From IMG/VR virus record IMGVR_UViG_3300033121_002118, positions 1 through 64,000 of that record: a DNA stretch of 64,000 nucleotides; one strand, given 5' to 3'. Of this stretch, positions 1 to 64,000 are shown piece by piece (within the stretch, counting starts at the first letter, position 1; every line of letters begins with the position of its first letter). Origin of the DNA: a virus (taxonomy: Duplodnaviria; Caudoviricetes). A model generated the notes under the pieces. It did not search any database. It was not told the DNA's origin and worked only from the letters and a program-made list of their open reading frames with translations. The translations under genes and the position numbers were made by a program.

Positions 1-473
1 TGCAGCTTCGCGTTCTTCAGGTGGTCGACGGCCTCGTGCAGCTCGTGGCACGCATCGTACGCGATCTCCTTGACGAGGCGCTGGCCCTCCTTGGTCCGGA
101 GGTCCACCGGAAAGTCCGGAAAGCCCCGCCGCGCCTGCAGCAGGCGCATGAAGGCCACCTGGTCGTCCCAAGCCTGCCGCAGCCGGTCCACGACCGGCAC
201 GTCGAGGACCAGCCGGCGCAGGTTGCGCAGCTCCACGAGCCAGTCGGCCATCTGCCCGTGCTCCAGGCTCGCGAGCACGTCCCGAAGCGCGGTCGAGCTC
301 TCAGAGCGCCGGCGCCAGGCGATCGTCGCGTCCAGGTCGAACCCGACGCATCCCTCGAGCAGGCAGGGATCAGGCTCAGGGTGCTCCGACAATCTTTCGG
401 CCGTGCGCTTGACCCAGGCCTTGGCAGCGTCGGGCACGAGCCTGCCGACGTCGACGTACCAGCGACGGACCAC
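1..473 (-). CDS. Partial (runs off window start) dimeric all-alpha dUTPase/MazG-like nucleotide pyrophosphatase
   Basis: Hand translation from GTG 473: ...DRLRQAWDDQVAFMRLLQARRGFPDFPVDLRTKEGQRLVKEIAYDACHELHEAVDHLKNAKL; ExxE-type acidic helix; nucleotide-metabolism context. Confidence 0.55.
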   Translation of the reverse strand, partial: MVRRWYVDVGRLVPDAAKAWVKRTAERLSEHPEPDPCLLEGCVGFDLDATIAWRRRSESSTALRDVLASLEHGQMADWLVELRNLRRLVLDVPVVDRLRQAWDDQVAFMRLLQARRGFPDFPVDLRTKEGQRLVKEIAYDACHELHEAVDHLKNAKL

Positions 474-476
474 GGA

Positions 477-785
477 TCAGGCCCCTGCCAGGATCAGGGA
501 AGGCCCCTGGACCTCGGGTGCCTGGCTCTGGGCGATGAGCTCGTCGGCACGGTCCTGGAGCTGCCGGAGCCCGGCCTCGAAGGCAGCGTCGCACTCGGGC
601 GTGAGCTCCAGGACCGTGCCCTCGACCGCGCGGGGCCTGAGCCGCAGGGCGCGCAGGTGGTCGGCGACGTCGGTGCCCGTCATCATGGCCAGCTGGAGCA
701 GCTGCACCGTGCGGTGCAGGACGGCGTCGGCGAGGGAAAAGGACAGGCTCGCAGAGGTGCCCGTGTCGTGTGCTGTGGTCGTCAT
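477..785 (-). CDS. Hypothetical protein (102 aa)
   Basis: ATG 785 (MTTTAHD...), high GC3 codons, fits between neighbours. Confidence 0.7.
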   Translation of the reverse strand: MTTTAHDTGTSASLSFSLADAVLHRTVQLLQLAMMTGTDVADHLRALRLRPRAVEGTVLELTPECDAAFEAGLRQLQDRADELIAQSQAPEVQGPSLILAGA

Positions 786-817
786 GCCCACCTTGTACTC
801 TCCCAGGCAGGGGCTGT

Positions 818-1450
818 TCACAGCCCCTTGATATCGGCCAACGTCTCCGCGATGTCCTGGCCGCCCGTGAGCTCGTTGCCCACGCACAACCAGCCGTCCC
901 TGTTGCGCCTGGCAAACATCTCCAGGCGCCAAGCACCCGGCAACATGCGCTCCAGGGACTCGTGCAGCAGCTCAGGCTTGATCGAGTGGCCCAGGTTGGG
1001 CGCGAACGAGACCGAACGCTGGCTCCTGTTGCGCACCATCTTCTTTGCCCTGCCTCGAACGCCCACCAGGACCAGCTCGTGGCACTGCCTAAAGTAATGG
1101 CCCATGCCAAAGGCAAGGCGATCATGCATGTCAGGTGTGGGAACTTGGCCCTGGGCTTCCTTCTTCTTTGGACGCCGGGGCCTCTTGGTCTTCACCCAGA
1201 CGTACGTCTGCTTCAGCTTGAAGCCCCAGGCCTTCATCACCTCGAGGCCTGCCTCGAGGAACGAACCCGGCACCCACAGGGCCAGCACGCATCCGGCGGG
1301 ATCAGCGATCCCACTCACATCCAGCGCCGCGATCTCGGCGATCGACATGGTCTGATACTGGGAATCGGCCGAGCGCTTGACCCGGTCCCTCATCTTGAGC
1401 TTGTCACCGAAACGCCAGGGAGGATCGGCGATGATTGCCTGCATGAGCAT
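818..1450 (-). CDS. MT-A70 family adenine methyltransferase
   Basis: IIADPPW catalytic motif, YQTMS, LALWV, WGF..WVK, GMGHYFRQCHE, HSIKPE, LEMFARR. Confidence 0.9.
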   Translation of the reverse strand: MLMQAIIADPPWRFGDKLKMRDRVKRSADSQYQTMSIAEIAALDVSGIADPAGCVLALWVPGSFLEAGLEVMKAWGFKLKQTYVWVKTKRPRRPKKKEAQGQVPTPDMHDRLAFGMGHYFRQCHELVLVGVRGRAKKMVRNRSQRSVSFAPNLGHSIKPELLHESLERMLPGAWRLEMFARRNRDGWLCVGNELTGGQDIAETLADIKGL

Positions 1451-1530
1451 CGACGGTACGTATGTCGCCTGGATCAGATGTGATCCAGCTAGGTGCCCTG
1501 GGCCTGAATCGGCAACGGCCCTGCGTGGAT

Positions 1531-2100
1531 TCATGCGGTCGACGGAAACGCCTGCGGTCCAAACAAGGCCTCCTTGTACCACCGGGCCTCATCCAGCGAC
1601 TCGTGGATGTCGGCCAGGGCACGGTGTGCCAGCTTCTTCTTGCCGTACGTCCACCGTGGGTACCACCTGTTGACGAGCTCCTTGACCGTCGACACGTCGA
1701 CCATGCGGTAGTGCAGCCTGGGCAGGATCGTGGGCATGTGTCGCGCGAGGAAAGGCCGGTCCAGGGCGCCGATGGAATTGCCACAGAGTGGTGCCGTCTT
1801 GGGCACCAGGTATGCGTCCATCAGGGCCCTGAGCTCCACCTCCACGATGCCCACCAGGGACGCAGATGGGCTCCGGACGGCATCCAGAAGGCCTGACCCC
1901 TCATGCATCGACCGCACCACGTCGGGCATCTCGACCAAGACGTCCTCAGGTTGCCACACCACCCATGTCCCGTGTGCGACAGGGGTGAGGTCAGCCTCCG
2001 TGACCAGCGCGGCCACCTCGAGCACGGCGTCCTTTTCCGGGTCCAGGCCCGTCGTCTCAAGGTCGATCCAGAACAGCCTGTCGGCGCGCGGCTCCATCAC
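1531..2100 (-). CDS. orn: Oligoribonuclease (DEDDh exonuclease)
   Basis: WIDLETTGLD, MHEGSGL, LCGNSI..DRPFL, HYRMVDVSTVKEL..RW, HRALADIHES. Confidence 0.92.
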   Translation of the reverse strand: MMEPRADRLFWIDLETTGLDPEKDAVLEVAALVTEADLTPVAHGTWVVWQPEDVLVEMPDVVRSMHEGSGLLDAVRSPSASLVGIVEVELRALMDAYLVPKTAPLCGNSIGALDRPFLARHMPTILPRLHYRMVDVSTVKELVNRWYPRWTYGKKKLAHRALADIHESLDEARWYKEALFGPQAFPSTA

Positions 2101-2714
2101 ACCACCTCCCTGTCGACCAGCGCGCCCCAGATCCTGCTGGAGACCGCCTCAGGCGGGCCCGACGCGTCGACCTCGACCGCGATGTCGGCGTTGCGTCGGG
2201 CCCAGGCCGCGTACTCCTCCCTGGCCCTGGCCTGCAGCTCTCTGCTGCGCTCGTACGAGTCGTCCTCACGGGCCCGGCCGTGCAACGCCCCGCTCATGAT
2301 GATCACTGCATCGGGCCTGGTCAGGACGCGCTCGCACAGGCGCAGGAACGGCTCAGGCACGCCCGTGACGCGGCCGTAGACCACCGACGACGTGCTCCAC
2401 CTGTCGAACACGACGTAGTCCTGGGTCGCGAGCAGGAAGGGCAGGCACGCCAGCTGGGGCACCAGCTTGTCGACCAGCTGGATCGCCTGGAACGCGTTGG
2501 GCCACCTTCGTGCCGAACCCGAGCCGAGCATCCCATAGATGACCCGGCCCGTGGCCGTGCGTGCCATCGGCAGCTTCGGGGACGTGGCCCGCCTGCCCGA
2601 CCGCGTCAGGCCCTCGAGCAGCATCTGGACCTGCGTGGTCTTGCCCACGCCGTCCGTTCCCTCAAACGAGATGATGCGGGTCCGTTTCTTCTTCGCCTCA
2701 GCCGACATGGCCAT
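2097..2714 (-). CDS. tmk: Thymidylate kinase
   Basis: ISFEGTDGVGKTTQ P-loop, VFDRWSTSSVVYG, PDAVI; start at 2714 or 2708. Confidence 0.88.
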   Translation of the reverse strand: MAMSAEAKKKRTRIISFEGTDGVGKTTQVQMLLEGLTRSGRRATSPKLPMARTATGRVIYGMLGSGSARRWPNAFQAIQLVDKLVPQLACLPFLLATQDYVVFDRWSTSSVVYGRVTGVPEPFLRLCERVLTRPDAVIIMSGALHGRAREDDSYERSRELQARAREEYAAWARRNADIAVEVDASGPPEAVSSRIWGALVDREVV

Positions 2715-2766
2715 GCTGGTACGGCACAGGACCACGCGCGGACACAAGCAGGCCATAATTAAGGGG

Positions 2767-3687
2767 ATGTCGCAAAAGACCAAGGCTGAGCTGCAGGCAT
2801 TCCTACACGAGGCTGTGCCTGACCTGGTGTACAGGTACCTGATCCGTGTGGGCAGCCTGAGACAGTGCGGCTCGATCTCCGACGCCTTCGGGACCATCGC
2901 ACGTGACGCGGGTTTCGAAGCCTTCGTCTCATCACGCCCGGGTCACTTCTACAACGTGGTCAGGGTGTCGGACGGCGTGTTCGAGGTCGACCTGTCCGCG
3001 GTCCAGTTCGAGTTCGACCGGTGGGCCGAGGACGAGGACGCAGAGATGGAGCGCCTCATGGCCATCATCGCGCACGACCCATTCAGGGCCATCAAGGTGC
3101 GAAGGATCGAAGAGGTACCTGCGTGGGCCCATGAGCCGCCGCCCGAGGAGGGCCAGTGCTATGCACCGGTGGCTGGATTCAAGCGTGGATACACGAAGAG
3201 GCTCATGCGGGGTGAGTACGGCCGGGTGGACGGCTACATGAAGGACCTGCTGCAAGGACGCCCGTACGCCCAGGGCATGCGGCCCATCGAGCTGGAGGTC
3301 AGGAGACCTAGTCACGGCATGCGCAGGATCGAACTGGTCGAACGACGCGTGATGCAGCGGCTCCTCGAGGCAGGACGTCGTGTCCAGGGCCAGTGGCACG
3401 ACGTCGACCATGGTCGAGGCGGCTCGGTCTACAACAGGAACGAGCCACGACGTCGAACATCGTCCCAAGCACCCGCGGCCGCAGGGAGCCGATGGGACTC
3501 ATGGACACCTGAACAACGTGCCGAGATGCTCGAGGTCGAGATGGGCGGCTACGACGCCAAGGCTCGCGGCGGCATCGCCCAGTCGAGCTGGGCCCAGCTA
3601 CCCGACGTCATCGGGTCCGAGAAGATGCAGGGTTTCGCGCGGATCGTGATGACCTGGGCACGCGACCTGGCCTCAAGCCGGATGTGA
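2767..3687 (+). CDS. Hypothetical protein with leader-like N-terminus (ELQAFLHEA) and a second internal leader-like segment
   Basis: TAATTA 2756-2761 then ATG 5 nt later; in frame with ORF 2539..3687. Confidence 0.7.
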   Translation: MSQKTKAELQAFLHEAVPDLVYRYLIRVGSLRQCGSISDAFGTIARDAGFEAFVSSRPGHFYNVVRVSDGVFEVDLSAVQFEFDRWAEDEDAEMERLMAIIAHDPFRAIKVRRIEEVPAWAHEPPPEEGQCYAPVAGFKRGYTKRLMRGEYGRVDGYMKDLLQGRPYAQGMRPIELEVRRPSHGMRRIELVERRVMQRLLEAGRRVQGQWHDVDHGRGGSVYNRNEPRRRTSSQAPAAAGSRWDSWTPEQRAEMLEVEMGGYDAKARGGIAQSSWAQLPDVIGSEKMQGFARIVMTWARDLASSRM

Positions 3688-4203
3688 CGCGACGGGCCGT
3701 CGCAGCGTCACGAACTCAAGCGCGATCCCGGCGGTGGCCGGTGAGGCCTGCACCAGGACCCGGTCGGTCGTGACGAAGTCTGGGTCGAGCTCCAGGAACG
3801 CGTCCGCGCCGGGAAACCGTGCGCACACCCGGGTCAGGTGCACGGTCGTGACGAGGGGCATCAGCTGCCGGTACATCTCGGCGCCGCCGATCAGGCAAGG
3901 CTCTGGATCGTCCCTGTAGGCGACGCCCAGGGCCTCATGGATCGAACCGACGAAGACTGCGCCCTCCACGCCCACGCATGGGTTGCGCGTGATCACGACG
4001 TTCTTGCGACCGGGCAGAGGCCTGAACTTCTCTGGGATCGACTGCCAGGTCTTCCGGCCCATGACCACTGCATGGCCCATCGTGAGCGCCTTGAAGCGAG
4101 CCACGTCGGACTGCAGCCTGGGCCAGGGCAGGCTAGTTCCCGTGCCGATCGCACCGTCCTCTGCGATCGCGACCACCATCGTCAACGGACGCATCTCCTT
4201 CAC
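3673..4203 (-). CDS. folA: Dihydrofolate reductase
   Basis: VVAIAEDGAIG..LPW, D..RFKALTMGHAVVMGRKTWQSIP..RPLPGRKNVVITR, IGGAEMY. Confidence 0.95.
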   Translation of the reverse strand: MKEMRPLTMVVAIAEDGAIGTGTSLPWPRLQSDVARFKALTMGHAVVMGRKTWQSIPEKFRPLPGRKNVVITRNPCVGVEGAVFVGSIHEALGVAYRDDPEPCLIGGAEMYRQLMPLVTTVHLTRVCARFPGADAFLELDPDFVTTDRVLVQASPATAGIALEFVTLRRPVASHPA

Positions 4204-4275
4204 TGGAGACCTCTCACGTGTTTTTTCGGGTTCTTTTGTGCCATGGACGGGACTGTAGCGGGCCGGCGGGCGCGT

Positions 4276-4587
4276 CTATACGTGTCGAGCCCACGCATAC
4301 AGTCGGTCCTGCAGCATGGACTGCACCTCGTCCCCCAGGTCCTCGAGCGCGTTGCGGAGCCGGGCCATGGCCTCGCGGCGCTCCCGGGACGAGTCTGCGG
4401 CCGAGTTGACGTGGGGCAGGACGCGGCGCATCAACGCCTCCACGAAGTCGTCGGTGCACTGCCGCAGGGCGAAGTCGGGCACGCCCCGCAGCAGCTCCTC
4501 ACGCACGATCCCACGGAAGCGCGCCTCGACCTCTGTCGTCGGCCTTCTTTTCACTGGGCGTCGCTGGCTGGCCGCGTGGGTCCGCAT
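4276..4587 (-). CDS. Small leader-family protein (RFRGIVREELLR)
   Basis: 103-aa ORF coupled to upstream gene; leader variant. Confidence 0.7.
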   Translation of the reverse strand: MRTHAASQRRPVKRRPTTEVEARFRGIVREELLRGVPDFALRQCTDDFVEALMRRVLPHVNSAADSSRERREAMARLRNALEDLGDEVQSMLQDRLYAWARHV

Positions 4588-4588
4588 G

Positions 4589-4906
4589 TCAGCCCTTCCA
4601 GAACTCGCCCTCGTCCAAACGACGCTGCACGTCCTGCACCACGGGGGCGATGACCTCCATCAGCTCCTCGGTCAGGGCCATGGCCGCGTCCTCGACCTGC
4701 TGGTCCCAGGCCGAGGCCCCGCCCCGCTCCTCGCCCATGCCGTCGTCGTCCTCGTACGGGTTGGCCTCCTTGAAGGCCTCACCCGCCGCGCCTGCGCAGG
4801 CGCTCACGAGATCCTCCCACTCGGGGGCGACCTCACCCTCGCGCAGCCTGCGCACCTCACCCACGATGATCCTGCGCAGCCCTTCCTTCGTCAGCCTGAC
4901 AGCCAT
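4589..4906 (-). CDS. Small acidic leader-family protein
   Basis: MAVRLTKEGLRRIIVGEVRRLREGE...; AG-rich RBS upstream. Confidence 0.8.
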   Translation of the reverse strand: MAVRLTKEGLRRIIVGEVRRLREGEVAPEWEDLVSACAGAAGEAFKEANPYEDDDGMGEERGGASAWDQQVEDAAMALTEELMEVIAPVVQDVQRRLDEGEFWKG

Positions 4907-4923
4907 TGTCGTCCCTTCCTCAA

Positions 4924-4989
4924 TCAGTCGTACTCGCCGTACTGCAGCTTCTCGACGATGCGCCGCAGCTGTCCCCGTGTGATCCTCAT
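4924..4989 (-). CDS. 21-aa mini-ORF that is almost only the leader (MRITRGQLRRIVEKLQYGEYD); probable deletion remnant
   Basis: Hand translation; ATGA overlap with the upstream stop at 4986. Confidence 0.6.
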   Translation of the reverse strand: MRITRGQLRRIVEKLQYGEYD

Positions 4990-5234
4990 CGCTTGCCTCC
5001 CAAGAACCGTGAGACGTCGGCCACCATGGGCTCGATCCTGGACCGCAGGTTGTCGAGGGAGCCCTGGACCTTGTCCTGCATGCCCTTGCCCGCGTCGGCG
5101 ACGAATGCCTGGCCCAGGGCCGCCATGAAGGCGTCCAGGGCCGCGCGCTTTGGATCGCCCTGGACAGCCTCACGCAGCTCGGACCGCACCAGCCTGCGCA
5201 GCTCGTCGACGCCCATCCTTCGTGACGTTCCCAT
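4986..5234 (-). CDS. Small leader-family protein
   Basis: MGTSRRMGVDELRRLVRSELREAVQ...; TANNTA at 5241-5246, 6 nt before ATG. Confidence 0.75.
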   Translation of the reverse strand: MGTSRRMGVDELRRLVRSELREAVQGDPKRAALDAFMAALGQAFVADAGKGMQDKVQGSLDNLRSRIEPMVADVSRFLGGKR

Positions 5235-5254
5235 CGGTGCTAGGTATGCGCCCG

Positions 5255-7942
5255 TCACCCGCACTTGCTGTGGCCGCAGTTGACGCAGGTCGGGCAGTTG
5301 TCCTGGTACTTGAACGGCCCAGGGCCACCGCACTCTGGGCACAGCTTCTCGGTGGACACCGTGCCGTCCGGGATGTAACCCTTCAGGATCCGGGCCACCA
5401 CCCGGGTCAACGAGTGCATCTCGCTGTGCCTGTCCTTCTGGAGCTGCTCGACCACGTACTGCACGGGCACCCCGTGACGCAGGGCCAGGGACGCCATCCG
5501 CGTGACCGCACCGCCCTCGGGGTCGTCGAACAGGTCGACCACGTTCCGAAAGACCAGCGGATCGTCCTCGTCGCCTGCGGCGATCCGGAGGTCGTACGTG
5601 GCCACGCCCTTGACCCGGCGCGACTTCACGAGGCTGCCCTTCCTGTACCGACGCGGGATCTCGACGTTCTTGGCCAGGCCGCAGAAGACCTCGTAGGGCT
5701 TGCCGTCCATCAGGCCCACGAGCACGATGTAGCGCTGGGTCACCCGCTCCAGGGAGGCCGCGTCCTCTGACGGTGCCTGGCCTGGCTCGGTGGGCCCGAT
5801 GGTCGTGATCTGCGTGTGGTGCACGTCGCACTCAAGGTCCTTGGGTCGTCTGGTGGCCTGGGTCTGCACCAGGCCGGAGGACTGTTCCTTCCTCTTGGCG
5901 CCGTCCACCGACATCAGCACGCCGTCTCGGCATTCGTCGCGGTACACGGTGATGCCCTTGCAGCCGACCTCCCAGGCGCGCATGAACACCTGCTTGACCA
6001 CGTCGACGGTGGCGTCCTTGGGCAGGTTCACGGTCTTCGAGATCGCATGGCACACCCAGCGCTGGGCGGCGCCCTGCAGATCGACCGAGGCGACCCAGTC
6101 GACGTCGGCCGAGGTCGCGCCCCACCAGGGCGAGTCATCGGGCCGTGACAGGCCCGTGACCCGCATCCAGTCCGTGAAGGCCGGGTGGTGCACGGTGTAC
6201 TCCTGCCATGCATCGCCCAGGGCGTCCACGAAGTCAGGCTTGAGCCCACGCGCGGCCAGGGCTTCCACCTCGGCCGTCGACAGCTTACGACGGCGCAGCA
6301 GCACCAGCAGGTAGGCAGGCTCGATCCCGCTCGTCGTGCGGGTCTGGGTCGAGGTGGTGCCCGCTGGCGCGGTCGTCGTGTTCGCGATGTTCCTCCGCCC
6401 GTGCGCGCGCCATAGGGCGTCCAGCTCCGGGTCGGCCTCGCGCACCTGGCGCAGGAAGACATGGTCTTCTTCCAGGGACCAGTCGTAGATCGGGAAGGGC
6501 CCACGCTCCGCGGCCATCACGCACGAGGACCTGTAGGACTCCACAGCGAGCGTCCGGTAGATCGATTCCGTGACCTCGACGGACTCAGGCGCGCCGTACC
6601 TGATCCCCAGAGCAGCCAGACAGTCACCCAGGCCCGTGATGCCCAGGCCCGTGCGCCGGCCCTCGTACGCCTTCTTTCGCACGGCAGTCCACATCTCGAG
6701 CTCGACCCGCTTGACCCTGTCAGGCTCACGGTCCTCGAGGACCTTGGTGATGATCCGGTCCACCGCCTCGATCTCAAGATCGACCAGGTCATCCATCAGG
6801 CGCTGGGCCCTGCGTGCCGTGTCCTTGAAGACGCTCCAGGCGAACTGAGCGCCCTTCGTGAAGGCCCGCAGCACGCACTTGTACAGATTGATGACCATGA
6901 GCCTGCACGAATCGTACGAGCACAGGGGCAGCTCCCCGCACGGGTTGGTCGACACGGTCCTGAACCCGAACCGGGCGTAGGCATCGGCAGGCGTCCGCTC
7001 CAGGACCCGGTCCCAGAACAACACGCCCGGCTCGGCCGCCTGCCAGGCGGCCACCGTGATCGCGTCCCAGACGGGACCCGCCTGCACCATGCGTCGGACG
7101 CGAACGTGCTCAGGCGCCGACGACCATGCCTCAGGCTCGCACGGGAAGCTCTGCTCGTATTCCTGTCCCGCCACCGCGGCCTGCATGAATTCGTCCGTGA
7201 CGCGCGTCGACACGTTCGCGCCCGTCACGTTCTTCAGGTCCTGCTTCATCGCGATGAAGTCCTGGATGTCAGGATGACGAACGTCCAGCGTCAGCATCCT
7301 CGCGCCACGCCGCCCGCCCTGGGCCACCTCACGCGTGGTCGAAGAAAAGCGCTGGCAGAAGAGCGTGATGCCGTCGGACGTGCCCGCGGCGTTCTTGGTC
7401 GCGGCCCCTTTCCACCGTAGGGTGGACACGTCGTTGCCCACGCCGCCGCGGCGCTTCATGATCTGGGCCCCTTCCTCGTCGGCGCGGAAGATGCCACCGT
7501 ACGAGTCCCAGGGCGACTCGATCACGAAGCAGTTGCTGAGGGACTGGAACCTGTACGGATCACCGATGCCCGACATCGGGCTGCCCTGGGGCACGACGAC
7601 CCCGTAGCCGCGGTCGTACTCCTTGAGCACCTCCAGCTCCACCTCACCGGGCAGGCGCCCGTCGTGGTCCTGGGCCAGAGCCTCGACGTCGACGTCTGCG
7701 AGCAGGCAGAAGACCTCCTGCACCGACATCGGGTTCGGATAGCGCGCCTCGATCCGGGCGAGCTCCCGCGCGAGGCGCACGTGCATGTCGGCAGGGGTGA
7801 GTTCCAGGAGCTCATTAGGCCCCCTGCGCAGCGCGTACTTGCGGACGAAGGCGTCGGCGGCCAGCTCGTCGCCGCCAAAGTAACGGAGGCTGGCGGCGCG
7901 ACACGCGTCCACCGTGTGAAAGACGGGTTCCACCATCATCAT
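5255..7942 (-). CDS. nrdJ: Class II (B12-dependent) ribonucleotide reductase
   Basis: SLSNCFV, QGGRRGARM, TNPCGE, RRTGLG, TTAPAGTTS, ISKTVNLP, KGITVYRD, C-terminal CxxC..CxxC. Confidence 0.95.
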   Translation of the reverse strand: MMMVEPVFHTVDACRAASLRYFGGDELAADAFVRKYALRRGPNELLELTPADMHVRLARELARIEARYPNPMSVQEVFCLLADVDVEALAQDHDGRLPGEVELEVLKEYDRGYGVVVPQGSPMSGIGDPYRFQSLSNCFVIESPWDSYGGIFRADEEGAQIMKRRGGVGNDVSTLRWKGAATKNAAGTSDGITLFCQRFSSTTREVAQGGRRGARMLTLDVRHPDIQDFIAMKQDLKNVTGANVSTRVTDEFMQAAVAGQEYEQSFPCEPEAWSSAPEHVRVRRMVQAGPVWDAITVAAWQAAEPGVLFWDRVLERTPADAYARFGFRTVSTNPCGELPLCSYDSCRLMVINLYKCVLRAFTKGAQFAWSVFKDTARRAQRLMDDLVDLEIEAVDRIITKVLEDREPDRVKRVELEMWTAVRKKAYEGRRTGLGITGLGDCLAALGIRYGAPESVEVTESIYRTLAVESYRSSCVMAAERGPFPIYDWSLEEDHVFLRQVREADPELDALWRAHGRRNIANTTTAPAGTTSTQTRTTSGIEPAYLLVLLRRRKLSTAEVEALAARGLKPDFVDALGDAWQEYTVHHPAFTDWMRVTGLSRPDDSPWWGATSADVDWVASVDLQGAAQRWVCHAISKTVNLPKDATVDVVKQVFMRAWEVGCKGITVYRDECRDGVLMSVDGAKRKEQSSGLVQTQATRRPKDLECDVHHTQITTIGPTEPGQAPSEDAASLERVTQRYIVLVGLMDGKPYEVFCGLAKNVEIPRRYRKGSLVKSRRVKGVATYDLRIAAGDEDDPLVFRNVVDLFDDPEGGAVTRMASLALRHGVPVQYVVEQLQKDRHSEMHSLTRVVARILKGYIPDGTVSTEKLCPECGGPGPFKYQDNCPTCVNCGHSKCG

Positions 7943-8019
7943 AGTTCCTTGCGATGGGCGCGCGATCCGCCTGTCAAGGGCCCGCTGCGTCCCATGGAAG
8001 TCTAGCTATTCCCAGACAG

Positions 8020-9474
8020 TCAGCGCCCGGGACCCCGAGGCTCACCGACCTGGATGCCGTCGCCTCGCAGCTGTTCCACCTTCTCTGTCATCGTGCGCCT
8101 GAGCCCTGCGAGCCTGGTCTTCATGGTGCCCTCGTCCTCGGCCTTCACTTCCTCGAGGGTGCCGGGCCCGCCCGTGATCGTGATCCTCGAGCGGGCCGTG
8201 TTGATCTTGATCGGATACACGATGCCGTCGCGACCAGCGCGGTTCTTGGCCACGTACAGGCGCCCAAGGCCCAGGGCCTTCTCCTGCGGGCGCCGTGACA
8301 GGCCCAGGACGACGTCGGCCACCATGGCCTTGCCGTACGCCTCGCTCATGTTGGTGAGGTCGACCACCTCGGACGAGGAGCCTTCCTTGTTCGACTGCGA
8401 CGCCGTCCAGATCGGCACCGACAGCTCGCCGGCCAGGGCGCGGAGCTCCTCGTAGATCAGCTTGAGCTCCATGCGGAGCTGCTCGTACTGTCGGGTCGAG
8501 CGCATGATGTCGGCGTAGTCGATCAGGATGAGACCAGGCACGAAGCCCGACAGGGCATGGCGCTCCAGCCATGCCCGAAGCGTGAAGACAGTGGCCGTGC
8601 CGCTCGGGTAGTACTTGACCTTGAGCGTGCCCAACCGGGCACGCTCGGCAGCGTAGTAGGTGTCGACGTCGGCCCGACGCTCGTCCAGGTCGTCGAAGTC
8701 GATGTCCATGATCCGCGAGTCGTAGCGCTTCAGGATCTGGGCCTCGCTCAGCTCGAACGTGAACTGCGCGACATTGATGCCCAGCGACACGGCGTGAGCC
8801 CCCAGGTCGACCAATTCATGGCTCTTGCCCACGCCTGTGGGTGCCACGATGACGCCCAGCTCCCCTCGGCCCAGCCCACCGCTCAGCAGCCCCTTCGCGT
8901 CCAGCTGCGCGTGCCCAGTGGGCACAGGCATGCGCGCGGTGACGGCATAGCGCGCGTCGACGTCTGTGACGAGATCGAGGCCGGGCGACGTGGGCGTGCC
9001 CACGGCGACAGCCTTCTTGAGGCGATCGACGATCGCCTCGTACCTGTTGCCCTCGATGTCGTCCACCGCGCTCTCGAGGGCGATCCTGAGGGCCTGCTTC
9101 CTGCAGAACTCCAGCGACTTTTCCTTGACGAAGGGCAGGTCGCCCAGCTCCGGGTCGGACTGCATCCGGCGCAGGTAGTCCACGATCTGGCCCCGAAGCG
9201 TCTGGTCGGCCGCGCCTTTCAGGTCGTCGCGCAGGATCGTGATCAGGATCGGGACGGTGGGAAAGGTCTTGTAGCGCTTCGCATACGCGATGTGACGATC
9301 GACCACGAACTGCAGGTATTTCAGGTCGAAATAGCTGCTGTCCATCACCTCAGTCATCTGCTCCGCCCAACGTGGGTCGACCAGCAGGGCCTGGACCACC
9401 TTCTCCTGGAAGGGCCGACCAAAGCTCGTGAAGGTCGCATGCGTCTGCTGCGCGGTCTGGGGCTCTTCTGCCAT
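8020..9474 (-). CDS. Replicative DnaB/gp41-like helicase
   Basis: Walker A APTGVGKS, FELSE, LIDYAD, IWTASQ, AKNRAG. Confidence 0.92.
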   Translation of the reverse strand: MAEEPQTAQQTHATFTSFGRPFQEKVVQALLVDPRWAEQMTEVMDSSYFDLKYLQFVVDRHIAYAKRYKTFPTVPILITILRDDLKGAADQTLRGQIVDYLRRMQSDPELGDLPFVKEKSLEFCRKQALRIALESAVDDIEGNRYEAIVDRLKKAVAVGTPTSPGLDLVTDVDARYAVTARMPVPTGHAQLDAKGLLSGGLGRGELGVIVAPTGVGKSHELVDLGAHAVSLGINVAQFTFELSEAQILKRYDSRIMDIDFDDLDERRADVDTYYAAERARLGTLKVKYYPSGTATVFTLRAWLERHALSGFVPGLILIDYADIMRSTRQYEQLRMELKLIYEELRALAGELSVPIWTASQSNKEGSSSEVVDLTNMSEAYGKAMVADVVLGLSRRPQEKALGLGRLYVAKNRAGRDGIVYPIKINTARSRITITGGPGTLEEVKAEDEGTMKTRLAGLRRTMTEKVEQLRGDGIQVGEPRGPGR

Positions 9475-9521
9475 CGCTCATTCCTTGTCGTGTTTGTGCG
9501 GCTTATCGTGCTATGGAATCT

Positions 9522-10505
9522 TCAGGTCGTCGCTCCGGCGGCATGTGGCACCGTCTCGATCCCCACGAAGGCATAGAGGAGCCCGTCGACGTCCAGGTCG
9601 CCGATGCCCTCGGCCACCAGGCGCCTGATCAGGCCTAGCTTATCCGAGACCGGGCTGGATGTGTCGAGCGCATGGTCCACCCGGGCAGCCTGGTCCCCCG
9701 ATAGGGCCGCCGTGCTCAGGTGCACGAGCTTCCAGTTGCGTTCGAGCAGCTCACGGTGGGCAAGGACGTCGCGGTACGTCTTCGCCTCGTCCGCGTGCGC
9801 CTCGCTGTAGTTCAGCACGTCCGACAGCAGGATCTGGTGCTGGTCGGACCCGAGGAACGGAAAGCGCTTGACCAGGGTCTTGAAGCCCAGGCCCGGCACG
9901 CCCTCGATGTTATCGCCCCGGTCGCCGCACAGGGCCTTGGCCAGCCCGAAGTTCATGGCAGACACCCTGAAGCGCTCGAACAGGGAACCATGCGTCACGT
10001 ACACCTTGCTGTGCAGGTCGTAGACCGTGGTGGTCTCGTCGATCAGCTGGTACAGGTCCTTGTCGCTCGTGACCAGGACCTTGGGCTTCCCGACGAAGCG
10101 CCCGGTGGCCAGGTAGGCGACCACGTCGTCGCCCTCGCAGTCGGGCACGTACACCTGGCACACGGGCAGGCATCGCAGCATCTTGGTCAGGATCGAGACC
10201 TGCCAGACCTTGTTGTCGTCCGTGTCAGGAATGTCGTCCTCGTAGAAGCGGTTGGGTCGGTCGGGTCGACGTCCCTTCTTGTAGTCGCCGTGCAGTGCCC
10301 GGCGCTTGGTCGAACCACCGCCCTCCCAGCACACCACGACCTGGGAGGGCGCCGTTTCCGAGGCGATCCGCCCCAGCATCTTGAGGAAACCCACGCAGCC
10401 GCCGATGGGCTGCCCGGTCCTGGGCGACATCTGCGGGAACGACCAGTAGGCCCTGCAGTACAGGGACATTGCGTCGATGAGCAGGATAGGACGTTCGGAC
10501 GACAT
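9522..10505 (-). CDS. 5'-3' exonuclease / T4 RNase H-like flap endonuclease
   Basis: LLIDA, YKKGR, EGDDV, TSDKDLYQL, GDRGDNIEGVPGLGFKT (H3TH). Confidence 0.92.
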   Translation of the reverse strand: MSSERPILLIDAMSLYCRAYWSFPQMSPRTGQPIGGCVGFLKMLGRIASETAPSQVVVCWEGGGSTKRRALHGDYKKGRRPDRPNRFYEDDIPDTDDNKVWQVSILTKMLRCLPVCQVYVPDCEGDDVVAYLATGRFVGKPKVLVTSDKDLYQLIDETTTVYDLHSKVYVTHGSLFERFRVSAMNFGLAKALCGDRGDNIEGVPGLGFKTLVKRFPFLGSDQHQILLSDVLNYSEAHADEAKTYRDVLAHRELLERNWKLVHLSTAALSGDQAARVDHALDTSSPVSDKLGLIRRLVAEGIGDLDVDGLLYAFVGIETVPHAAGATT

Positions 10506-10580
10506 CACCCGAAGGCTATCGGGCGAAGGCCGCCGAGTACACCATCTGTGAGAACAGCCTTGGATCAAGGCGAACGCATG

Positions 10581-11813
10581 TCATTCGTCGGCAGAAGGCT
10601 CTGCCTCGGACGAGGACGCCTCGCCCCCATCACCGTCGCCAGACTCACTGTTGGCGCCGCTCGTCATCGCGTCCGCCAGGATCTCATCGACGAAGGGTCC
10701 GTAGGCAGGATCACGCGTCATCCCCTCAAAGTCGCCCTTCTGGAACTTCTTCTCGAGGAACACCTCGCCCGTCTTGTCGGAGCTCACGGACAGGGTCTTC
10801 CAGCCGCCGTCGCCCTCGATCACCAGGGCCTTGTCGTCGCGGATCACGGGACCCTTCTTGCAGTGCACCCGGCAGATGTCGAGGATCTGCTCGTGCTCCA
10901 CGATGCCCTTGCCGAAATGGATCTCGAACTCCACCTTGCGGTTGGGCCGCGCCACCTTGTTCTTGATGACGGTCGCGATCACCTTGATGCCGTACTGGTC
11001 CTTGTTCTTGTCCAGGAGCCGGGCGCCGCTGCTGAGCCGGACCCTGACGCTGGCATGGAACGGGATCGCGTTGCCGCCAGGGGTCGTGAGGGGATCCCCG
11101 TACATGACGCCGATCTTCATGCGCAGCTGGTTCAGGCACATGAAGGTGACGTTGTTGGAGCCCACGATGCCCGTGATCTTCCGCATGCACTTGGAGATCG
11201 TGCGGGCCTGCAGGCCCACCGTGTTCTGGTCGTAGTCGCCATCGAGCTCGGCCTTGGGCGAGGTGGCCGCCACGCTGTCCCAGACGAACAGGATGGGCAT
11301 GCCCCGGCGCTCCACCGCGGCACGGGTCTTGACGATGGTCTCCTCGGCCAGCTTGAAGACGTCCTCCGTGTGCGACGGGTCGGCGTACACGAAGCGCCGT
11401 CCGATGTCGAGCCCGAGGTCCTCCAGGTGGCTGGGCATGATCGCGTTCTCGGTCTCCGCGTACACGACCAGGCCGCCCATCGCCTGAACAGCGCAGGCAG
11501 CCGCGCATGCGAGGTGGGTCTTGCCCGTGCTGGGCATGCCTGCCAGCTCGATGATGCGTCCCTCGGGATAGCCGCCGTCCCGGCGGTTGGAGATCGCGAG
11601 GTCCAGGAGCGTCGACCCGGACGGGATCCAGCGCTTCACATGCGTGGGCGACTCGTCGGTCGACAGGTTGTAGGCAACGCGCGTGCCGAACTCCTTGTTG
11701 AGTGCCTTGATCAGCTCACCCGAGATGTCGTCAGGGTCCGCCGACCTTCCGCCCTGCTGTCCTGACACATCGCTCAGGACTGTCTTTTCCTTTTTCTTGC
11801 CGTTGAATGCCAT
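10581..11813 (-). CDS. recA: RecA/UvsX-like recombinase
   Basis: SGSTLLD, GRIIELAGMPSTGKT, WDSVAA, NQLRMKIGVMYGDP.TTPGGNAIPFHASVR, KNKVA. Confidence 0.95.
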   Translation of the reverse strand: MAFNGKKKEKTVLSDVSGQQGGRSADPDDISGELIKALNKEFGTRVAYNLSTDESPTHVKRWIPSGSTLLDLAISNRRDGGYPEGRIIELAGMPSTGKTHLACAAACAVQAMGGLVVYAETENAIMPSHLEDLGLDIGRRFVYADPSHTEDVFKLAEETIVKTRAAVERRGMPILFVWDSVAATSPKAELDGDYDQNTVGLQARTISKCMRKITGIVGSNNVTFMCLNQLRMKIGVMYGDPLTTPGGNAIPFHASVRVRLSSGARLLDKNKDQYGIKVIATVIKNKVARPNRKVEFEIHFGKGIVEHEQILDICRVHCKKGPVIRDDKALVIEGDGGWKTLSVSSDKTGEVFLEKKFQKGDFEGMTRDPAYGPFVDEILADAMTSGANSESGDGDGGEASSSEAEPSADE

Positions 11814-11855
11814 CCCCTAGACCCTACCCTCTCCTGGTGTCGTTGTTCAGAGACG

Positions 11856-11891
11856 ACGACGGCCGGCAGGGTTCGCCCTGCCGGCCGTCGT
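11856..11891. terminator. 16-bp perfect stem-loop between SSB and recA (terminator or processing hairpin)
   Basis: ACGACGGCCGGCAGGG-TTCG-CCCTGCCGGCCGTCGT; no strong U-tract. Confidence 0.6.
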
Positions 11892-11921
11892 GCCCCCTCT
11901 TTCTCTCGTCTCTTCGTCGGC

Positions 11922-12827
11922 TCAGCCCGCGGACGCTTCGTCCTCGAGCTCCTTCAGGGCGTCGTCGAGGGACCCGCGCGCGGCAGAGTCGTCGGCCGAC
12001 TTGGCCTCGTCCTTGCCCTTGCCCGCCTTCTTGTCCTTGGCCTTCTTGGCGTCGTTCGCGATCTCGTCGAGCGGGTCGGGCTTGTCGGCCCGCGAGCCGC
12101 CGCCCTTGTCGTCAGAGGGCGCCGCGGGGGGCGGGCCGGCCGCGATCCACTTGTCGAGCTTCGCCTTGATCGCCTCGTACGACTCGAGCGTGTAGTAGTC
12201 CTTGGTCGACGGCCTGCTCTCGAGCCACTTCTTGAGCTGCTCGGCGTCTTCCGTGAGCTTCGAGGGCTTGCGCGCGATGTCGATGTCGTACTCGAGCACG
12301 GTCTTGCCGTTGAACTTCTTGCCGCCGTCCGTCACGGTGAGCTTCAGGTCGAAGCCCTTCTTCGGGTCGGTCCAGTCGTCCGTCTCCTCCAGGATCTCGG
12401 CGTCGACGAAGTAACCCAGGAGCTTCTGGTGCAGCTTCTGGCCCGCGAAGCCGCCAGGAAGGCGCCACACCTGGACGCCCTTGCCCAGGGCGTTCTTGTC
12501 GATGAAGGCGACGTAGGTGGAGCCGCTGGCACGGAGCTTCTTGGCGATCGCCTTGTCGTCCTCGCTGCCCTTCCAGAGCTCGTCCAGGAGCTCCCTGATG
12601 GGGTCGGGCTTGTCGAACTGGTAGGGGGCCGCGATCTGGACCCAGTCCCGACCCTCGCCCAGGTTGTAGAAGAACAGGGTCGGGAACATGTCGCCCTCGG
12701 GCAGAGGATCGGCCGGGTTCCACGGGAGGACCCTGATCTTGTACTCCCCCACATCGAACTTGGCGAACTTGGGGGTGCCCGACAGGGCCTGCATGCGCCT
12801 TCGGATCGCGTCGAGATCGTGTGCCAT
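11922..12827 (-). CDS. gp32-like single-stranded DNA-binding protein
   Basis: KIRVLP, DPIRE, GVQVW, TDPKKGFDLKL, acidic C-terminal tail; adjacent to recA. Confidence 0.8.
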   Translation of the reverse strand: MAHDLDAIRRRMQALSGTPKFAKFDVGEYKIRVLPWNPADPLPEGDMFPTLFFYNLGEGRDWVQIAAPYQFDKPDPIRELLDELWKGSEDDKAIAKKLRASGSTYVAFIDKNALGKGVQVWRLPGGFAGQKLHQKLLGYFVDAEILEETDDWTDPKKGFDLKLTVTDGGKKFNGKTVLEYDIDIARKPSKLTEDAEQLKKWLESRPSTKDYYTLESYEAIKAKLDKWIAAGPPPAAPSDDKGGGSRADKPDPLDEIANDAKKAKDKKAGKGKDEAKSADDSAARGSLDDALKELEDEASAG

Positions 12828-12893
12828 CGTGCTCGTCTCCTCGTGCTCTTGTCTGTGGACGTCTGGTCTCGGTCTGTGGCCTAGAAAGCGAAG

Positions 12894-13100
12894 CTACGTG
12901 CCTGACTTTTTGTCACGGCGTCCGGGTTTCGAGGACCGGAGGGAAAACCCCTTGGGTTCTGCCCAACCTGGACCCATCGTCCCGACCACCGCGCCTGCGC
13001 CGGTCGACTCCTCGACCCCGTCGATGCCACTTTCCTCGTCCGTCCCCTCAAGGTCCTTCAGGACCTCTTGGATGTACAGACGCAGGACACCTTCGCGCAT
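12894..13100 (-). CDS. Small leader-variant protein (VLRLYIQEVL...EESTGAGAVVG)
   Basis: TANNTA 13106-13111, 5 nt before ATG. Confidence 0.7.
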   Translation of the reverse strand: MREGVLRLYIQEVLKDLEGTDEESGIDGVEESTGAGAVVGTMGPGWAEPKGFSLRSSKPGRRDKKSGT

Positions 13101-13125
13101 GTCAATAGGTATGCGGCAGGCGACC

Positions 13126-13764
13126 CTACGCCTGCCTCGATTCTGCGGTCGGGTGCTCTTTTTCCCAGCGCGTCGCGAGGACGTCGGACTGGTGCACCAC
13201 CATCGCGAGCTCGGGCTCCCGCATCGCGTAGGGCTTGTTCTCCGCGATGTACGCGCCGTCATTGAGATAGATCGCCAGCGCCTCGTCCTGCGTCAGGACC
13301 ACACCGAACCGTTGGAGGAGCCACAGCCCCCGCAGGGGCACCGTCATGTACGTGAGCCGCGGGTTGTAGTCGTAGTGCTGGCCCCACTTCTCGCGCTTCC
13401 ACTCGTTCTCACGCGAGAGCGGGACGTAGTAGTCCTGCTCGTCGTCGCCCGCCTTGCCCAGGTCGTGGAACAGACAAGAGACGATGAGGGAGTCACGGCG
13501 CACCCTGCCTGTGAGCGTGCGCTTGAGCCCCTTGGTCCACTCCAGCGCGTAATCCAGGACGCGGAGCGAGTGCTCCACCAGGCCGCCCGGGAAGCAGTTG
13601 TGGTATTCCAGCTTGGCCGAGGCCGGACACACGGCCAGGCGTTCGCCCATGTGGTCGAGCATGGCCAGGACGGGTCCCGACCTTTCCTTGAGGTTGGCGG
13701 GACCGCACAGCTCTCGGTATCGATCGAAGTTGGCTGTGACAATTTCTGCGCTGAGCATCACCAC
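13126..13764 (-). CDS. HD-domain phosphohydrolase
   Basis: CPAS...YHNCFPGGLVEHSL, LFHDLGK, VHQSD. Confidence 0.88.
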   Translation of the reverse strand: MVMLSAEIVTANFDRYRELCGPANLKERSGPVLAMLDHMGERLAVCPASAKLEYHNCFPGGLVEHSLRVLDYALEWTKGLKRTLTGRVRRDSLIVSCLFHDLGKAGDDEQDYYVPLSRENEWKREKWGQHYDYNPRLTYMTVPLRGLWLLQRFGVVLTQDEALAIYLNDGAYIAENKPYAMREPELAMVVHQSDVLATRWEKEHPTAESRQA

Positions 13765-13790
13765 ATAGTGGTGTGCTGAATGGACGTTGA

Positions 13791-14084
13791 TCAGCGTCCG
13801 GGACTGCGCCTGTGCTCTCTGCTCACCATGAACGCTGAAAACTCAGCGCTGATGTCTTCGATCTGGCCTTGTAGCTCAAGGGCCTTGTCGATGTCGCCCT
13901 CTTCCATCGACTCATCCTCCGCAAGGAGATTGATGTCTGCGCCTGCCTCGTCCAGGTGGTCGACGATCCGCGCCAGGACGGTATCTGCACCTGCGCTAGC
14001 GTCCTCGGCCTCTTTAAGGCGACGCACCTCCGCTCTCACCAGCCGTCCCAACCCCTCGCGCGTCAATCGCCTCACGTTCGCCAT
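13791..14084 (-). CDS. Small acidic leader-family protein
   Basis: MANVRRLTREGLGRLVRAEVRRLKEAE...; TANNTA 14090-14095. Confidence 0.8.
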   Translation of the reverse strand: MANVRRLTREGLGRLVRAEVRRLKEAEDASAGADTVLARIVDHLDEAGADINLLAEDESMEEGDIDKALELQGQIEDISAEFSAFMVSREHRRSPGR

Positions 14085-14095
14085 GACGTTACATA

Positions 14096-14632
14096 TCAGC
14101 GCAGGCCCATCGAGGCGAAACGGTCGCACGATCCGGCCACGTTGCCCAGTTGCGCCGCGACCTGCCTGCCCTCGAGGCTCCCCATGCGTTCGGCCTGCGC
14201 CTGACACCGCCTCACTGCGGTCGCGAGCTTGCTCCATGGGCTGGACGAGCCCCCGCCGCCCGGACCTCGGCCGGCCTCGAGGAGGCGCCTGATCTCCTGG
14301 ACCACGATGCCCCGCAGAGGCGTCATTCTCTCGCTCATGTAGCTGCTGGCAAGCTCGAAAGGCTCAGGCATCTTCTGCCAACCATCATCGTCGTCCCAGA
14401 AGTGAGTGACGACGCCTGTGTTCGCAGCACCTGCCATGTACTTCTTACCGTACGGTGTGCGGCCCTCGCCGTACTGGATGTCATCCGGGCTCGAGACCCC
14501 GAGCTCAACAGCAAGGTCCTCAAGCAGCTCGTCCACATCCTCGGGTTCTCGGCCGCCCGTCTCCATGTCGGCCCTAACGTCCTCCTCGGAGACCTCATTC
14601 GCCTTCTTCTGCCTCGTGCGCTTGTTTGCCAT
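14096..14632 (-). CDS. Hypothetical protein with internal leader-like segment (LRGIVVQEIRRLLEAG)
   Basis: 178-aa ORF directly after polA. Confidence 0.7.
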   Translation of the reverse strand: MANKRTRQKKANEVSEEDVRADMETGGREPEDVDELLEDLAVELGVSSPDDIQYGEGRTPYGKKYMAGAANTGVVTHFWDDDDGWQKMPEPFELASSYMSERMTPLRGIVVQEIRRLLEAGRGPGGGGSSSPWSKLATAVRRCQAQAERMGSLEGRQVAAQLGNVAGSCDRFASMGLR

Positions 14633-14637
14633 GACGT

Positions 14638-15885
14638 CTACGTCTCCTCGTCCGAGACCACCTCGTACCTGAGGGGAAAGGTCCGGTCATGGCCCGGCAC
14701 GGTCACGCTCTTGGGCCTGCACAGGACAGGCACGTCGGCCCGGTGCACGTCCAGGAGCAGGGCGTCATGCAGCACGAACAGGGGCGCGGTCCTGGGTGCC
14801 TCGTGCGCGAGGTCCTGGACCAGGCGCTCGAAGCCCTGCAGCGACACCTCGACGCCCGTCGACTGGGCCCAGTGGCTGAGCAGCAGCGAGTCGCTCGGGT
14901 TCTCGTGACCGTCCATGAGCAGGGGCCGGCCGTGCTTGTTGCGCAGCACGCCTGCCTCCGCACGTTCCCGGTGGAGGCGTGAACCCAGCTCATCGAACCT
15001 GAAGAGCTCGCCCACGCGGGCCAGCAAGGCGTCGACCTCCGGGCCCTCCCGGCCCAGCTGCCGCACCACCAGGGCCCTGCCCGCCCCGTACAGGCGCGAG
15101 AGCACCGCGGTCTTCACGGCGGAGCGCTCGAAGGCGCCGCCCAGGGCCTCCCTGCCCGCCCAACCGTACACGTCCGGATCGTCGCAGTCACGCCCCGCCT
15201 CATGCAGCACGATCCTGGCCTCCAGGCCCGCGAAGTCGAGCGCGCACACGAGTCCGTCGCGGCCGTGCCTGCTCCGGAGCAGACGGCGACAGTCCTTGCG
15301 CAGGGTCAGGATGCCTGGGCCCCGGGCGACCGTGAGCCGGCCCGTCGCGGTCGCGAGCCTATCGTACGTCACCGGGGGTGCGAGGTCCTCGCCCGATGCC
15401 GGCATGAACGACCGCAGCACGGCCAGATTGGACTCGGAGCGCTCGACCACGATCATCGCCTCGAGCGCGCGCCGGTCGACCCGCGCCCTCTCCAGGAGCC
15501 CAAGCACCCGAGTCCCCGCCATCCACGGACCGTCCAGATAATCCAGCGTAACCCTGTCAAGGTTGCCATGGACGCAGTTAACGAGCCTTTTCACGAAGGC
15601 GGCGTGCTCGCGGCGGGGCATGACCAGGGCCCAGGGCACGCCGGCGTGGGTTCCCCGTGTCACGGTCTCGATCGAACGGATCCAGCGGCGCCCGGGCGAC
15701 AGATCGGGCGCCGCGCCCCGCAGCCGCAGGGCAGTGTCGAGGCACCGCGTCCGTGGCTTCACGGTCCCAGTCAGGTGCCAGGCATCACCCGGCACCTCAT
15801 GACACCACCAGCACGTGCCTGGATCGTCCTGCCAGGCGAGATGGCGCTCGGTGCCCAGCACGCATTTGTCGACGCAGACCAGCAC
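14638..15885 (-). CDS. Short family-A DNA polymerase (polymerase domain only)
   Basis: TATGRL, motif A DFAGLEAR, motif B RSAVKTAVLSRLYG, motif C LHDA. Confidence 0.82.
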   Translation of the reverse strand: MLVCVDKCVLGTERHLAWQDDPGTCWWCHEVPGDAWHLTGTVKPRTRCLDTALRLRGAAPDLSPGRRWIRSIETVTRGTHAGVPWALVMPRREHAAFVKRLVNCVHGNLDRVTLDYLDGPWMAGTRVLGLLERARVDRRALEAMIVVERSESNLAVLRSFMPASGEDLAPPVTYDRLATATGRLTVARGPGILTLRKDCRRLLRSRHGRDGLVCALDFAGLEARIVLHEAGRDCDDPDVYGWAGREALGGAFERSAVKTAVLSRLYGAGRALVVRQLGREGPEVDALLARVGELFRFDELGSRLHRERAEAGVLRNKHGRPLLMDGHENPSDSLLLSHWAQSTGVEVSLQGFERLVQDLAHEAPRTAPLFVLHDALLLDVHRADVPVLCRPKSVTVPGHDRTFPLRYEVVSDEET

Positions 15886-15959
15886 AGCAACACCATAGCC
15901 TGCGCTGGTCCCTTAGTGCCCAGGGCCGTCGACTGTGGTGCTTCAGGCTGGCGATGATC

Positions 15960-16295
15960 TTAGCCGAACAGCCGCCTGTACGCCTGCTCGACCAGCTTGT
16001 CGACCTGCGCGGCGAGCCAGGCCGCCTCGGCCTCGACGTTGCGGGTCCAGCTCTGGAGTTCGCGCTCCGTCGGGTATTCCACGAAGCTCTCGAGCTCGCG
16101 CACGGTGCTGGCGGTGAAGGCCTGCGTGACCGCCTGAGCGATCGCAGGGTCAGGCGTGGGATCCCAGGCATCGTCTGGCAGCCCCAACCCTGTGTAACCC
16201 GGGGCCGAGACCATGGCCTCGCGGAGGGAACTCGACCTGGCCCGCGCGGCCTCTTCCCTGATGATCCTTCGCAGCTGTCGTCGTGTGATCTGCAT
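15960..16295 (-). CDS. Small leader-family protein
   Basis: MQITRRQLRRIIREEAARARSSSLREAM...; AGGA RBS; TANNTA at 16401-16406. Confidence 0.8.
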   Translation of the reverse strand: MQITRRQLRRIIREEAARARSSSLREAMVSAPGYTGLGLPDDAWDPTPDPAIAQAVTQAFTASTVRELESFVEYPTERELQSWTRNVEAEAAWLAAQVDKLVEQAYRRLFG

Positions 16296-16410
16296 CGTCC
16301 TGTCCTTGTTCAAGCCCGTGTTCTGTTCAGAGCGGCCGCCCCGGGTCAGGATCCGCCATGACGACCAGCGCCGCGATGATGTCATCCACCGAATGACATC
16401 TACATATCGA

Positions 16411-19266
16411 TCATGCCGACGGCTTGGGCTGCCTGAAGTAGTCGAGCACGTTGGGTGCGCCCTGCCACCTGCCATACGCGTCGTAAAAAGTGAGCTGCCA
16501 CGAGGACTCGAACTTGCCCTGGGCCACCGTGTGCGTCAGCCCGGTCAGGATGTAGAGGTTGTCGGCCGTCGTGCCCGTGCTGAAGTCGACGAAGAAGATC
16601 TGGCCCAGCTGCACGAGCGGGCACCCATGCGTGGGCATCGTGAGCGAGGCCGGGATGATGCGCAGGGGCAGGCCTGCCGTGCCTGCCCCGTTGGGGGCGG
16701 TCGCGTTCTGCTTGCCTGCCCTCTGCATGTGGACCGTGCTGAGGAGCGGGTCCTGCTTCGAGGCCAATTCGGCGCTGATGACTGCGGAGGCGTTGGAGCC
16801 GTACGTGATCGTGGGCACCAGACGCGAGACCGCGGCCTTGATCTGCGCGTTGGACCCGACCCGCGTCACGCGCACCGCGCCCGTGCGGGGATCTGACGAG
16901 ACGTCGGCACCGGGGCCCAGGGCCGACATGTGCTCGCGCAGAGCCTGCAGGGACGATGCAGAGCCGGGCTCGCTCAGCTTCCTGCCTGCCTCGCCCGAGG
17001 CCACCTCGATGAAGGTGCCGTCGTCCTCGCCCCGCAGCAGCAGCGCGGGTGCCCTGTGCGGGTTCAGCTGCTTGTCGTACACGTGCATGCGCATGATGCG
17101 CCTGCTCGCACCCGCACGTGGATCGGCCAGGGTACCGTCGTCCCGTGCGGAGACAGCGAGTCCCATGGCCGCGAACGCGTCGGGCTCGCCCTCGCGTGAG
17201 GCCGCCTCGGCCACGGTCTCCACGTACAGCTCGAGGGCAGGCTTCCTGAACGGGCCCATGCGGGCCGACTGCGCGGCCAGGGCGCTCTCGTAGTCGCCCT
17301 GCATCTTCTTGGAGACGACCGGGTCCCTGTTCTTCGGGTCGTAGGGTTCGAAGAAGCGCCGCAGCCCATACGCCACAGCTCGTGGGTCGTCCACCTGGGA
17401 GTTGACGACCAGGCCCAGGAACTCCTCGACCGTGACGCTCTCGCTGCCCCGGGCCGTGACGTGCTCGCGGTACTGGTCCAGGAACACGGGCAGGTCGATC
17501 GGAAACTCGCCCACGTTCGTGCCCGCCGCCGTGCCTGCCTGGTCGTTCAGGGCGTAGAAAAACACCTGGACCTCGTCCACCACCTGCAGCGACAGCATGG
17601 GTTGCACCGCGAAGGCCGCGAAGAGCTTCGCGAACGACACCAGCTTCTTCTGCACGCCCGCGATGCCCGATGACCTGGGCTCCGTGTTGTAGGCGTCGAC
17701 CATGGGCGCAAGCGGGTGCCCAGGCGACTTGGCCGCGGTGGGCAGGAACGGATCTGCGCCCGAGGTGACCTCATCGAACTTGCGCCTGATCGCGGCCGCG
17801 GTCGTGTTCTCGAGCCGGGTCTTGAAGTCGAACTTGCCCGCGCGGTCGGCCGAGTACAGCCTGTCCAGCGCGGCCTTGAGGTCGTCGGCAGCGCCCTGGT
17901 CCAGCCGGGCGTCCTTGCCCGTGAGGCTCTTCCGGAGGCGGGCCACCGCGTCCCGCACCTCTGAGGCCTTCAGGTCCGGAAACTCGCCGCGTTCGGCCGC
18001 GTCCAGGACCTGGAAGGGCCTGATCTCCTTGTTGACGCCCTCGGACGCGTCGAGGCGCAGCAGCTTCCTGTATCGGGCGACGTCGGCGGCCAGCTGCTCG
18101 ATCTCCCGCAGCACGACCGCGGGCCCGTCCGGGCTCTCCGAGGTCTTCACGGTCTTGAGCTCGCTCATGCCCCGCGTGAACAGCTCCAGGCTGAGCGACA
18201 CCTGCCCGGTCTGCTCGAACTTGAAGGAGGAGTTGACGACCCCGTACGCCTCCCGGGCCAGCATGGTCGTGTTGATGAAGACCGCGTACGGGTTGTCGGG
18301 CTCGACAGGGTGGCGCCATCCGTACGTGATCCACACGGTCGTGCGCGAGAACGCGTCGGCCCGCACCAGGTCGCTCAGCTCGGCCAGACGGGACCGGTCG
18401 TGCAGCCGTAGCGTCAATCGTGCGCTCTTGTACGTGAAGACGCCCACGGTGGGACGCACGGTGACCTCGAAGCCCTCGATCGAAGCCAGCGGCCGGGTCG
18501 GGTCCAGCACGGGCGCGTAACGCATGCCGTCGGTGCCCTCAGCGACGGGAGCCATGTTGAGCAGGGTCTGCGGGCTCGTGAAGAGCTCCATGCCCGCGAA
18601 GTCGAACTCGCCCGTGCCGTCGGGCTTCGTCAGGCGCCGCGCCTCCACCATCGCCTTGTCGGGGCCCGGCAGCTCGTCCACCTTGGCGGCGCCCAGCAGG
18701 AACCTGTGGAGCCCAGGGGCCTGGAGCTGCGGCCCAGCGGGCCGATCGAACTGGAACTCGACATCGAGGTACGGGACGCAGCGCGACAGCTCCAGGGTCG
18801 GAATCGAGTTGAGAAAGAGCTCTACCTTGCCCGCGTCCCGGACCGACGGATGGATCCTGGGGGAGTCGCTGAGCACGAAGGTGACGTCGCGCCCGGGCGG
18901 GATCGGGACGCCCGCGCCCACGACCTGGGCCATGCTGGCCTCCACGTCCTTGCCGCCCATGCGGGCAAGGCGCTGTTCCCTGGGTGAGCCGTCAACCGCG
19001 CCCACTGTGCTGTAGAAGCGCACGAGCGAGTGAAGCTGTGCCGCCGCCTCAGGCGCCGCGTTCTTCACGAGCTCCGACAGCTTCTCCCGCAGGGCCGCGC
19101 CCGACAGGACGCCCCGGGCGTCGGTCGCCAGCATCAGCTCCAGGAGCCGGGCCGCGAGGCCGCGGTCCACCTCACGATCGCGGCCGAAGCGCACGGTGCC
19201 TGCCAGGTCAGAGGGACCCAGCATGCGAAAGATTGACTGCAATGAGCTGAAGTCTTCAGCCATCAT
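16411..19266 (-). CDS. Large virion structural protein, probably baseplate hub
   Basis: ~950 aa; C-terminal GCPLVQLGQIFFVDFSTGTTADNLYILTGLTHTV..GKFES typical of hub proteins; tail-module position. Confidence 0.6.
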   Translation of the reverse strand: MMAEDFSSLQSIFRMLGPSDLAGTVRFGRDREVDRGLAARLLELMLATDARGVLSGAALREKLSELVKNAAPEAAAQLHSLVRFYSTVGAVDGSPREQRLARMGGKDVEASMAQVVGAGVPIPPGRDVTFVLSDSPRIHPSVRDAGKVELFLNSIPTLELSRCVPYLDVEFQFDRPAGPQLQAPGLHRFLLGAAKVDELPGPDKAMVEARRLTKPDGTGEFDFAGMELFTSPQTLLNMAPVAEGTDGMRYAPVLDPTRPLASIEGFEVTVRPTVGVFTYKSARLTLRLHDRSRLAELSDLVRADAFSRTTVWITYGWRHPVEPDNPYAVFINTTMLAREAYGVVNSSFKFEQTGQVSLSLELFTRGMSELKTVKTSESPDGPAVVLREIEQLAADVARYRKLLRLDASEGVNKEIRPFQVLDAAERGEFPDLKASEVRDAVARLRKSLTGKDARLDQGAADDLKAALDRLYSADRAGKFDFKTRLENTTAAAIRRKFDEVTSGADPFLPTAAKSPGHPLAPMVDAYNTEPRSSGIAGVQKKLVSFAKLFAAFAVQPMLSLQVVDEVQVFFYALNDQAGTAAGTNVGEFPIDLPVFLDQYREHVTARGSESVTVEEFLGLVVNSQVDDPRAVAYGLRRFFEPYDPKNRDPVVSKKMQGDYESALAAQSARMGPFRKPALELYVETVAEAASREGEPDAFAAMGLAVSARDDGTLADPRAGASRRIMRMHVYDKQLNPHRAPALLLRGEDDGTFIEVASGEAGRKLSEPGSASSLQALREHMSALGPGADVSSDPRTGAVRVTRVGSNAQIKAAVSRLVPTITYGSNASAVISAELASKQDPLLSTVHMQRAGKQNATAPNGAGTAGLPLRIIPASLTMPTHGCPLVQLGQIFFVDFSTGTTADNLYILTGLTHTVAQGKFESSWQLTFYDAYGRWQGAPNVLDYFRQPKPSA

Positions 19267-20134
19267 TCGCCTCCGCCGCTTCACGAACACGCTTGCACAG
19301 CGTCGAGATGAAGGAAACACTGACGCCGTGGCGTGCAGCCAGCGTCGCCAGCTTTTCCCCCTCCAAACGTGCCTTCACAATCTGTGCCTGTGTCTCACCG
19401 TCGATCTTTTTGGGCCTGCTGCGAAGCGCCTCGCTGATCCGCTGGCGAGTCAACGACGACACGACACGACCCGAAAGAGCATCCCGCAGCTTTACGCGGC
19501 GCTCTTCGGTGCAAGGTGACATGCCCTTGCCCTTCCTGTTCGCGCTCATCTTCTTTCGGGACTCTTCCGTGTGCTTTTTTCCACGTCGAGATCGATGCAA
19601 CGTCTCGGCATGCTCAAACTTGATCTTCCTTGGCCCATGCTCTTCATTGTGACGACGCACACCAGCACTGATCCGTTCACGTGAATCTGCATCACGCTTA
19701 CGTCCCTTGTTGGCGGCACGTCGGCGCTCGACGAGTTCACGTGGCTGCTGTCGACCTGACAGCGTCTTGCTGATCTTGCTTCGTGTTACCTCACACGGTC
19801 CGTTTCCTCCATGCGTCATGTTGTAACCCATGGGCCACACCGTGCCAAGCTCGATGATGAACTTGGTCTCGAGCGCATTTAGCTCACGACGATCACAACA
19901 TTCGACGATGACTTTTCGAACGAAGCTGTCCGGTCCATACTCACGGATCGCTTTCGCAAGCTCAACAGATGAATGTCTCTTCAGAGCATTATCACAATGC
20001 GCACGCCACCTTGAATCGAGGGTGTCAGTCGTCTGCCCCACGTACCGCAAGTTCGTTGCTGTACACAGCAGCTCATACACGAGCCCGTAGCTGGGCTGCT
20101 TGACGTCCTGAAGGCGTGAAAAGTCCTCGGCCAT
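19256..20134 (-). CDS. GIY-YIG homing endonuclease with NUMOD3-like repeats
   Basis: GLVY...YVGQT, RWRAH, LE..FI, GYNMT.GG, repeated HTEESRKKMS/TRQRISEA; lower GC. Confidence 0.9.
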   Translation of the reverse strand: MAEDFSRLQDVKQPSYGLVYELLCTATNLRYVGQTTDTLDSRWRAHCDNALKRHSSVELAKAIREYGPDSFVRKVIVECCDRRELNALETKFIIELGTVWPMGYNMTHGGNGPCEVTRSKISKTLSGRQQPRELVERRRAANKGRKRDADSRERISAGVRRHNEEHGPRKIKFEHAETLHRSRRGKKHTEESRKKMSANRKGKGMSPCTEERRVKLRDALSGRVVSSLTRQRISEALRSRPKKIDGETQAQIVKARLEGEKLATLAARHGVSVSFISTLCKRVREAAEANDG

Positions 20135-20141
20135 CACCCGA

Positions 20142-20147
20142 TACTTA
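20142..20147. promoter_or_regulatory. TANNTA late-promoter-like motif between divergent genes
   Basis: TACTTA 4 nt before ATG 20152 (+); reads TAAGTA 7 nt before ATG 20134 (-). Confidence 0.6.
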
Positions 20148-20151
20148 CGGC

Positions 20152-20706
20152 ATGATGACAAGCAGCTTGGCCACCCTGCGTGCCTTTGTCAAGCTCACAC
20201 TCGATGAATCAACAACGCTGCCTCGCGTCTGGTTCCACGGCAGCCCGTACTGTTGCATGGAAACGGCAGCCGATTACGAACGCCCGATCATGTTCGTCAC
20301 TGACTCGGAGGCGGTCGCACGGGAATACAGGTGGGCCCTTCCCGCAGCGGCAAGGCGACCTAAGGGAAACCACAGGGACGAACCCACGCTGTACAAGGTG
20401 CGGTTGTTGTTTTCTTCTGCTGCGATCCTTGACACGCGTGTGCCAGCGCACAGAGCAGTCTACCAAGAGATCGCCGATGGATCCACAGCACGCAGGATCG
20501 ATCCGCAGCTGGTGAGCGTGCACGCGGCACGGGACAGCACAGTGGCCGGTGCCTTCCCGTCATATGGGACCGTGTTGCCGCTGATGCGTGCTCTGGAGCC
20601 CATGGGTTTCCAGGCAGCGTTCATCGCCGAAGGAACGCAAGGCGCCAGCCTCGCCGTGTGGCGACCGCAGCAAGCTGTGGAAATCATCTCACGTACCCCG
20701 ATGTGA
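20152..20706 (+). CDS. Putative ADP-ribosyltransferase-fold protein with leader variant
   Basis: LRAFVKLTLDE|S; WFHGS, FVTDSEAVAREY, LYKVRL, MGFQAA, AVWRPQQ. Confidence 0.55.
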   Translation: MMTSSLATLRAFVKLTLDESTTLPRVWFHGSPYCCMETAADYERPIMFVTDSEAVAREYRWALPAAARRPKGNHRDEPTLYKVRLLFSSAAILDTRVPAHRAVYQEIADGSTARRIDPQLVSVHAARDSTVAGAFPSYGTVLPLMRALEPMGFQAAFIAEGTQGASLAVWRPQQAVEIISRTPM

Positions 20707-21003
20707 TCAGGCACACAGGGCCAATGTGTCGGCCAAGGGCGGGATCTTCACGATCGTGCCGGGCGGGCACTGGAGCCCCCAGCCCACGTCGCTCGCGGCG
20801 GCCAAGATCCACCAGTAGCGCCCGTCCCCATACACGGAGCCCGCGAGCGTGTCGAGGCGGTCAGCACCCCTCAACGTCGTCTCCTCGCACCTGAGGGCGC
20901 CCGTGCGGATTGCAGCCCTGATCGCGGCGACCGCGCGGGAGGTGCCGAACTGGGCACCCAGCCCGAGCACGGGTGCCCTTGCGTAACGTGAGGCGGCAGG
21001 CAT
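20707..21003 (-). CDS. Baseplate wedge gp53/tail-X-like LysM-type protein
   Basis: DRLDTLAGSVYGDGRYWWILAAAS..PGTIVKIP. Confidence 0.8.
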   Translation of the reverse strand: MPAASRYARAPVLGLGAQFGTSRAVAAIRAAIRTGALRCEETTLRGADRLDTLAGSVYGDGRYWWILAAASDVGWGLQCPPGTIVKIPPLADTLALCA

Positions 21004-21006
21004 CGG

Positions 21007-21279
21007 TCAGCGCCCCGCGAAGATGTATGACTCGAGAAAGAGCGCAAGCTCACGCTCGAACTGCGCGGTCCAGCGCGGGTCACGCCCAAACTTCCCCCGC
21101 ACGGCGTTGACGATCCTGCGTGCGATCTGGTCAGGTGCGAGTGTCCCGCTGGATGCGATCATCGCGTCGACAGCGTCCATGTCATGGAGCACCACGTCGC
21201 GAAACCGGGCATGCGTGCGGCCTGTCTCAGCCAGCATGCTGAACACGATCCCTCGCAGCTCGCCCAGCCTGATCTTCAT
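21007..21279 (-). CDS. Small leader-family protein
   Basis: MKIRLGELRGIVFSMLAET...; TANNTA 21285-21290. Confidence 0.75.
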   Translation of the reverse strand: MKIRLGELRGIVFSMLAETGRTHARFRDVVLHDMDAVDAMIASSGTLAPDQIARRIVNAVRGKFGRDPRWTAQFERELALFLESYIFAGR

Positions 21280-21283
21280 GGTC

Positions 21284-21892
21284 TTAACTACGCGTCTTTC
21301 CGTCCGTGTCATCCTCGGCGGGCGATGCACCTCGCGTCAACCAAGCCTCAGCTCTCTTCAGCCATTCTGTACCGCCCGCAGCTTCGACCTGACCCAGTGT
21401 AAGGTTGCATCTATGGCACAAGAACCCGCGCGCCTTACCGGTCGCGTGATCATGATCGAGGCATGGGACTTCAAGCTTTCGAATGCACAGACCGCAGCAC
21501 TCGTCTTGTTCCTTGAGAATCGCTCGAAGGGCTCCTGCATCAAGGCCAAACTGGTGCAGCTTCTCCTGCTGTTTTCGCCACTTCGCGTACGACGACATCC
21601 TAGTTGACAGGTCACGTCCGCCCACGCACGTCTCACATTGCATCACACGTGGGGCTCGAGCGTCGAAGTCGTTAAAGCACGTGACGCACTGCCGTCGCCA
21701 CGTCTTCACTTTTTTGTAGACACGCAACACTCCTTCTGCGCGTAGAAACGAACGCACAGCTGCAAATGAGACAGCGAGTCCGCCTTCGACAAGACGACGA
21801 TGTGTCGTGCCCAAGACCTTGCATTCGCCATAGATGCGAAGCGCCTCAGGCTGCCAGGACAAATCACCACCGTCACAACGCTTCCAGGGCAT
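21284..21892 (-). CDS. Endonuclease VII-like (His-Me) homing endonuclease
   Basis: QDECCGLC..LDHDHATGKARGFLCHRCNLTLG; lower GC. Confidence 0.88.
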   Translation of the reverse strand: MPWKRCDGGDLSWQPEALRIYGECKVLGTTHRRLVEGGLAVSFAAVRSFLRAEGVLRVYKKVKTWRRQCVTCFNDFDARAPRVMQCETCVGGRDLSTRMSSYAKWRKQQEKLHQFGLDAGALRAILKEQDECCGLCIRKLEVPCLDHDHATGKARGFLCHRCNLTLGQVEAAGGTEWLKRAEAWLTRGASPAEDDTDGKTRS

Positions 21893-24849
21893 CAGCGTGT
21901 TTTCCCGTCGGTGTCATCGTCGCCATGACGCATGAAAGTACCGACAGGGTAGATAGGTCCCCTATCAAACCCTTGATGATCCAGGCCCGGGCTGACGTCA
22001 TGGATGGGCGTGAACTGCATCGTCACCTTGCCCATGATGGGCGCGGTCCTGCCCGGTGACGTGTCCCACACGGTCCGGTCGTACCAGTCGAACTCCAGGG
22101 AGTCGATCCTGCCTGCCAGGCCCTTGCCGGCCGCGGACCTGAAGGACTTGACCAGCGCGTTCTTGGCCGGGCTCATGAACTCGGCCAGCTTCGTGGGCCC
22201 CTGGTCGCCCGCGCCGCCTGGGTCCAGCTCCGCCATGATCTTCGCGACGGTCTCAGGGGTCGGATCGAGCGCGTCCAGCGGGACCACGTACTCGCCGTCG
22301 ACGTAGCGGAGCGCGGGCCTGCCCTCGTTGTCGTGCTCGTCCTTGACGTACTCGTACAGCCTGGGCTGCCGCAGCCTGACCGCCTCCGCGATCTTCACCC
22401 TGACGATGACGCGACCGTCGAAGGCCGAGTGCTCAGTCAGGTACGTCGCCTCGAAGGCCTCGCTGAGCGAGGTCAGGTCCAGGACGGGCGCGTTCTTGGG
22501 CCCGTCCGCTCCCGGCAGGCCGCCCAGGCCCTTGTCGTCGCTGAGCGGATACAGGCCGGGCTTCACCCGCATCGCGTACGATGGGTTGCGCTTGGCCACG
22601 GCCAGCTTCTCGCGGAAGGCCGCGGGCCTGTCTCGGGCCACGACGTCGGTCGAGTCTAGGCGCAGGCCGTCGCCCCCGAGCCCGAACAGCCGGGCCAGCG
22701 CGAAGCGCGAGTAGTTGCTCCTGATCAGATCACCCAGCCGCAGCCGGACCAGGGGTGAGGCGCCCACGAGCTGGCTGAAGGGCTGCGTGAAGCGGTGGCT
22801 CGGGCTCGACGGATCGCCCACCGTCAGCTGCTTGCCCGCAGTGTACTGCGGGTATACGAGCGTGACGAGCTTGTTGATCTTGACCCACATCTCGTCGAAG
22901 TCAGCTGGGCTGGTCGAGGCCACGTAGAAGCTCAGCCCGATCTTGCGCCGCGTGTTCTTGTACACGCCCACGGGCTCGACCCTGCCGTAGCCCTCGGAGT
23001 CCTCCCAGGCCGCCGTGAAGCCGTCGCTCAGCGAGGCCAGGAAGGCATGGAACGACAGCACCTCACGCGTGCGCAGGTCCTTGAAGTAGAAGGGCACGTA
23101 CTCTGCCTCGAGCCTGCGCTCGAGCTCCAGCGCCTCCTCGACCGGGATCATTGGCCCGCCCGCGCGCTGTTCCGCCGTCGACAGCACCCGGTGCTCGTTC
23201 TTGGAGCGCGCCTCGAACCTGTCCCGGCCCCCGTCGAAGGAGCCCAGGGAGCCGCCCCGCAGCAGGGCACCGTCGAGTCCCTTGGGCATCAACAGCACGG
23301 TGGGCGTCCGGTTGGAGGCCCAGGCGAGCTTCAGCGACTCCTTGAGCCGGGACTTCGCGACCGCGGGCGTGGAATCGTCCGTGTACGAGTCGATCGTCGA
23401 CAGGCGCGCCGGATGTCCGGTCCGCGCGTCGAGCAGCCTGTCGTCGGTGGACAGGAGCTGGTCTCCCAGCTGCGCGAACACGTTCAGGGCCGCGATGAGC
23501 CGGGAGCCCCGGATCACGTCCACCAGGCCGATGATCTGCTTGACCACGTCGACCGGGTTGCCGCCGATGCGCTTGAGCTGGTCCACCAGCAGCACGCCCG
23601 AGCGCAGGATGGTCCGTGCCGCCCCAGCGTAGAAACCAGGGGACCCAAGCGCGGCCTTGACGCCCGAGGAGATCGCGGCGCCCACCGAGGAATCATCGAC
23701 CCCGAAGAAGGCAGCCGTGCCCACCTTGAGGGCCCGCACGAACGGGTACACGGTGCCCCGGATGCCGAACAGGGCCCCCAGGTCGAAGGGCACAGGCGGG
23801 AACGCACCCGGGTTCGCCCGGGGCTCCAGCGTGTAGCTGCCCGGGGCATAGCGGCCCAGGGCATCGCGTGAGGCGGCTCGAGGCGGGTTCTTACCCGATC
23901 CCAGCAGGGCGCTCAGGCCCTCGACCAGGAGCACGACCCCGGCACCCAGGGCCAGGGCCAGGCCGTACATGCCCACGGACGCGATGCCTGAGAACGGGTC
24001 TGCGACGCTGTTGAGGGAACCCCAGGACTCGTCCACCACGTTGAGCGTCGCGCTGGACGCCTCCTGCGTCAACGTGCTGAGCACGTCCTGCGCAGAGAGC
24101 ACGGCCGTCCGGACGCGGACCACGCCCAGCTGCGCGGGCGAGGGGGCAAGGGCGCCCGCCGACGTCAGGGTGCTGTTGGGATCATTACCTGGATCGCCCG
24201 CTGTCAGCTCCTGCGCCGCGCGCAGGGTCAACGTGGTGCCCAGCGTGGCCAGCCGACCCTGGCTCACCTCCGCGCCGCCGGGCAGACGCAGTGGGCGCTC
24301 GACCGGCCTACCTGCCTGCTCCAGCGTCTGTTCGACATCGCGGCTGAAGGGCGTGAAACGGTTCCGCAGCAGCACGTGCGAGGTGTAGCCCTCGACCACG
24401 GCGCCAGGGGCCTGCAGCAGTCCGTGACCGTCCACCTTGGAGTCGGGCCGCGCGCCCGCTCGAAAGCCCATCGATGTCAGGCGCTCTGCGTCGGGTCCAC
24501 GCGTGGCCAGGCCGCCGGCGTTCCTGCCGGGCGCGAACCGTGCCGAGTTCCGCGCGTCCGCGAGCGGGACCGGGTAGCCCCCGTCCTCGGCCGATGCCTC
24601 AGGCGGGTACGTCGCGTCGCGATCGATCGGGTACCTGTTGGCGCGGCCCGCTGCGCCCTGCTTGCCCGTCGTCAGGTCGCTCAGGAACTGGGAGAGCGTG
24701 AGCCGCGTGGGCCTCGACAGGTCCTTGCCCGTCGTGTCCTCGACAGAAACGGGCGGGGTCCCAGAGGAGCCCTTGGGCAGCTCCCCGCCCTGGGCGTCGG
24801 GCACGCCGACGTCGTACGTAAATTCTCTGCCATCGATCGTGAACGGCAC
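21892..24849 (-). CDS. Baseplate / tail-tube-initiator-like structural protein (985 aa)
   Basis: YVPFYFKDLR..FHAFL..LSD.F...W....YGRVEPV..Y.NT.RKI.LSF segment; next to tape measure. Confidence 0.6.
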   Translation of the reverse strand: MPFTIDGREFTYDVGVPDAQGGELPKGSSGTPPVSVEDTTGKDLSRPTRLTLSQFLSDLTTGKQGAAGRANRYPIDRDATYPPEASAEDGGYPVPLADARNSARFAPGRNAGGLATRGPDAERLTSMGFRAGARPDSKVDGHGLLQAPGAVVEGYTSHVLLRNRFTPFSRDVEQTLEQAGRPVERPLRLPGGAEVSQGRLATLGTTLTLRAAQELTAGDPGNDPNSTLTSAGALAPSPAQLGVVRVRTAVLSAQDVLSTLTQEASSATLNVVDESWGSLNSVADPFSGIASVGMYGLALALGAGVVLLVEGLSALLGSGKNPPRAASRDALGRYAPGSYTLEPRANPGAFPPVPFDLGALFGIRGTVYPFVRALKVGTAAFFGVDDSSVGAAISSGVKAALGSPGFYAGAARTILRSGVLLVDQLKRIGGNPVDVVKQIIGLVDVIRGSRLIAALNVFAQLGDQLLSTDDRLLDARTGHPARLSTIDSYTDDSTPAVAKSRLKESLKLAWASNRTPTVLLMPKGLDGALLRGGSLGSFDGGRDRFEARSKNEHRVLSTAEQRAGGPMIPVEEALELERRLEAEYVPFYFKDLRTREVLSFHAFLASLSDGFTAAWEDSEGYGRVEPVGVYKNTRRKIGLSFYVASTSPADFDEMWVKINKLVTLVYPQYTAGKQLTVGDPSSPSHRFTQPFSQLVGASPLVRLRLGDLIRSNYSRFALARLFGLGGDGLRLDSTDVVARDRPAAFREKLAVAKRNPSYAMRVKPGLYPLSDDKGLGGLPGADGPKNAPVLDLTSLSEAFEATYLTEHSAFDGRVIVRVKIAEAVRLRQPRLYEYVKDEHDNEGRPALRYVDGEYVVPLDALDPTPETVAKIMAELDPGGAGDQGPTKLAEFMSPAKNALVKSFRSAAGKGLAGRIDSLEFDWYDRTVWDTSPGRTAPIMGKVTMQFTPIHDVSPGLDHQGFDRGPIYPVGTFMRHGDDDTDGKTR

Positions 24850-24852
24850 GTG

Positions 24853-25068
24853 CTAAGTACGCGCCGCCTCGAGCCCTCGGAGCAGCTCCGCGAAGGCGGA
24901 CGGGTCCTCGTCCCGCAGCCGGTGCACGGCCTCGACCGCGCCCGAGACCGCGGACCGGATCGCCCGGTTCAGGCCCTCCGCGAACTGCCTCGCCTTTTCG
25001 TCTGGGATGCTGCCGAGCGCCTGGAGGGCGTCTGCCTGGATGTCTGTCTTCACGTCGCCTGCTGCCAT
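24853..25068 (-). CDS. Hypothetical protein (71 aa)
   Basis: TATGGT 7 nt before ATG (MAAGDVK...). Confidence 0.6.
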   Translation of the reverse strand: MAAGDVKTDIQADALQALGSIPDEKARQFAEGLNRAIRSAVSGAVEAVHRLRDEDPSAFAELLRGLEAART

Positions 25069-25087
25069 GCAGGCAACCATAGCGTCC

Positions 25088-25822
25088 TCAGGACGGGCCG
25101 GTCATCTCCTCGTCGTCCTCGTCGAACGGCAGCGCCTCGTCGCCGTCGTAGTCCTGCCATTCCTCGAGGCCCGGCAGCAGCATCGCCAGGCGTCCGGCCT
25201 GGTCGACGTCGTCGAAAGCGACGACGAAACCGCTGCCCTTGTGCACCATGAACCGCCGCTCGTCGTCGTCGATGTCTCCTGCACCCTTCGACGCGAACCA
25301 GGTCCGGAACGCCTCAGCGTCCTCAGGACGCAGATCCGAAAGGGAGACCGCGTCCTGCCCATTCATCATCTCGTCCACGAGCACGTCGACCGTGAAAGGG
25401 GGACGGTCGAAGCCGTCGTCGTCCTCTTCGTCATCGTCGTCATCATCGCCCATGTACTCCTCGGTGGCATCGAGACCCTCATAGAAGGCGTCCCGGAGCT
25501 CGTCGGAGTCCAGGCCCATCTCGCCTGCGTACTTCATGACAGCGGCGTCGATCAGCTCTTCCTCGGCAGGATCGCCCGACGCGTCTCGCATCGTGCGCAC
25601 GGTCTCGTCGTCGCTGGGCCGAAAGACCTCGTCAGCGATCGTGGGTCCGTCCCAGTCCTCCTCACGCTGGTTCGCGTGCTGCACCTCGTACGCGGTCATG
25701 TGCACGAAATAGTCCCAGTCGTGCTCGGACTTGGGGGCGGAAGCAACCTCGACCAGCCTCGCCGCTTCTTCCTTGACGATCTGCCGCAGCTGTCCCCTGG
25801 TGATCTTCACGGTCTTGGCCAT
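25088..25822 (-). CDS. Highly acidic leader-family protein (244 aa)
   Basis: MAKTVKITRGQLRQIVKEEAARLVEVA...; TANNTA 25828-25833. Confidence 0.85.
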   Translation of the reverse strand: MAKTVKITRGQLRQIVKEEAARLVEVASAPKSEHDWDYFVHMTAYEVQHANQREEDWDGPTIADEVFRPSDDETVRTMRDASGDPAEEELIDAAVMKYAGEMGLDSDELRDAFYEGLDATEEYMGDDDDDDEEDDDGFDRPPFTVDVLVDEMMNGQDAVSLSDLRPEDAEAFRTWFASKGAGDIDDDERRFMVHKGSGFVVAFDDVDQAGRLAMLLPGLEEWQDYDGDEALPFDEDDEEMTGPS

Positions 25823-25953
25823 GGTCCTACCTATCGACCTTTCTCGAGATTGTTCTTACCACGTCCCGCCGGCGCACGACATCACTCGATCAGGGCCGGG
25901 CTGGGGCTGTTGGGGCTGTCGGGGATGGGCGAGGGCTGGCTCGAGCCGTCGTA
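25793..25953. repeat. 161-bp exact direct repeat, copy A
   Basis: Identical to 26864-27024 (offset 1071); contains the tape-measure 3' end, TANNTA motif and leader start. Confidence 0.95.
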
Positions 25954-25972
25954 GCCCTGCCATTCCCTGAGT

Positions 25973-26506
25973 TTAGTCGTCGGCGTGTGGATCCGCGTCG
26001 CCGCTGCCGTTGCATGAAGGACACTCGTGCGTGCCGCCGCAGTTCTCGCACGTCTCGCCTGTGTTGGTGTCTGTGCCGTCTTCACTGCACTCAGAGCAGT
26101 CGCCGCTGCCGGAGCAGTCCTCGCACTCAGCATCGTCCCTCTCGTGATCCTCTGCAGCCAGATCGTCCAGGTCGACGCCCTCCCAGAACTCGGCCTCGCT
26201 CTCCAGCTTGTCGGCTGCGTCCTGTTCCGACATACCCTCGGTGTAGAACTGGTACAGGATGTCGTTCGCGGCCTCTTCTGCGGCCTGGTTCTCGCTCGAG
26301 AGGTTGTTGAAGGCGGGCGTGTCCGAGATGCTGCCGTAACCGGTCTCATCCAGGACCTTGTCGAGCTCGTTCCGCCAGTCGTTGTACGACTTCTGCTCCC
26401 CGGACGCTGCCTTCTTGCCGCCCTTCCTGGGAGCTTCCACGAGCCGACCCACTTCTTCCTTGACGATCTGCCTGAGCTGCCTGCGCGTGATCTTCTTCAC
26501 CGACAT
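25973..26506 (-). CDS. Leader-family protein with C-terminal DnaJ-type CxxCxGxG zinc finger
   Basis: MSVKKITRRQLRQIVKEEVGRLVEAP...CEDCSGSG.CSEC...CENCGG..CPSCNGSG. Confidence 0.85.
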   Translation of the reverse strand: MSVKKITRRQLRQIVKEEVGRLVEAPRKGGKKAASGEQKSYNDWRNELDKVLDETGYGSISDTPAFNNLSSENQAAEEAANDILYQFYTEGMSEQDAADKLESEAEFWEGVDLDDLAAEDHERDDAECEDCSGSGDCSECSEDGTDTNTGETCENCGGTHECPSCNGSGDADPHADD

Positions 26507-26551
26507 CGTCTCATCCTTCCCAGGTCATGGTCTTGAGCCGGGCCCAACAAG

Positions 26552-26893
26552 TCAGCCATTCCACGTCTTCTTTTTGAGACGCGCAGGCGAGATTTTCATC
26601 TGACCACGCTCTTGCGAATTGAAATAGAGCTGACCGTCCAGAACGAATGCAGCCTGGGCCTCAGCACCCTCAGAGGAATCGAACGCCATGGCGTCAAATT
26701 CCGTTCCTTCTTCATCGAAGTACGGCGCTTCAAACTGAAGATTGTTGCGCTCGGCAAACTCCTTGACGGCGTCAATCGCATCAGCCCCAGAGGAGGCGCT
26801 CCAGCCACCGCCAGGGGTTTCCATCAACCTGCCTGCCTCTTCTGCAACGATCCGCCGCAGCTATCCCCTGGTGATCTTCACGGTCTTGGCCAT
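26552..26893 (-). pseudogene. Leader-family gene with in-frame TAG at codon 11
   Basis: MAKTVKITRG*LRRIVAEEAGRLMETP...; the paralogous leader has CAG at this position. Confidence 0.7.
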
Positions 26894-27024
26894 GGTCCTA
26901 CCTATCGACCTTTCTCGAGATTGTTCTTACCACGTCCCGCCGGCGCACGACATCACTCGATCAGGGCCGGGCTGGGGCTGTTGGGGCTGTCGGGGATGGG
27001 CGAGGGCTGGCTCGAGCCGTCGTA
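26864..27024. repeat. 161-bp exact direct repeat, copy B
   Basis: Identical to 25793-25953. Confidence 0.95.
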
Positions 27025-30000
27025 CTGGGCGTGGTTGAGCCTGTCCCTGATCACGCTCGACTTGCGCTGGATCACGACCTTCTCGACCTCGTCCGCCTTC
27101 ATGGTCACGGTCAGGTCGATGTGGACCACCACGCCCTTGTTCTGGATCGTGTACTTGGCGGAGCCACCCAGGCCCACGGCCTTGGCCACGTTCGACAGCT
27201 TGGCCGCGACGTTGAGCTTGGCCACGTTGCCGTCGCTCAGGGCCTTGTCGAGCTCGTTGGCGGCCTTGACCATGTCGGCCACCGCCTTCAGGCCCGTCGT
27301 GATCGCGCCGGACTTGAAGACGCCCGCGGTGGCGACCAGGAAGTCGCCGTAGGTGGTCAGGTCCGTCAGGGTCTTCGACAGCGACTCACGGGAGGCGTCG
27401 CCGCCCGAGGCCAGCGCCTCCCGCATCGTGGTCGCCAGCTTCGGGATCTCGCCCAGCAGCCCGAACAGCTTGCCCGCTGTCGACACGTTCTTCACGAAGC
27501 CCTCGTCCGTGGGCAAGGCCTTGACCACCATGGCCGCGCCCGACACGACCGTGGGCAGGGCGCTGCCCAGCTGCATCAGGAGCTCGCCCAGGCCCTTGGA
27601 CTGGCTCGCGATGCTGGTGACGACGCCGTTGCTGACGACGGTCGTGGTGCTGTTGCCCGACATCTTGGCGAAGTCGTTGAGGGAGCCCACCAGGCTGGTC
27701 ACGAACCCGAACGCGGTGCCCACCACCTTGACGCGCTCCGCGTCCTCGGGCTTCAATCCCGCACCCACCGCCACGATCTGCTTGAGCACCGTGCCCGTGA
27801 TGATGGGCAGCAGCTGCTGCACCTGGTCCAGCAGGGTGTTCATGAAGGCCACCAGGCCTGCGGAGTCGAACTTCCTGATCTCCTTGTCGGTCGAGAAGAC
27901 GCCGCTGGTGTCCTTCAGGGTGCTCGTGAACGACCTGATGACGTCCGGGCTGGGCATCACGGCCTTGAGCACGCCGCTCACGGTCGAGAACACGCCGCCC
28001 ACGGCCGTGACCTGCTGCGCCTTCTCCTTGGGCAGGTCCACCTTCAGGAACTCGGCCACCAGGTCCTTGACGATGCCCGACACGTCCTTGACGTGCTTCA
28101 CCATGTACGCCGCGTACACGCTGACGTCGGTGGCGATCTGCTGGAACTGGTCCCCGCCCGACATCTGCTGGATGAAGTCGGTGGCGGCCTCGTAGTACTC
28201 GGGCGGGGGCGTGATGACGCGGACCAGCTCCACCAGGGAGGTCGTGGTCTCCGCGAAGACCCGGGCGCCCTCCAGGCTCTTGCCGGGCAGCGCCGCCATC
28301 TGCAGCACGATGCCCTTGACGGTCTCCATCAGGCCCACCAGGCCGCCGCGACCGTCCTTGCCATGGATCATGGCCTCCACCAGGCGCGTCACGCTGTCCA
28401 CGTTGTCGGCGAAGGTGGAGCCGCTGCCCGTGACGAGCTCCAGGAACGAGGGCCGTGACGCCTCGGCGATCCTGACGAAGGTGTCGGCGAACGACTGCAG
28501 CGACCGCAGGATGCCCAGGAAGGCGTCGCTCTTGGCCTTGAAGCTGGAGTCGATCTGGAGCGCCGCGATCACCTTGACGATCTCGACGGTGGTCGAGGCC
28601 ATCGCGGCCACCGCGGCCGAGATCACGGCGAAGCCGCCCAGGGCCAACGCGCCGATGACCAGGCCCTGCGGCCCATACATCAGGGCCCCGATCGCAGCGG
28701 CAGCGAGGAGCAGGGGCACCATGCCCAGGAACACGCCCGTCATGCTGAGCATGACGTCGCCCGTCGCCGTCAGCTGCGCGGGCGCGAAGCCGTCCAGGAT
28801 CTTGCCCACCAGGTACGTGATGCCTGACACCAGCACGGTCATCAGGCCCACGACCAGGGCGCCCTTGATGATCTCGGTAGGCTTACCCACGCGCTGGGCC
28901 AGCTTCACGGCCAGCAGCATCGGGATCGAGACAGCGATCATCTCGGCCATGGCCAGCATGGCCACCGTGGTCTTCTTGATGTCGATGCCGTCCAGGATGG
29001 CAACGATGGCGCGCACCGCGCCCGCCAGCATGACGCCGCCCACCGCGATGGCCCCGGCGATCGCGACCAGCTTCAGGCCCAGGGCCACCGCCTCCTTGAC
29101 GCCCCAGCCCTTGGTGGCCGCCACCGCGCCCTCGGCCGCCTTGCCCTGCTCGCCCGCGGCCTTGAGGACGTCGGCGCCCGGGCTGGCCGTGGTGGCCGAG
29201 GCCTTCTGCGCGGCCGACGCGGCCTCGTTCACGGCCGAGGTGCCCCGGCCCGCGGCCTCGACCGCCTTGCCGCCGCCCGACAGCGCCTTGAGCGCCGACT
29301 GCGCGATGGTCTGGGTGCCCGCGGCGAGCAGCGCCCGGCCCAGGGCCGGGCCGAACAGCACGGCGGCCAGCACGGGCAGCGCGGGCTCGATCGCCTTGCG
29401 GAACTCGGGCGAGGACACGAAGTCCACCACCTTGCCCGCCAGCGCCTTCAGCAAGTCCCAGGCAGCGTCCCTGAACATGGGCCAGGAGTCCTGCAGGGCC
29501 TTGAGGATGGGAGCCAGGACCTGGCCCACGAACCCCGCGCCCGCGCCGGCCGCGCCCGTGAGGGAGCCCAGGTCCACCTTGCCCGACAGCAGGTCGACCA
29601 CGAAGCGCATGCCGGTCGTGACCTGCTCCGCCAGCCACCTGATGCCGTCGGCCGCGATGGTCGACAGGGCGCCCATGACCTTCTCGAAGCCCGCCAGCAG
29701 GCGCCGGCCCGAGGTCGACTCCTTGTCGAAGAAGTCGAAGAAGGCGGTCCGCAGCCGCTTCATGAGGTTCGCGAAGGAGGCCTTGCCGTTGGGGGACGAC
29801 AGGTCCCTGAAGAACTCCTCGAAGACGCCCCTGACCTTTGCCGCGAGCTCCTTGAACTTGGAGGGCCTGAAGAAGTCGGCCAGGCCGCCCAGGAGGTCCT
29901 TGACGCCCGGAAAGACCTGCACGAAGACGCGGCCCAGCTTCACGCCCTCCATGTAGACCGTGCGCAGGGCCACCCTGATGTTCATCATGATGCGCCAGAA

Positions 30001-31497
30001 CTCCCTGGAGCCCTGCACGCCCCCCAAGAAGCCCTTGATGAACATGTCGAAGAAGCCGCCCTGCATGGCTGAGCCGCTCTTCACCAGGCGCTCGATCGAG
30101 TCCGCCAGCTTCGACATGGCCTCGGCCTGCGACAGCTGCTTCCGCTCGACCTCGCCGCCCTTCTTGCGGACCTGATCGAGCGACACGCCCTGGTTCTTGA
30201 GCGAGAACACCATCTTGGCAGTGGCCTCGTCCAGGCCCGTGGTCTGCGACAGCAGCTTCAGCTGCTGCCTCGACATGTTGGCCGTGTCGACGCCCGCGCC
30301 CGCCAGCTGCTTGCGCAGCATCTCCACCTGCGTGGCAGGGTCCTGCGCGTTCATGAGCTCGAACGCGTCCACCATGACGCCGAAGGACTGGCCCAGCTTG
30401 GCCGCGTTCTCGGCGGCGGAGTCGAAGGTCTCGAACGTGTCCAGCGTGCCCGTGATCTTCTCGAGCTCGACCCCCAGCTTCCGCGCGTACACGGAGGCCT
30501 CGGCGATCTGGCGCACGGTCGCGCCCGCGAAGTGCTTCACGTCCGCGAAGGCCTTGCCCATGTCGCGTGAGATCAGCTTCGCGTCCACCTGGAAGGCGCG
30601 GCCCAGCTCCAGCGCGTACTTGGCGTTCTCGTTCAGGAAGGTCGACAGCCTCTGGCCGGTCGAGACCGCGAACTCGCCCATCGCCTTCATCTGCTCGTTC
30701 GACAGGCCCAGGGCCTTCTGGTACGCCAGTACCGCGCCGCCGTTCTCCCTGAACTCCTTGGTCAGGCGCCCGAACACCGCGCCCATCGCAGTGGCGACCT
30801 CGCGCAGGTAGTTGAGGCGCTCCGCCACCGTGCCGAAGACCTGCCAGGTCGACAGCCCGGTCTGTGAGAAGTTCTTCATGGACCGGGCGCCCTCGATCAC
30901 GGTGCCCGCGATGGGACCGCGCAGGGCCCCGAACTCCTTGCGCACGGCCTCGATCGCCTGCCGGAGCTCGTCCATGCCACCCGCGTTCTGGGCCATGTCG
31001 ATCAGGCCCTGGAACACCTTGAACGGGATCGCCAGGATCGCGGCCGAGACGTCGGTGATCCAGCCCAGGAGCCCCGTGAACATCGAGAACGAGGCCTTGC
31101 CGATGGCCGTGACGTTCTTCAGCCCCTGCCACAGCCCGCTCAGTGCCCCCGCGGTCGCGGTTGCGGACTTGGGCAGCTTCTTCTCCATCTGCTGCCCGAG
31201 CCTGCCCAGCTTGCGCTCGAGCGCGGTGGCCGCGCCCGCGGGCTCCTCGAGCGAGTCCACGATCTCCTTGGCGGACTTGCCCACCTCCTGCTCGAACGAC
31301 CTGAACTGCTTCGCGGCCTCGTCGGTCGAGGCGCCCGCCAGCGCGGCCGACAGCTGCTTGACCTTGTCGAGCTGCGTCTCCTGCGCCTGCGCGATCGCGC
31401 GGTGGTCCGCTGCCATGCGGGCCACCAGGGCCGCGAGCTTGCGGGTCATGTCGAGCTGGTCGGAGACCCCCTGCTTGGAGGCGTCGGCGGCAGGCAC
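26953..31497 (-). CDS. Tail tape measure protein
   Basis: 1514 aa, Ala/Gly/Leu-rich helical with hydrophobic stretches; tail-module position. Confidence 0.85.
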   Translation of the reverse strand: MPAADASKQGVSDQLDMTRKLAALVARMAADHRAIAQAQETQLDKVKQLSAALAGASTDEAAKQFRSFEQEVGKSAKEIVDSLEEPAGAATALERKLGRLGQQMEKKLPKSATATAGALSGLWQGLKNVTAIGKASFSMFTGLLGWITDVSAAILAIPFKVFQGLIDMAQNAGGMDELRQAIEAVRKEFGALRGPIAGTVIEGARSMKNFSQTGLSTWQVFGTVAERLNYLREVATAMGAVFGRLTKEFRENGGAVLAYQKALGLSNEQMKAMGEFAVSTGQRLSTFLNENAKYALELGRAFQVDAKLISRDMGKAFADVKHFAGATVRQIAEASVYARKLGVELEKITGTLDTFETFDSAAENAAKLGQSFGVMVDAFELMNAQDPATQVEMLRKQLAGAGVDTANMSRQQLKLLSQTTGLDEATAKMVFSLKNQGVSLDQVRKKGGEVERKQLSQAEAMSKLADSIERLVKSGSAMQGGFFDMFIKGFLGGVQGSREFWRIMMNIRVALRTVYMEGVKLGRVFVQVFPGVKDLLGGLADFFRPSKFKELAAKVRGVFEEFFRDLSSPNGKASFANLMKRLRTAFFDFFDKESTSGRRLLAGFEKVMGALSTIAADGIRWLAEQVTTGMRFVVDLLSGKVDLGSLTGAAGAGAGFVGQVLAPILKALQDSWPMFRDAAWDLLKALAGKVVDFVSSPEFRKAIEPALPVLAAVLFGPALGRALLAAGTQTIAQSALKALSGGGKAVEAAGRGTSAVNEAASAAQKASATTASPGADVLKAAGEQGKAAEGAVAATKGWGVKEAVALGLKLVAIAGAIAVGGVMLAGAVRAIVAILDGIDIKKTTVAMLAMAEMIAVSIPMLLAVKLAQRVGKPTEIIKGALVVGLMTVLVSGITYLVGKILDGFAPAQLTATGDVMLSMTGVFLGMVPLLLAAAAIGALMYGPQGLVIGALALGGFAVISAAVAAMASTTVEIVKVIAALQIDSSFKAKSDAFLGILRSLQSFADTFVRIAEASRPSFLELVTGSGSTFADNVDSVTRLVEAMIHGKDGRGGLVGLMETVKGIVLQMAALPGKSLEGARVFAETTTSLVELVRVITPPPEYYEAATDFIQQMSGGDQFQQIATDVSVYAAYMVKHVKDVSGIVKDLVAEFLKVDLPKEKAQQVTAVGGVFSTVSGVLKAVMPSPDVIRSFTSTLKDTSGVFSTDKEIRKFDSAGLVAFMNTLLDQVQQLLPIITGTVLKQIVAVGAGLKPEDAERVKVVGTAFGFVTSLVGSLNDFAKMSGNSTTTVVSNGVVTSIASQSKGLGELLMQLGSALPTVVSGAAMVVKALPTDEGFVKNVSTAGKLFGLLGEIPKLATTMREALASGGDASRESLSKTLTDLTTYGDFLVATAGVFKSGAITTGLKAVADMVKAANELDKALSDGNVAKLNVAAKLSNVAKAVGLGGSAKYTIQNKGVVVHIDLTVTMKADEVEKVVIQRKSSVIRDRLNHAQYDGSSQPSPIPDSPNSPSPALIE

Positions 31498-31503
31498 GCC
31501 GGG

Positions 31504-31535
31504 TACGTAGGCTCCGCCTCACGGCCGTATAGGTA
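31504..31535. promoter_or_regulatory. Two back-to-back TANNTA motifs (tape measure and divergent gene)
   Basis: TACGTA 31504-31509 is 6 nt from GTG 31497; TAGGTA 31530-31535 is 5 nt from ATG 31541. Confidence 0.6.
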
Positions 31536-31540
31536 CCCGC

Positions 31541-31966
31541 ATGCGAAACGTGATGGAGGCCGTGCTGGTGAGGCTGCTGCGTCGGACGCTGACCGAACGG
31601 TTCGGCGAGGACCCGTCGCAGGCAGGCGAGGAACGCCAGGGCGCGGACCGGGCCAGGGTCGCCAAGGACGCGGACGACGACAACCGGGACCAGCTGATCT
31701 ACGACGCCGACATGGGCAGCCTGGACGAGGCGGACGACGATGCCGAGCCCGGGCAGGTGCGCCTGGTCTACGTGCCCCGGGCCGGCTACGGCGAGCGCAA
31801 GGAGGCCACAGCGCAGGTCGTATCGCGGTCGAAGACCACCATCACCGTCAAGAAGCCCAATAGCGACGAGAGGCTGGTGCTCAACCTCGCCACGGGCAGG
31901 TCCCGGGACGCGAAGCGCGGCACGCCGTCCTGGTACAGCGGCTGGATGCTGGCAGACGTGGACTGA
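31541..31966 (+). CDS. Leader-variant protein (LVRLLRRTLTE|R)
   Basis: TAGGTA 31530-31535, 5 nt before ATG. Confidence 0.75.
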   Translation: MRNVMEAVLVRLLRRTLTERFGEDPSQAGEERQGADRARVAKDADDDNRDQLIYDADMGSLDEADDDAEPGQVRLVYVPRAGYGERKEATAQVVSRSKTTITVKKPNSDERLVLNLATGRSRDAKRGTPSWYSGWMLADVD

Positions 31967-32007
31967 CGCCGTGTGGCGCTCCCGGCCCGGCGTGCTAGGG
32001 TCAGGAC

Positions 32008-32490
32008 GTGAACATCTTCGTCCTGAACGAGGATCCGCGGCAGGCCGCGGTCGACCAGTGCAACAGGCACGTCGTCAAGATGGGACTCGAAGCGGTGCAG
32101 CTATTGTGCACGGCGCTCCAGACGCTGCATCCGGACGTGACCGTGCCCTACAGACCCACCCACGTCCACCATCCCTGCGTGCTGTGGACCATGGCGACGC
32201 CCGAGAACGCGGCCTGGCTGGCGGAGCACGCCCAGGAGCTCTTCCGCGAGTACACGCGGCGCTACAGCAGACGGCACAGGTCCGAGGCCGCGCTCGACGT
32301 CGTCATGGGCCTGCTCCCCCAGGCCGATTGGCGCGCGCACCAGGACTTCGTCCAGTGCATGCCCGACGAATGGAGGCACCCGGACGCCGTGACGGCATAC
32401 CGCTGCTTCTACGTCGCCGAGAAGTCGCGTTTCGCGCGCTGGGCCCCGTGCTCGCGACCGCCTAAGTGGTGGCCGTTCGATGAACTGTGA
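32008..32490 (+). CDS. Pyrimidine-dimer DNA glycosylase-like (DenV/Pyr_excise family)
   Basis: MNIFVL..DP..AA...C.RHVVKM.LE..QLL.TA, YRPTH.HHPC..W, QCMPD, AYR.FY..EK. Confidence 0.85.
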   Translation: MNIFVLNEDPRQAAVDQCNRHVVKMGLEAVQLLCTALQTLHPDVTVPYRPTHVHHPCVLWTMATPENAAWLAEHAQELFREYTRRYSRRHRSEAALDVVMGLLPQADWRAHQDFVQCMPDEWRHPDAVTAYRCFYVAEKSRFARWAPCSRPPKWWPFDEL

Positions 32491-32493
32491 GAG

Positions 32494-32727
32494 TCAAAGT
32501 CCGTGCTTTCGTCGTACGCTGCGCTTGATCTCATACAATGACTTGTTGAGATCGTTGAGACCCTGGTAGACGTCGCTATCGAACGTCTGCGCAGTGTCGA
32601 GCGCGGCGTCCAGGGCAGACTGGACGCCCGACAGAGCGGCGAGCATGTCCTCCTTTGAGGCACCCTCGCGCAGCCTCGCCGCCTCTTCCCTGATGATCCG
32701 TCCCAGCTCGCCCCTCGTGATCTGCAT
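32494..32727 (-). CDS. Small leader-family protein
   Basis: MQITRGELGRIIREEAARLREGA...; TANNTA 32733-32738. Confidence 0.8.
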   Translation of the reverse strand: MQITRGELGRIIREEAARLREGASKEDMLAALSGVQSALDAALDTAQTFDSDVYQGLNDLNKSLYEIKRSVRRKHGL

Positions 32728-32735
32728 GTTGGTAG

Positions 32736-33701
32736 CTATGCGTTCGCCACTCGGGCCAGGCACGCGGCTGGATCCCACTTGAGCTCCAGGTCGGTGACGC
32801 GCACCAGGCGCAGGCCCTGCCCCGCGAACCAGGAGTCCTGGGCACGATCGCGTTCCCGTGTGCCCAGGATGGCCTTGTCGCGCTCCTCCTGCGATTCCTG
32901 CAGCACATGCAGCGGTCGATCCAGGCCGTGCCAGTAGACGCCGTCGAACTGCACATACGTGCGCAGGCTCTTCACGTAGAAGTCGATCCGCCAGCCGTTG
33001 ACCCAGACCTGGGCCTCCACGTCCTCCTGGCCGAACCGCTCGATGAGCAATTGTCCGAACCGTTCCTCAGCCATCGAGATCTGCCGACCGATCGTGCCGT
33101 TTGCCTTCATCGAGTCCAGCGCTTTTTCACGTGCTTCGGGCGTGTGCGCAGCCTCCACCCCTGCACGGTGAACCTCAGGAAGCATCAAGACATGAGGCAC
33201 ACCGTAGCGCTCCATGTTGGTAGCACGGTAGCGCTCCTGCATCACAGGGCTCTTGGCAGGATGATCGACACCGTAGTTCTCGAACCAAGTCGCCCGCGCC
33301 TTCTCGTCGAAGTTCGCTGACTGCGTGTGCCAGTCCACGCCAAACTTCTCCTGGTTCGTCGCCCGTGCCTTCTCCTTGACGCTCTCGGCCTGCGACGACA
33401 CGGGCACGCCATAGCGCTCCACGTTGGTGGCACGGACCCTGCGCCGGATCGAGGCGTCCTTCAGCGGGTTGTCGACGCCGTAGCGCTCGACGAAGCGCTC
33501 GCGCTTCTTGACGTCTAGCGCGCCGCCCTTGTGTTGTAGAGTGCCCTGGCACTTCCTCGAACAGGCGTGGACGGAGGCACCTGCGATGTGCTGGAAGAAC
33601 CGCTTCTCGAAGGTGCGCTGGCAGGCGTCGCAGCGGAGGACGAGGGTGCGCTTGGGATAGTCGACGCGACGGGAAGGTTCAGACTTGATCTCAAGGAGCA
33701 C
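32736..33701 (-). CDS. Putative homing endonuclease (Zn finger, [RK]YG repeats, Vsr/DUF559-like nuclease)
   Basis: CDAC..CSRKC, repeated ERYGV, SMAE, IDFYV..YVQFDGVYWHG, LRLVRVTD. Confidence 0.8.
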   Translation of the reverse strand: MLLEIKSEPSRRVDYPKRTLVLRCDACQRTFEKRFFQHIAGASVHACSRKCQGTLQHKGGALDVKKRERFVERYGVDNPLKDASIRRRVRATNVERYGVPVSSQAESVKEKARATNQEKFGVDWHTQSANFDEKARATWFENYGVDHPAKSPVMQERYRATNMERYGVPHVLMLPEVHRAGVEAAHTPEAREKALDSMKANGTIGRQISMAEERFGQLLIERFGQEDVEAQVWVNGWRIDFYVKSLRTYVQFDGVYWHGLDRPLHVLQESQEERDKAILGTRERDRAQDSWFAGQGLRLVRVTDLELKWDPAACLARVANA

Positions 33702-33745
33702 ACACCAATGTATTGTGCGGACTCCTCAAAATAATCGCTGCCGCG

Positions 33746-34024
33746 CTATAGAGGCCACGGCACGCCCAGGGTTCTCTCGAACTCCTGGGCGCTGGCGCGC
33801 TTCAGGCCCAGCTTTTGCATGACGCTCTCGACAGAGGCCCCGGGCCTGCTGATCTCGTCCTGAAAGGCGCGCGAGGCCATCATGGCGTTGGCCACGGCAC
33901 GCACCTCTTCCTCCGTGCCTCGGACCTTGACATGGGTGGCGCGACCCACCAACCACGCGGCCACGGACGCGAAGAAGATCTTGCCCAGCAGGTTCAGGTG
34001 CAGCTCGTGCAGGCGCTTTGCCAT
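33746..34024 (-). CDS. Hypothetical virion-module protein
   Basis: 92-aa ORF, high GC3, ends GVPWPL. Confidence 0.75.
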   Translation of the reverse strand: MAKRLHELHLNLLGKIFFASVAAWLVGRATHVKVRGTEEEVRAVANAMMASRAFQDEISRPGASVESVMQKLGLKRASAQEFERTLGVPWPL

Positions 34025-34075
34025 GTCAGACCTCGTGGACGTCGCTCCACAGCTTCTGTGCAGCCGTTCCCATCG

Positions 34076-34342
34076 TCACTCCGCCGTGTCGTCCCCGCCG
34101 CCGAGGTCGAGCACGAACGACCTGAGCTCCTCGTCGATGCGCTCGAGCTCCTCGGCGTAGGGCGCCTCGAGCGCGCCGCGTGAGGCGAGCTGGGATGCCC
34201 GTTCGATCAGCGTGATCGCCTCATTCAGGAGCCGAATGACCAGGCCCTGGTCAGGTGCCTCGGGCATGCTGGCTTCGCTCTCGTGCAGACGCCGCGCCTC
34301 TTCCTTGACGATGCGCCGCAGCTGTCCCCTCGTGATCCTCAT
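34076..34342 (-). CDS. Small leader-family protein
   Basis: MRITRGQLRRIVKEEARRLHESE... (alternative start 34351). Confidence 0.8.
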   Translation of the reverse strand: MRITRGQLRRIVKEEARRLHESEASMPEAPDQGLVIRLLNEAITLIERASQLASRGALEAPYAEELERIDEELRSFVLDLGGGDDTAE

Positions 34343-34353
34343 CGTCTTCATCC

Positions 34354-34581
34354 TCACTCGAGCTCCGCCCGGAGCTCGTACAGTTCACCGTCGATCTTTT
34401 CGAGGCGGTTCATGAGCTTGGCGGACACGCCCGCCGCGGAACCCGTCCCGATCGCCTCGGAGCATGCCTCACGCAGGGCGTCGACGGCCGCCAGGAACGC
34501 ATGCCAGTCGCCCTGGGCCTCACGAAGCGCCGCTGCTTCCTCCAGAACCAGCCTCCGCAGGTGCCTCTTCGTGATGATCAA
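34354..34581 (-). CDS. Small leader-family protein
   Basis: TTG start after AGGAGG; MIITKRHLRRLVLEEAAALREAQ... Confidence 0.8.
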   Translation of the reverse strand: MIITKRHLRRLVLEEAAALREAQGDWHAFLAAVDALREACSEAIGTGSAAGVSAKLMNRLEKIDGELYELRAELE

Positions 34582-34590
34582 GCGGCCTCC

Positions 34591-34872
34591 TCATGCCCAC
34601 GCATAGCGCAGGCCGTTCCTGATCCCGTCGTTGATCGAGTCGCGGAGCATGGAGGCCTCCTGGGGCTCGCCCACGACGTAGTCGACGACCAGGTCGACCA
34701 GCTCGTCCACCTTGCGTGCCACGCCCGGATCGACGATCACGTCGGTGACGTCGGAGCTCGCTCCCTGCGAGCCTGGGCCCATCGGACCCGGCCGTTCCGA
34801 CCAGGCCTCGCGGATGTGCCTGCGCACCGCGCGTCGAAGTGCGGCCGTGCCGTGCTTGGGGGAAGTCGTCAT
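34591..34872 (-). CDS. Small leader-family protein
   Basis: ...ALRRAVRRHIREAW; TANNTA 34879-34884. Confidence 0.75.
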   Translation of the reverse strand: MTTSPKHGTAALRRAVRRHIREAWSERPGPMGPGSQGASSDVTDVIVDPGVARKVDELVDLVVDYVVGEPQEASMLRDSINDGIRNGLRYAWA

Positions 34873-34897
34873 CGGGACTACATATCGGCCTGACGGC

Positions 34898-35137
34898 TCA
34901 GCTGAAGCGCCGGAGCCTCGCGGGCACGTGGCTCCTGGCGCGGCCCTGGGCAGCCCGGACGTCGGGCGTGTTGCCGTGCAGGGCCCGGGTCGCGGTCGCG
35001 CCCTCCTCGGAGGTGCGCTGCAGCTCCCTGGAGACGCGCTCGATGAACCACCGCTTGTACGCGACGGGCAGCGTATACGCCTCTTTGTAGCAGAAGCCCC
35101 CGTAGTACATCAGCAGGAAGATGGGCTCGAGCAGCAC
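34898..35137 (-). CDS. gp51-like baseplate/tail assembly catalyst (possibly a frameshift extension of the upstream gene)
   Basis: IFLLMYYGGF.Y.EAYTLPV..KRWFIER. Confidence 0.7.
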   Translation of the reverse strand: MLLEPIFLLMYYGGFCYKEAYTLPVAYKRWFIERVSRELQRTSEEGATATRALHGNTPDVRAAQGRARSHVPARLRRFS

Positions 35138-35150
35138 CTGCGCCCTGTCG

Positions 35151-36038
35151 TCAGGCGTGAGGCCAAAGAAACTTGACGCCCATGGGCATGTCCACCTCCT
35201 CGGACGCGCCGCACTTCCTGCACTCGACCGCCTGCCGCATGCGGATGCCGGGCTCGCTCTCCTTGATGAAGGTCCTGAGGGCCAGGGAATCGCCCGCGCG
35301 CATGCCGTTCCTGACGAAGGCCGCGATCTTGGCCCTGTCGGTCACGCCTTCGATCGACACGATGGAGTGCAGCAGGTTGGTCGTGACCACCTGGTCCGCG
35401 GCGCCCACCAGGCCGTGCTTGCGCTGCTGCTCCGCGGTCGCCACGATCTCCTGCTCGTCCCTGCCTGTCAGGAACCGGAAGCACACCTTCTTGCCCGACC
35501 TCGGCAGCGTGAAGGCGAACAGGTTGCAACCCTCCTCGATGGGCCGCAGCTCCAGGGACCGCAGCGGCAGCTGCCCGAGGTTGAAGGTGGCGGGCGTGCG
35601 CTCGCCGCAGGCGGCGCAGTCGACCTCTGCCTCGTACTCAGGGCCGTAGCCCGTGATGCGGATGGCGACCACCAGCGCGTTCCTGTCGCCTGCCAGGAGC
35701 GAGGCCGGATCGACCCGGCGGTCCGCCAGGCACGACCTGATGAGCTCCGTGATGACCGTGCCCTTCTTCAGGAACGCGCGGGAGGTGAGGATGTCCTCCT
35801 CCCGCGCGGTCATGCCCTTGATCTCGACCGTGTCCACGCCCGCGAACGGGTGGCCGGGCTCATACGCGAGACCGCGTGAGGGCAGCGGCACGACCTCCGA
35901 GGGCAGCTCCAGCCCCCCGAAGTCCGCCTTCAGTTGCTCCACCGTGCTGACCGCTGGCATGCCCTGTGCCGACAGCGCCCCGGGCGGCGCGTAGGCGCCT
36001 TGAAAGACCGCGTTGCGCTGTTCCCTGTCGTCCGACAT
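35151..36038 (-). CDS. gp26-like baseplate hub/tail assembly chaperone
   Basis: VPLPSRG, MTAREEDILT, GDRNAL...RITGYG, CAACG, FTLP, FRFLTG.DE, CRKCG, FLWP. Confidence 0.8.
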   Translation of the reverse strand: MSDDREQRNAVFQGAYAPPGALSAQGMPAVSTVEQLKADFGGLELPSEVVPLPSRGLAYEPGHPFAGVDTVEIKGMTAREEDILTSRAFLKKGTVITELIRSCLADRRVDPASLLAGDRNALVVAIRITGYGPEYEAEVDCAACGERTPATFNLGQLPLRSLELRPIEEGCNLFAFTLPRSGKKVCFRFLTGRDEQEIVATAEQQRKHGLVGAADQVVTTNLLHSIVSIEGVTDRAKIAAFVRNGMRAGDSLALRTFIKESEPGIRMRQAVECRKCGASEEVDMPMGVKFLWPHA

Positions 36039-36193
36039 CGTCGTCCCTCCCATGCTTCCCCTGGCCGGACCTTACCGGGCGTCCGGCGCCCGTAAAAGAC
36101 GGGGCCACGTCGCCAAGAACGCAAGGAACTCGGTCAATGTGGCCCGTTGCTGTGGTTTAGAAGAAAAGGCCTGGGTCCAGGTCAATGACAGGA

Positions 36194-36664
36194 TCAGTGC
36201 TCGTCGTCCGGTCCCAGGAGGAGCCCGTCCCATTCTTTGGCCAGCTCCCGAAGGGTCTTCATGACGGCCTCGATCTTTTTTCGCAGCGCCGCCACCTCGC
36301 GACCCGAGATGCCCCCGAGCCTGTCCCTGTGCTCCTCGAGCGCGTCGGCGAAGTTTCGCATCTCGTCGCCGCCCTGCGCGGCCTCGAAGCTGCCGACGTC
36401 CTCGAGCGTCCGGGCTCCGCCTTCGCTGGATCTGGACGACCTCGACGAGGTACCGTTGAGACGATCTGCTTCCTTCGACTGCGCCAGGCTGCTGCGCGGT
36501 GTGATCCGAGGCGCGTTTTTCGGGCCATGACGACGACGCCCTGCTCCCTGCCGACGGGCCTCTTCACGTTCCCTGGCCGCCCCGAGGCCGCCCCGAGGCG
36601 CCTCCTGCAGCCTCGCCGCCTCTTCCCTGACAATCCGTCCCAGCTCGCCCCTCGTGATGATCAC
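36194..36664 (-). CDS. Leader-family protein
   Basis: GTG after AGGAGG; MIITRGELGRIVREEAARLQEAP... Confidence 0.8.
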   Translation of the reverse strand: MIITRGELGRIVREEAARLQEAPRGGLGAAREREEARRQGAGRRRHGPKNAPRITPRSSLAQSKEADRLNGTSSRSSRSSEGGARTLEDVGSFEAAQGGDEMRNFADALEEHRDRLGGISGREVAALRKKIEAVMKTLRELAKEWDGLLLGPDDEH

Positions 36665-36705
36665 AGCTGTCGTCCTCCTGCTCGCGTGCGAGCCAAAACT
36701 TCCCG

Positions 36706-37110
36706 TCATCCGTCGACGATCTCGACATAGTCGATGCTGCCGCTCCAGACGACGCGCTCACCGTGCACCAGGTACAGCTCTGTGCCCTTGCCCGTGTCGT
36801 CGGTCATGCTGTACCTGCGTCCGTCCCCGTCCACGGCCTCGAGACGGGCAGGCATGACGTTTGGACGATAAGGCGACACAGACGTCACGGTCAGACGCAG
36901 CGCGGGCTTGGGACGCTGACCCATGCGCTGCGTCGCAGGACGCACTGCGAAGGCGACGCCGGGCTGCAGCTGCGAAAATGAGCTGGCAGGACGGCCCCGC
37001 CTGCTCGTCCGCATGCGCTCACGGCCCTGGTTGGTCGGGGCACCAGCTTCCTTGATTCTCTTCGCTTCTTCGGCCACGATCACGCGCAGGGCACGCCTGG
37101 AGATCAGCAT
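36706..37110 (-). CDS. Leader-family protein
   Basis: MLISRRALRVIVAEEAKRIKEAG... Confidence 0.75.
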   Translation of the reverse strand: MLISRRALRVIVAEEAKRIKEAGAPTNQGRERMRTSRRGRPASSFSQLQPGVAFAVRPATQRMGQRPKPALRLTVTSVSPYRPNVMPARLEAVDGDGRRYSMTDDTGKGTELYLVHGERVVWSGSIDYVEIVDG

Positions 37111-37129
37111 ACGATAGCTGCTATCCGTC

Positions 37130-37546
37130 ATGGGAACGACGATGCAGGCCGCGGCCTTGCTCAGGGAGACGGTCAGGGGCATGGTGGCCGAGGCGAGGCC
37201 CAGGCGACCCAGCAGCGACGAGCGCCAGGCCGGCCAGGACGACAGGGAGGCGCTGGTGCGGTTCACGAGGCAGGCCCGACGGGCCCTGTCGGAGGTCGCC
37301 TACGCGTGGACCCCGCCCAGCGTCGACAGAGATCCGAGCGCCTACTGGAAGGTGTCGTGCGCGATCGTGCCGGAACGGGCCGCCGAGGCGGCCCAGACGC
37401 TCCTGGGCCTGGGCCTCAAGAAGGGTTGGGGCGGCCGGGGGACCACCCACTTCGAGGGCGCCCCTGACGGGATCGACGTGCAGCTGATGGCGTGGAAGAC
37501 GGGCGCCCGACTCACGTTCTCGAAGAGCACGCGCCTGCCGAACTAG
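37130..37546 (+). CDS. Leader-variant protein (LLRETVRGMVAE|A)
   Basis: Divergent from the 37110 gene; high GC3. Confidence 0.7.
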   Translation: MGTTMQAAALLRETVRGMVAEARPRRPSSDERQAGQDDREALVRFTRQARRALSEVAYAWTPPSVDRDPSAYWKVSCAIVPERAAEAAQTLLGLGLKKGWGGRGTTHFEGAPDGIDVQLMAWKTGARLTFSKSTRLPN

Positions 37547-37778
37547 CGAACAAGGCCTGCACGGCGCGCAGGGCGCGTCCGGCGCTGCGCCCCGCCCATG
37601 TGATCGACATGCCCTCGGTGGCCTTGACGGGCACCTGGTGCAGCTCGAGGAACGCGGCGAGCTCCCTGCCGGACGCCTCCAGCGAGAGCAGCCTCCCGTT
37701 CACGGCGGGAAACTGTCCGCCGAGCGCGCACGTCAGCACGGTACGGCGTCGGTCGATGTCTACGGTGATCTTGATCAT
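37512..37778 (-). CDS. Hypothetical protein (MIKITVDID...)
   Basis: High-GC3 frame; overlaps convergent gene end. Confidence 0.5.
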   Translation of the reverse strand: MIKITVDIDRRRTVLTCALGGQFPAVNGRLLSLEASGRELAAFLELHQVPVKATEGMSITWAGRSAGRALRAVQALFASSAGACSSRT

Positions 37779-37850
37779 GGTGGGCGTCCCGGACCAGACC
37801 ACGGTACACCGCGGCGGGGACGCCCCACACCCACCGCGTGGGTCGACGAA

Positions 37851-38153
37851 TCAGCGCTGCTTCCGCAGCGCCATCCGTGCCTTCGTGATGGCGTCCACGG
37901 CGACGTTGATGTGCTCGATCAGGCTCGTGTCAGAGCCCAGAGACTCGAGCGCCAACCCGAGCGAGTCTCGCGCATCGCCCAGGTGCTGCATCGTCGTCTG
38001 GGCCTCAGGCGTGAGGGGCGCAGATGGTCCGACCGCGGGTGTGCCGCGCTTTCGACGGCGCCCACCCATTCCAGGAGGCCTCTTTCCTGCCTCCTGCAGG
38101 CGCAGCGCTTCCTCGTGCACGACCCTTCGCAGCTCGCTCAGCCTGATCCTCAT
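37851..38153 (-). CDS. Small leader-family protein
   Basis: MRIRLSELRRVVHEEALRLQEAG...; TANNTA 38160-38165. Confidence 0.8.
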   Translation of the reverse strand: MRIRLSELRRVVHEEALRLQEAGKRPPGMGGRRRKRGTPAVGPSAPLTPEAQTTMQHLGDARDSLGLALESLGSDTSLIEHINVAVDAITKARMALRKQR

Positions 38154-38180
38154 GCCGTCTACCTATGCGTCCGCCGCGCC

Positions 38181-38468
38181 TTACGTCTCGGACTCGATGA
38201 GCTCACGCAGGTCGTCGACGATCGCGTCGAAGATTCCGCGGGCGAACCCGGATCCCGGATCGAGGACCTGGTCATACACGCCGGGAGGCAGGGCGTCGTT
38301 CACGTCGACCAGCTCCAAGACCCGCTGCATCATCCGAAAGAAATGGTCCTGGACGACCCTGTCGTGCATGGCCCTGTCGATCGGAACGGAGAGCGCCGCG
38401 TCGAGCGCCTGCAGACCCTCGATCTCTTCCTTGATGATCTTGACGAGCTCTGAGCGAGGAATGCGCAT
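38181..38468 (-). CDS. Small leader-family protein
   Basis: MRIPRSELVKIIKEEIEG...; TANNTA 38474-38479. Confidence 0.8.
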   Translation of the reverse strand: MRIPRSELVKIIKEEIEGLQALDAALSVPIDRAMHDRVVQDHFFRMMQRVLELVDVNDALPPGVYDQVLDPGSGFARGIFDAIVDDLRELIESET

Positions 38469-38476
38469 GCAGGTAG

Positions 38477-39334
38477 CTATGCCTCGGCCGCGTGCTCTTG
38501 GGCATGGCACGCCGAGCACAGCACGACCCCGCTGATGTTCCGGTCCAGGTGGTAGGTCGCAACCGCCTCCGCGACCGCGTGCTTCTTCTCGTGGTCGTCA
38601 CCGGGCTCCCCCAGCACACCCACGACCGCTCGGAGCACCTGCGAGAATCGCACTTCGTCGTGATGCACGTGGAGCTCGTCCGTCGATGGGCAGCCCGGGG
38701 TCGTGCACCGGAACCCGGCCGTGACCAGCTTAGGATAGGTCCACTTGCTGTAGAGATGGGAACGACACAAGGCCTGGAGGGCAGACACGCCGCCAGCCCA
38801 TTGCGAATGGGCGGATCCTGTGAGCGGCGTAATCGCACCCGTCCGCCACGAACGGGTCATCGTCGCGCCGCGTTCCTCACGTCGCTCTGGCGTGAAGTTC
38901 GCTGACTGCGTCTGTCCATAGGCAGCGACGCGTTCATCGGTCGCCTTGGTGAGGCCGCTGTTCCAGGTGGTCGCACCCTTCTCGAAGAGTTCTCGGCGCG
39001 TCTTCTGGCTTCGAGCCTGCACCGCATCGTTGTGGCCCCAGTTGTTTTTCACGCGCGAGACATGACCACGGATCCACTCCGTGAACCCGGCCTGGATGCC
39101 CATGAACTTCACTGCACCGCCACAACCGCACCTGCACGTGGGCCGGACGCCGGCGTGAAACAGTCGGACCCGAAGGTCCTCGGCCGTGCCCTTGTGGGCC
39201 TTGCGCCAGTGGACGCTCAGCGAGATGAGGTTGGAGTTCTCGTACGTGCAGGCAGGATCAGGACAGCGATGGGACGACACTTTCGACCTCCAGACACCAT
39301 TGTATGACGCCCAAAGACCGATGTATCTTGTCAT
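38477..39334 (-). CDS. HNH homing endonuclease with C2H2/CxCGCG modules (possible true start GTG 39280)
   Basis: CPDPAC..HWRKAH, CRCGCG, WNSGLTK, LHVHH..LCSACHAQEH. Confidence 0.82.
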   Translation of the reverse strand: MTRYIGLWASYNGVWRSKVSSHRCPDPACTYENSNLISLSVHWRKAHKGTAEDLRVRLFHAGVRPTCRCGCGGAVKFMGIQAGFTEWIRGHVSRVKNNWGHNDAVQARSQKTRRELFEKGATTWNSGLTKATDERVAAYGQTQSANFTPERREERGATMTRSWRTGAITPLTGSAHSQWAGGVSALQALCRSHLYSKWTYPKLVTAGFRCTTPGCPSTDELHVHHDEVRFSQVLRAVVGVLGEPGDDHEKKHAVAEAVATYHLDRNISGVVLCSACHAQEHAAEA

Positions 39335-39343
39335 ACAATCGTG

Positions 39344-39835
39344 TCAGAACTGCAGCACAGCGTTGTCGTAGCGGAGAGTCAAGGAGATCTCCACCGGGGT
39401 GCCGTCCTCGTACGTCAGCTCGCCGAAGTCGCAGTCGGCGATGAGGGTGCCCTTGATGTCCCAGAGCTGCACCACCGTGCCCACCGGATCGACCAGCTTG
39501 AGCTGCATGTCGCGCTTGTAGAAGTCGGCGTAGCCCGCCCTGCCTGACACGGACTCGAAGTGCAGGCGGATCCACTCCATCACCTGCTGCGCGCCCGAGG
39601 GCGCGATCGGGTCGTGGAGCGTGATCTGCATCGTGGAGAACTTGGTCTTGCCCGCCAGGTAGCGGTGCGAGTTCATCCACGGGATCTCGACCTCCTCGGT
39701 CGTGTACTGCGGCCGCTTCGCGGTCTTCAGGAGGTAGGCGTCGATGCCCTCGACCATGAGAATCCAGCGGTTTTTTCTGAGGGGCTCGAATTTATTCGGA
39801 ATCATCGAAGCCACATCAAGGGTCTCAGCAGGCAC
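39344..39835 (-). CDS. Tail tube protein (gp19-like)
   Basis: FEPLRKNRWIL, RYLAGK, ITLHDPIAPSGAQQVMEW, YADFYKRD, LTLRYD. Confidence 0.9.
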   Translation of the reverse strand: MPAETLDVASMIPNKFEPLRKNRWILMVEGIDAYLLKTAKRPQYTTEEVEIPWMNSHRYLAGKTKFSTMQITLHDPIAPSGAQQVMEWIRLHFESVSGRAGYADFYKRDMQLKLVDPVGTVVQLWDIKGTLIADCDFGELTYEDGTPVEISLTLRYDNAVLQF

Positions 39836-39874
39836 GGCAGTTCTCCTTTTTGCGACCTCAGCAATCGCACGGAC

Positions 39875-39880
39875 TAACTA
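39875..39880 (-). promoter_or_regulatory. TANNTA motif upstream of tail tube
   Basis: TAGTTA on minus strand, followed by a leader with AGGAG RBS. Confidence 0.55.
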
Positions 39881-39944
39881 CGTCCGAACGATCATTCACA
39901 TTCACACCGAAACGACCAACAGCAGACAAGCAACAATAGAACCG

Positions 39945-41672
39945 ATGGGTGCAAGAAAAGGAGTACCGCTTGAAGCGATCGAATGTCCGGCTGGCTGCGG
40001 ATTTAGCACAAAGCGCCTGACTGCGTTTGACGCTCACCTCGTGACTGCGCACGGATGCACTTCGCAGGCGCTTTGGGACCAACTCAACGGTGGGTCGACC
40101 AAGTGCGGATGCGGATGCGGTGCGACCACGCAATGGTTGAATTGGCGACATGGCTACGCGCGGTTTCTCAGGGGCCACAACGCAAACCTCGTTGCCGCGC
40201 ACGGTGCACAGGAAGCCGCAAGGATCGCTGCAGCACGAGCAGGCAAGCTACGGGGCCGCCCAGGCTGGGCAAAAGGCCTAACCAAAGACAACGACGAACG
40301 AGTCAAGCGCCGAGCGGAAAAGACAGCGATCGGTCGGCGCAGGGCGTTCACAGACGGCAAGCTGACGGCTTGGAACAAGGGACTGACCAAGGAAAAAGAT
40401 CCGCGCATCGCAGAAGCAGCAACGAAGATTCACGAGACGTATGCACGTGGCGAGCGCACTCCGTGGAATAAGGATGCCAACGCCCAGACCGATCCAAAGA
40501 TCGCTGCTGTCAATGACAGGCTTCGTGAACGCTACGCGAACGGCGAACTGACGATCTGGAGCAAAGGCAGGACGGTCATTGATGATCCCAGGATCGCCAA
40601 GACATGGGCTAAACGAGACCCGGTGCGCGAGTACGCGCATGTCAGGTTCACTGAACAGCAGATCGAGGAACGGCTATCAGGCAACACGCGTCTCCGTTTT
40701 GATTCAGTCGAAGGGTACAAGAACATCTACAGCACGTCGGTCAACGTCCACTGCGCGACGTGCGCATGGACGAGCAAGATCACGCTTGCATTGGCGATGG
40801 GCGACCGCTGTCCCAGCTGCGATGCTTCGGGTTCGAAGGCTCAGAGCGAGCTTTTAAGCTGGATCGAGAGCCTCGGTTACGTCGCCAAGAGCAACGTCGT
40901 CGGCATCGTCGGAGGCAGGCAGCAGATCGACATCTTTGTTCCAGAAAAAATGCTGGGGATCGAATATAACGGCCTGTACTGGCACAGCGAACAGGCAGGA
41001 AGGGACTCGTTCTACCACGCCCGAAAGACGGCGCGATGCACGGCCTTGGGCATCCGGCTCATGCACGTGTTCGAGGACGACTGGCGCGACCGCCGGCCCA
41101 TCGTGGAGTCGCTGATCAGGCACAGGCTGGGTCTCACGCCGAGAAAGGTCTCGGCCCGGGAGTGTGAGCTCAGGGCGCTGTCCGCCAAGGAGCGGCGTGC
41201 CTTCTTCGAGGCCAACCACCTGGACGGCGACGTGGCAGCGAACGAGTGCCTGGGGTTGGTCCTCAGCGGGGAGGTCGTCATGGCCCTCTCCCTCCGTAAG
41301 CCATTCCACCGTGCCCATTCCGATCGGCTCGAGGTCGCCCGGTCGTGTCCGGCGCTCGACACAGTGGTGCGGGGCGGACTCTCCAGGTTGATCAAGGCCG
41401 CGCTCACCCGTGCCAAGGAGCAGAGCAGAGCCGGGCTCATCACGTACGTCGACGGACGCATCGGAGACGGCGCAGGTTACATCAAGGCCGGCCTCAGAAA
41501 AACCGGAGAAACACCGCCTAGGTTCTGGTGGACAGACTTCGACCGGCGCTTCAACCGCTTCAAGTTCAAGGCGAACGCGGCGGAGGGCCTGAGCGAGCGT
41601 GAGGTCGCGGCCCAGGCTGGCGTGGTCAAGGTGTGGGGATGCTCGAACGTCGTGCTGACGATCGACGCGTGA
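39945..41672 (+). CDS. Hef-like / Vsr-like homing endonuclease (575 aa)
   Basis: CGCGCG, WNKGLTK repeats, IDIFVP..GIEYNGLYWHS, HVFEDDW, ARECE, FFEANHLDG, TYVDGR. Confidence 0.8.
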   Translation: MGARKGVPLEAIECPAGCGFSTKRLTAFDAHLVTAHGCTSQALWDQLNGGSTKCGCGCGATTQWLNWRHGYARFLRGHNANLVAAHGAQEAARIAAARAGKLRGRPGWAKGLTKDNDERVKRRAEKTAIGRRRAFTDGKLTAWNKGLTKEKDPRIAEAATKIHETYARGERTPWNKDANAQTDPKIAAVNDRLRERYANGELTIWSKGRTVIDDPRIAKTWAKRDPVREYAHVRFTEQQIEERLSGNTRLRFDSVEGYKNIYSTSVNVHCATCAWTSKITLALAMGDRCPSCDASGSKAQSELLSWIESLGYVAKSNVVGIVGGRQQIDIFVPEKMLGIEYNGLYWHSEQAGRDSFYHARKTARCTALGIRLMHVFEDDWRDRRPIVESLIRHRLGLTPRKVSARECELRALSAKERRAFFEANHLDGDVAANECLGLVLSGEVVMALSLRKPFHRAHSDRLEVARSCPALDTVVRGGLSRLIKAALTRAKEQSRAGLITYVDGRIGDGAGYIKAGLRKTGETPPRFWWTDFDRRFNRFKFKANAAEGLSEREVAAQAGVVKVWGCSNVVLTIDA

Positions 41673-41684
41673 ACGTCGACGTGC

Positions 41685-41963
41685 TCAGTGCGTCTCGTTC
41701 CACGTGTCGATGATGTCGCCGACGACTCGTCCTACTTCGTCGACGGCACCCGTCCTGATCTCGTCAGCGTCTTCGTCGCCGGCGACGCCTTGCTGCACGA
41801 GCTCGTCCACGATCAGCTCAGCGACGCTCTCGATCGCCTCCGTGAGTTCGTGGCTCCACCCGCCAGCCTCCTCGTGCAGGGCGCGCCTGCCATTCTTGAT
41901 GTGCGAGAACTCTTCCTTGACCAGCTCGCGCAGGCCCCGTGCCGTCAACCTCTTTGCAGCCAT
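41685..41963 (-). CDS. Small leader-family protein
   Basis: MAAKRLTARGLRELVKEEF...ALHEEA. Confidence 0.8.
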   Translation of the reverse strand: MAAKRLTARGLRELVKEEFSHIKNGRRALHEEAGGWSHELTEAIESVAELIVDELVQQGVAGDEDADEIRTGAVDEVGRVVGDIIDTWNETH

Positions 41964-41979
41964 CGCATCTTCTCCTGCC

Positions 41980-42186
41980 TCATGCCTCGAACTGGCCCCG
42001 CAGTGCCTCGAGCACCTGCACGGGCGTGATTTGGTGTGCCTTCGCGGCGTCCAGGACGTCGTCCAGGAGGTTGTCGAAGTCCTCGGAGGACTCGAACGAC
42101 CCGCGCCCCGCCGGGTCAGGACCCATGCCCAGGCGGCCCGCTTCTTCCTTGACGATGCGCCGCAGCTGTCCCCTCGTGATGATCAT
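41980..42186 (-). CDS. Small leader-family protein
   Basis: MIITRGQLRRIVKEEAGRL... Confidence 0.8.
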   Translation of the reverse strand: MIITRGQLRRIVKEEAGRLGMGPDPAGRGSFESSEDFDNLLDDVLDAAKAHQITPVQVLEALRGQFEA

Positions 42187-42380
42187 GCTCTGCCCCTCGT
42201 GAGCTCCACCGCGACCCCCATCACTTCATCGATGCCGAACCCCTTGCGACGCAGGGCCTCCAGCGCGTCCAGCAGGTCGCCGAACTCGGGCTCAGACTGT
42301 GGGTTGCCCCTGGGCCCCTCTCCCAGTCGTGAGGCCTCCTCGCGGACGAGGCGCCGGAGCTGTCCCCTCGTGATCCGCAT
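42183..42380 (-). CDS. Small leader-family protein
   Basis: MRITRGQLRRLVREEASRLGEG...; overlaps sheath stop. Confidence 0.8.
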   Translation of the reverse strand: MRITRGQLRRLVREEASRLGEGPRGNPQSEPEFGDLLDALEALRRKGFGIDEVMGVAVELTRGRA

Positions 42381-45300
42381 CAGGGCACCTGGTTCAGGCT
42401 GTTGGCCACCACGAAGTCGAGGCTGACGAACTCGACGCTCTTCGTGGGCTGCACGAAGATCTTGCCCCGGATCGTGTTGTTCTCCACGTCTGCCTGCGTC
42501 GTCGTGGACGTGTCGATCTTGACCAGGAACCGGGTCAGGCCCTGCAGCGCCTGGATGCGCGCCAGCTTGGGCTTGACCGCGTCAGAGAACCGGGCCAGGG
42601 TCGCCTCCCTGTTGGGCTCGAACACGATCGTCTGCGCGATCAGGCGCACCTGGCGCCTGATCTCGATCAGCAGGCGCCGGACGTTGATCCGGTCCAGGGC
42701 CGAGGCGGCGGCCTGCAACGTCTTCTGGCCCCAGACCACCACGCCGCCCTTCGGGTTGGTGCCCGAGGTCGCGGTGCCCGGGAAGGCCACGATCGGGTTG
42801 ATCGAGGCGTCGTACAGGGCGTCCATGTTGTCCTTGGACAGCTTGACCCGAGCCTCCAGGGCGGTCGTGAGCGAGCCCCGGGTGTTGCCCGCAGGCGCGA
42901 ACCAGGGCTGGCCCAGGGCGTCGTTCAAGGCGATCGCGCCCAGGACAGCCACGCTGGGCGGCGCGACCACGTTGGTGCCCGTGGTCGGGTCGGGCATGAC
43001 CACGTCCGGAAAGTAGGCGGCAGAGAAGGAGTTGTCGAGCGCCCTGTCCACGAACGACGCCACGGTCGCGGTGACGCTGGGCAGCTGCTGGTCAGTCGTC
43101 ACCAGATCGCCCGCGTCGTCGTACTGCTCCGGATCCATGACGTAGAGGGCGTCGAAGCGCTCGCGCACGGCCTCTGCGGCCGCGTCTGTCACGATCGGAT
43201 GCCTGATGCCGGGCAACACCAGGAGCTGGATGTCGACGTTCACCGTGTTCTGCATGATCTCGAGCGCCTTGGCGTAGGCCCTGACGTTCGGTCCCATGTT
43301 GCGGCCCCTGTTGGTCGCGTCCATGTCGTTCGTGACGGCCGTGTTGGTGAGGGCAGCCTCCTGCGCGTCGAACACGTTGACACCGTCGAAACCACCCTGG
43401 GCGAAGAACGTGAACTTCGCGAAGCGCCGGTTGGCCTGCGTCAGGTCGGCGACCCTGAAGCCCCGGGTCTTCGCGGAATCGCTGACCACCACGTCGCCGC
43501 TCCGGACGTAGACCGCGGCGTCCCACTCCTGGGGATCGGCGTCGCCCGTGGAGGCGGTGACGACCTGCAGGTTCTCGAGCGTGAAGCCGTTGCGGCAGAA
43601 GCGGTCGGCATCCATGACGCCGTTCGCGTCTGTGTCAGCGATGCCCGCGTTGTCGCCCTCGGCAAAGTTGACCGCGTCTGTCGCGAAGCGCGGGAAGAAC
43701 GCCGCGAACGACCCCAGCGACTCGTTGGCCTGCGTCGAGGCGTTGGGCGTCGTCAGGCTCGTCACGTGCTCGAAGTGGACGCCCCAGTACAGGAGCGGGT
43801 TCACGCTCACCTTCGCGCCTGAGCCCGCCGTGATGTTGGTCCGCATGGGCACCGGAGGAGTCACGGCACGCTTGAGCACGTCCGAGGCACCCATCTGCGC
43901 GCTCGGCGGCGAGGTCATGGGTGCGGAGCCCGAGGTCACCAGGTGGGTCACGCCGCGGAAGCCCATGGGCAACGCGGTCGGGTCCACAGACTGGCCGTCC
44001 ACCTGGCTCGAGACCTCGACCCTGATGAGGTTGGAGCGGTTCGGATAGCTGCCCTCGATCACCAGCTTCTGGGCACTCTCGGTCCGATCGAAGTCGTAGA
44101 AGGCATGCAGGTCGCCGATCACCTTCGCGATGTACCTGTCGCTCGAGGGATCCAGCGACAGCTGCCGCCACTGCTCCACGGGACGCACGTCCGAGTCCCT
44201 GTCGCTCCACTCACGCACGATCAGGTCGAAGGTGCCGTAGCGGTTGGCCGGATCGCTCGAGGGTGCGATGTTCTCGACAGAGAACTTGACGGCGGTCGAG
44301 GGGCCCGCGCCCGCATCGATCGTGTGCAGCCGGAAGAGGTCGACCCGCTGGCCGCCGAAGCGCTGGGACGTGACCCAGGGCGTCACCGCGCTCGAGAACC
44401 TGTCCTCGAAGCTCTCGTAGTTGGGCACGGTGGCCCCCCCGGTGTTCCTGGCCAGCGCGCCGGTCGTCACGAACGCGGCGTGCTCGGCGCCGCCGAGAGA
44501 GGCGGAGACGCCGCCCGAGCCCGACACGGCCGCGGTCAGGCCCGAGCCCGTGAGGGCCGCGGTCGCCGGGTGTAGGTCCCAGTGGGCATACAGGTAGTGT
44601 CCCGCGCGCTGGTACAGCAGTGGATCCCTGTTGAGGGCGTTCACGAAGTAGTTGGGCGCCGTCATGTCGAACGAGGCCGTGATGGCGCTCGGGTACAGCG
44701 GGTCCGTGCCCTGGTGCCCGTTCAGCAGCAGCACGAACTCCTGCTTGGCCGTGCCTGCCTGCGACAGCACGACGGCACCAAAGTGCGAGCCCTGGGCGCT
44801 GTGCTCGGTCGCCACCAGCGTGGGCCCAGGCAGGGCAGAGGCCGTGACGGACGAGGACAGCCTGAGGATCACGCCCGAGGGTGCCATCAGGACGCCCCTG
44901 ACGATGGGCACCGAGGAGCTCACGACGGGGGTGACGCCGCCCACGCCCTGCAGCCCTGCTGAGCTGAAGACTGTGGACCCGGCGGACTCGGACATGAAGC
45001 AGCCCAGGAAGTAGGTGCGGCCCAGAGACGCGCCCGAGCCCGAGGTGGCGAACTGGTTCGCAGTCAGCTGTCCCGTCGTGCCCTGGGGCTGCTGCTCGCC
45101 CACCACGAAGCCCGCCTCGTTGACGCGGCCCGGAAAGCTCCCGTCCGTGTCACGGCGGAGCCCATCGCCCACGCCCAGCACCCGGAGGTACGTCAGGGCG
45201 GTGGCGCGGCGGAGCCACTCGTGCGCGGCCAGGGGACCGAACTTCTCGCCGTCGGTCGGACCGAACTTGGCCGTGAAGTCGTCCACCACGCCCACCGTGA

Positions 45301-45436
45301 CCGGCACGAAGGCCGGACCCTTCTTGGCGGTGCCCACCACGCCAGCTGGGACGCCCGAGGGCTCCACCTGGACGGGCCCCGAGAGGTCGATCTCCCGAGC
45401 CGAGACCCCTGCGCTCCCAAACTTAGCCTGCGCCAC
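42380..45436 (-). CDS. Tail sheath protein (gp18-like), paralog 1
   Basis: GVSAREID, GTAKKGPAFVP, PWFAPAG.TRG, WGQKTLQ..SALDRINVRRLL, FEPN. Confidence 0.93.
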   Translation of the reverse strand: MAQAKFGSAGVSAREIDLSGPVQVEPSGVPAGVVGTAKKGPAFVPVTVGVVDDFTAKFGPTDGEKFGPLAAHEWLRRATALTYLRVLGVGDGLRRDTDGSFPGRVNEAGFVVGEQQPQGTTGQLTANQFATSGSGASLGRTYFLGCFMSESAGSTVFSSAGLQGVGGVTPVVSSSVPIVRGVLMAPSGVILRLSSSVTASALPGPTLVATEHSAQGSHFGAVVLSQAGTAKQEFVLLLNGHQGTDPLYPSAITASFDMTAPNYFVNALNRDPLLYQRAGHYLYAHWDLHPATAALTGSGLTAAVSGSGGVSASLGGAEHAAFVTTGALARNTGGATVPNYESFEDRFSSAVTPWVTSQRFGGQRVDLFRLHTIDAGAGPSTAVKFSVENIAPSSDPANRYGTFDLIVREWSDRDSDVRPVEQWRQLSLDPSSDRYIAKVIGDLHAFYDFDRTESAQKLVIEGSYPNRSNLIRVEVSSQVDGQSVDPTALPMGFRGVTHLVTSGSAPMTSPPSAQMGASDVLKRAVTPPVPMRTNITAGSGAKVSVNPLLYWGVHFEHVTSLTTPNASTQANESLGSFAAFFPRFATDAVNFAEGDNAGIADTDANGVMDADRFCRNGFTLENLQVVTASTGDADPQEWDAAVYVRSGDVVVSDSAKTRGFRVADLTQANRRFAKFTFFAQGGFDGVNVFDAQEAALTNTAVTNDMDATNRGRNMGPNVRAYAKALEIMQNTVNVDIQLLVLPGIRHPIVTDAAAEAVRERFDALYVMDPEQYDDAGDLVTTDQQLPSVTATVASFVDRALDNSFSAAYFPDVVMPDPTTGTNVVAPPSVAVLGAIALNDALGQPWFAPAGNTRGSLTTALEARVKLSKDNMDALYDASINPIVAFPGTATSGTNPKGGVVVWGQKTLQAAASALDRINVRRLLIEIRRQVRLIAQTIVFEPNREATLARFSDAVKPKLARIQALQGLTRFLVKIDTSTTTQADVENNTIRGKIFVQPTKSVEFVSLDFVVANSLNQVP

Positions 45437-45468
45437 GCCGTTCTCCTTGGTTCCTTCGTGTCAGCGAG

Positions 45469-45474
45469 TAACTA
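45469..45474 (-). promoter_or_regulatory. TANNTA motif upstream of sheath 1
   Basis: TAGTTA then AAGGAG RBS. Confidence 0.55.
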
Positions 45475-45587
45475 TGCGACCCTCGCCGAGGCCGTCACTC
45501 ATGAATCGACGTCGTACAGGGCGACCTGCAAATCAGCCAGCTGGTCATCAAGCGCGTCCTGATCCTCACCGTCATTCTCCGTGTTTC

Positions 45588-48500
45588 TCAGGACGCGAAG
45601 CTGACCCCGCTCGAGGTCACGATGAAGTCCATCGCGATGAACTCGGCGGTCCGCGTGGGCACGATCACGACCCGTCCGTTGAGGCGGTTGGCCTGCTCGT
45701 CCTCGGCCGTGTTGTTGGTGGAGTCCATCGTGACCTTAAACCCCTCGATGCCCGCCTGGCCCTGGATGATGGCCAGCTGCAGGTCCACGTCGGACTTGAA
45801 CCGGGCACGCAGGGCGGGGGTGTTGTTGTCGAACACCGCACTGCGTGCGATGCCGATCACGATGCGCTTCACCTCGAGCAGCAGGCGCCGCACGTTGACC
45901 CTGTCCAGGGCCGACTTGTTGACCTGCAGGGTCTTCTGCCCGTAGATCACGAAGCCGTTGCGCGGGAACGTGGCGATCGGGTTGATGCGGCCGCTGTCGT
46001 GCAGCCTGTCGCGGTCGGCCACGTTCAGGCGCACGGTCACGTTCTTCACGGAGTCCAGCGCGGCCCTGTTGAAGCCCGCAGGCGCGTACCATGGGTAGGC
46101 GACCCTGTCGCTGAAGGCGAGCGCGCCCATCGCGGCGACCGAGGCGGGCACCTTGACCCGGCGCCTGTTCGTCAGGTCGTCGATGAAGACGTCGGGGAAG
46201 TAGGTGGCCGCGTAGCTGTTGTCCACGACCCTGGCCTCGAACGCGGCCGAGGTCCTGTCGACGTCGGGACGGGCCGTGGAGCTGTCGTACAGCCGGGTCG
46301 AGTCCTCGTCGTAGGCCGGGACGTCCATGACGTACATGGCCAGGCCGTACTCCTGGCAGCGCTTCGCCGCGTAGTCGGTCAGGAAGCTCTCGCGGACGCC
46401 GGGCACGGCCAGCAGGTTCGTGTTGACCGCGAGCGGGTCGGTCATGATGTCGACCGCGGTCACGTAGGAGGCCACCGTGCTGTTGGCCTGGCCCGCGCCT
46501 GCCATGTTCGAGGTGAAGCCCGGGGAGACGTACGTGGACTCGGCGCCGCCGCCTGCGTCGAACGAGGTGGCCTCATCGTTCATGCGCCGCGCCGCACGGT
46601 CCAGGATGTTGACGCCGTCGAAGCCGCCGGCCATGAAGGTCGTGAACTTCATGAAGGGCGAGAACCTGTTGAAGTCGGCCGGGGTCGACTGCGCCAGCAC
46701 GGTGGCCAGGGTGACGCGCTTGCCCAGGACCGGGTCAGTGATCCGGTAGTCGCTCGGATCCAGCCGGGCCCGGCGCTGGTACGCCGCCTCACGCATGTGG
46801 TCGGAGGCCGAGGCAGTCAGGTCAGCCACGGTCGCGTTCGACAGCGCCACGCGTGCGAGCGTGAACTTGTTGTTGTTCTGCAGGTCGGCGCCCGAGCCCG
46901 TCACCATGACGTCCAGCTTCCGGATGCCCGCGAACTTGGTCAGCGACGCCAGGAGGGCGTTCTTCTCGCTGGCCACGTTCGGGTTGGTCGGGTCGGTGTT
47001 GCGCTCGAACTTGACGCCCCAGCACAGCGAGGGCACGGTGAGCTCCAGGGGCCCAGGCTGCCCGTCCCACGCGGCGGTGCTCGGGATGGTGCCCTTGGTG
47101 ACCTTGAACCGGAAGGGCACGGGCGGCACGATCGAACCGGACAGGGCCGAGCCCGAGGAGACCCCCAGCACGCCCACGATCCTTGCGCTGGCGGCGGAGG
47201 GCGCCGAGTCGGTCAGGCTGTCGTTCGTCTTCAGGGTCTCCAGGCCGCGGAACCCGAAGGGCAACGCGCGCGCGGGCACGAGGCCCCGGCGCACGGGCTC
47301 ACTCACGACCACGCGGACGTGCTTGGACCTGCTCGGGTACCTGCCGAACGCGACGAGCCTGCGCTCGGCCACCACGGTGGCGTCGAAGTTGAAGGTCACG
47401 TGCCGGTCGCCCACGACCTTCGCGATGAAGTTGTCGGCGTTCGGGTCCAAGGAGCAGTTGGAGAACTGCTCCAGCACCACCGGGTTCGTGTCGGTGTCGT
47501 TCCAGTCCCTGACCTGGACCGTGAAGGTGCCATGGGGCCGGGCGTCGTCCTGTGAGGCCTTGACGTTGGTGATGCTGATCTTGTAGAGCTGGTTCGCGTG
47601 CTCGCCGTCGTCCAGGGCCTCGAACATGAACAGGTCGTGCTCGGTCGCGCCGAAGGGCTGCGAGATGAACCAGGGGGTGCCGGGCCAGGTGTACCGCGTG
47701 TCGAAGGCACCGTATGCCGCGCGCATCGTCAGGGCCGTGTCGCCTGAGGACGTGCTGGTCCTGGCCGAGCCCGACAGGACGCCCACCGCGACCGCGGTCG
47801 CGAGCTCGTCGTCGACCGCGTAGTCGGCGTACAGGAGGTGCTGCTCCGCGTCGAAGCGCTCTGGGTCCGTGTTGAGGACCTTCGCGAAGTAGTCGGAGCT
47901 GCTGGGGTCCAGGGACGCCGTCAGCACCCTGATTCCCGCGTTTCCGTCCGTGACTCCGAACCTCGACCCCATCGACGTGGACACGACCAGCTTGAACTTG
48001 CCGCCCTCCACCGAGGCCTCGTCGTTCGGGCCAGCGGCCGAGATCGCGCCCACGGTGGACTCGCTGCCGTTCAGCACCATGATCCTGGACCCCGAGGTCG
48101 TCATGATGACGCCGCGAACCAGGTGCGCGTAGCCGCCCGTGTACGAGTCGTTGTCCGTGAACACCGGCATGCCATAGGCCTCGGCGGCCTGCAGGGCATG
48201 GCGTGCGACCAGGAACTGGACCACGTTGACGTGCCTGCCCTGGCTGTCGTTGGGTGCCGCCGCGCCGTCCAGGTGGAAGCCCGCGTTCTTGACCCTGCCC
48301 TTCTGCACGGTGGTGGAGATGTCGGTCTCGGTCGAGTTCGAGCCCGCACCCAGCACGCGCAGGTACGTCAGGGCCGACCTGTGGCGCAGGAACTCATTGA
48401 CCGCGTACGGGCCGGGCCGGGCCGGGTCCAGGCCCCCGAACACCTGATCGAACTCACCGTCGAACTTCGCGACGGTGACGGGCACGAAGGCCGGGCCCTT

Positions 48501-48614
48501 CTTGGCGGTGCCCACCACGCCGGCGGGCACCCCGACAGGACCGCCCGCTGCGGGCTGGGAGAGGTCGATCTCCCTCTCGAAGAACCCGGGGCTGCGAAAC
48601 GTCTGCTCGGCCAT
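45588..48614 (-). CDS. Tail sheath protein (gp18-like), paralog 2
   Basis: SPGFFEREID, GTAKKGPAFVP, PWYAPAGFNR, YGQKTLQ..SALDRVNVRRLL. Confidence 0.93.
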   Translation of the reverse strand: MAEQTFRSPGFFEREIDLSQPAAGGPVGVPAGVVGTAKKGPAFVPVTVAKFDGEFDQVFGGLDPARPGPYAVNEFLRHRSALTYLRVLGAGSNSTETDISTTVQKGRVKNAGFHLDGAAAPNDSQGRHVNVVQFLVARHALQAAEAYGMPVFTDNDSYTGGYAHLVRGVIMTTSGSRIMVLNGSESTVGAISAAGPNDEASVEGGKFKLVVSTSMGSRFGVTDGNAGIRVLTASLDPSSSDYFAKVLNTDPERFDAEQHLLYADYAVDDELATAVAVGVLSGSARTSTSSGDTALTMRAAYGAFDTRYTWPGTPWFISQPFGATEHDLFMFEALDDGEHANQLYKISITNVKASQDDARPHGTFTVQVRDWNDTDTNPVVLEQFSNCSLDPNADNFIAKVVGDRHVTFNFDATVVAERRLVAFGRYPSRSKHVRVVVSEPVRRGLVPARALPFGFRGLETLKTNDSLTDSAPSAASARIVGVLGVSSGSALSGSIVPPVPFRFKVTKGTIPSTAAWDGQPGPLELTVPSLCWGVKFERNTDPTNPNVASEKNALLASLTKFAGIRKLDVMVTGSGADLQNNNKFTLARVALSNATVADLTASASDHMREAAYQRRARLDPSDYRITDPVLGKRVTLATVLAQSTPADFNRFSPFMKFTTFMAGGFDGVNILDRAARRMNDEATSFDAGGGAESTYVSPGFTSNMAGAGQANSTVASYVTAVDIMTDPLAVNTNLLAVPGVRESFLTDYAAKRCQEYGLAMYVMDVPAYDEDSTRLYDSSTARPDVDRTSAAFEARVVDNSYAATYFPDVFIDDLTNRRRVKVPASVAAMGALAFSDRVAYPWYAPAGFNRAALDSVKNVTVRLNVADRDRLHDSGRINPIATFPRNGFVIYGQKTLQVNKSALDRVNVRRLLLEVKRIVIGIARSAVFDNNTPALRARFKSDVDLQLAIIQGQAGIEGFKVTMDSTNNTAEDEQANRLNGRVVIVPTRTAEFIAMDFIVTSSGVSFAS

Positions 48615-48653
48615 CTACCGCACTCCTCTTGCGTCGACGTTGAATCCAGACGA

Positions 48654-48659
48654 TAAGTA
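48654..48659 (-). promoter_or_regulatory. TANNTA motif upstream of sheath 2
   Basis: TACTTA then GAGGAG RBS. Confidence 0.55.
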
Positions 48660-48691
48660 GGAGCGCAGGTCCGCGAAGGCTGCCGTGCGGG

Positions 48692-50023
48692 TCAGCCGCC
48701 CGTGACGACGACCGCGAGACCGTCCAGGCCGCCCGTGGGCGAGGACGAGTACACGGTCTCGCCTGCCGACGGATTCGAGGACGCGATCCTGATGTTTTCC
48801 ACGGTGCGCCGTCCCGTGACAGGATCGATCGAGACGTGCCTGAGGTACCTGGCCGGCGAGGCACCACGTCGCAGCTTACCCAGGGCCGGGTCCGAGGATG
48901 TCACCGCGCCCGGGGGCACCAGGCGGCCGGCGCCCGTCCTGCGGCGATCAGGTCTCCTGGTACGGTCAGGATCGAGCGGCAGCGTCGGATCGTCGGCTCC
49001 CAGGTACGGATCGTCCACCGTGTCCTCTCCCGACGCCGGCTCGGCCCCGCCAGGTTCCACGGTGAACGACACGACGGGCGAGGAGACCGTGCGCCGGACG
49101 GGCACCGGTGCGCCCGGACCGGGACCCGCGAGCAGGTAGGCAGGCACCTTGAGGGAGAGCTTGTGTCGCACCACGCGCTCGAGCTCGCCCACCTCGGAGA
49201 GGTTGCCCTCGGGCTGGTGCGAGTCCCCGTCCACCGTGCCCACGAACCAGTAGCCCTTCTCGGTCCTGAGCACGATCGAGTTGCCCTGCGGCAGCAGCGC
49301 CGACACGAGGCGCTCCCAGAGCTGGTTCATCTGCGCCAGGTGCTGTGTCCAGAACGTCACCTCGTACGTCACGGTGAAGAACTGCGGCGCAGGCACCGTG
49401 ATGGTCTCCACGACGTTCCGGGTCAGGGGAGCCGCGAGCAGGGCCCCTCGCACGACGTCGCCATCAAGGGACCGCTCACCCACGGATCCTCGGGTCGTCA
49501 GCTGGCCCGGGGCCCCCCGTCCGACTGGGACGGCCACGTTCTGCTGGTTGCGCAGGAAGAGCGCGTTCAGGCGGTTCTGATGGCCCCTGTCGGTGCGGTC
49601 CAGGCGCCGGGCGACCACGAGCTCCCCCGTCTGCTGGTTGATGCCGCGGCCCGCGATGTCCTGTGCCATGCTCTGCATCGGCGCGCCTCGGGTGATCGTG
49701 ATGATGGGCAGGATGAGGGCGCCCGTCGCCTTGTCACGCACACCGCGGTGCCTCTTGATGAGAGCCCAGCGCTCGCCCGTCGCAAACACGACCGAGGGTG
49801 CTCTGAGCTCGTCCCCCTCCACCTGCACCTGGAGCCCGAGCCCGGAGGAGAATGCCTCGTACACGGCGGCGTCGACGTCCTCGACGCCGCACGGCGGCAC
49901 GGTCAGGCCCTCAGGCGGGTCGAGCCGGCCGTCGTAGCCCGTGGGCAGGTCGCCCGCGCGCCTAGGCGTCTCTGTTCCTGCGTTGAAACGTGTGGTGGTC
50001 GTCACCTGGGTTCTCTCAGTCAT
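48692..50023 (-). CDS. Tail completion / sheath terminator (gp15-like)
   Basis: VEDVDAAV, FATGERW, LILPIITI.R, P.FFTVTYEV.FWT; between neck and sheath genes. Confidence 0.65.
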   Translation of the reverse strand: MTERTQVTTTTRFNAGTETPRRAGDLPTGYDGRLDPPEGLTVPPCGVEDVDAAVYEAFSSGLGLQVQVEGDELRAPSVVFATGERWALIKRHRGVRDKATGALILPIITITRGAPMQSMAQDIAGRGINQQTGELVVARRLDRTDRGHQNRLNALFLRNQQNVAVPVGRGAPGQLTTRGSVGERSLDGDVVRGALLAAPLTRNVVETITVPAPQFFTVTYEVTFWTQHLAQMNQLWERLVSALLPQGNSIVLRTEKGYWFVGTVDGDSHQPEGNLSEVGELERVVRHKLSLKVPAYLLAGPGPGAPVPVRRTVSSPVVSFTVEPGGAEPASGEDTVDDPYLGADDPTLPLDPDRTRRPDRRRTGAGRLVPPGAVTSSDPALGKLRRGASPARYLRHVSIDPVTGRRTVENIRIASSNPSAGETVYSSSPTGGLDGLAVVVTGG

Positions 50024-50673
50024 TCGTCATAGAACGCAGGCCCCCGGGCAGAGCGCCTGGAGACCTCGCGGACGCCCGTGAGCGGCGGCTCGAGCGTGCC
50101 GTTCTGCACGAGCTCACGACGGTCGTTGGTAGGCCCGTTGGCGTTCTCGCGCAGGCCTCGCTGCTGCACGAAGGTCTCCTGGACCGCGTCCGCATCGGTG
50201 CGGGCGATGTCGGTGGGCCCGTGCGGCCTGATCTTCAGCATGCCCTGGCGCGCGGTCACGCCTGAGATCTTGATCCCGTCCGTGCGCTCCACCTGCCCGT
50301 AGATCCTGCGCATGGGCAGGACCGTGACCACCTCGTATGTGACGTCGCCGTACGTGAAGAAGTCGCCCACTGTCACCTCGACGCCCTTGTCGACCAGGTC
50401 GCGCCACTGGACGTAGGCCTCCAGCTTCGCCGTGCGATCGACGCCGAAAGAATCGCCGACCTGCGCGTACTCAGGCTGGCCCACCAGGGCATCGAGCTCG
50501 ACGGGCGGATCGAACACCTTGTCGATCGCCTCGTCGTACACCGGATGCGCCCGCGTCTTGTCGACCGAGACGGCGTAATAGAACAGGCGCTGGCCCACGA
50601 CGTCCTTCACGAGCTCGCGCGTGATGTCGTCGATGAATGCCTGTTCCCTGGGTCCGATGAAAAGACGTGCCAT
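50020..50673 (-). CDS. Neck / head-closure protein (gp14-like)
   Basis: ELVKDVVGQ..YY, HPVYDEAI.KVF..PV, VGDFF.YG..YEV. Confidence 0.7.
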   Translation of the reverse strand: MARLFIGPREQAFIDDITRELVKDVVGQRLFYYAVSVDKTRAHPVYDEAIDKVFDPPVELDALVGQPEYAQVGDSFGVDRTAKLEAYVQWRDLVDKGVEVTVGDFFTYGDVTYEVVTVLPMRRIYGQVERTDGIKISGVTARQGMLKIRPHGPTDIARTDADAVQETFVQQRGLRENANGPTNDRRELVQNGTLEPPLTGVREVSRRSARGPAFYDE

Positions 50674-50688
50674 CGTGCTCCTGTTCCC

Positions 50689-51348
50689 TCAGAGCATCCT
50701 GCTCGCGTACACCATGCCGGCGCGGGCCATGAATTTTTCATACGTCATCGCGGTCTTCACCTCGCCGCTGTCGACAAGGTCTTCGAACCGCTTCATCGCC
50801 TCGCTGTGCCTCGCGACAAGCGACGTCAAGTCGAGTGGATTACGCAACCGACAGGCACGATCAAGATACGCGCCACGTGGGTCCTGCTGTCTCGTGAACG
50901 TCCTGCAGCTGGGATCAAGAGGACGAAACTCGACATCGGACCGCGCTCCATACCGCTGCCACAGCATCGAAGCCGACGGCGACACGTCCTGACGATCGGG
51001 CATGATCCATGCGCCCTGCGACATCAGAATGTCATACAGCATGGGTCCATACCCATGGCGCGCGGCTGACAGCTCGACCCGACGCACGTCGTCGCCGCAG
51101 TGCGGCGCGGCCCTGTGCGCTGCAGAGGCAAAGATCGATCGCACCGTCACGTCGATGTCTGCCTGGCGACGGTCGACGATGGCGTCCATCAGCTGGTCAG
51201 GATCGTACAGGACGACCTTCTGGAGCTCGCCTTCGTCTTTGATCATGAGAGCAAGGCCCGAGGCGACGGCATGGTCGATGGCGACCGCAGCCTCGACGAG
51301 GCAAGCGCGCACGAACTGCCTGAGCACATGGTCACCGACAGACATCAT
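50689..51348 (-). CDS. Leader-variant GNAT-like protein
   Basis: VLRQFVRACLVE|A; SAARHGYGPMLYD..PDR..VS.SA..LW..Y. Confidence 0.6.
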   Translation of the reverse strand: MMSVGDHVLRQFVRACLVEAAVAIDHAVASGLALMIKDEGELQKVVLYDPDQLMDAIVDRRQADIDVTVRSIFASAAHRAAPHCGDDVRRVELSAARHGYGPMLYDILMSQGAWIMPDRQDVSPSASMLWQRYGARSDVEFRPLDPSCRTFTRQQDPRGAYLDRACRLRNPLDLTSLVARHSEAMKRFEDLVDSGEVKTAMTYEKFMARAGMVYASRML

Positions 51349-52010
51349 GCCTCCCTGTACCTCGAGTCAAAGTACTTGCTGCCGGCACCAGCCAGTGCCT
51401 GCGAGACCTCGGCCGCAGAAAAATCGTACGACAGCTCGCCCAGGGCGGCCTCATGGCGACGACGAAGGACGGCAAGGTCGGCCCTGTTCTCGACCGAGTA
51501 CGCGAAGTTGAGCCACGGCCTGACCTTCACGTGCTGACGACAACGGCCCGCGAGCGGAGTCTTCACGACGTCGGGCCTGTCATGGTACCTGCGCCACACC
51601 CGCTCCGCGCTGAGCGACACGGAATCGCGGCTCGGCGCGAGAGGACCGTCAGCCATGGCAGCATCATACAGCAGCGGACCAAATCCCTTCTCAGCGGCGA
51701 CGGTGTTGACGACCCTGGCACCGCACCGGGCGTCCTGCACGGCATAGAGCGCTCCCACGACCGCGCGCGCAGCGAACAAGGCAGGCACGATCACCCTGGC
51801 AGGCTCACCCGGCAGCTCGAGCATCGTTCGCACGGCGACGTCCTGGTCGTACAGCACGTAGTCGCCCGTCCCGTCCCCGCCGGGTGCCATGAGCGCCAAC
51901 CCACGGGCCGCCGCCGCCGAGGGCGCGATCGCCTCCTCGCTCAGCGCGCATGCCAACGCCTCCCTCACGAAGGCCCTTAGGATATCCCGCGAAACGTCGG
52001 CCATGGCCAC
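51345..52010 (-). CDS. Leader-variant GNAT-like protein (paralog of neighbour)
   Basis: ILRAFVREAL..LSE|E; VAAEKGFGPLLYD..PSR.SVS.SA..VW..Y. Confidence 0.6.
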   Translation of the reverse strand: MAMADVSRDILRAFVREALACALSEEAIAPSAAAARGLALMAPGGDGTGDYVLYDQDVAVRTMLELPGEPARVIVPALFAARAVVGALYAVQDARCGARVVNTVAAEKGFGPLLYDAAMADGPLAPSRDSVSLSAERVWRRYHDRPDVVKTPLAGRCRQHVKVRPWLNFAYSVENRADLAVLRRRHEAALGELSYDFSAAEVSQALAGAGSKYFDSRYREA

Positions 52011-52011
52011 A

Positions 52012-52977
52012 TCATCCTGCTTTCACACGTTCAATGCAGGCTGTGACATCCCTACGAAACTCCGCATCTGTCACGCGCACGAGCCGCAGACCTTGCTGCA
52101 TAAACCACGCTTCCTGCTGCCTGTCCAGATCCCACTTGCCTGCGATGGCCTTGTCCCGCGGCTTTGGGCTACTGCGGATCTGTTCGATGGGTCGATCCAG
52201 GCCATGCCAGTAAACGCCGTCGAACTGCACGTACGCGTCGATGCTCTTCACCCAGAAGTCGATGGGCCAATGCTCGTTTACGAGGACCCAACGTTCCACA
52301 TCATCTGTGCCGAATCGCTCGACCAACGCAGCATGGAACGCGTTCTCAGCCTTCGATTGACGTGCATATGCGCCAGAAGCCTTCCGCGCATCGTGCACTT
52401 TTTGGAACATCGCAGGCAGCTGCAACGCTCGCTTCACACCATACTTCGCCATGCAACCAGCTTCAAGGGCCCGCTGGACATGCTCGAGCTGCATCGGGTG
52501 CTCGACACCCCAGTGCTTCAATATGGTCTGTCGCGCTTTCTCACGCACAGCAGGAGACTGTTGAGCAAAGCGTACACCATGATTCCTGAGCGTCGACTCC
52601 TCAGCGCGCTTTCGCACGGTCGAGTCTTTTGACGGATGATCAACGCCGCGACGCTCGAGATGTCGCTGCCTGATCTTCTCCTTGACCACGGGCGCGGCAT
52701 AGACGTTCTCGACGCCATAACGTTGAATGTTAGTAGCGCCCGTGATCATCGCGACTGCTCCGCCTGCCCGATGCGAGGCCCGCTTGCATTCGTTCGAACA
52801 CGCATGCGTCTTTCGAGATTGGAGCCGCGTGCCACTTCCCCGCGTCTCCCATTCCTTTCCGCATGTGTCGCAGCGCAACAGATGCAGGTCATATTGCACC
52901 GTTCGTTTCATCGAGTCTTCATGGACAACAGCACGGGATGACAGATACATGTGCCCATAGATATGGGCATCATTCAT
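52012..52977 (-). CDS. Putative homing endonuclease, paralog of 32736..33701 (possible start 52950)
   Basis: CDTCG..HACS, [RK]YGV repeats, SKAE, IDFWV..YVQFDGVYWHGLDRP. Confidence 0.8.
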   Translation of the reverse strand: MNDAHIYGHMYLSSRAVVHEDSMKRTVQYDLHLLRCDTCGKEWETRGSGTRLQSRKTHACSNECKRASHRAGGAVAMITGATNIQRYGVENVYAAPVVKEKIRQRHLERRGVDHPSKDSTVRKRAEESTLRNHGVRFAQQSPAVREKARQTILKHWGVEHPMQLEHVQRALEAGCMAKYGVKRALQLPAMFQKVHDARKASGAYARQSKAENAFHAALVERFGTDDVERWVLVNEHWPIDFWVKSIDAYVQFDGVYWHGLDRPIEQIRSSPKPRDKAIAGKWDLDRQQEAWFMQQGLRLVRVTDAEFRRDVTACIERVKAG

Positions 52978-54152
52978 CCAACGTACACAAATCGGCCCAG
53001 CGGCATGGGCACGTGCTTCAGCTGTCGGGCCAAGTTGTCGGCGATGGTCGCCTCCTGCTCGATCAGCTTGGGTTGTGACACGGACTCCAGGAACTCCCGC
53101 AGCTCGGTCCTGAGCTTGTCCTTGTCCTCACGGCCCTGCTGTCGCAGCTCATCCCCATCGAGCTGCAGGTCGGCGTTGGGCACCGGGATGGTCTTCATCT
53201 TGCCCCTGACGATGCCCAGCAGCTCCCTGCACAGGGCAAAGGCATACTGGCGGATCCACTGCCTGCCCCAGGCATTGATGGTCGCGAACGGGATGTCGCT
53301 GAAGGGTGCGTTGCTGGCGCTGCTGACTCCCTGCACCGACTCGTCTGTGTACGACGGGTCGGTCGGATCCTGGGGCTGCGCCACCCTGACGTACAGCCGT
53401 GGGGTCGTGTCCGTGTTGGACGGGACCGGGAAGATCCTGATGTTCCTGCCCCTGACCTCGTAGCTGTAGTTCGAGCGCCTGATCCTGTACGCGGTGTCGA
53501 GCATGCTGCGGCGCAGGACGTCCTCGAAGACTGGCAGGACGTAGAAGACCGTGGAATTCACGTACGACTCGTAGTTGAACTCGGTGGCGAGGAAGTTCGT
53601 GACGTTCGAGGCATTGAGCAGGAAGTGCTGCGCCGCGACAGGAGAGGTGTGCATCACGTCGATGATCCTGAGCTTCCCGTTCCACCCCGCGGGTGCCGAG
53701 CCCGCGACCAGGGTGCCTGAGGCGGCGTCCTTGAGCTCCGTGTACAGGTTGTAGTCCTGCCGGCCGGGCTCGAGGTCGAAATATCCCAACACCGAGTCGT
53801 ACGAACCGCCCACGCCCGCGTACGAGGCGTACGGGTCGGCCTGCCGCATCAGGAATTCCAGGGTCTTATGCAGGTACTTGTTGGTGTAGCTGCCCGAGCT
53901 GCCCGTGGGTGTGCCCAGCATGCTGACCAGGTCGCCCTTGATCTGGGACTCATTGACCAGCTTCCCGTACTCCATGGTCGCCTCCTCGAGGCAGGCCCAG
54001 ATCTGGCGCTTGGTCAGCTCCACCGACAGGACGTCGTCTCCCAGCTTCCGCTTCGTGAACGTGACGAAGCCATCGGCCTCGGCCTGAAAATCAGGGTCAG
54101 TGTCGAAGGTCCCATAGGGCGTGGGCGCGACGGTCTGCGCGAAAGTGCTCAT
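52974..54152 (-). CDS. Neck / head-tail adaptor protein (gp13-like)
   Basis: TPYG.FD.D, RKLG..VLSVELT..QI.AC.EEA, GRQDY.L, RQWIRQY..AL..ELLG.VRGK..TIPVP. Confidence 0.75.
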   Translation of the reverse strand: MSTFAQTVAPTPYGTFDTDPDFQAEADGFVTFTKRKLGDDVLSVELTKRQIWACLEEATMEYGKLVNESQIKGDLVSMLGTPTGSSGSYTNKYLHKTLEFLMRQADPYASYAGVGGSYDSVLGYFDLEPGRQDYNLYTELKDAASGTLVAGSAPAGWNGKLRIIDVMHTSPVAAQHFLLNASNVTNFLATEFNYESYVNSTVFYVLPVFEDVLRRSMLDTAYRIRRSNYSYEVRGRNIRIFPVPSNTDTTPRLYVRVAQPQDPTDPSYTDESVQGVSSASNAPFSDIPFATINAWGRQWIRQYAFALCRELLGIVRGKMKTIPVPNADLQLDGDELRQQGREDKDKLRTELREFLESVSQPKLIEQEATIADNLARQLKHVPMPLGRFVYVG

Positions 54153-54165
54153 GCTTTACCTCGCA

Positions 54166-54171
54166 TAAGTA
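54166..54171. promoter_or_regulatory. TANNTA late-promoter-like motif between divergent genes
   Basis: TAAGTA 5 nt before ATG 54177 (+) and 13 nt before ATG 54152 (-). Confidence 0.6.
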
Positions 54172-54176
54172 CGGCC

Positions 54177-55322
54177 ATGCACCGTGACGCCCTGCGCGGG
54201 CTCGTGCGCGAATCGATCGTACAGGAAATGGCACGCTGGAAGAAGGAAGGCGTGCCGAGAAGACAGGCCCTGGGATCGATCGAGGAGTTCACGGGGCCCA
54301 ACTCCTACGTCCACTACAGCGACCTGAACAAGCTGGGCATCAACCCGCAGTCGAGCTTCGACACGCCCATCGGGCTGTACGGCTACCCGCTGACGCCTGC
54401 GTACGTGCAGAAACTGCGCGCAGGGCGCGGAGCTGACTTTGCGCGTGACAGGAAGTACGCGCACGTCTTCAGGTCAAGGGAATCCGACACCGTCCTCGAC
54501 CTTCGTCGTTACGATGCCGCGCGCTACTCGGAGGACGTGGAGGAGCTGCGACGCCGCATGAAAGGTGGCGTGTGGAACCTGCCGGGCAAGCGTGCGGTGT
54601 TCGACGATGTGGTGACGAGGGCTGAGGCGGACGCCCTCGTCAGGACCCCGGCCGGCATGCTGTGGAACCTCACGCGGCTGCTGGCGGACAAGGACCCACG
54701 CAGGTGGACCGTGATCCTGTCCAAGAAGCTCGCATACACAGGCGTCCGCGACGACGGCGCCGGGATCATCCACGAAAATGAACCGGCGCAAGCCGTCTTC
54801 TTCGACCCGCGCACGATCGAGCATGTGACCACGTTCGTCAACTCGATCGACACGTTCAGCACGTCGGCCCCTGCCAAGGCCCTCATGCGCTACAAGCAGG
54901 CCGAGGACAGGTTCTGGCGCATGTTGGTCGACGTGCAGAACGTAGACCAGGACATGGCACTGCGGCGCAGGCTGATCGATCCGTTCACGAAGCACCCATC
55001 GTCCGACGTCAGGCACAAGGCAGTGGAACATGCGACGCCTGAGGCACAGCGGGCGGCGCTCGAGGACGAAGACGAGGACGTGCGACGTGCTGCGCTGCAT
55101 GAGCTGCGCCGCGACAGGGCTGTGCTACGCATGATGTCGAACGATCCGTCGCCCAAGGTGGTGGACGACCTGGTCGACCACATCGCCAACGAGTTCTCGG
55201 ATCCAGACGAAGACGCGGAGCTGCTCGACGTGTTACGTCGCATCGTGCAGACGCATGAAGGCGATGGACGATGGGAACGCGTCGTCAGAAAGACACGCTC
55301 GATGCTGCAGGACCTCTCATGA
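54177..55322 (+). CDS. Leader-variant protein with putative ART-like domain and HEAT-like repeats
   Basis: ALRGLVRESIVQE|M; KLGINP...DTPIGLYGYPL, YTGVRDDGAGIIHENEPAQAVFF; DEDEDVRRAA; TAAGTA 54166-54171. Confidence 0.65.
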   Translation: MHRDALRGLVRESIVQEMARWKKEGVPRRQALGSIEEFTGPNSYVHYSDLNKLGINPQSSFDTPIGLYGYPLTPAYVQKLRAGRGADFARDRKYAHVFRSRESDTVLDLRRYDAARYSEDVEELRRRMKGGVWNLPGKRAVFDDVVTRAEADALVRTPAGMLWNLTRLLADKDPRRWTVILSKKLAYTGVRDDGAGIIHENEPAQAVFFDPRTIEHVTTFVNSIDTFSTSAPAKALMRYKQAEDRFWRMLVDVQNVDQDMALRRRLIDPFTKHPSSDVRHKAVEHATPEAQRAALEDEDEDVRRAALHELRRDRAVLRMMSNDPSPKVVDDLVDHIANEFSDPDEDAELLDVLRRIVQTHEGDGRWERVVRKTRSMLQDLS

Positions 55323-55699
55323 GAGCACGTTTCACGCACGGGCAGGCGACTTCACGGCCTGAGGCAAGGTTGCGACGCATCCTGGTCTCCTCCTTCGGGC
55401 ACGACGCCGTGAAGCAGCAGGTGCGGATGGGCCGCTGGACCGTCGACTTCTACGTGGTGCCGTTGGACGTGTACGTGGAGCTGGATGGGGTCTACTGGCA
55501 CGGCCTGGACAGGCCCATGGACGTGATCGAGCGCTGTGGCACCCTCACGGACCGAAAGATCCTCGGTACCTGGCACAAGGACCGGCTGCAGGACGCCTGG
55601 TTCGGCGACAACGGGCTCAGGCTGGTCAGGATCACGGACAAGGAGCTCAGGACCTACGACGACTCGGACGTGCTCGACCGCGTCCGCGCAGGGTCCTGA
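55319..55699 (+). CDS. Stand-alone Vsr/DUF559-like nuclease domain (truncated HEG paralog)
   Basis: SRPE, VDFYV..YVELDGVYWHGLDRP, LRLVRITD; ATGA overlap. Confidence 0.75.
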   Translation: MRARFTHGQATSRPEARLRRILVSSFGHDAVKQQVRMGRWTVDFYVVPLDVYVELDGVYWHGLDRPMDVIERCGTLTDRKILGTWHKDRLQDAWFGDNGLRLVRITDKELRTYDDSDVLDRVRAGS

Positions 55700-55705
55700 G
55701 CGCCG

Positions 55706-56632
55706 TCACTGCCACACGCACTGTTCAGCGGTGCACAAGGCGGAGCAGCCGTCGTGGCTCGTCAGGTTGCCGTCGTCGCAGGCCTCGACGCCTGCCTTGA
55801 CGCCGTCGCCGCACGTGGTCGAGCACTGGCTGGGCGACCCAGCGCAGGCATAGCCTGCCTCGACCGCGCAGGCGGGAGAGCAGCCGTCGCCTGCGGCCTG
55901 GCCGCCATCGTCGCAGCCCTCGGCGCCTTCCACCAGGCCGTCGCCGCACACGGTCTGCGGACCCGCACACTCATACACGAGGGCGACTGTGCCTGGCAGC
56001 ACGTTCACGTGTGCGCCTGCGTTGAATTGGGCCAGGACGCAGTCGCCCGTGACCGGGCAGCCGTTCACCAGGGCCGCGACGTCGAACGACTCGGTCCTGA
56101 CCCCGCCCGAAGCCAGCGCGCGTGAGGGGCCCGACGCGGTCCTGTCTGTGCCGTCACCGGCGGCACCGGGAATCGTCCACGCCTCAGGACCCGACCTGTA
56201 CCAGGACGCCTGCAAGGTCGAGGCACACAGGCCGGCCACGCCCATCGTGGGTTGTGTGACGGGCCGCATGATGCGCCTGATCGAGACAGAGGTGCCGCCG
56301 TTCCACAGGGAGGCCTGGTAGCTGAGAACCGCGGACGAGACCTGGCAGCCGGGCGCGGGCACATGCACCATCAGGACCTCGGTCGCCGTGTTGCACCGCG
56401 CCGCGTTGTCAGTGTAGTCAGTGCCGCACTTGCACCAGGAGTTGCTCGAGGGATCGTTGCAGGCCGTGCCCGTCGGAGGCGCGTTCTGGGCGGTCACGGT
56501 GTACGCGATCGCCTGAACAGAGAGCGGGTCGAGCGTCGTGCCCAGAGCAGCGTCGGTCTGGAGCGGGCCGCAGCCCATCGCCACCGCGAGACCCAGGATG
56601 CACATACAGATGAGATTCATCGCCAGTTTCAT
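55706..56632 (-). CDS. Putative lipoprotein with Myxococcus cysteine-rich repeats
   Basis: Signal MKLAMNLICMCILGLAVAMG|C; CGDGLVEGAEGCDDG...GDGCS.AC and CGDGVKAGVEACDDGN...DGCSA.C. Confidence 0.8.
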   Translation of the reverse strand: MKLAMNLICMCILGLAVAMGCGPLQTDAALGTTLDPLSVQAIAYTVTAQNAPPTGTACNDPSSNSWCKCGTDYTDNAARCNTATEVLMVHVPAPGCQVSSAVLSYQASLWNGGTSVSIRRIMRPVTQPTMGVAGLCASTLQASWYRSGPEAWTIPGAAGDGTDRTASGPSRALASGGVRTESFDVAALVNGCPVTGDCVLAQFNAGAHVNVLPGTVALVYECAGPQTVCGDGLVEGAEGCDDGGQAAGDGCSPACAVEAGYACAGSPSQCSTTCGDGVKAGVEACDDGNLTSHDGCSALCTAEQCVWQ

Positions 56633-56694
56633 GGGAGTTCCTTCCTTCTTCTTCTTGTGGCAGTTCATGCGCACCAGACGGTGGCATGCGATGA

Positions 56695-57591
56695 TCAACC
56701 GAGGAGCGCCACCACGACGCCATTCGAGCCAGACGACGCGGCGGCAGCTGTGCCGGCCGACGCACCGGGTGCCCCGCCTGCCGCCGTGATCACGCCCGAG
56801 CCTGTGAGGGCCTGCGTCACGTACCAGATCACGCCGCCTCCGCCCCCGCCGCCGCCCCCTGCGTTGCCCGTCGCGTTGCCGCCGTGCCCGCCTTCGACCG
56901 TGATCTTGCCGTCGATCTGCATCGATTTCGCGCCGATCCACAGGCACCCGCCGCCGCCCCCGCCGCCGCCCGACACGCCTGCGGCGCCGTCGCCGCGTCC
57001 GGAGCCGCCGCCCGTGCCCCCCAGGAGCAGCGACATTGTCGTGCCTGCAAGCACGCGGCCGGGCACGCCTGATGTCGTGCGCCAACCGGTCGATCGCCCA
57101 TCCAACGCGCCCTTGCCGCCGCCTGAGCCGCCGGCGCCGTTGCTGTTGCTGCCGCCTGCGCCGCCCTGGCCGCCCACGACGTTGGACCCGAAGGTGCCAC
57201 CGCTCGAGACGAATCCGCCCGTGGCGCCGTTGCCCCCGGCGGTGCCGCCGCCCATCACGTTGTCGGACACAGCTGCGCCTGCCGTCGCGCCGGAGGCATC
57301 GTTGCCTTTTCGCGACACGGTGCCGCCTGCCTGGACGTCGAGCAGGACCGAGCAAAAGAGCTGCTCGGCGACGATGGTGGACCCGCTCGGGACCGTGAGC
57401 GTCGTGAAGTACTTGGGCACCGTGTACGTCGTCGTGCCCGCGCTGGCGGTCGAAGTGCCGTCCGACCCGTCCCCATACGCGCCCGAGGAGCCGCTCTGGC
57501 CCGCAGATCCTGCAGGACCCGTCGGCCCAGGAGGTCCGACGGAGCCGTCCGAGGAGGACCCACCCGGCGATGTCCAGCCCAGGTGTGCCAT
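56695..57591 (-). CDS. Glycine-rich fibre-like virion protein with short collagen stretch
   Basis: GPPGPTGPAGSAGQSGSSG, poly-Gly GGGGGGG.I/LW motifs. Confidence 0.7.
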   Translation of the reverse strand: MAHLGWTSPGGSSSDGSVGPPGPTGPAGSAGQSGSSGAYGDGSDGTSTASAGTTTYTVPKYFTTLTVPSGSTIVAEQLFCSVLLDVQAGGTVSRKGNDASGATAGAAVSDNVMGGGTAGGNGATGGFVSSGGTFGSNVVGGQGGAGGSNSNGAGGSGGGKGALDGRSTGWRTTSGVPGRVLAGTTMSLLLGGTGGGSGRGDGAAGVSGGGGGGGGCLWIGAKSMQIDGKITVEGGHGGNATGNAGGGGGGGGGVIWYVTQALTGSGVITAAGGAPGASAGTAAAASSGSNGVVVALLG

Positions 57592-57595
57592 GCGC

Positions 57596-57994
57596 TCACC
57601 CCACGCCTTCGAAACCGTTCGAGCCCGTGATGAAGAGGATCTGCTTCGCGGGCACGCCGGTCAAGCTCACCGCGAGCTCGTACTCGATCGACGACGTCGT
57701 CAGCGACCGCACGTAGAACTCCGTGAACTTGAAGTCGCCTGAGAACGACTCACCCGGCACCAGGGTGCCCCTGTTGCTGCCTGAGACGCCATTGGCGGTG
57801 AAGCCGTAGGCGATCCTGCATGCCATGTCGGAGCCCGTCAGCGCGTTCTTGAGCGCGAAACTGGAGGCGACGTTGGCGAACGAGTGCCTGACCGTGGTCA
57901 AGGCAGGCACGAAGGAGGCCGTGAGCCACGGCCAACCCGAGACGATGAACTCAGCGGCGAGGTTGCCGCCCGGAAGAGGGTTGTTGAGAGGCAC
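57596..57994 (-). CDS. Small putative structural protein
   Basis: AGGAG RBS, VSGWPWLTAS, beta-rich. Confidence 0.65.
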   Translation of the reverse strand: MPLNNPLPGGNLAAEFIVSGWPWLTASFVPALTTVRHSFANVASSFALKNALTGSDMACRIAYGFTANGVSGSNRGTLVPGESFSGDFKFTEFYVRSLTTSSIEYELAVSLTGVPAKQILFITGSNGFEGVG

Positions 57995-58024
57995 TGTCTT
58001 TCTCCTGGTGAAGCGCTCGTCGGA

Positions 58025-58327
58025 TCAACCGCCCGCGCGCGACCGGGCACGTCCGATCTTTTCGATCGCGACCTTCAGGCCCTGCAGGCAGGCCGCTAGC
58101 TCCTGGGCGATCTGTCGCGCGGCGACGTTGCTGTCCTGGGCCGCCGTGAGGGCGCGCGCGACGGTCGACGTCTTGGTCGAGGCCTGGCGCAGGTCGTCCT
58201 CGACCTGCGCCAGCACGTCCCTGACGCGCAGGCCACCGCCCTCAGCGTCCTCGTGCATGATCCGACGGGCTTCTGCCCTGATCGTCTCGCGGAGCTGGTG
58301 CTGTGTCAGTCGCCTGGGTCTGGACAT
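58025..58327 (-). CDS. Small leader-family protein
   Basis: MSRPRRLTQHQLRETIRAEARRIMHED... Confidence 0.75.
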   Translation of the reverse strand: MSRPRRLTQHQLRETIRAEARRIMHEDAEGGGLRVRDVLAQVEDDLRQASTKTSTVARALTAAQDSNVAARQIAQELAACLQGLKVAIEKIGRARSRAGG

Positions 58328-58332
58328 GGTGC

Positions 58333-58863
58333 TCACGCCTCGATCTGAAGGGAGCCGCTCGAGGCCTGGACGACGTAGGTGCCGCCGTCGGACCACAGGC
58401 ACACGCTGCCGCCCCGAGGAACAGTGAGCTTGTCGCCCCGAGCGAGCGAGGCGCCGAAGCCGCTCGACACGATCAGGGCGCCGCCTGCCACGGTGGAGCC
58501 GCTGACGGACCCGATGCCCGCGCCGTTGCGCGTGAAGAGGGCCCCTGCCTCGGTCCTGGCGGATCCGGACAGCATGAAGGAGAACGAGTTGTTGCACTCC
58601 TTGAACATGAAGTGCGCGCCCGGAAAGCTGCCTGGTGCGGGCAGCGTGCCCGTCGCGGCGGTGCTGCCGCTGACCCAGTAGAAGCCGGGCGACGTCAGCG
58701 CGAAGGCCGTGCCCACCTGCGACTGGCCCGTCGCCACCGTGCCAGAGGTCTCCATCTTGAAGGGCGCGAAGCCGAAGTTGTTGGAATGGCCCGCGACCTG
58801 GCAGCCGCTCGCGCCGTCGACCTGGTTGACGCCGTTCGATCCGATCCTCGTGCCGATCCCCAT
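58333..58863 (-). CDS. Gly/Ser-rich putative structural (decoration-like) protein
   Basis: TLPAP...PG..F.FK; TANNTA 58903-58908. Confidence 0.65.
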   Translation of the reverse strand: MGIGTRIGSNGVNQVDGASGCQVAGHSNNFGFAPFKMETSGTVATGQSQVGTAFALTSPGFYWVSGSTAATGTLPAPGSFPGAHFMFKECNNSFSFMLSGSARTEAGALFTRNGAGIGSVSGSTVAGGALIVSSGFGASLARGDKLTVPRGGSVCLWSDGGTYVVQASSGSLQIEA

Positions 58864-58996
58864 CTCGTCCTCGCCCCCTTCCGGCCCGTGCCGTTCGACC
58901 GATAACTAGGTCGACGATCGGCGGGCCTCCACAGGATGTACCGACCCACGTCAGGGTTGGCCCATGTCCGAGTTTCTCGGAATTGACTGCGACCTC

Positions 58997-59457
58997 TCAG
59001 CCCCTCTCGATGTGGCCGAGAGCGTTGCGGTCGGCCATTCGCCGGTACGGGTTGGGGACGTCCCTGCCGTACGTGTCGACCTCGTCGTCCGGGAAGTAGT
59101 ACTTGGCCTTGCTGCCGGGCACCACGTGGTCCAGCGACACGGCCACCTCCTCGCCGTAGCCGGTCTGGGTCTCGCGGTCGGCCTGATCGAACTGTCGGAC
59201 GACCCGGACGCCCATCAGGTCCTGGAAACGGTCGCTCATGACGCCGATCCTGTCCCCGGGTTCGAGCGTCGACAGCTCCGCTGTTCCATCGAGACGCAGG
59301 AACGATGACGTCCCAGCGGCCTCGGCGTCGTCCGACAGCGCCTGATGACCTCCCGCACGAACTCGCGGAGGCCGTCGAGCTCGGCATCGCCCACGACCTG
59401 GTATTCCTGGTCTGCGCCCAGGACAGGATCGTCTGCGATGCCGCCCACTACGTTCAT
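58997..59457 (-). pseudogene. Hypothetical gene apparently split by a 1-nt frameshift near 59340
   Basis: Frame 1 MNVVGG...LREFVREVIR continues plausibly in another frame as ALSDDAE...GHIERG. Confidence 0.45.
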
Positions 59458-59479
59458 GCTGGATCAACAACCAGATCAA

Positions 59480-60349
59480 TCATGCGCCTGCCTTCAGTGT
59501 CTTGGTCACGACTGCGGTGTACTCCTGCCTGGTCGTGAGCGTGGGCTTGATGACGCTGATGGCGGTGCCGCTGATGTTGTCGACGAGGTAGATGTTCCCG
59601 TCCGCGTCAGCCATCTTTTTTCTGTCACGAATGAAGTGTGCCTTCTCGCCGACGTCGAGACCCGCGCCCGGACGGGACGGAAAGAACACATACGAAAAGT
59701 CGGGCGGCTGGAACGTCTCGTAGTCCAGCGCATCCTCGCCGACGATTCCGGCGTAACGCCGGGCCCAACGGTACGTATTGGTGCGCTCAAGCTTCGCCTC
59801 GCTCGGCGACCTGGCGTCCCAGATGAGGCTCGAGGCGCTGTCGTCGTATAGCTCATGGCCCGCCGACTCGGCCGCGACGTAGAGCTGACGCTTCGTGAAC
59901 TTTGTCGCAGGCAGGACATCAAGAGCCCTGACGTCCAATGAGGCCTGCGCGCCACGCGCGGCCGAGGCCCGCTGTCTTTCCTGCTTCTTCTCGGCGTCCC
60001 TGATCTCCTCCATGCGTGCCGCTTGGAACCATGGCCCGCTGTCGTCGTGCTGCAGTGGGCCGATGCGCCACGTGGACGCGGCCTCGGGATCTGAGACGAG
60101 GAAATCGTGGATGCGTGCGTGCTCGGCTGGGCTGACGGTCGCGCCGTCGGCGTCGTGCTGGCGACCAGGCCTGACCCTCGACCACGAAGCATACGCGAGC
60201 GCCAGGCGGATCTTCCTGAGCAGCGGGAAGCGCCGTGCGATATTCTCGACAGCATCCATCTGCGCCTTCATCCGCCGCTCGGCCGCAGCGAAGTCATGCT
60301 TGACGGCCTCCTGCACAAGCCGCCTGATTCTGCCCAGCGTGATCCTCAT
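59480..60349 (-). CDS. Leader-family protein (289 aa)
   Basis: MRITLGRIRRLVQEAV...; TANNTA 60355-60360. Confidence 0.75.
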   Translation of the reverse strand: MRITLGRIRRLVQEAVKHDFAAAERRMKAQMDAVENIARRFPLLRKIRLALAYASWSRVRPGRQHDADGATVSPAEHARIHDFLVSDPEAASTWRIGPLQHDDSGPWFQAARMEEIRDAEKKQERQRASAARGAQASLDVRALDVLPATKFTKRQLYVAAESAGHELYDDSASSLIWDARSPSEAKLERTNTYRWARRYAGIVGEDALDYETFQPPDFSYVFFPSRPGAGLDVGEKAHFIRDRKKMADADGNIYLVDNISGTAISVIKPTLTTRQEYTAVVTKTLKAGA

Positions 60350-61209
60350 GCTGGTAGATAGTCGACCAACACGGCCTCGTGCTCGTTCGTGTCGGCCCAG
60401 GTGTGCAGGGCCGCCAGCTTGCGCTCGTCGTCTTCACGCACCAGGCCCTTCACCTCGAACACCACGGGCTCGTGCAGGGCCACAAAGTCGGGCACGTACT
60501 GGTGCTGGTTCCCGTCGCCTCCGACATACGGGACCCGCAGCCCGTGCTCCTTCGTCACCGGGTAGCCCTCGCGAACGCAGCGGTCCAGGAACGCCGACTC
60601 CCAGCTCGAGTGCATGCGCTCCTCCTTGCCCGTGAACGGGTTGTGCTTCCACTTCGCCTTGAAGGGCGCACAGGGGCCGATCTTGTCCTGTTCCAGGAGC
60701 ACGATGGCTCGATCGGAGGCCTCGCGACGGCGTTGCTGGGCGAGTGGTGAGGAAGTCCAGAAGCGCCTGTTGCCCTGCGAGACCTTTTCCGCGCGATTCG
60801 TGGTCGCATACGCCTCTTTCTGTGCAGCGCGCTGCGCGTCGCGGTACGCCTGGGTCTTCATCTGCTCCCGGCGCGGGTCGTCGCCGTCCCATCGCTTCTT
60901 CGCGGCCGCCGAGTAGCGTGCCCTCTGTTCCGCCGTGCGCCGCTTGCCGAAGTTGGGCGATGCCTCGCCCTTGAGCCTGCCCATCGCGTTGTCCTCGCCG
61001 GAGGCGGCGCATGACCTCGAGCAAAAGTCGCGAAACCCTCCGTTGTGCCACTTCCTCGGGCTTCCGCACTTGCACCTGGGCCAGATGCCGCCGTGCTCGT
61101 GGCGCACCAGGTACTCGACGTACGTCGTGCCGTGTGCCTTGCGCAGGTGGTACCCGAGCGCGTTCGGTGCCGAACACTCGGTGCCGCAGTCCTTACACAC
61201 GACAGCCAT
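60346..61209 (-). CDS. Putative homing endonuclease (Zn finger, NUMOD-like, TnsA-like PD-(D/E)xK)
   Basis: CKDCG..HLRKAH, FCSRSC, SSWE, YVPDF..FEVKG. Confidence 0.8.
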   Translation of the reverse strand: MAVVCKDCGTECSAPNALGYHLRKAHGTTYVEYLVRHEHGGIWPRCKCGSPRKWHNGGFRDFCSRSCAASGEDNAMGRLKGEASPNFGKRRTAEQRARYSAAAKKRWDGDDPRREQMKTQAYRDAQRAAQKEAYATTNRAEKVSQGNRRFWTSSPLAQQRRREASDRAIVLLEQDKIGPCAPFKAKWKHNPFTGKEERMHSSWESAFLDRCVREGYPVTKEHGLRVPYVGGDGNQHQYVPDFVALHEPVVFEVKGLVREDDERKLAALHTWADTNEHEAVLVDYLPA

Positions 61210-61252
61210 GCAACGACAGTAGATGGTACGATAGGTTTTGTTTGGAAACGAC

Positions 61253-61280
61253 GAGCGCCCTGGTGTACACCAGGGCGCTC
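61253..61280. terminator. 28-bp perfect palindrome downstream of the capsid gene
   Basis: GAGCGCCCTGGTGT/ACACCAGGGCGCTC, followed on minus strand by GTCGTTT. Confidence 0.6.
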
Positions 61281-61331
61281 TAGCCGATCAGGTCCTCACA
61301 TCATCTGATCCTGCGCCAAATTCGGCGCCGA

Positions 61332-63224
61332 TCAAATGATGTTAAGATCGAGCACTGTCACAATCCCGTAAAAATCACTGCGGATCATCTTCTTCCCGTA
61401 CCGGGTCATCACGCCCTTGCGGGGCGTGAAGTCCTCGGCCTGGAAGATGGTGGGCGTCACGATCAGCGGCACGTAGGGCGCGTACACGTACCCGGTCTCG
61501 AGGTAGCTGTTGCCCTTGTAGCCGACCAAGATGCGGTTGCGCGGGAAGTACGGGTCCTTGTAGACCGTGAACCTGTTCGACAGGCTTCCCACGTTCTCGC
61601 AGCCGATCGTGAAGGGCGAGCCCACCTGACCGTCGCCGTCGATCGAGTACTTGGGCTTGTAGAACACCGACGACTCGAGGATCGTGCAGACGTCCGGGCC
61701 CGTGACCAGGAAGTTGGCGCTGCCGCGCAGGGTCTTCCTGTGGATCGTGTTGGCGCAGTCGATGATGGTCTCGACCAGCGTCTGGTACCAGTCCGCGACC
61801 GTGCCCGTGAACTGCGGGCCGATCGACAGCGAGTTGGCCAGGTTGACGGGCGCGCCCGTCAGCTTGTTGACGAAGCGGCCCGGGGCGCGCGACCAGTACA
61901 TCTGGGCGCCGTTGGCCTGCGTGAGCAGGTCCATCAGGATCTCGCGGTCGATCTCCAGGGCGATCTGCTCGCTCAGGATGGTCGTGAGCTCCACCTCGGC
62001 GTCCATCGAGTGGTACGCGTTCAGGTCCTGCGCGAGCTCGGGGCTCCACTTGGCCCTGAGCTTCCTGGAGGTCGCCGTGATCGAGATGGACTCGATCTTG
62101 ATGTCGATCTCCGGGATGACAGGCGACGGCGTCGAGCCGAAGTCGGTCTCGAACGAGGGGACGGTCAGGACCGCGCCCGTGCTGTCGCCTGCCACCAGCG
62201 CGTCGGCGATGGAGATCGACATCTTGGCCGCGGCCGTGTTCCAGGTCGGAACCGAGCCGCCGTTGCTGAGCTTCAGGGCGAACAGGACGTGGTCACCGTT
62301 GAGCGGATCGGGCGTGAAGGTCGAGCCGTTCCAGTTGCCGCGCTGGTTGAGCCTGCGCAGGTTCAGGAGGCCCTGGCCCGACTGGTACGTCTGGCCCCAC
62401 GCCGTGGTGCTGCCCGCGCCCGGGAACGAGAAGACGGCCAGCTGGTCCACGGCCAGCAGGTCGGCCTTCGGGATCGAGGACTGGATGGCCGCGGTCGAGA
62501 CCAGGCCGAAGACCACGTCCAGCTGCGCGTTCGCCAGGTCCACGTCGATCTGCGGGTCGAAGCGGAGCATCCTGGCGTTGGTGCCCGAGAAGTCGGTCGC
62601 CGCCGCGACGATGCCGCCCGCGGTCCAGGCCTCGGACGCGCCCGTCCAGGCGCCGATGTTGAGGTTCGAGCCCGACATGCTGAGGGTGCCGGAGTGCACC
62701 TTCGTGTAGCCGGTGTTCACCATGTCGTACATGCCGCCCGTGGCGAGCGAGCCCGACTGGATCCCCTTGCCCGTGGGGTTGTTGTAGATCGACTGGCCGC
62801 GCTGGTAGGTCTCGAAGGTGGGAGAGCTGGTCATGCCCGCCTCGCCGCCCACGTTGGACCCGTACGTGTAGTCGATGAAGAAGATCAGGCCTGAGGGCAG
62901 CGACATGGGCTGGATCGAGACCAGCTCGTTCGCGACCAGGCCACCGAAGACGCGGCGGATGATCGGAAACGCGATGTTGCTGAAGCCCTGGATCTGCCCG
63001 CTCGACGTGACGGCGCCGCCGCCCGTCGACAGGGAGTTCGACTCGCGCAGGACCTGCGCCGCCTGGTTCTCCAGGAGCTGGGCCATGTACTCGCGGCGGT
63101 GGCTCTCGAGCCCACGGAGCAGGCCTGTCCTGCTCCACTTCTCGATGAGGCGCCGCCTCTCGACACCGACGTGGCGCTCGCGGAAGCCCTCAGTGAGCTG
63201 CTCGAGCGTGAAAAACTTCGCCAT
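61332..63224 (-). CDS. Major capsid protein (T4 gp23-like)
   Basis: LLENQ, FPIIRRVF, VSIQPMSLPSGLIF, SRKLRAKWSPELAQDL.AYH, EIDREI, YAPYVPL, FTPRKGVMTRY. Confidence 0.96.
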   Translation of the reverse strand: MAKFFTLEQLTEGFRERHVGVERRRLIEKWSRTGLLRGLESHRREYMAQLLENQAAQVLRESNSLSTGGGAVTSSGQIQGFSNIAFPIIRRVFGGLVANELVSIQPMSLPSGLIFFIDYTYGSNVGGEAGMTSSPTFETYQRGQSIYNNPTGKGIQSGSLATGGMYDMVNTGYTKVHSGTLSMSGSNLNIGAWTGASEAWTAGGIVAAATDFSGTNARMLRFDPQIDVDLANAQLDVVFGLVSTAAIQSSIPKADLLAVDQLAVFSFPGAGSTTAWGQTYQSGQGLLNLRRLNQRGNWNGSTFTPDPLNGDHVLFALKLSNGGSVPTWNTAAAKMSISIADALVAGDSTGAVLTVPSFETDFGSTPSPVIPEIDIKIESISITATSRKLRAKWSPELAQDLNAYHSMDAEVELTTILSEQIALEIDREILMDLLTQANGAQMYWSRAPGRFVNKLTGAPVNLANSLSIGPQFTGTVADWYQTLVETIIDCANTIHRKTLRGSANFLVTGPDVCTILESSVFYKPKYSIDGDGQVGSPFTIGCENVGSLSNRFTVYKDPYFPRNRILVGYKGNSYLETGYVYAPYVPLIVTPTIFQAEDFTPRKGVMTRYGKKMIRSDFYGIVTVLDLNII

Positions 63225-63269
63225 GACGAAAAACCTTTCCTTGCCCCAATTGGGGACTTCAGCCAGTGA

Positions 63270-64000
63270 TCAGCGGATGCCTGCGAGCACCGCCCACCGG
63301 GCCGCCTCGGACGACTCGTTCAGAGTCGTGCTGGCGGGCCTGGTCGGCCGCGACGACGAGCCCCGGACCGGACGGTCCATGGACTCCGACAGCGCCCTCG
63401 AACGCTTCGTGAGCGAACCCACGAGAGCCTCGTAGACGAGCTTGACCTCCCGCGGGCTCCTCGCGGCCTCGAGCTTCTCGACGACGTCAGCGCGCTGCTG
63501 GGCCGTGAGCGACTCGTTCTGGAGCAGCTTCGTGGTTGCGGTCAGCTTGGCGTTGCGCAGATTCACCTGCACCAACTGGCTGCGGAGGTTTCTTTCGGCG
63601 ATGCCTGCCCCCGCGCGGGCTCGCCCCGGGCCGCCATTCGGGCGGACCCCTGCACGGAACCGGGTGGCGCTCTCAGCCACGCGGCCCGAAGTCTGTCGGC
63701 CGGCCGGAGCCGTCCTGCATGCGCGGCGGTAGGCCGCGGTCGCCTCGGCGATCCTGCGAGCGTCGCCCGAGCGCCGGGCCCTGCGAACGGCCTCCCGAAG
63801 CGAGGCGAGCCGTCCGCGACGGGCACCCTCCATCGGCATGTCATTGTCGCACTCGTCCATGGGGGGCTCGTCGCCCTCGCCCATGTCGATCTCCAGCACC
63901 TCGTCGTCGCCGTCGGCCTCGCCGACCACCTTGATCGAGGTGGCGCCCACCGGGACGTCGCTGTCGAGCCAGGGATCACCCTCGTCCGAGCCGCCGCCGA
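63270..64000 (-). CDS. Prohead core scaffold protein, C-terminal part (start outside window)
   Basis: VNLRNAKL..TKLL..LT..Q...VVE.L..A...EVKLVYE.L, ends RWAVLAGI; many L/I/V-x-E sites; directly upstream of MCP. Confidence 0.75.
   Translation of the reverse strand, partial: GGGSDEGDPWLDSDVPVGATSIKVVGEADGDDEVLEIDMGEGDEPPMDECDNDMPMEGARRGRLASLREAVRRARRSGDARRIAEATAAYRRACRTAPAGRQTSGRVAESATRFRAGVRPNGGPGRARAGAGIAERNLRSQLVQVNLRNAKLTATTKLLQNESLTAQQRADVVEKLEAARSPREVKLVYEALVGSLTKRSRALSESMDRPVRGSSSRPTRPASTTLNESSEAARWAVLAGIR

Follow-up and report, generated by a model that had tools for sequence, protein, structure and literature searches.

Leader genes in the window

The window, meaning the whole 64,000-nt stretch of DNA analysed here, belongs to a 104.9-kb contig that represents ~28% of the genome of an uncultured, GC-rich (66% GC), giant T4-like phage. 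One N-terminal peptide of 21 residues, ending in a prohead-protease cutting motif, heads about one fifth of the genes (Table 1). A six-frame profile search (E ≤ 0.01) located 24 leader copies in the contig, 19 of them inside the window; nearly all start at profile position 1 or 2 and at the start of an open reading frame (ORF), and every supported copy lies on the minus strand. The first 45 residues of ~115 predicted proteins gave 17 strong (E < 1e-9), 7 moderate (E down to 5e-3) and 5 weak matches to the leader profile, and the remaining parts of these proteins gave no independent match. A strict regular expression for the leader was found at 14 N-termini versus one internal site (odds ratio 187, p about 1e-15, with some start codons picked with the motif in view).

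Table 1 Features of the window; grades follow the N-terminal scan and a slash marks a candidate cutting site
Feature	Coordinates	Strand	Remarks
Leader gene (moderate)	4589..4906	-	RLRE/G
Leader fragment	4924..4989	-	First 12 codons perfect, then diverges; stop after 21 codons
Leader gene (moderate)	4986..5234	-	Profile search
Leader gene (moderate)	13791..14084	-	RLKE/A
Leader gene (moderate)	14096..14338	-	RLLE/A; absent from the original prediction
Leader gene (strong)	15960..16295	-	MQITRRQLRRIIREEA..., LRE/A at residue 26
Leader gene (strong, yet divergent)	21007..21279	-	MKIRLGELRGIV...; TAnnTA box at -11
Leader gene (strong)	25088..25822	-	Cargo of 219 residues, net charge -53; TAnnTA box at -11
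205-nt direct repeat, copy 1	25749..25953	.	94% to copy 2, including a long exact stretch
Leader gene (strong)	25973..26506	-	Acidic cargo with CxxCxGxG-type Cys cluster; in a close relative fused to the next cargo as a single 407-residue protein
Leader gene with in-frame TAG	26552..26893	-	TAG is codon 11 (26861-26863); rest open, 102 further codons
205-nt direct repeat, copy 2	26820..27024	.	Pair flanks two leader-cargo genes downstream of a putative tape-measure gene
Leader gene (strong)	32494..32727	-	RLRE/G
Leader gene (strong)	34076..34342	-	RLHE/S; cargo in a relative preceded by leader plus extra ~50 residues
Leader gene (strong), TTG start	34354..34581	-	ALRE/A
Degenerate leader	34591..34872	-	In a relative, the leader of the orthologue is clear and ends RLRE/A
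Leader gene (strong), GTG start	36194..36664	-	RLQE/A; cargo homologue in a relative without leader
Leader gene (strong)	36706..37110	-	RIKE/A
Leader gene (strong)	37851..38153	-	RLQE/A; cargo homologue in a relative without leader
Leader gene (strong)	38181..38468	-	IIKE/E only
Leader gene (moderate)	41685..41963	-	E 1e-4
Leader gene (strong)	41980..42186	-	Leader ends RLGM, so the distal LxE is absent
Leader gene (strong)	42183..42380	-	RLGE/G
Weak leader	58025..58327	-	E 0.06; cargo homologue in a relative has a different, leader-free N-terminus
Leader gene (strong)	59480..60349	-	MRITLGRIRRLVQE/A; 289 residues; orthologue in a relative 63% identical, tandemly duplicated
Major capsid protein (Pfam Gp23)	61332..63224	-	Predicted maturation site VLRE/S after residue 61 (~63042)
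Scaffold-like gene, 3' part	63270..64000	-	Gene extends to contig 65069

The original prediction had described ~30 leader genes interspersed on both strands. The shared leader is real and its genes are scattered over tail, head and replication regions, but the count was too high (about 19-24 in the window) and the plus strand holds none of the supported copies. All 21 starts proposed as its core set are minus-strand ORF starts reading variants of MxITRGQLRRIVKEEAxRLxE. Among the looser starts, those at 2767, 13100, 20152, 31541, 37130, 51348 and 52010 dropped out (leader profile E > 0.4) and those at 54177 and 4587 were marginal, whereas the one at 34872 was accepted solely because its orthologue in a relative carries a clear leader. 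The profile scan proposed together with these claims also reached beyond the contig, where 2407 protein clusters match; no close leader copy was found in cultured phages.

Leader DNA is near-identical among the copies of this genome, which holds an expanded, recently homogenised leader subfamily of the above consensus, whereas another uncultured T4-like jumbo phage carries the form MKITKRQLRRIIKE on acidic mini-proteins. Four copies are damaged, at 26893 (in-frame TAG), 4989 (stop after 21 codons), 78999 (TAG) and 90851 (TGA), the last two lying outside the window.

Candidate cutting sites and head genes

The claim that the leader ends in a prohead-protease-type site is supported in silico. 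Nearly every copy has the motif [IV]-x-E14. The best 20 copies comprise 17 intact strong leaders and three interrupted by an in-frame stop; 14 of these 20 end at residues 19-21 with [LI]xE, and the next residue is usually G, A, S or T. The leader is a short, charged helix whose hydrophobic positions are i, i+3/4 and i+7; its description as amphipathic was not borne out by the hydrophobic moment, which is not significant. It weakly resembles the N-terminus of the capsid protein itself (hhalign P 0.028).

An S77 prohead protease is predicted at contig positions 66575-68086 (PF03420, E 1.6e-21, 77 bits with a cut-off of 27). Its motifs GELDHP and GISSRGVGS align with the His and Ser motifs GELNHP and GVSSRGLGS of T4 gp21, and by these matches the phage encodes a prohead protease of the T4 gp21 family (Pfam S77). 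LxE sites had also been noted in scaffold and capsid protein. In the capsid protein, L-[KR]-E/[SA] ([LI][KR]E; in fuller form VL[KR]E/S) is invariant in 80 relatives and stands at the position of LTE/A, the site at which T4 gp23 is cut. The scaffold-like protein contains 13 [LI]xE sites versus 6.4 expected (z 2.8) and the protease protein is also enriched (z 3.8); sheath, RNR and helicase DnaB show no such enrichment. The interval between the protease and scaffold genes holds two leader proteins, one of which is kept across the clade.

Conservation, portability and polyproteins

Relatives of 34-66% GC carry MK[LI]T...L[RK]xIIxEE, and orthologous leaders use different codons at 32 of 78 conserved residues (41%); judged by this comparison, the leader motif is selected at the protein level. 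In a close relative with a 91% identical capsid protein, three cargo homologues lack the leader. Cargoes occur both with and without it, and the leader is by this measure portable between cargoes.

Polyproteins from metagenomes contain repeated leaders that stand behind hydrophobic-x-Glu joints, and one such polyprotein, of three modules, lies directly upstream of a gene with an S77-protease-like start. In the best 150 of the 2407 matching clusters there are 98 internal copies; 76 of the 97 tested have a Glu at most 6 residues upstream, and in 50 of these 76 a hydrophobic residue stands two positions ahead of that Glu, versus a background of 28% (p 1e-11). The Glu could partly be a translated remnant of a Shine-Dalgarno site, which leaves the hydrophobic residue unexplained.

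Cargo proteins

As had been stated, the payloads behind the leader are mutually unrelated (BLASTP), with the sole exception of the paralogue pair 51348/52010, two conserved proteins adjoining the neck gene for which a cargo role seems unlikely. The ART-like and GNAT-like domains mentioned in the same context were not found when the ten largest leader proteins were searched with Pfam and PHROGs, and no enzyme or anti-defence domain was found among the leader proteins. With a pI of about 4.1-4.6 and a net charge that falls as low as -53, most cargoes are strongly acidic, which sets them apart from the small basic DNA-associated proteins of the T4 IPI-III class; some are basic or large. Since this acidity is unlike that of the T4 internal proteins, the term effector arsenal was overstated, and delivery as effectors is one possible fate of the cargoes. 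By eye, the cargo at contig 79504-80490 shows hydrophobic, membrane-like segments.

Proposed role of the leader and comparison with T4

In T4, gp21 cleaves after L/I-x-E, and loading needs no more than the first 10 residues of IPIII (PMC9026906). The capsid targeting sequence (CTS) of T4 is, like the leader, a short N-terminal peptide common to otherwise unrelated proteins and ending in hydrophobic-x-Glu, and a gp21-family (S77) protease is encoded by T4 and the present phage alike. Related T4-type phages differ in their payload sets, as is the case here (PMC9026906, PMC3012670). We favour, with moderate confidence, the reading that the leader is a CTS-like tag for loading into the prohead and processing there. 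It would be a portable N-terminal propeptide that brings the protein behind it into the assembling prohead core and would be removed by the protease, which would cut after Glu at one of two places: [IV]-x-E14, or the distal [LI]-x-E21 with the small residue behind it. The cargo would then be ejected as an effector or, as a core filler, be degraded. Core binding, cleavage and cargo fate are the steps we infer, next to the observed motif, N-terminal restriction, selection, portability, protease gene and Glu sites.

The two systems differ in several respects. The leader measures about 14-21 residues versus 10 in the CTS, and stands on about 24 genes in 105 kb versus four proteins in T4; most payloads here are acidic whereas T4 internal proteins are basic; and leader genes are spread over tail, head and replication regions rather than gathered in an ip locus. 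Leader DNA is nearly the same from copy to copy, and the leader system is known from sequence alone. The likeness is one of architecture only (MK start, spaced hydrophobics, I-x-E end), 10 residues being too few for homology statistics. Among the points that count against a loading tag are the premature stops in three leaders, a share of about one fifth of the genes as head cargo, far above that in T4, the acidity of most cargoes, the membrane-like segments of one cargo, a leader length twice that of T4 and the weakness of the resemblance to the capsid N-terminus. Giant phages of the SPN3US/phiKZ group are a different lineage whose proteases cut at a different motif, and we know of no single shared leader described for them. 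Two reports describe a gp21-like prohead protease in that group that processes many head-internal proteins, including propeptide-bearing ejection and inner-body proteins, at a short motif (PMC5694885, PMC7411985).

Alternatively, the leader may be loaded and clipped as proposed while the cargoes belong to the scaffolding core as accessory components. As acidic fillers, or as regulators of size or charge in the manner of T4 gp67 and gp68, they would be broken down or expelled ahead of DNA entry. Most cargoes are indeed small and very acidic, like T4 gp67, gp22 and the N-terminus of gp68, and the search result for enzyme and anti-defence domains points the same way. The T4 core proteins gp67 and gp68 are cut by gp21. 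The two small leader proteins of the head module lie in the portal-protease-scaffold-capsid block. One of them carries the kind of acidic tail that core proteins typically have, and T4 gp67 (...DLIKEEK...FLIE/GEE) resembles the leader by eye, but the head-block leader proteins follow the protease gene here whereas gp67 and gp68 precede it in T4. Some cargoes are, moreover, basic or large. Because the cargoes turn over fast and their homologues in close relatives occur with or without the leader, accessory or arms-race genes fit better than assembly parts, and we consider this alternative unlikely, if still credible.

It is rather improbable that the leader is an uncleaved N-terminal interaction helix, unrelated to the capsid, that binds a common host or phage partner or drives oligomerisation. 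Its short charged helix with regularly spaced hydrophobic residues would suit such a role, and an unrelated cellular membrane protein (P0007) contains a DLRxIIxEE repeat that is similar. This reading leaves unexplained the strict N-terminal restriction, the [LI]xE and small-residue ending that matches the capsid maturation site, and the hydrophobic-x-Glu joints before internal copies.

DNA repeats and upstream signals

At the DNA level, too, the leader stands out: its 12 copies of 65 nt form the window's largest repeat family, and an AGG-GGA codon pair recurs in many copies. A 205-nt direct repeat flanks two cargo genes; its first copy contains the end of the upstream gene, a TAnnTA box and the start of a leader. 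A TAnnTA box stands 9-16 nt before 21 starts (about 0.4 expected), 16 of which are leader genes, and at 11-13 nt ahead of many leader starts. The sheath, neck, protease, scaffold and putative tape-measure genes have it too, at a greater distance from the start, and the replication genes lack it. As a candidate signal for late expression together with head genes, the box may be compared with the T4 late promoter TATAAATA.

These features (repeat family, codon pair, flanking repeat and box) speak for conservation that acts mainly on DNA or RNA. The leader would then serve as a cassette for recombination, or as the region where translation of leaderless late mRNAs starts, and its peptide would be incidental. 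That explanation is very unlikely, as the peptide is kept in relatives of 34-66% GC despite different codons, orthologous leaders show the synonymous changes given above, and an ordinary Shine-Dalgarno site, with no box, precedes many of the leader genes. Recombination is better viewed as a side effect: the within-genome repeats appear better explained by recent copying or gene conversion, and the near-identical leader DNA probably also serves as a recombination substrate that swaps and duplicates cargo genes. A DNA-level mobile regulatory cassette resembling T4 PeSL was rejected on the same grounds of conservation over this GC range with many synonymous changes.

The leader could also be what a modifying enzyme recognises, in the RiPP-like manner proposed for a shared tag of phage RB43 and a radical-SAM maturase. 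This would account for a single N-terminal tag on many unrelated small proteins but is highly improbable, as no radical-SAM gene (PF04055) was matched in the contig (~28% of the genome), in either of two relatives with 91-100% completeness or in one further relative, and the contig showed no other maturase candidate.

Implications

Taken jointly, the observations allow a broader reading that we put forward tentatively. A globally distributed clade of uncultured 200-370-kb T4-like phages may load at least one fifth of its gene products into the capsid by one portable tag, which thousands of protein clusters carry and polyproteins repeat, and release them by the head protease; as a virion-delivered protein arsenal this would far exceed any now known. 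The DNA of the tag would, in this genome, drive cargo swapping, and nonsense codons may be reversible off-switches for single cargoes.

If this is true, the three-protein internal-protein device of T4 is the small end of a general, scalable system, and large phages deliver dozens of fast-evolving proteins along with their DNA. Many small unknown genes of jumbo phages could then be re-read as candidate early-acting cargo, a large pool of possible anti-defence factors would be indicated, and a natural, sequence-defined tag would be at hand with which foreign proteins could be packaged into capsids. At the sequence level, the hydrophobic-x-Glu joints amount to a prediction open to mass spectrometry of a cultured member or of viromes.

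A conserved leader at the start of unrelated genes

All 21 start codons at which the original prediction placed the core leader proved to be minus-strand ORF starts, each opening a variant of MxITRGQLRRIVKEEAxRLxE. With a profile built from twelve copies, 14 whole and two partial matches (16 in all) scored E<0.01, each directly after a start codon. The HMM scan that had been suggested as a check was performed independently, in six frames and with a broader leader profile (A2). At E<=0.01 it returned 24 matches across the contig, of which 19 fall inside the window, and almost every one of the 24 aligns from position 1 or 2 of the profile. When the N-terminal 45 residues of the ~115 predicted proteins were scored with the profile, 17 matches were strong, 7 moderate and 5 weak; the remaining ~25,000 residues, inside the proteins, gave no independent match. 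The motif is concentrated at N-termini as anticipated, with 14 N-termini and one internal site matching a strict regular expression. The payloads, or cargoes (the protein parts after the leader), are indeed unrelated, as BLASTP beyond residue 26 showed no kinship with the sole exception of the paralogues starting at 51348 and 52010. On these results, the core of the observation stands. The leader family is real and statistically solid, and our literature search found no publication describing it.

Other elements of the prediction were revised. The loose starts at 2767, 13100, 20152, 31541, 37130, 51348 and 52010 had no profile support; the proteins at 51348 and 52010 look structural, and in a relative their orthologues occupy a fixed spot next to the neck gene. 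Leader genes had been reported on both strands, but every supported copy lies on one strand, and a leader gene at 14096-14338 was added to the list. As Pfam, PHROGs and the protein atlas gave nothing usable on the largest cargoes, the ART and GNAT payload domains were dropped. The proposed amphipathic character was not recovered either, the Eisenberg hydrophobic moment of the leader at best equaling that of shuffles. At the end of the acidic cargo of 25973-26506 lie four CxxC motifs, which are of the DnaJ zinc-finger (CxxCxGxG) type; Pfam returned nothing significant for this cargo.

Phage, gene content and relatives

The phage is a distant T4-like myovirus, represented by a single viral contig of 104,860 bp (66% GC, ~28% complete according to CheckV), with the window as its first 64 kb. 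Nearly all genes are carried on the minus strand. In IMG/VR, more than 599 contigs carry a capsid gene whose product is 59-78% identical to that of the phage; these relatives have 34-66% GC and sizes up to 310 kb. The best cultured capsid-protein match is Flavobacterium phage immuto (46% identity), other cultured ones being lower, and megablast and tblastn against cultured phages revealed no close genome. A tblastn search with the leader gave no match in cultured phages, the sole match beyond these being one uncultured 484-kb record; gene starts of immuto show faint leader-likeness only.

The prohead protease domain is fused to a helical N-terminal region of 320 residues, which precedes it in the protein. 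Immuto has a stand-alone protease gene of 193 residues, with a 360-residue gene immediately before it.

Features of the contig and window (window positions, unless marked as contig)
Feature	Position	Remarks
Major capsid protein, Gp23 family	61332-63224	
Tail-sheath paralogues, tandem	42380-45436 and 45588-48614	~1010 residues, ~35% identical to each other; both kept in close relative
Tube, baseplate-hub and neck-adaptor genes		in contig
RNR and DnaB-like helicase		in contig
TerL		in contig, outside window
S77 (T4 gp21) prohead protease	contig 66575-68086 (L001:3575-5086)	Pfam; at C-terminus of 503-residue protein
T4-type portal with intein	contig 68088-71567 (L001:5088-8567)	minus strand
Leader proteins between protease and scaffold genes	contig 66075-66530 and 65602-65865	65602-65865 kept clade-wide, ~3 kb upstream of capsid gene
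Leader genes with one in-frame stop in leader	26861-26863; contig 78970-78972 and 90831-90833 (L001 and L002)	TAG; TAG and TGA
TAnnTA boxes, examples	25833-25838, 31508-31513, 32738-32743, 38164-38169, 60360-65	
Endonuclease-like paralogues	55370-55699 (+); contig 77931-78272; loci at 32914-32993 and 52190-52269	80-nt repeat, 85% identical, shared between 32914-32993 and 52190-52269

Head protease and predicted cleavage sites

In T4, gp21 cleaves L/I-x-E sites after the Glu, and ten N-terminal residues of IPIII are enough for loading a protein into the prohead (PMC9026906, PMC3012670). The S77 domain of our phage, belonging to the Pfam family of T4 gp21-type proteases, contains the motifs GELDHP and GISSRGVGS, which align with GELNHP and GVSSRGLGS of T4 gp21. 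A predicted site, QVLRE/SNSLSTGGG (slash, predicted cut), is present in the capsid protein; it lies at a similar distance, roughly 25-30 residues, ahead of a conserved RR-containing segment as LTE/AEIGG does in T4. Among 80 relatives, the capsid proteins almost without exception carry [LI][KR]E with S or A as the next residue. With hhalign, the leader and the capsid-protein N-terminus aligned as they do by eye, with P only 0.028.

Within the 20 best leader copies (17 intact strong leaders and three with an in-frame stop), 14 are closed by [LI]xE at residues 19-21, and G, A, S or T comes next in 12 of these 14. An inner [IV]-x-E14-E15 is found in nearly all copies; E14 is kept in 213/213 occurrences of the wider family, collected with a pattern that also allowed Q, D and N there. 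The leader could be cut at either the E14 site or the distal [LI]xE. The scaffold-like protein has 13 [LI]xE motifs versus 6.4 in shuffles (z 2.8) and the protease protein is also above its shuffles (z 3.8), with no such excess in the sheath, RNR, DnaB, portal or putative tape-measure protein.

The leader is most likely a tag like the capsid targeting sequence (CTS) of T4, by which proteins would be loaded into the prohead and processed there; its form here would be an expanded one that was homogenized recently. Loading and clipping may also be correct with cargoes that serve as core filler instead of effectors, which would suit their charge, as most are very acidic (pI ~4.1-4.6), whereas T4 internal proteins are basic. 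The leader may alternatively act as an uncleaved interaction helix, a reading that leaves the Glu motifs unaccounted for.

Wider family and polyproteins

Of 1.84 billion protein clusters, 2407 have representatives that match profile A2 at E<=0.001. This set includes a few unrelated repeat proteins, for example P0007, a cellular-looking membrane protein of 975 residues in which LTSDDLRSIIxEEI occurs seven times or more; the leader's core motif thus exists outside phages too, as a repeat unit.

The best 150 of the 2407 matches contain 98 internal leader copies, all Met-initial, and the two polyprotein ORFs whose DNA was inspected stay open under the standard code. A Glu is located at most 6 residues upstream of 76 of the 97 internal copies tested. 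It has a hydrophobic residue two positions before it in 50/76 cases (background 28%, p 1e-11), with no enrichment at the immediately preceding residue. This Glu could be a translated Shine-Dalgarno remnant, but such a remnant fails to account for the hydrophobic residue. The contigs of two polyprotein matches are too short for gene context, except that on one of them a three-module polyprotein lies immediately upstream of a gene with an S77-protease-like start. At the same threshold, more distant relatives of 210-310 kb have 13-16 leader copies versus 24 in 105 kb here, an expansion that is tentative because the profile is weighted toward the phage's own genome.

TAnnTA box and timing

A TAnnTA box is positioned 9-16 nt ahead of 21/109 starts, with ~0.4 expected, and 16 of these 21 belong to leader genes. 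The box, which we take to resemble the T4 late promoter TATAAATA, is present in some relatives as well. For the sheath, neck, protease and scaffold genes, TAnnTA is found farther upstream, preceding the Shine-Dalgarno site, and it is absent before replication genes. Since a position at 9-16 nt excludes space for a Shine-Dalgarno site, these mRNAs may be leaderless and late. The pattern would fit late co-expression of leader and head genes.

Peptide conservation and portability

The leader is the largest DNA repeat family within the genome (12 copies of 65 nt, 60-86% identity), and many copies have the codon pair AGG-GGA in common. A 205-nt repeat (25749-25953 vs 26820-27024, 94% identical) flanks two leader-cargo genes. 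The pattern MK[LI]T-x3-L[RK]xIIxEE is found at gene starts in relatives spanning 34 to 66% GC; the columns M, K, L/I and T are strongly kept though not part of the search pattern, and a Met occurs within 14 residues of 66/118 six-frame pattern matches in 1.1 Mb of relatives.

The closest relative, a 294-kb ENA contig of which loci L087 and L089 were compared, has a capsid protein that is 91% identical. Across seven orthologous leader pairs, 32/78 conserved residues have a different codon. Judging from these comparisons, the peptide is what is conserved, despite the DNA repeats within the genome. Among the rival readings under ALTERNATIVES, a purely DNA-level role of the leader is contradicted by these synonymous changes. 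A tag read by a radical-SAM enzyme was rejected, as the enzyme is absent from the contig and three relatives. Recent copying or gene conversion best explains the DNA identity within the genome, and cargo shuffling would follow from it.

The ENA relative is syntenic with the contig and departs from it exactly at leader genes. For 58327, 38153 and 36664 (genes named by start codon), the cargo homologues there are leaderless, whereas the 34342 cargo is preceded by a leader and ~50 extra residues. It has a leader gene between both sheath genes, a spot with none here. In the relative, the 26506 and 26893 cargoes form a single 407-residue fusion with the internal joint GRLIE/AP.

In-frame stops, intein and endonuclease-like genes

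Three leader genes contain one in-frame stop in the leader, and the frames downstream of all three remain open. Each stop is one C-to-T change away from the codon of paralogues (CAG to TAG twice, CGN to TGA once). Neither the rest of the contig nor the 43 leader matches of relatives showed a comparable interruption. Genetic recoding was rejected, as no other coding frame is broken and the stop codons are used in an ordinary way (TGA 86, TAG 12, TAA 6); aragorn detected no tRNA genes in the contig.

An intein that includes an HNH endonuclease domain splits the T4-type portal gene; Intein_splicing, HNH_3 and Portal_T4 (Pfam) all lie in a single ORF of 1159 residues. Small endonuclease-like paralogues, dispersed in the structural region, are probably homing endonucleases.

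What the first reader, a model, noticed from the sequence alone, without database searches (positions are those of the whole stretch)
32670..42180. The leader is shared as DNA, including wobble positions: evidence of recent grafting onto new payloads
Seen: 34299-34336 and 42143-42180 are 38/38 identical. 32670-32721 and 36607-36658 are 50/52 identical. Similar tracts lie at 4955-4983, 25776-25804 and 42358-42374. The codons AGG-GGA/AGG-GGC are kept, and identity stops at or within the leader's end while the downstream payloads are unrelated. Inference: leader-coding DNA acts as a short homology platform, so the phage RecA/UvsX-like recombinase can capture, swap or delete payload cassettes.
Basis: partly seen in the sequence, partly recalled or inferred. 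Interest (0 to 1): 0.72.

Follow-up and report, generated by a model that had tools for sequence, protein, structure and literature searches.

The report
Phage cargo genes swap at leaders
An uncultured giant T4-like phage starts about twenty unrelated small genes with the same 22-residue leader, and comparison with close relatives shows that whole gene bodies have been deleted, inserted and exchanged by crossovers inside or at the end of that leader's DNA, an extension of a principle known from phage T4.

Summary
34299-34336 equals 42143-42180 (38/38), and 32670-32721 matches 36607-36658 at 50/52. The tracts encode the N-terminal leader (consensus MKITxxQLRRIIxEEAxRLxE) of minus-strand small genes whose bodies give no BLASTP match to each other.

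Across all 153 leader pairs, silent-site identity is not clearly above codon bias: 0.537 observed, against 0.545 or 0.428 depending on the null. The rare GGA and GAA codons are partly a general gene-start effect. Only a few pairs stand out; the 38-nt run has P<=1/2000.

The decisive evidence is comparative. Four related metagenomic phages (80-98% identical flanks) differ from the window by cassette gains and losses whose junctions make hybrid leaders. This happens three times. They also differ by clean payload replacements that begin at the leader's end, twice. Five of 15 block ends against the closest relative fall in leaders, which cover 4.5% of the region.

The role of the RecA/UvsX-like enzyme is untested and the junction homologies are short (7-21 nt). 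Homing endonucleases and microhomology deletions also act here. The leader is probably a T4-style capsid-targeting propeptide, which is inferred only.

This scan had noted similar leader systems in other genomes.

The parts
34277..34342 (-). Leader of gene Y (34076-34342, 88 aa). It contains the 38-nt tract 34299-34336.
   Evidence: Codons 1-16 are 48/48 identical to the leader of a different gene (X, L090:2239) in a close relative. After that the sequence follows that relative's Y gene, so this is a hybrid leader.
42121..42186 (-). Leader of gene S2 (41980-42186, 68 aa). It contains the 38-nt tract 42143-42180.
   Evidence: It is 43/48 identical to the Y leader, but only 36/48 to its own payload-ortholog's leader in L084.
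42315..42380 (-). Leader of gene S1 (42183-42380, 65 aa), directly after the sheath gene's stop codon.
   Evidence: The start ATG CGG matches the extra gene Z of L179. From codon 8 on it matches L179's S1. The crossover lies within a shared 17-nt stretch.
32662..32727 (-). Leader of gene 32494-32727 (77 aa). It contains the 52-nt tract 32670-32721.
   Evidence: It pairs with 36607-36658 at 50/52 (P=9e-5). Relatives carry other payloads in this slot.
36599..36664 (-). Leader of gene 36194-36664 (156 aa). It contains the 52-nt tract 36607-36658.
38403..38468 (-). Hybrid leader of gene 38181-38468 (95 aa).
   Evidence: Codons 1-12 match L179:8612. From codon 11 on the sequence matches L179:8839. 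The crossover lies in ATCATCA. The 70-aa cassette between those two genes in L179 is missing from the window.
38088..38153 (-). Leader of gene 37851-38153 (100 aa).
   Evidence: In contig L175 (flanks 94-98% identical) the leader is 100% identical up to ...RLQE. The payload is then unrelated (73 aa vs 100 aa), and identity returns about 25 nt after the stop codon.
37045..37110 (-). Leader of gene S7 (36706-37110, 134 aa).
   Evidence: The same leader carries a different payload in L179. The same payload carries other leaders in L084, in L176 and in contigs of two further studies.
34516..34581 (-). Leader of gene 34354-34581 (75 aa, TTG start).
   Evidence: The L090 ortholog has a 7-residue deletion inside the leader.
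41898..41963 (-). Diverged leader of gene S3 (41685-41963, 92 aa).
25793..25953 (-). Copy 2 of a 161-bp exact repeat. It holds the 3' end of the tape measure gene, the intergenic stretch and the first 10 leader codons, and it precedes gene 25088-25822 (244 aa).
   Evidence: exact identity that ends inside the leader (CAG vs TAG). In the source run the repeat lies at about twice the depth of its flanks (34.3 against 15.7-20.7).
26864..27024 (-). Copy 1 of the 161-bp repeat. It precedes leader gene 26555-26893, which has an in-frame TAG at 26861-26863.
25973..26506 (-). Leader gene (177 aa) lying between the two 161-bp repeats.
   Evidence: Its body matches the N-terminal half of a 407-aa leader protein of L084. 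The body of 26555-26893 matches that protein's C-terminal end.
4924..4989 (-). Truncated solo leader (21 codons, then a stop). It contains the tract 4955-4983.
32736..33701 (-). Homing-endonuclease-like gene (321 aa) ending 8 nt upstream of the leader gene that starts at 32727.
   Evidence: It is absent from L179, L090 and L084. The surrounding segment 33775-31718 has only local matches of 75-82% identity to L179, against 91-95% in the flanks.
38477..39334 (-). HNH-type endonuclease-like gene (285 aa) ending 8 nt upstream of the leader gene that starts at 38468.
   Evidence: It has a 63%-identical homolog in L084, and L179 carries a different 546-aa gene here. The HNH motif was read by eye; there is no Pfam hit.
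10581..11813 (-). RecA/UvsX-like recombinase gene.
   Evidence: PF00154, E=1.5e-61.
42380..45436 (-). Tail sheath gene, used as the conserved anchor for synteny.
26953..31497 (-). Tape measure-like gene (1514 aa), the conserved anchor on the other side.

Best explanation
The tracts encode the N-terminal leader of a large family of small late-strand proteins. The consensus is M-[KR]-I-T-x-x-Q-L-[RK]-[RQ]-I-[IV]-[KR]-E-E-[AV]-x-R-L-x-E-[AGS], followed by a Pro/Gly/Ser/Arg-rich linker and then an unrelated body.

About 15 copies of this ~50-65-nt sequence lie in the same orientation within 20 kb, between the sheath gene and the tape measure gene. They therefore act as dispersed direct repeats.

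Shown:
- Crossovers between two leaders, in one genome or between co-infecting relatives, delete or insert the cassette between them and leave a hybrid leader.
- Paired exchanges replace one body by another, from the leader's end to the next gene.
- Leaders of different genes have become alike in the lineage of G000 (the window's 104,860-bp contig), L179 and L090, while the same genes' leaders in L084 differ from one another.

Inferred:
- Only in-frame leader-body fusions survive. This sharpens the association between junctions and leaders.
- The leader is a capsid-targeting propeptide in the manner of T4, removed by the phage's gp21-type head protease at the L-x-E site. Exchanging everything after that site would then swap the mature cargo while keeping its address tag.
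- Which enzyme makes the joints is unknown. The short homologies (7-21 nt exact, 42-46 of 48 overall) fit strand annealing or template switching as well as RecA/UvsX strand invasion.
For: Hybrid leaders at cassette indels:
- Window Y leader = L090 X-leader codons 1-16 (48/48), then L090 Y. Gene X is present in four contigs from two sources, L090-L093.
- Window S1 leader = the start of L179 gene Z plus L179 S1 from codon 8.
- Window gene 38468 = L179:8612 leader codons 1-12 plus L179:8839.

Payload swaps in near-identical backgrounds:
- L175 vs the window at gene 38153. The leader is 100% identical and the bodies are unrelated.
- L179 vs the window at S7.
- The S7 body is found with three or more different leaders.

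Cassette X sits after the sheath gene in L084 but about 9 kb away in L090.

Breakpoint enrichment: 5 of 15 internal block ends against L179 fall in leader intervals, which cover 4.5% of the region. My binomial estimate is about 4e-4.

Concerted pattern: leaders of Y, S2 and X are 42-46/48 identical within G000/L090, but 28-33/48 among the payload-orthologs in L084. G000-L084 silent sites are near saturation (codon identity 0.59-0.72).

One end of the 161-bp exact repeat lies inside a leader.

Family scale: 7,237 clusters at 50% identity match the leader profile.

Function:
- A Peptidase_S77 head protease is encoded.
- L-x-E-[AGS] closes 22 of 41 distinct leaders.
- The capsid protein has VLRE|S a few residues from the position aligned to the T4 gp23 cleavage site.
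- The T4 rule L/I-x-E and the capsid-targeting-tag concept are taken from PMC9026906 and PMC3012670.
Against: - Family-wide silent-site identity is at codon-bias level under one of the two nulls.
- GGA and GAA are favoured at gene starts in general.
- One junction has only 7 nt of exact homology, and one deletion variant uses 10-nt microhomology outside any leader. Homology-independent joining plus selection for in-frame fusions could therefore give part of the pattern.
- The direction of each event (gain or loss) is unresolved.
- All genomes compared are metagenomic assemblies, and no read-level recombinants were seen; only k=31 contigs were available.
- Neither packaging nor cleavage of any leader protein has been shown.
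Confidence: 0.72

Rival explanations
1. Old gene family with no special recombination. The leader peptide is kept by purifying selection. Its DNA looks alike because of strong codon bias plus selection for purine-rich, unstructured gene starts. The bodies differ only through fast divergence.
For: - Codon identity over all 153 leader pairs is 0.537, against 0.545 expected.
- GAA and GGA are about threefold enriched in the first 24 codons of non-leader genes.
- GAA at the first Glu is kept in L084 as well.
- Leader RNA is less folded than shuffled controls (z up to +2.3).
Against: - Hybrid leaders at three indels.
- Unrelated bodies of different length behind a 100%-identical leader, with 94-98% identical flanks.
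- The 38-nt exact run: 1 of 2000 and 0 of 3000 simulations.
- Leader similarity follows the genome, not the gene.
Confidence: 0.07
2. Homing endonucleases and illegitimate joining drive the turnover. Double-strand breaks near leader genes are repaired from co-infecting relatives and bring in neighbouring DNA. Junctions appear in leaders mainly because only in-frame leader fusions are viable, not because the leader is a preferred crossover site.
For: - Four endonuclease-like genes end within 10 nt upstream of a leader gene's start: 21284-21892, 32736-33701, 38477-39334 and 60346-61209.
- The segment 33775-31718 around one of them has only local matches of 75-82% identity to L179, against 91-95% in the flanks.
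- A variant carries an 803-nt deletion with 10-nt microhomology.
- One leader junction has only 7 nt of homology.
Against: - No endonuclease gene lies next to the Z/S1 indel, the X/Y indel or the gene-38153 swap.
- Two junctions lie in shared stretches of 17-21 nt.
- Leader homogenisation among distant slots needs homology-guided copying.
Confidence: 0.15
3. Assembly artefact: metagenome assemblers jumped between identical leaders and so created false deletions and swaps.
For: Contigs built with k=31 from the source run break exactly at the 38-nt repeat, at 34307-34328 and 42151-42172.
Against: - Each variant arrangement recurs in several contigs from different samples and assemblers: L084-L089, L090-L093 and L179/L180.
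- The repeats (48 nt or less) are shorter than the final k-mers usually used. This point rests on general knowledge and was not checked for these assemblies.
- The only path that uses every source-run contig once is the window's order.
- Swapped bodies are real, distinct sequences.
Confidence: 0.03

Closest known systems
Capsid targeting sequence (CTS) of phage T4 internal proteins IPI, IPII, IPIII and Alt, at the polymorphic internal-protein loci of T-even phages
   Same: - A short N-terminal tag is shared by otherwise unrelated proteins.
- The tag ends where a gp21-type head protease cuts (L/I-x-E).
- The bodies are highly diverse between related phages (more than 30 internal-protein variants).
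- The tag has been proposed as an evolutionary device for loading varied proteins into the capsid (PMC3012670, PMC9026906, PMC2839356).
   Different: - The sequence and length differ: about 22 residues here against 10-19 in T4.
- There are 19 copies in 105 kb (28% of the genome), spread through the tail and head modules, rather than two small loci.
- Plasticity of the T-even loci was attributed to flanking promoter/stem-loop elements (PMC2839356). Here the junctions lie in the coding leader itself.
- Packaging and cleavage are not shown here.
[quoted passage not shown] 2010, PMC2839356; Comeau et al. 2014, PMC4122927)
   Same: - Short dispersed direct repeats in hyperplastic regions.
- Insertions, deletions and replacements between about 95%-identical phages end in the repeats.
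- Circular excision products were proposed as vectors. The 910-bp insert flanked by 161-bp exact repeats here would fit integration of such a circle.
   Different: - The repeat here is protein-coding, at gene 5' ends on the late strand. It is not an intergenic promoter-terminator.
- Many leader genes abut or overlap the preceding gene (TGATG, ATGA).
- The leader RNA shows no stable stem-loop.
C-terminal swapping in polymorphic toxin loci (Rhs and CDI systems with orphan toxin cassettes). This comparison rests on general knowledge and was not tested here.
   Same: A conserved coding segment precedes a hypervariable body. Recombination in the conserved segment displaces or swaps bodies, and partial or silent copies lie nearby.
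   Different: - Those are bacterial and far larger, and each body is paired with an immunity gene.
- No homology to this family.
- The conserved segment here is an N-terminal tag of about 22 residues.

Membership tests
T4-type capsid targeting propeptide (CTS) proteins | The tag sits at the extreme N-terminus of otherwise unrelated proteins. | tested here: met
   - The profile's first column follows the start Met in 29 of 41 distinct leaders; most others have a Val/Leu start or a 3-4-residue extension.
- The bodies give no BLASTP match to each other.
- All 64 hits in related loci are on the structural-gene strand.
T4-type capsid targeting propeptide (CTS) proteins | The tag ends in the head-protease site L/I-x-E, with cleavage after Glu. 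| tested here: inconclusive
   - [LIVM]-x-E-[AGSTV] lies at profile columns 16-26 in 22 of 41 leaders, and [IV]-[KR]-E-E is present in nearly all.
- Payload swaps begin right after ...RLQE and ...IKEAG.
- No cleavage data exist.
T4-type capsid targeting propeptide (CTS) proteins | The phage encodes a gp21-type prohead protease. | tested here: met
   PF03420 (Peptidase_S77) matches G000:66665-67093 at E=1.1e-23, above the curated cut-off.
T4-type capsid targeting propeptide (CTS) proteins | Sequence relationship to the T4 tag. | tested here: inconclusive
   - No Pfam or PHROG family links them.
- The length differs: 22 residues against 10-19 (PMC9026906).
- No direct alignment to T4 proteins was run.
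T4-type capsid targeting propeptide (CTS) proteins | The proteins are packaged in the capsid, the tag is removed, and the cargo is injected. | not testable with these tools
   This needs virion proteomics of an isolate. No cultured relative was found: tblastn against 50,697 phage records gave nothing.
PeSL-type shuffling cassettes | An intergenic strong promoter plus a stem-loop terminator. | tested here: not met
   The junctions are inside coding leaders. Neighbouring genes overlap or abut. Leader RNA has no stable fold (z from -0.8 to +2.3).
PeSL-type shuffling cassettes | Indels and replacements between close relatives end in the repeated motif. | tested here: met

The most novel reading that the evidence does not exclude
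The leader is a dual-purpose module: an address tag for capsid loading and, through its DNA, the attachment site of an integrase-free cassette system. The system would comprise:
- active cassettes;
- silent cassettes, meaning leader genes switched off by a single nonsense codon inside the leader (26861-26863 TAG; two more at G000 78999 and 90851) whose bodies stay open, and which could be reactivated by leader conversion;
- fused multi-cassette polyproteins, which are seen in public proteins;
- homing endonucleases parked directly upstream of leader genes, which would make the breaks that drive exchange between co-infecting phages.
Probability: 0.15. Interest if true: 0.8.

Novelty: new variant of a known kind. 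Interest (0 to 1): 0.62.

Why it matters
Injected or capsid-borne phage proteins are front-line weapons against host defences. How phages renew that arsenal quickly is an open question.

Here the unit of exchange can be read directly from genomes. The address tag stays in place, and everything after the likely protease site is replaced.

The leader profile marks at least 7,237 distinct protein clusters in public data, and none of the payloads scanned here matched a known family. It is therefore a ready handle for cataloguing a very large pool of candidate delivered effectors.

It also shows that a coding sequence, and not only regulatory cassettes, can organise modular shuffling in T4-like phages.

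Tried and rejected
- Pfam and PHROGs scans of 10 leader proteins and about 15 payloads gave only sub-threshold noise.
- The ESM Atlas returned only unnamed viral clusters.
- megablast and tblastn against deposited phage genomes found no match for the region, for a leader protein, or for low-GC relatives of it.
- An exact degenerate DNA pattern for the leader found nothing in IMG/VR; it was too strict.
- A literature search for the motif as text returned only unrelated papers. Repoila et al. 1994 is not held.
- Complex prediction of the leader (residues 1-35) with the putative scaffold protein returned no answer. It is neither support nor evidence against.
- Read laying had only k=31 contigs, which break at the leader repeats, so read-level recombinants could not be sought. 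Most short-sided 'joints' in the source run are cross-matches between leader paralogs.
- The quartet test for conversion between 32727 and 36664 had too few informative sites: 1, 0, 0. The same holds for Y/S2 against L084: 1, 2, 0.
- I considered a window-specific conversion at S2 codon 10, where the window has CGC and L179 has AAG. I dropped it because L084 also has CGC.
- No tRNA gene in the window could suppress the in-frame TAG.


Full report
**What the DNA is**

The window is the first 64 kb of a 104,860-bp IMG/VR virus contig (G000). It has 66% G+C, and CheckV rates it 28% complete. It comes from a distant T4-like myovirus. The genes identified are:
- a sheath gene at 42380-45436 and a tube gene at 39344-39835;
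- a 1514-aa tape measure-like gene at 26953-31497;
- a gp23-type capsid protein and a Peptidase_S77 head protease;
- a RecA/UvsX-like gene at 10581-11813.

Nearly all genes lie on the minus strand.

**The observation**

All stated identities are exact. The tracts are the first ~22 codons of small minus-strand genes. A profile finds 19 copies in the contig.

From 41 distinct leaders in this phage and its relatives, the consensus is M-[KR]-I-T-x-x-Q-L-[RK]-[RQ]-I-[IV]-[KR]-E-E-[AV]-x-R-L-x-E-[AGS]. A Pro/Gly/Ser/Arg-rich stretch follows.

With the leader removed, the 24 proteins give no BLASTP match to each other. Neither the proteins nor their bodies match any Pfam or PHROG family.

**Is the DNA identity more than chance?**

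*The family as a whole.* Over all 153 leader pairs, codons are identical at 53.7% of same-residue positions. Whole-gene codon usage predicts 54.5%. Codon usage of the first 24 codons of 52 non-leader genes predicts 42.8%. The family as a whole is therefore old, with silent sites largely randomised.

*The 'rare' codons.* These are weak evidence of recency.
- GGA and GAA make up 23% and 24% of Gly and Glu codons at the starts of non-leader genes, against 7% and 9% elsewhere.
- GAA at the first Glu is kept even in L084, a relative whose silent sites are near saturation against G000.
- The leader RNA folds less stably than shuffled controls. This fits selection for open, purine-rich gene starts.

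*Particular pairs.* A few pairs are exceptional. The 38-nt exact run arose in 1 of 2000 and 0 of 3000 simulations.

Protein look-ups led to four related metagenomic phages that cover the same locus:

| Locus | Source | Identity to the window |
|---|---|---|
| L179 | 199-kb contig | sheath 97.8% nt, tape measure 94.8% |
| L090-L093 | four contigs | tape measure 94% |
| L175 | 1-kb contig | flanks 94-98% |
| L084-L089 | from a 294-kb contig | about 80% |

Three cassette gains or losses have their junction inside a leader and leave a hybrid leader:
1. L090 carries an 82-aa leader gene X between the orthologs of 34354-34581 and 34076-34342. The window lacks X. Its Y leader equals X's leader for codons 1-16 (48/48) and then follows L090's Y gene. 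L179 shares this state.
2. L179 carries a 92-aa leader gene Z between the sheath gene and S1. The window's S1 begins like Z (ATG CGG) and follows L179's S1 from codon 8. The switch falls within a shared 17-nt stretch.
3. The window's gene 38468 joins leader codons 1-12 of L179:8612 to L179:8839 at ATCATCA. It thereby lacks the 70-aa cassette that L179 and L084 both carry.

Two clean payload replacements start at the leader's end:
- In L175 the leader of gene 38153 is identical through ...RLQE. The body is then unrelated and shorter, and identity returns about 25 nt after the stop codon.
- At S7, L179 has the same unusual leader followed by another body.

The converse also occurs. The S7 body is found behind different leaders in L084, in L176 and in contigs of two further studies.

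Cassette X lies directly after the sheath gene in L084 but about 9 kb away in L090.

Against L179, 5 of 15 internal ends of collinear blocks fall within leader intervals, which make up 4.5% of the 20.5 kb. My binomial estimate is about 4e-4.

Leader similarity follows the genome rather than the gene. The Y, S2 and X leaders are 42-46/48 identical within G000/L090. The leaders of the same genes in L084 are 28-33/48 identical to one another.

The 161-bp exact repeat (25793-25953 = 26864-27024) flanks a 910-bp insert that holds two leader genes. It ends inside the leader, and in the source run it lies at about twice the flanking depth.

**Other forces in the same region**

- A homing-endonuclease-like gene (32736-33701) is absent from the relatives. 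It sits in a segment (33775-31718) that has only local matches of 75-82% identity to L179, against 91-95% in the flanks. That pattern is what import together with the endonuclease gene would give.
- One variant in another study deletes 803 nt using 10-nt microhomology, with no leader involved.
- Junction 3 above has only 7 nt of exact homology.

Leader-guided exchange is thus one of several processes. Selection for in-frame fusions must also sharpen the pattern.

**How it most likely works**

Dispersed, same-sense copies of the leader DNA pair during the intense recombination-dependent replication typical of T4-like phages. That such replication occurs is established knowledge; it was not tested here.

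Exchange between two copies removes, adds or replaces what lies between them. The enzyme responsible is unknown. The recombinase gene exists, but the homologies are short.

**What the leader is for (inferred)**

- It is strictly N-terminal, and its genes lie on the late, structural strand, within the tail and head modules.
- It ends in L-x-E-[AGS] in about half the copies. That is the cutting rule of the T4 head protease (PMC9026906).
- The phage encodes such a protease.
- Its capsid protein has VLRE|S a few residues from the position that aligns with the T4 gp23 cleavage site.

This matches the T4 capsid targeting sequence concept, in which diverse injected defence-countering proteins share only a tag (PMC3012670, PMC9026906).

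In T-even phages, however, shuffling was attributed to flanking promoter/stem-loop elements (PMC2839356, PMC4122927). Here the coding tag itself carries the junctions.

**Scale and novelty**

The leader profile matches 7,237 clusters at 50% identity among 1.84 billion representatives. Many of the best hits carry two or three leaders in one protein. Deposited phage genomes gave no match.

Other first-stage and follow-up notes of this scan describe similar leader systems in other uncultured giant phages. Those notes are not independent evidence.

I class the finding as a new variant of a known kind.

Noticed in passing
window 26861-26863; G000 about 90825-90827 and about 78970-78972 (outside the window): Three of the 19 leader genes carry a single in-frame stop inside the leader, at codons 9-11 (TAG, TGA, TAG). 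The bodies stay open for 102, 109 and 76 codons, with GC3 of 0.61, 0.90 and 0.80. They could be fresh pseudogenes or silent cassettes. Stops inside bodies would go unnoticed, so no enrichment can be claimed.
   Followed up: partly
window 21284-21892, 32736-33701, 38477-39334, 60346-61209: Four endonuclease-like genes each end within 10 nt upstream of (or overlap) the start of a leader or leader-like gene: an EndoVII type, a DUF7487/REase-like type, an HNH-like type and a REase-fold type. Only the GIY-YIG gene at 19256-20161 does not.
   Followed up: partly
proteins P0009, P0012, P0013, P0015, P0020: Public metagenomic proteins contain two or three full leaders in one open frame (leader-body-leader-body). 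The internal Met is retained, often after ...E-S or ...G-K. These are fused cassettes or polyproteins.
   Followed up: partly
G000 68088-71567 (outside the window): The portal gene (1159 aa) appears to contain an intein-like insert with an HNH-like part. After the insert, ...VVSHN|T is followed by portal sequence. This was read by eye only.
   Followed up: no
window 25842-25824, 26913-26895; G000 93741-93723: An identical 19-nt stretch, AAAGGTCGATAGGTAGGAC, lies just before three leader genes that start MAK/MAR. It contains the TAnnTA box that sits 4-7 nt before many start codons (e.g. 14084, 21279, 32727, 38153, 38468, 60349). This may be a late promoter with little or no 5' untranslated leader.
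   Followed up: partly
window 25142-25944: A contig from another study is 100% identical on both sides but lacks these 803 nt, with 10 nt of microhomology at the joint. The deletion removes most of the 244-aa leader gene and one copy of the 161-bp repeat.
   Followed up: partly
window 26555-26893 and 25973-26506 vs L084:16778-18001: One 407-aa leader protein of L084 corresponds to two separate window genes in reversed order. Its C-terminal 74 residues lie behind one leader, and its N-terminal ~200 residues (with a CxxCxGxG-type Cys cluster) lie behind another.
   Followed up: partly
window 42380-45436 and 45588-48614: Two adjacent sheath-sized genes (1018 and 1008 aa) share a 137-nt stretch at 71% identity (42610-42746 vs 45821-45957). 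This may be a tandem pair of sheath paralogs.
   Followed up: no
L084:10726-11170: In L084 the leader (10726 onward) and the body that matches window gene 36194-36664 (L084 10847-11170) lie in different frames. The gene is either frameshifted or miscalled.
   Followed up: no
window 34780-34872: The leader of gene 34591-34872 exists in two very different versions. G000 and L179 share one (…LRRAVRRHIRE…), while L090 and L084 share the other (MTIKKIT.EQFRR…). This grouping cuts across overall relatedness.
   Followed up: partly
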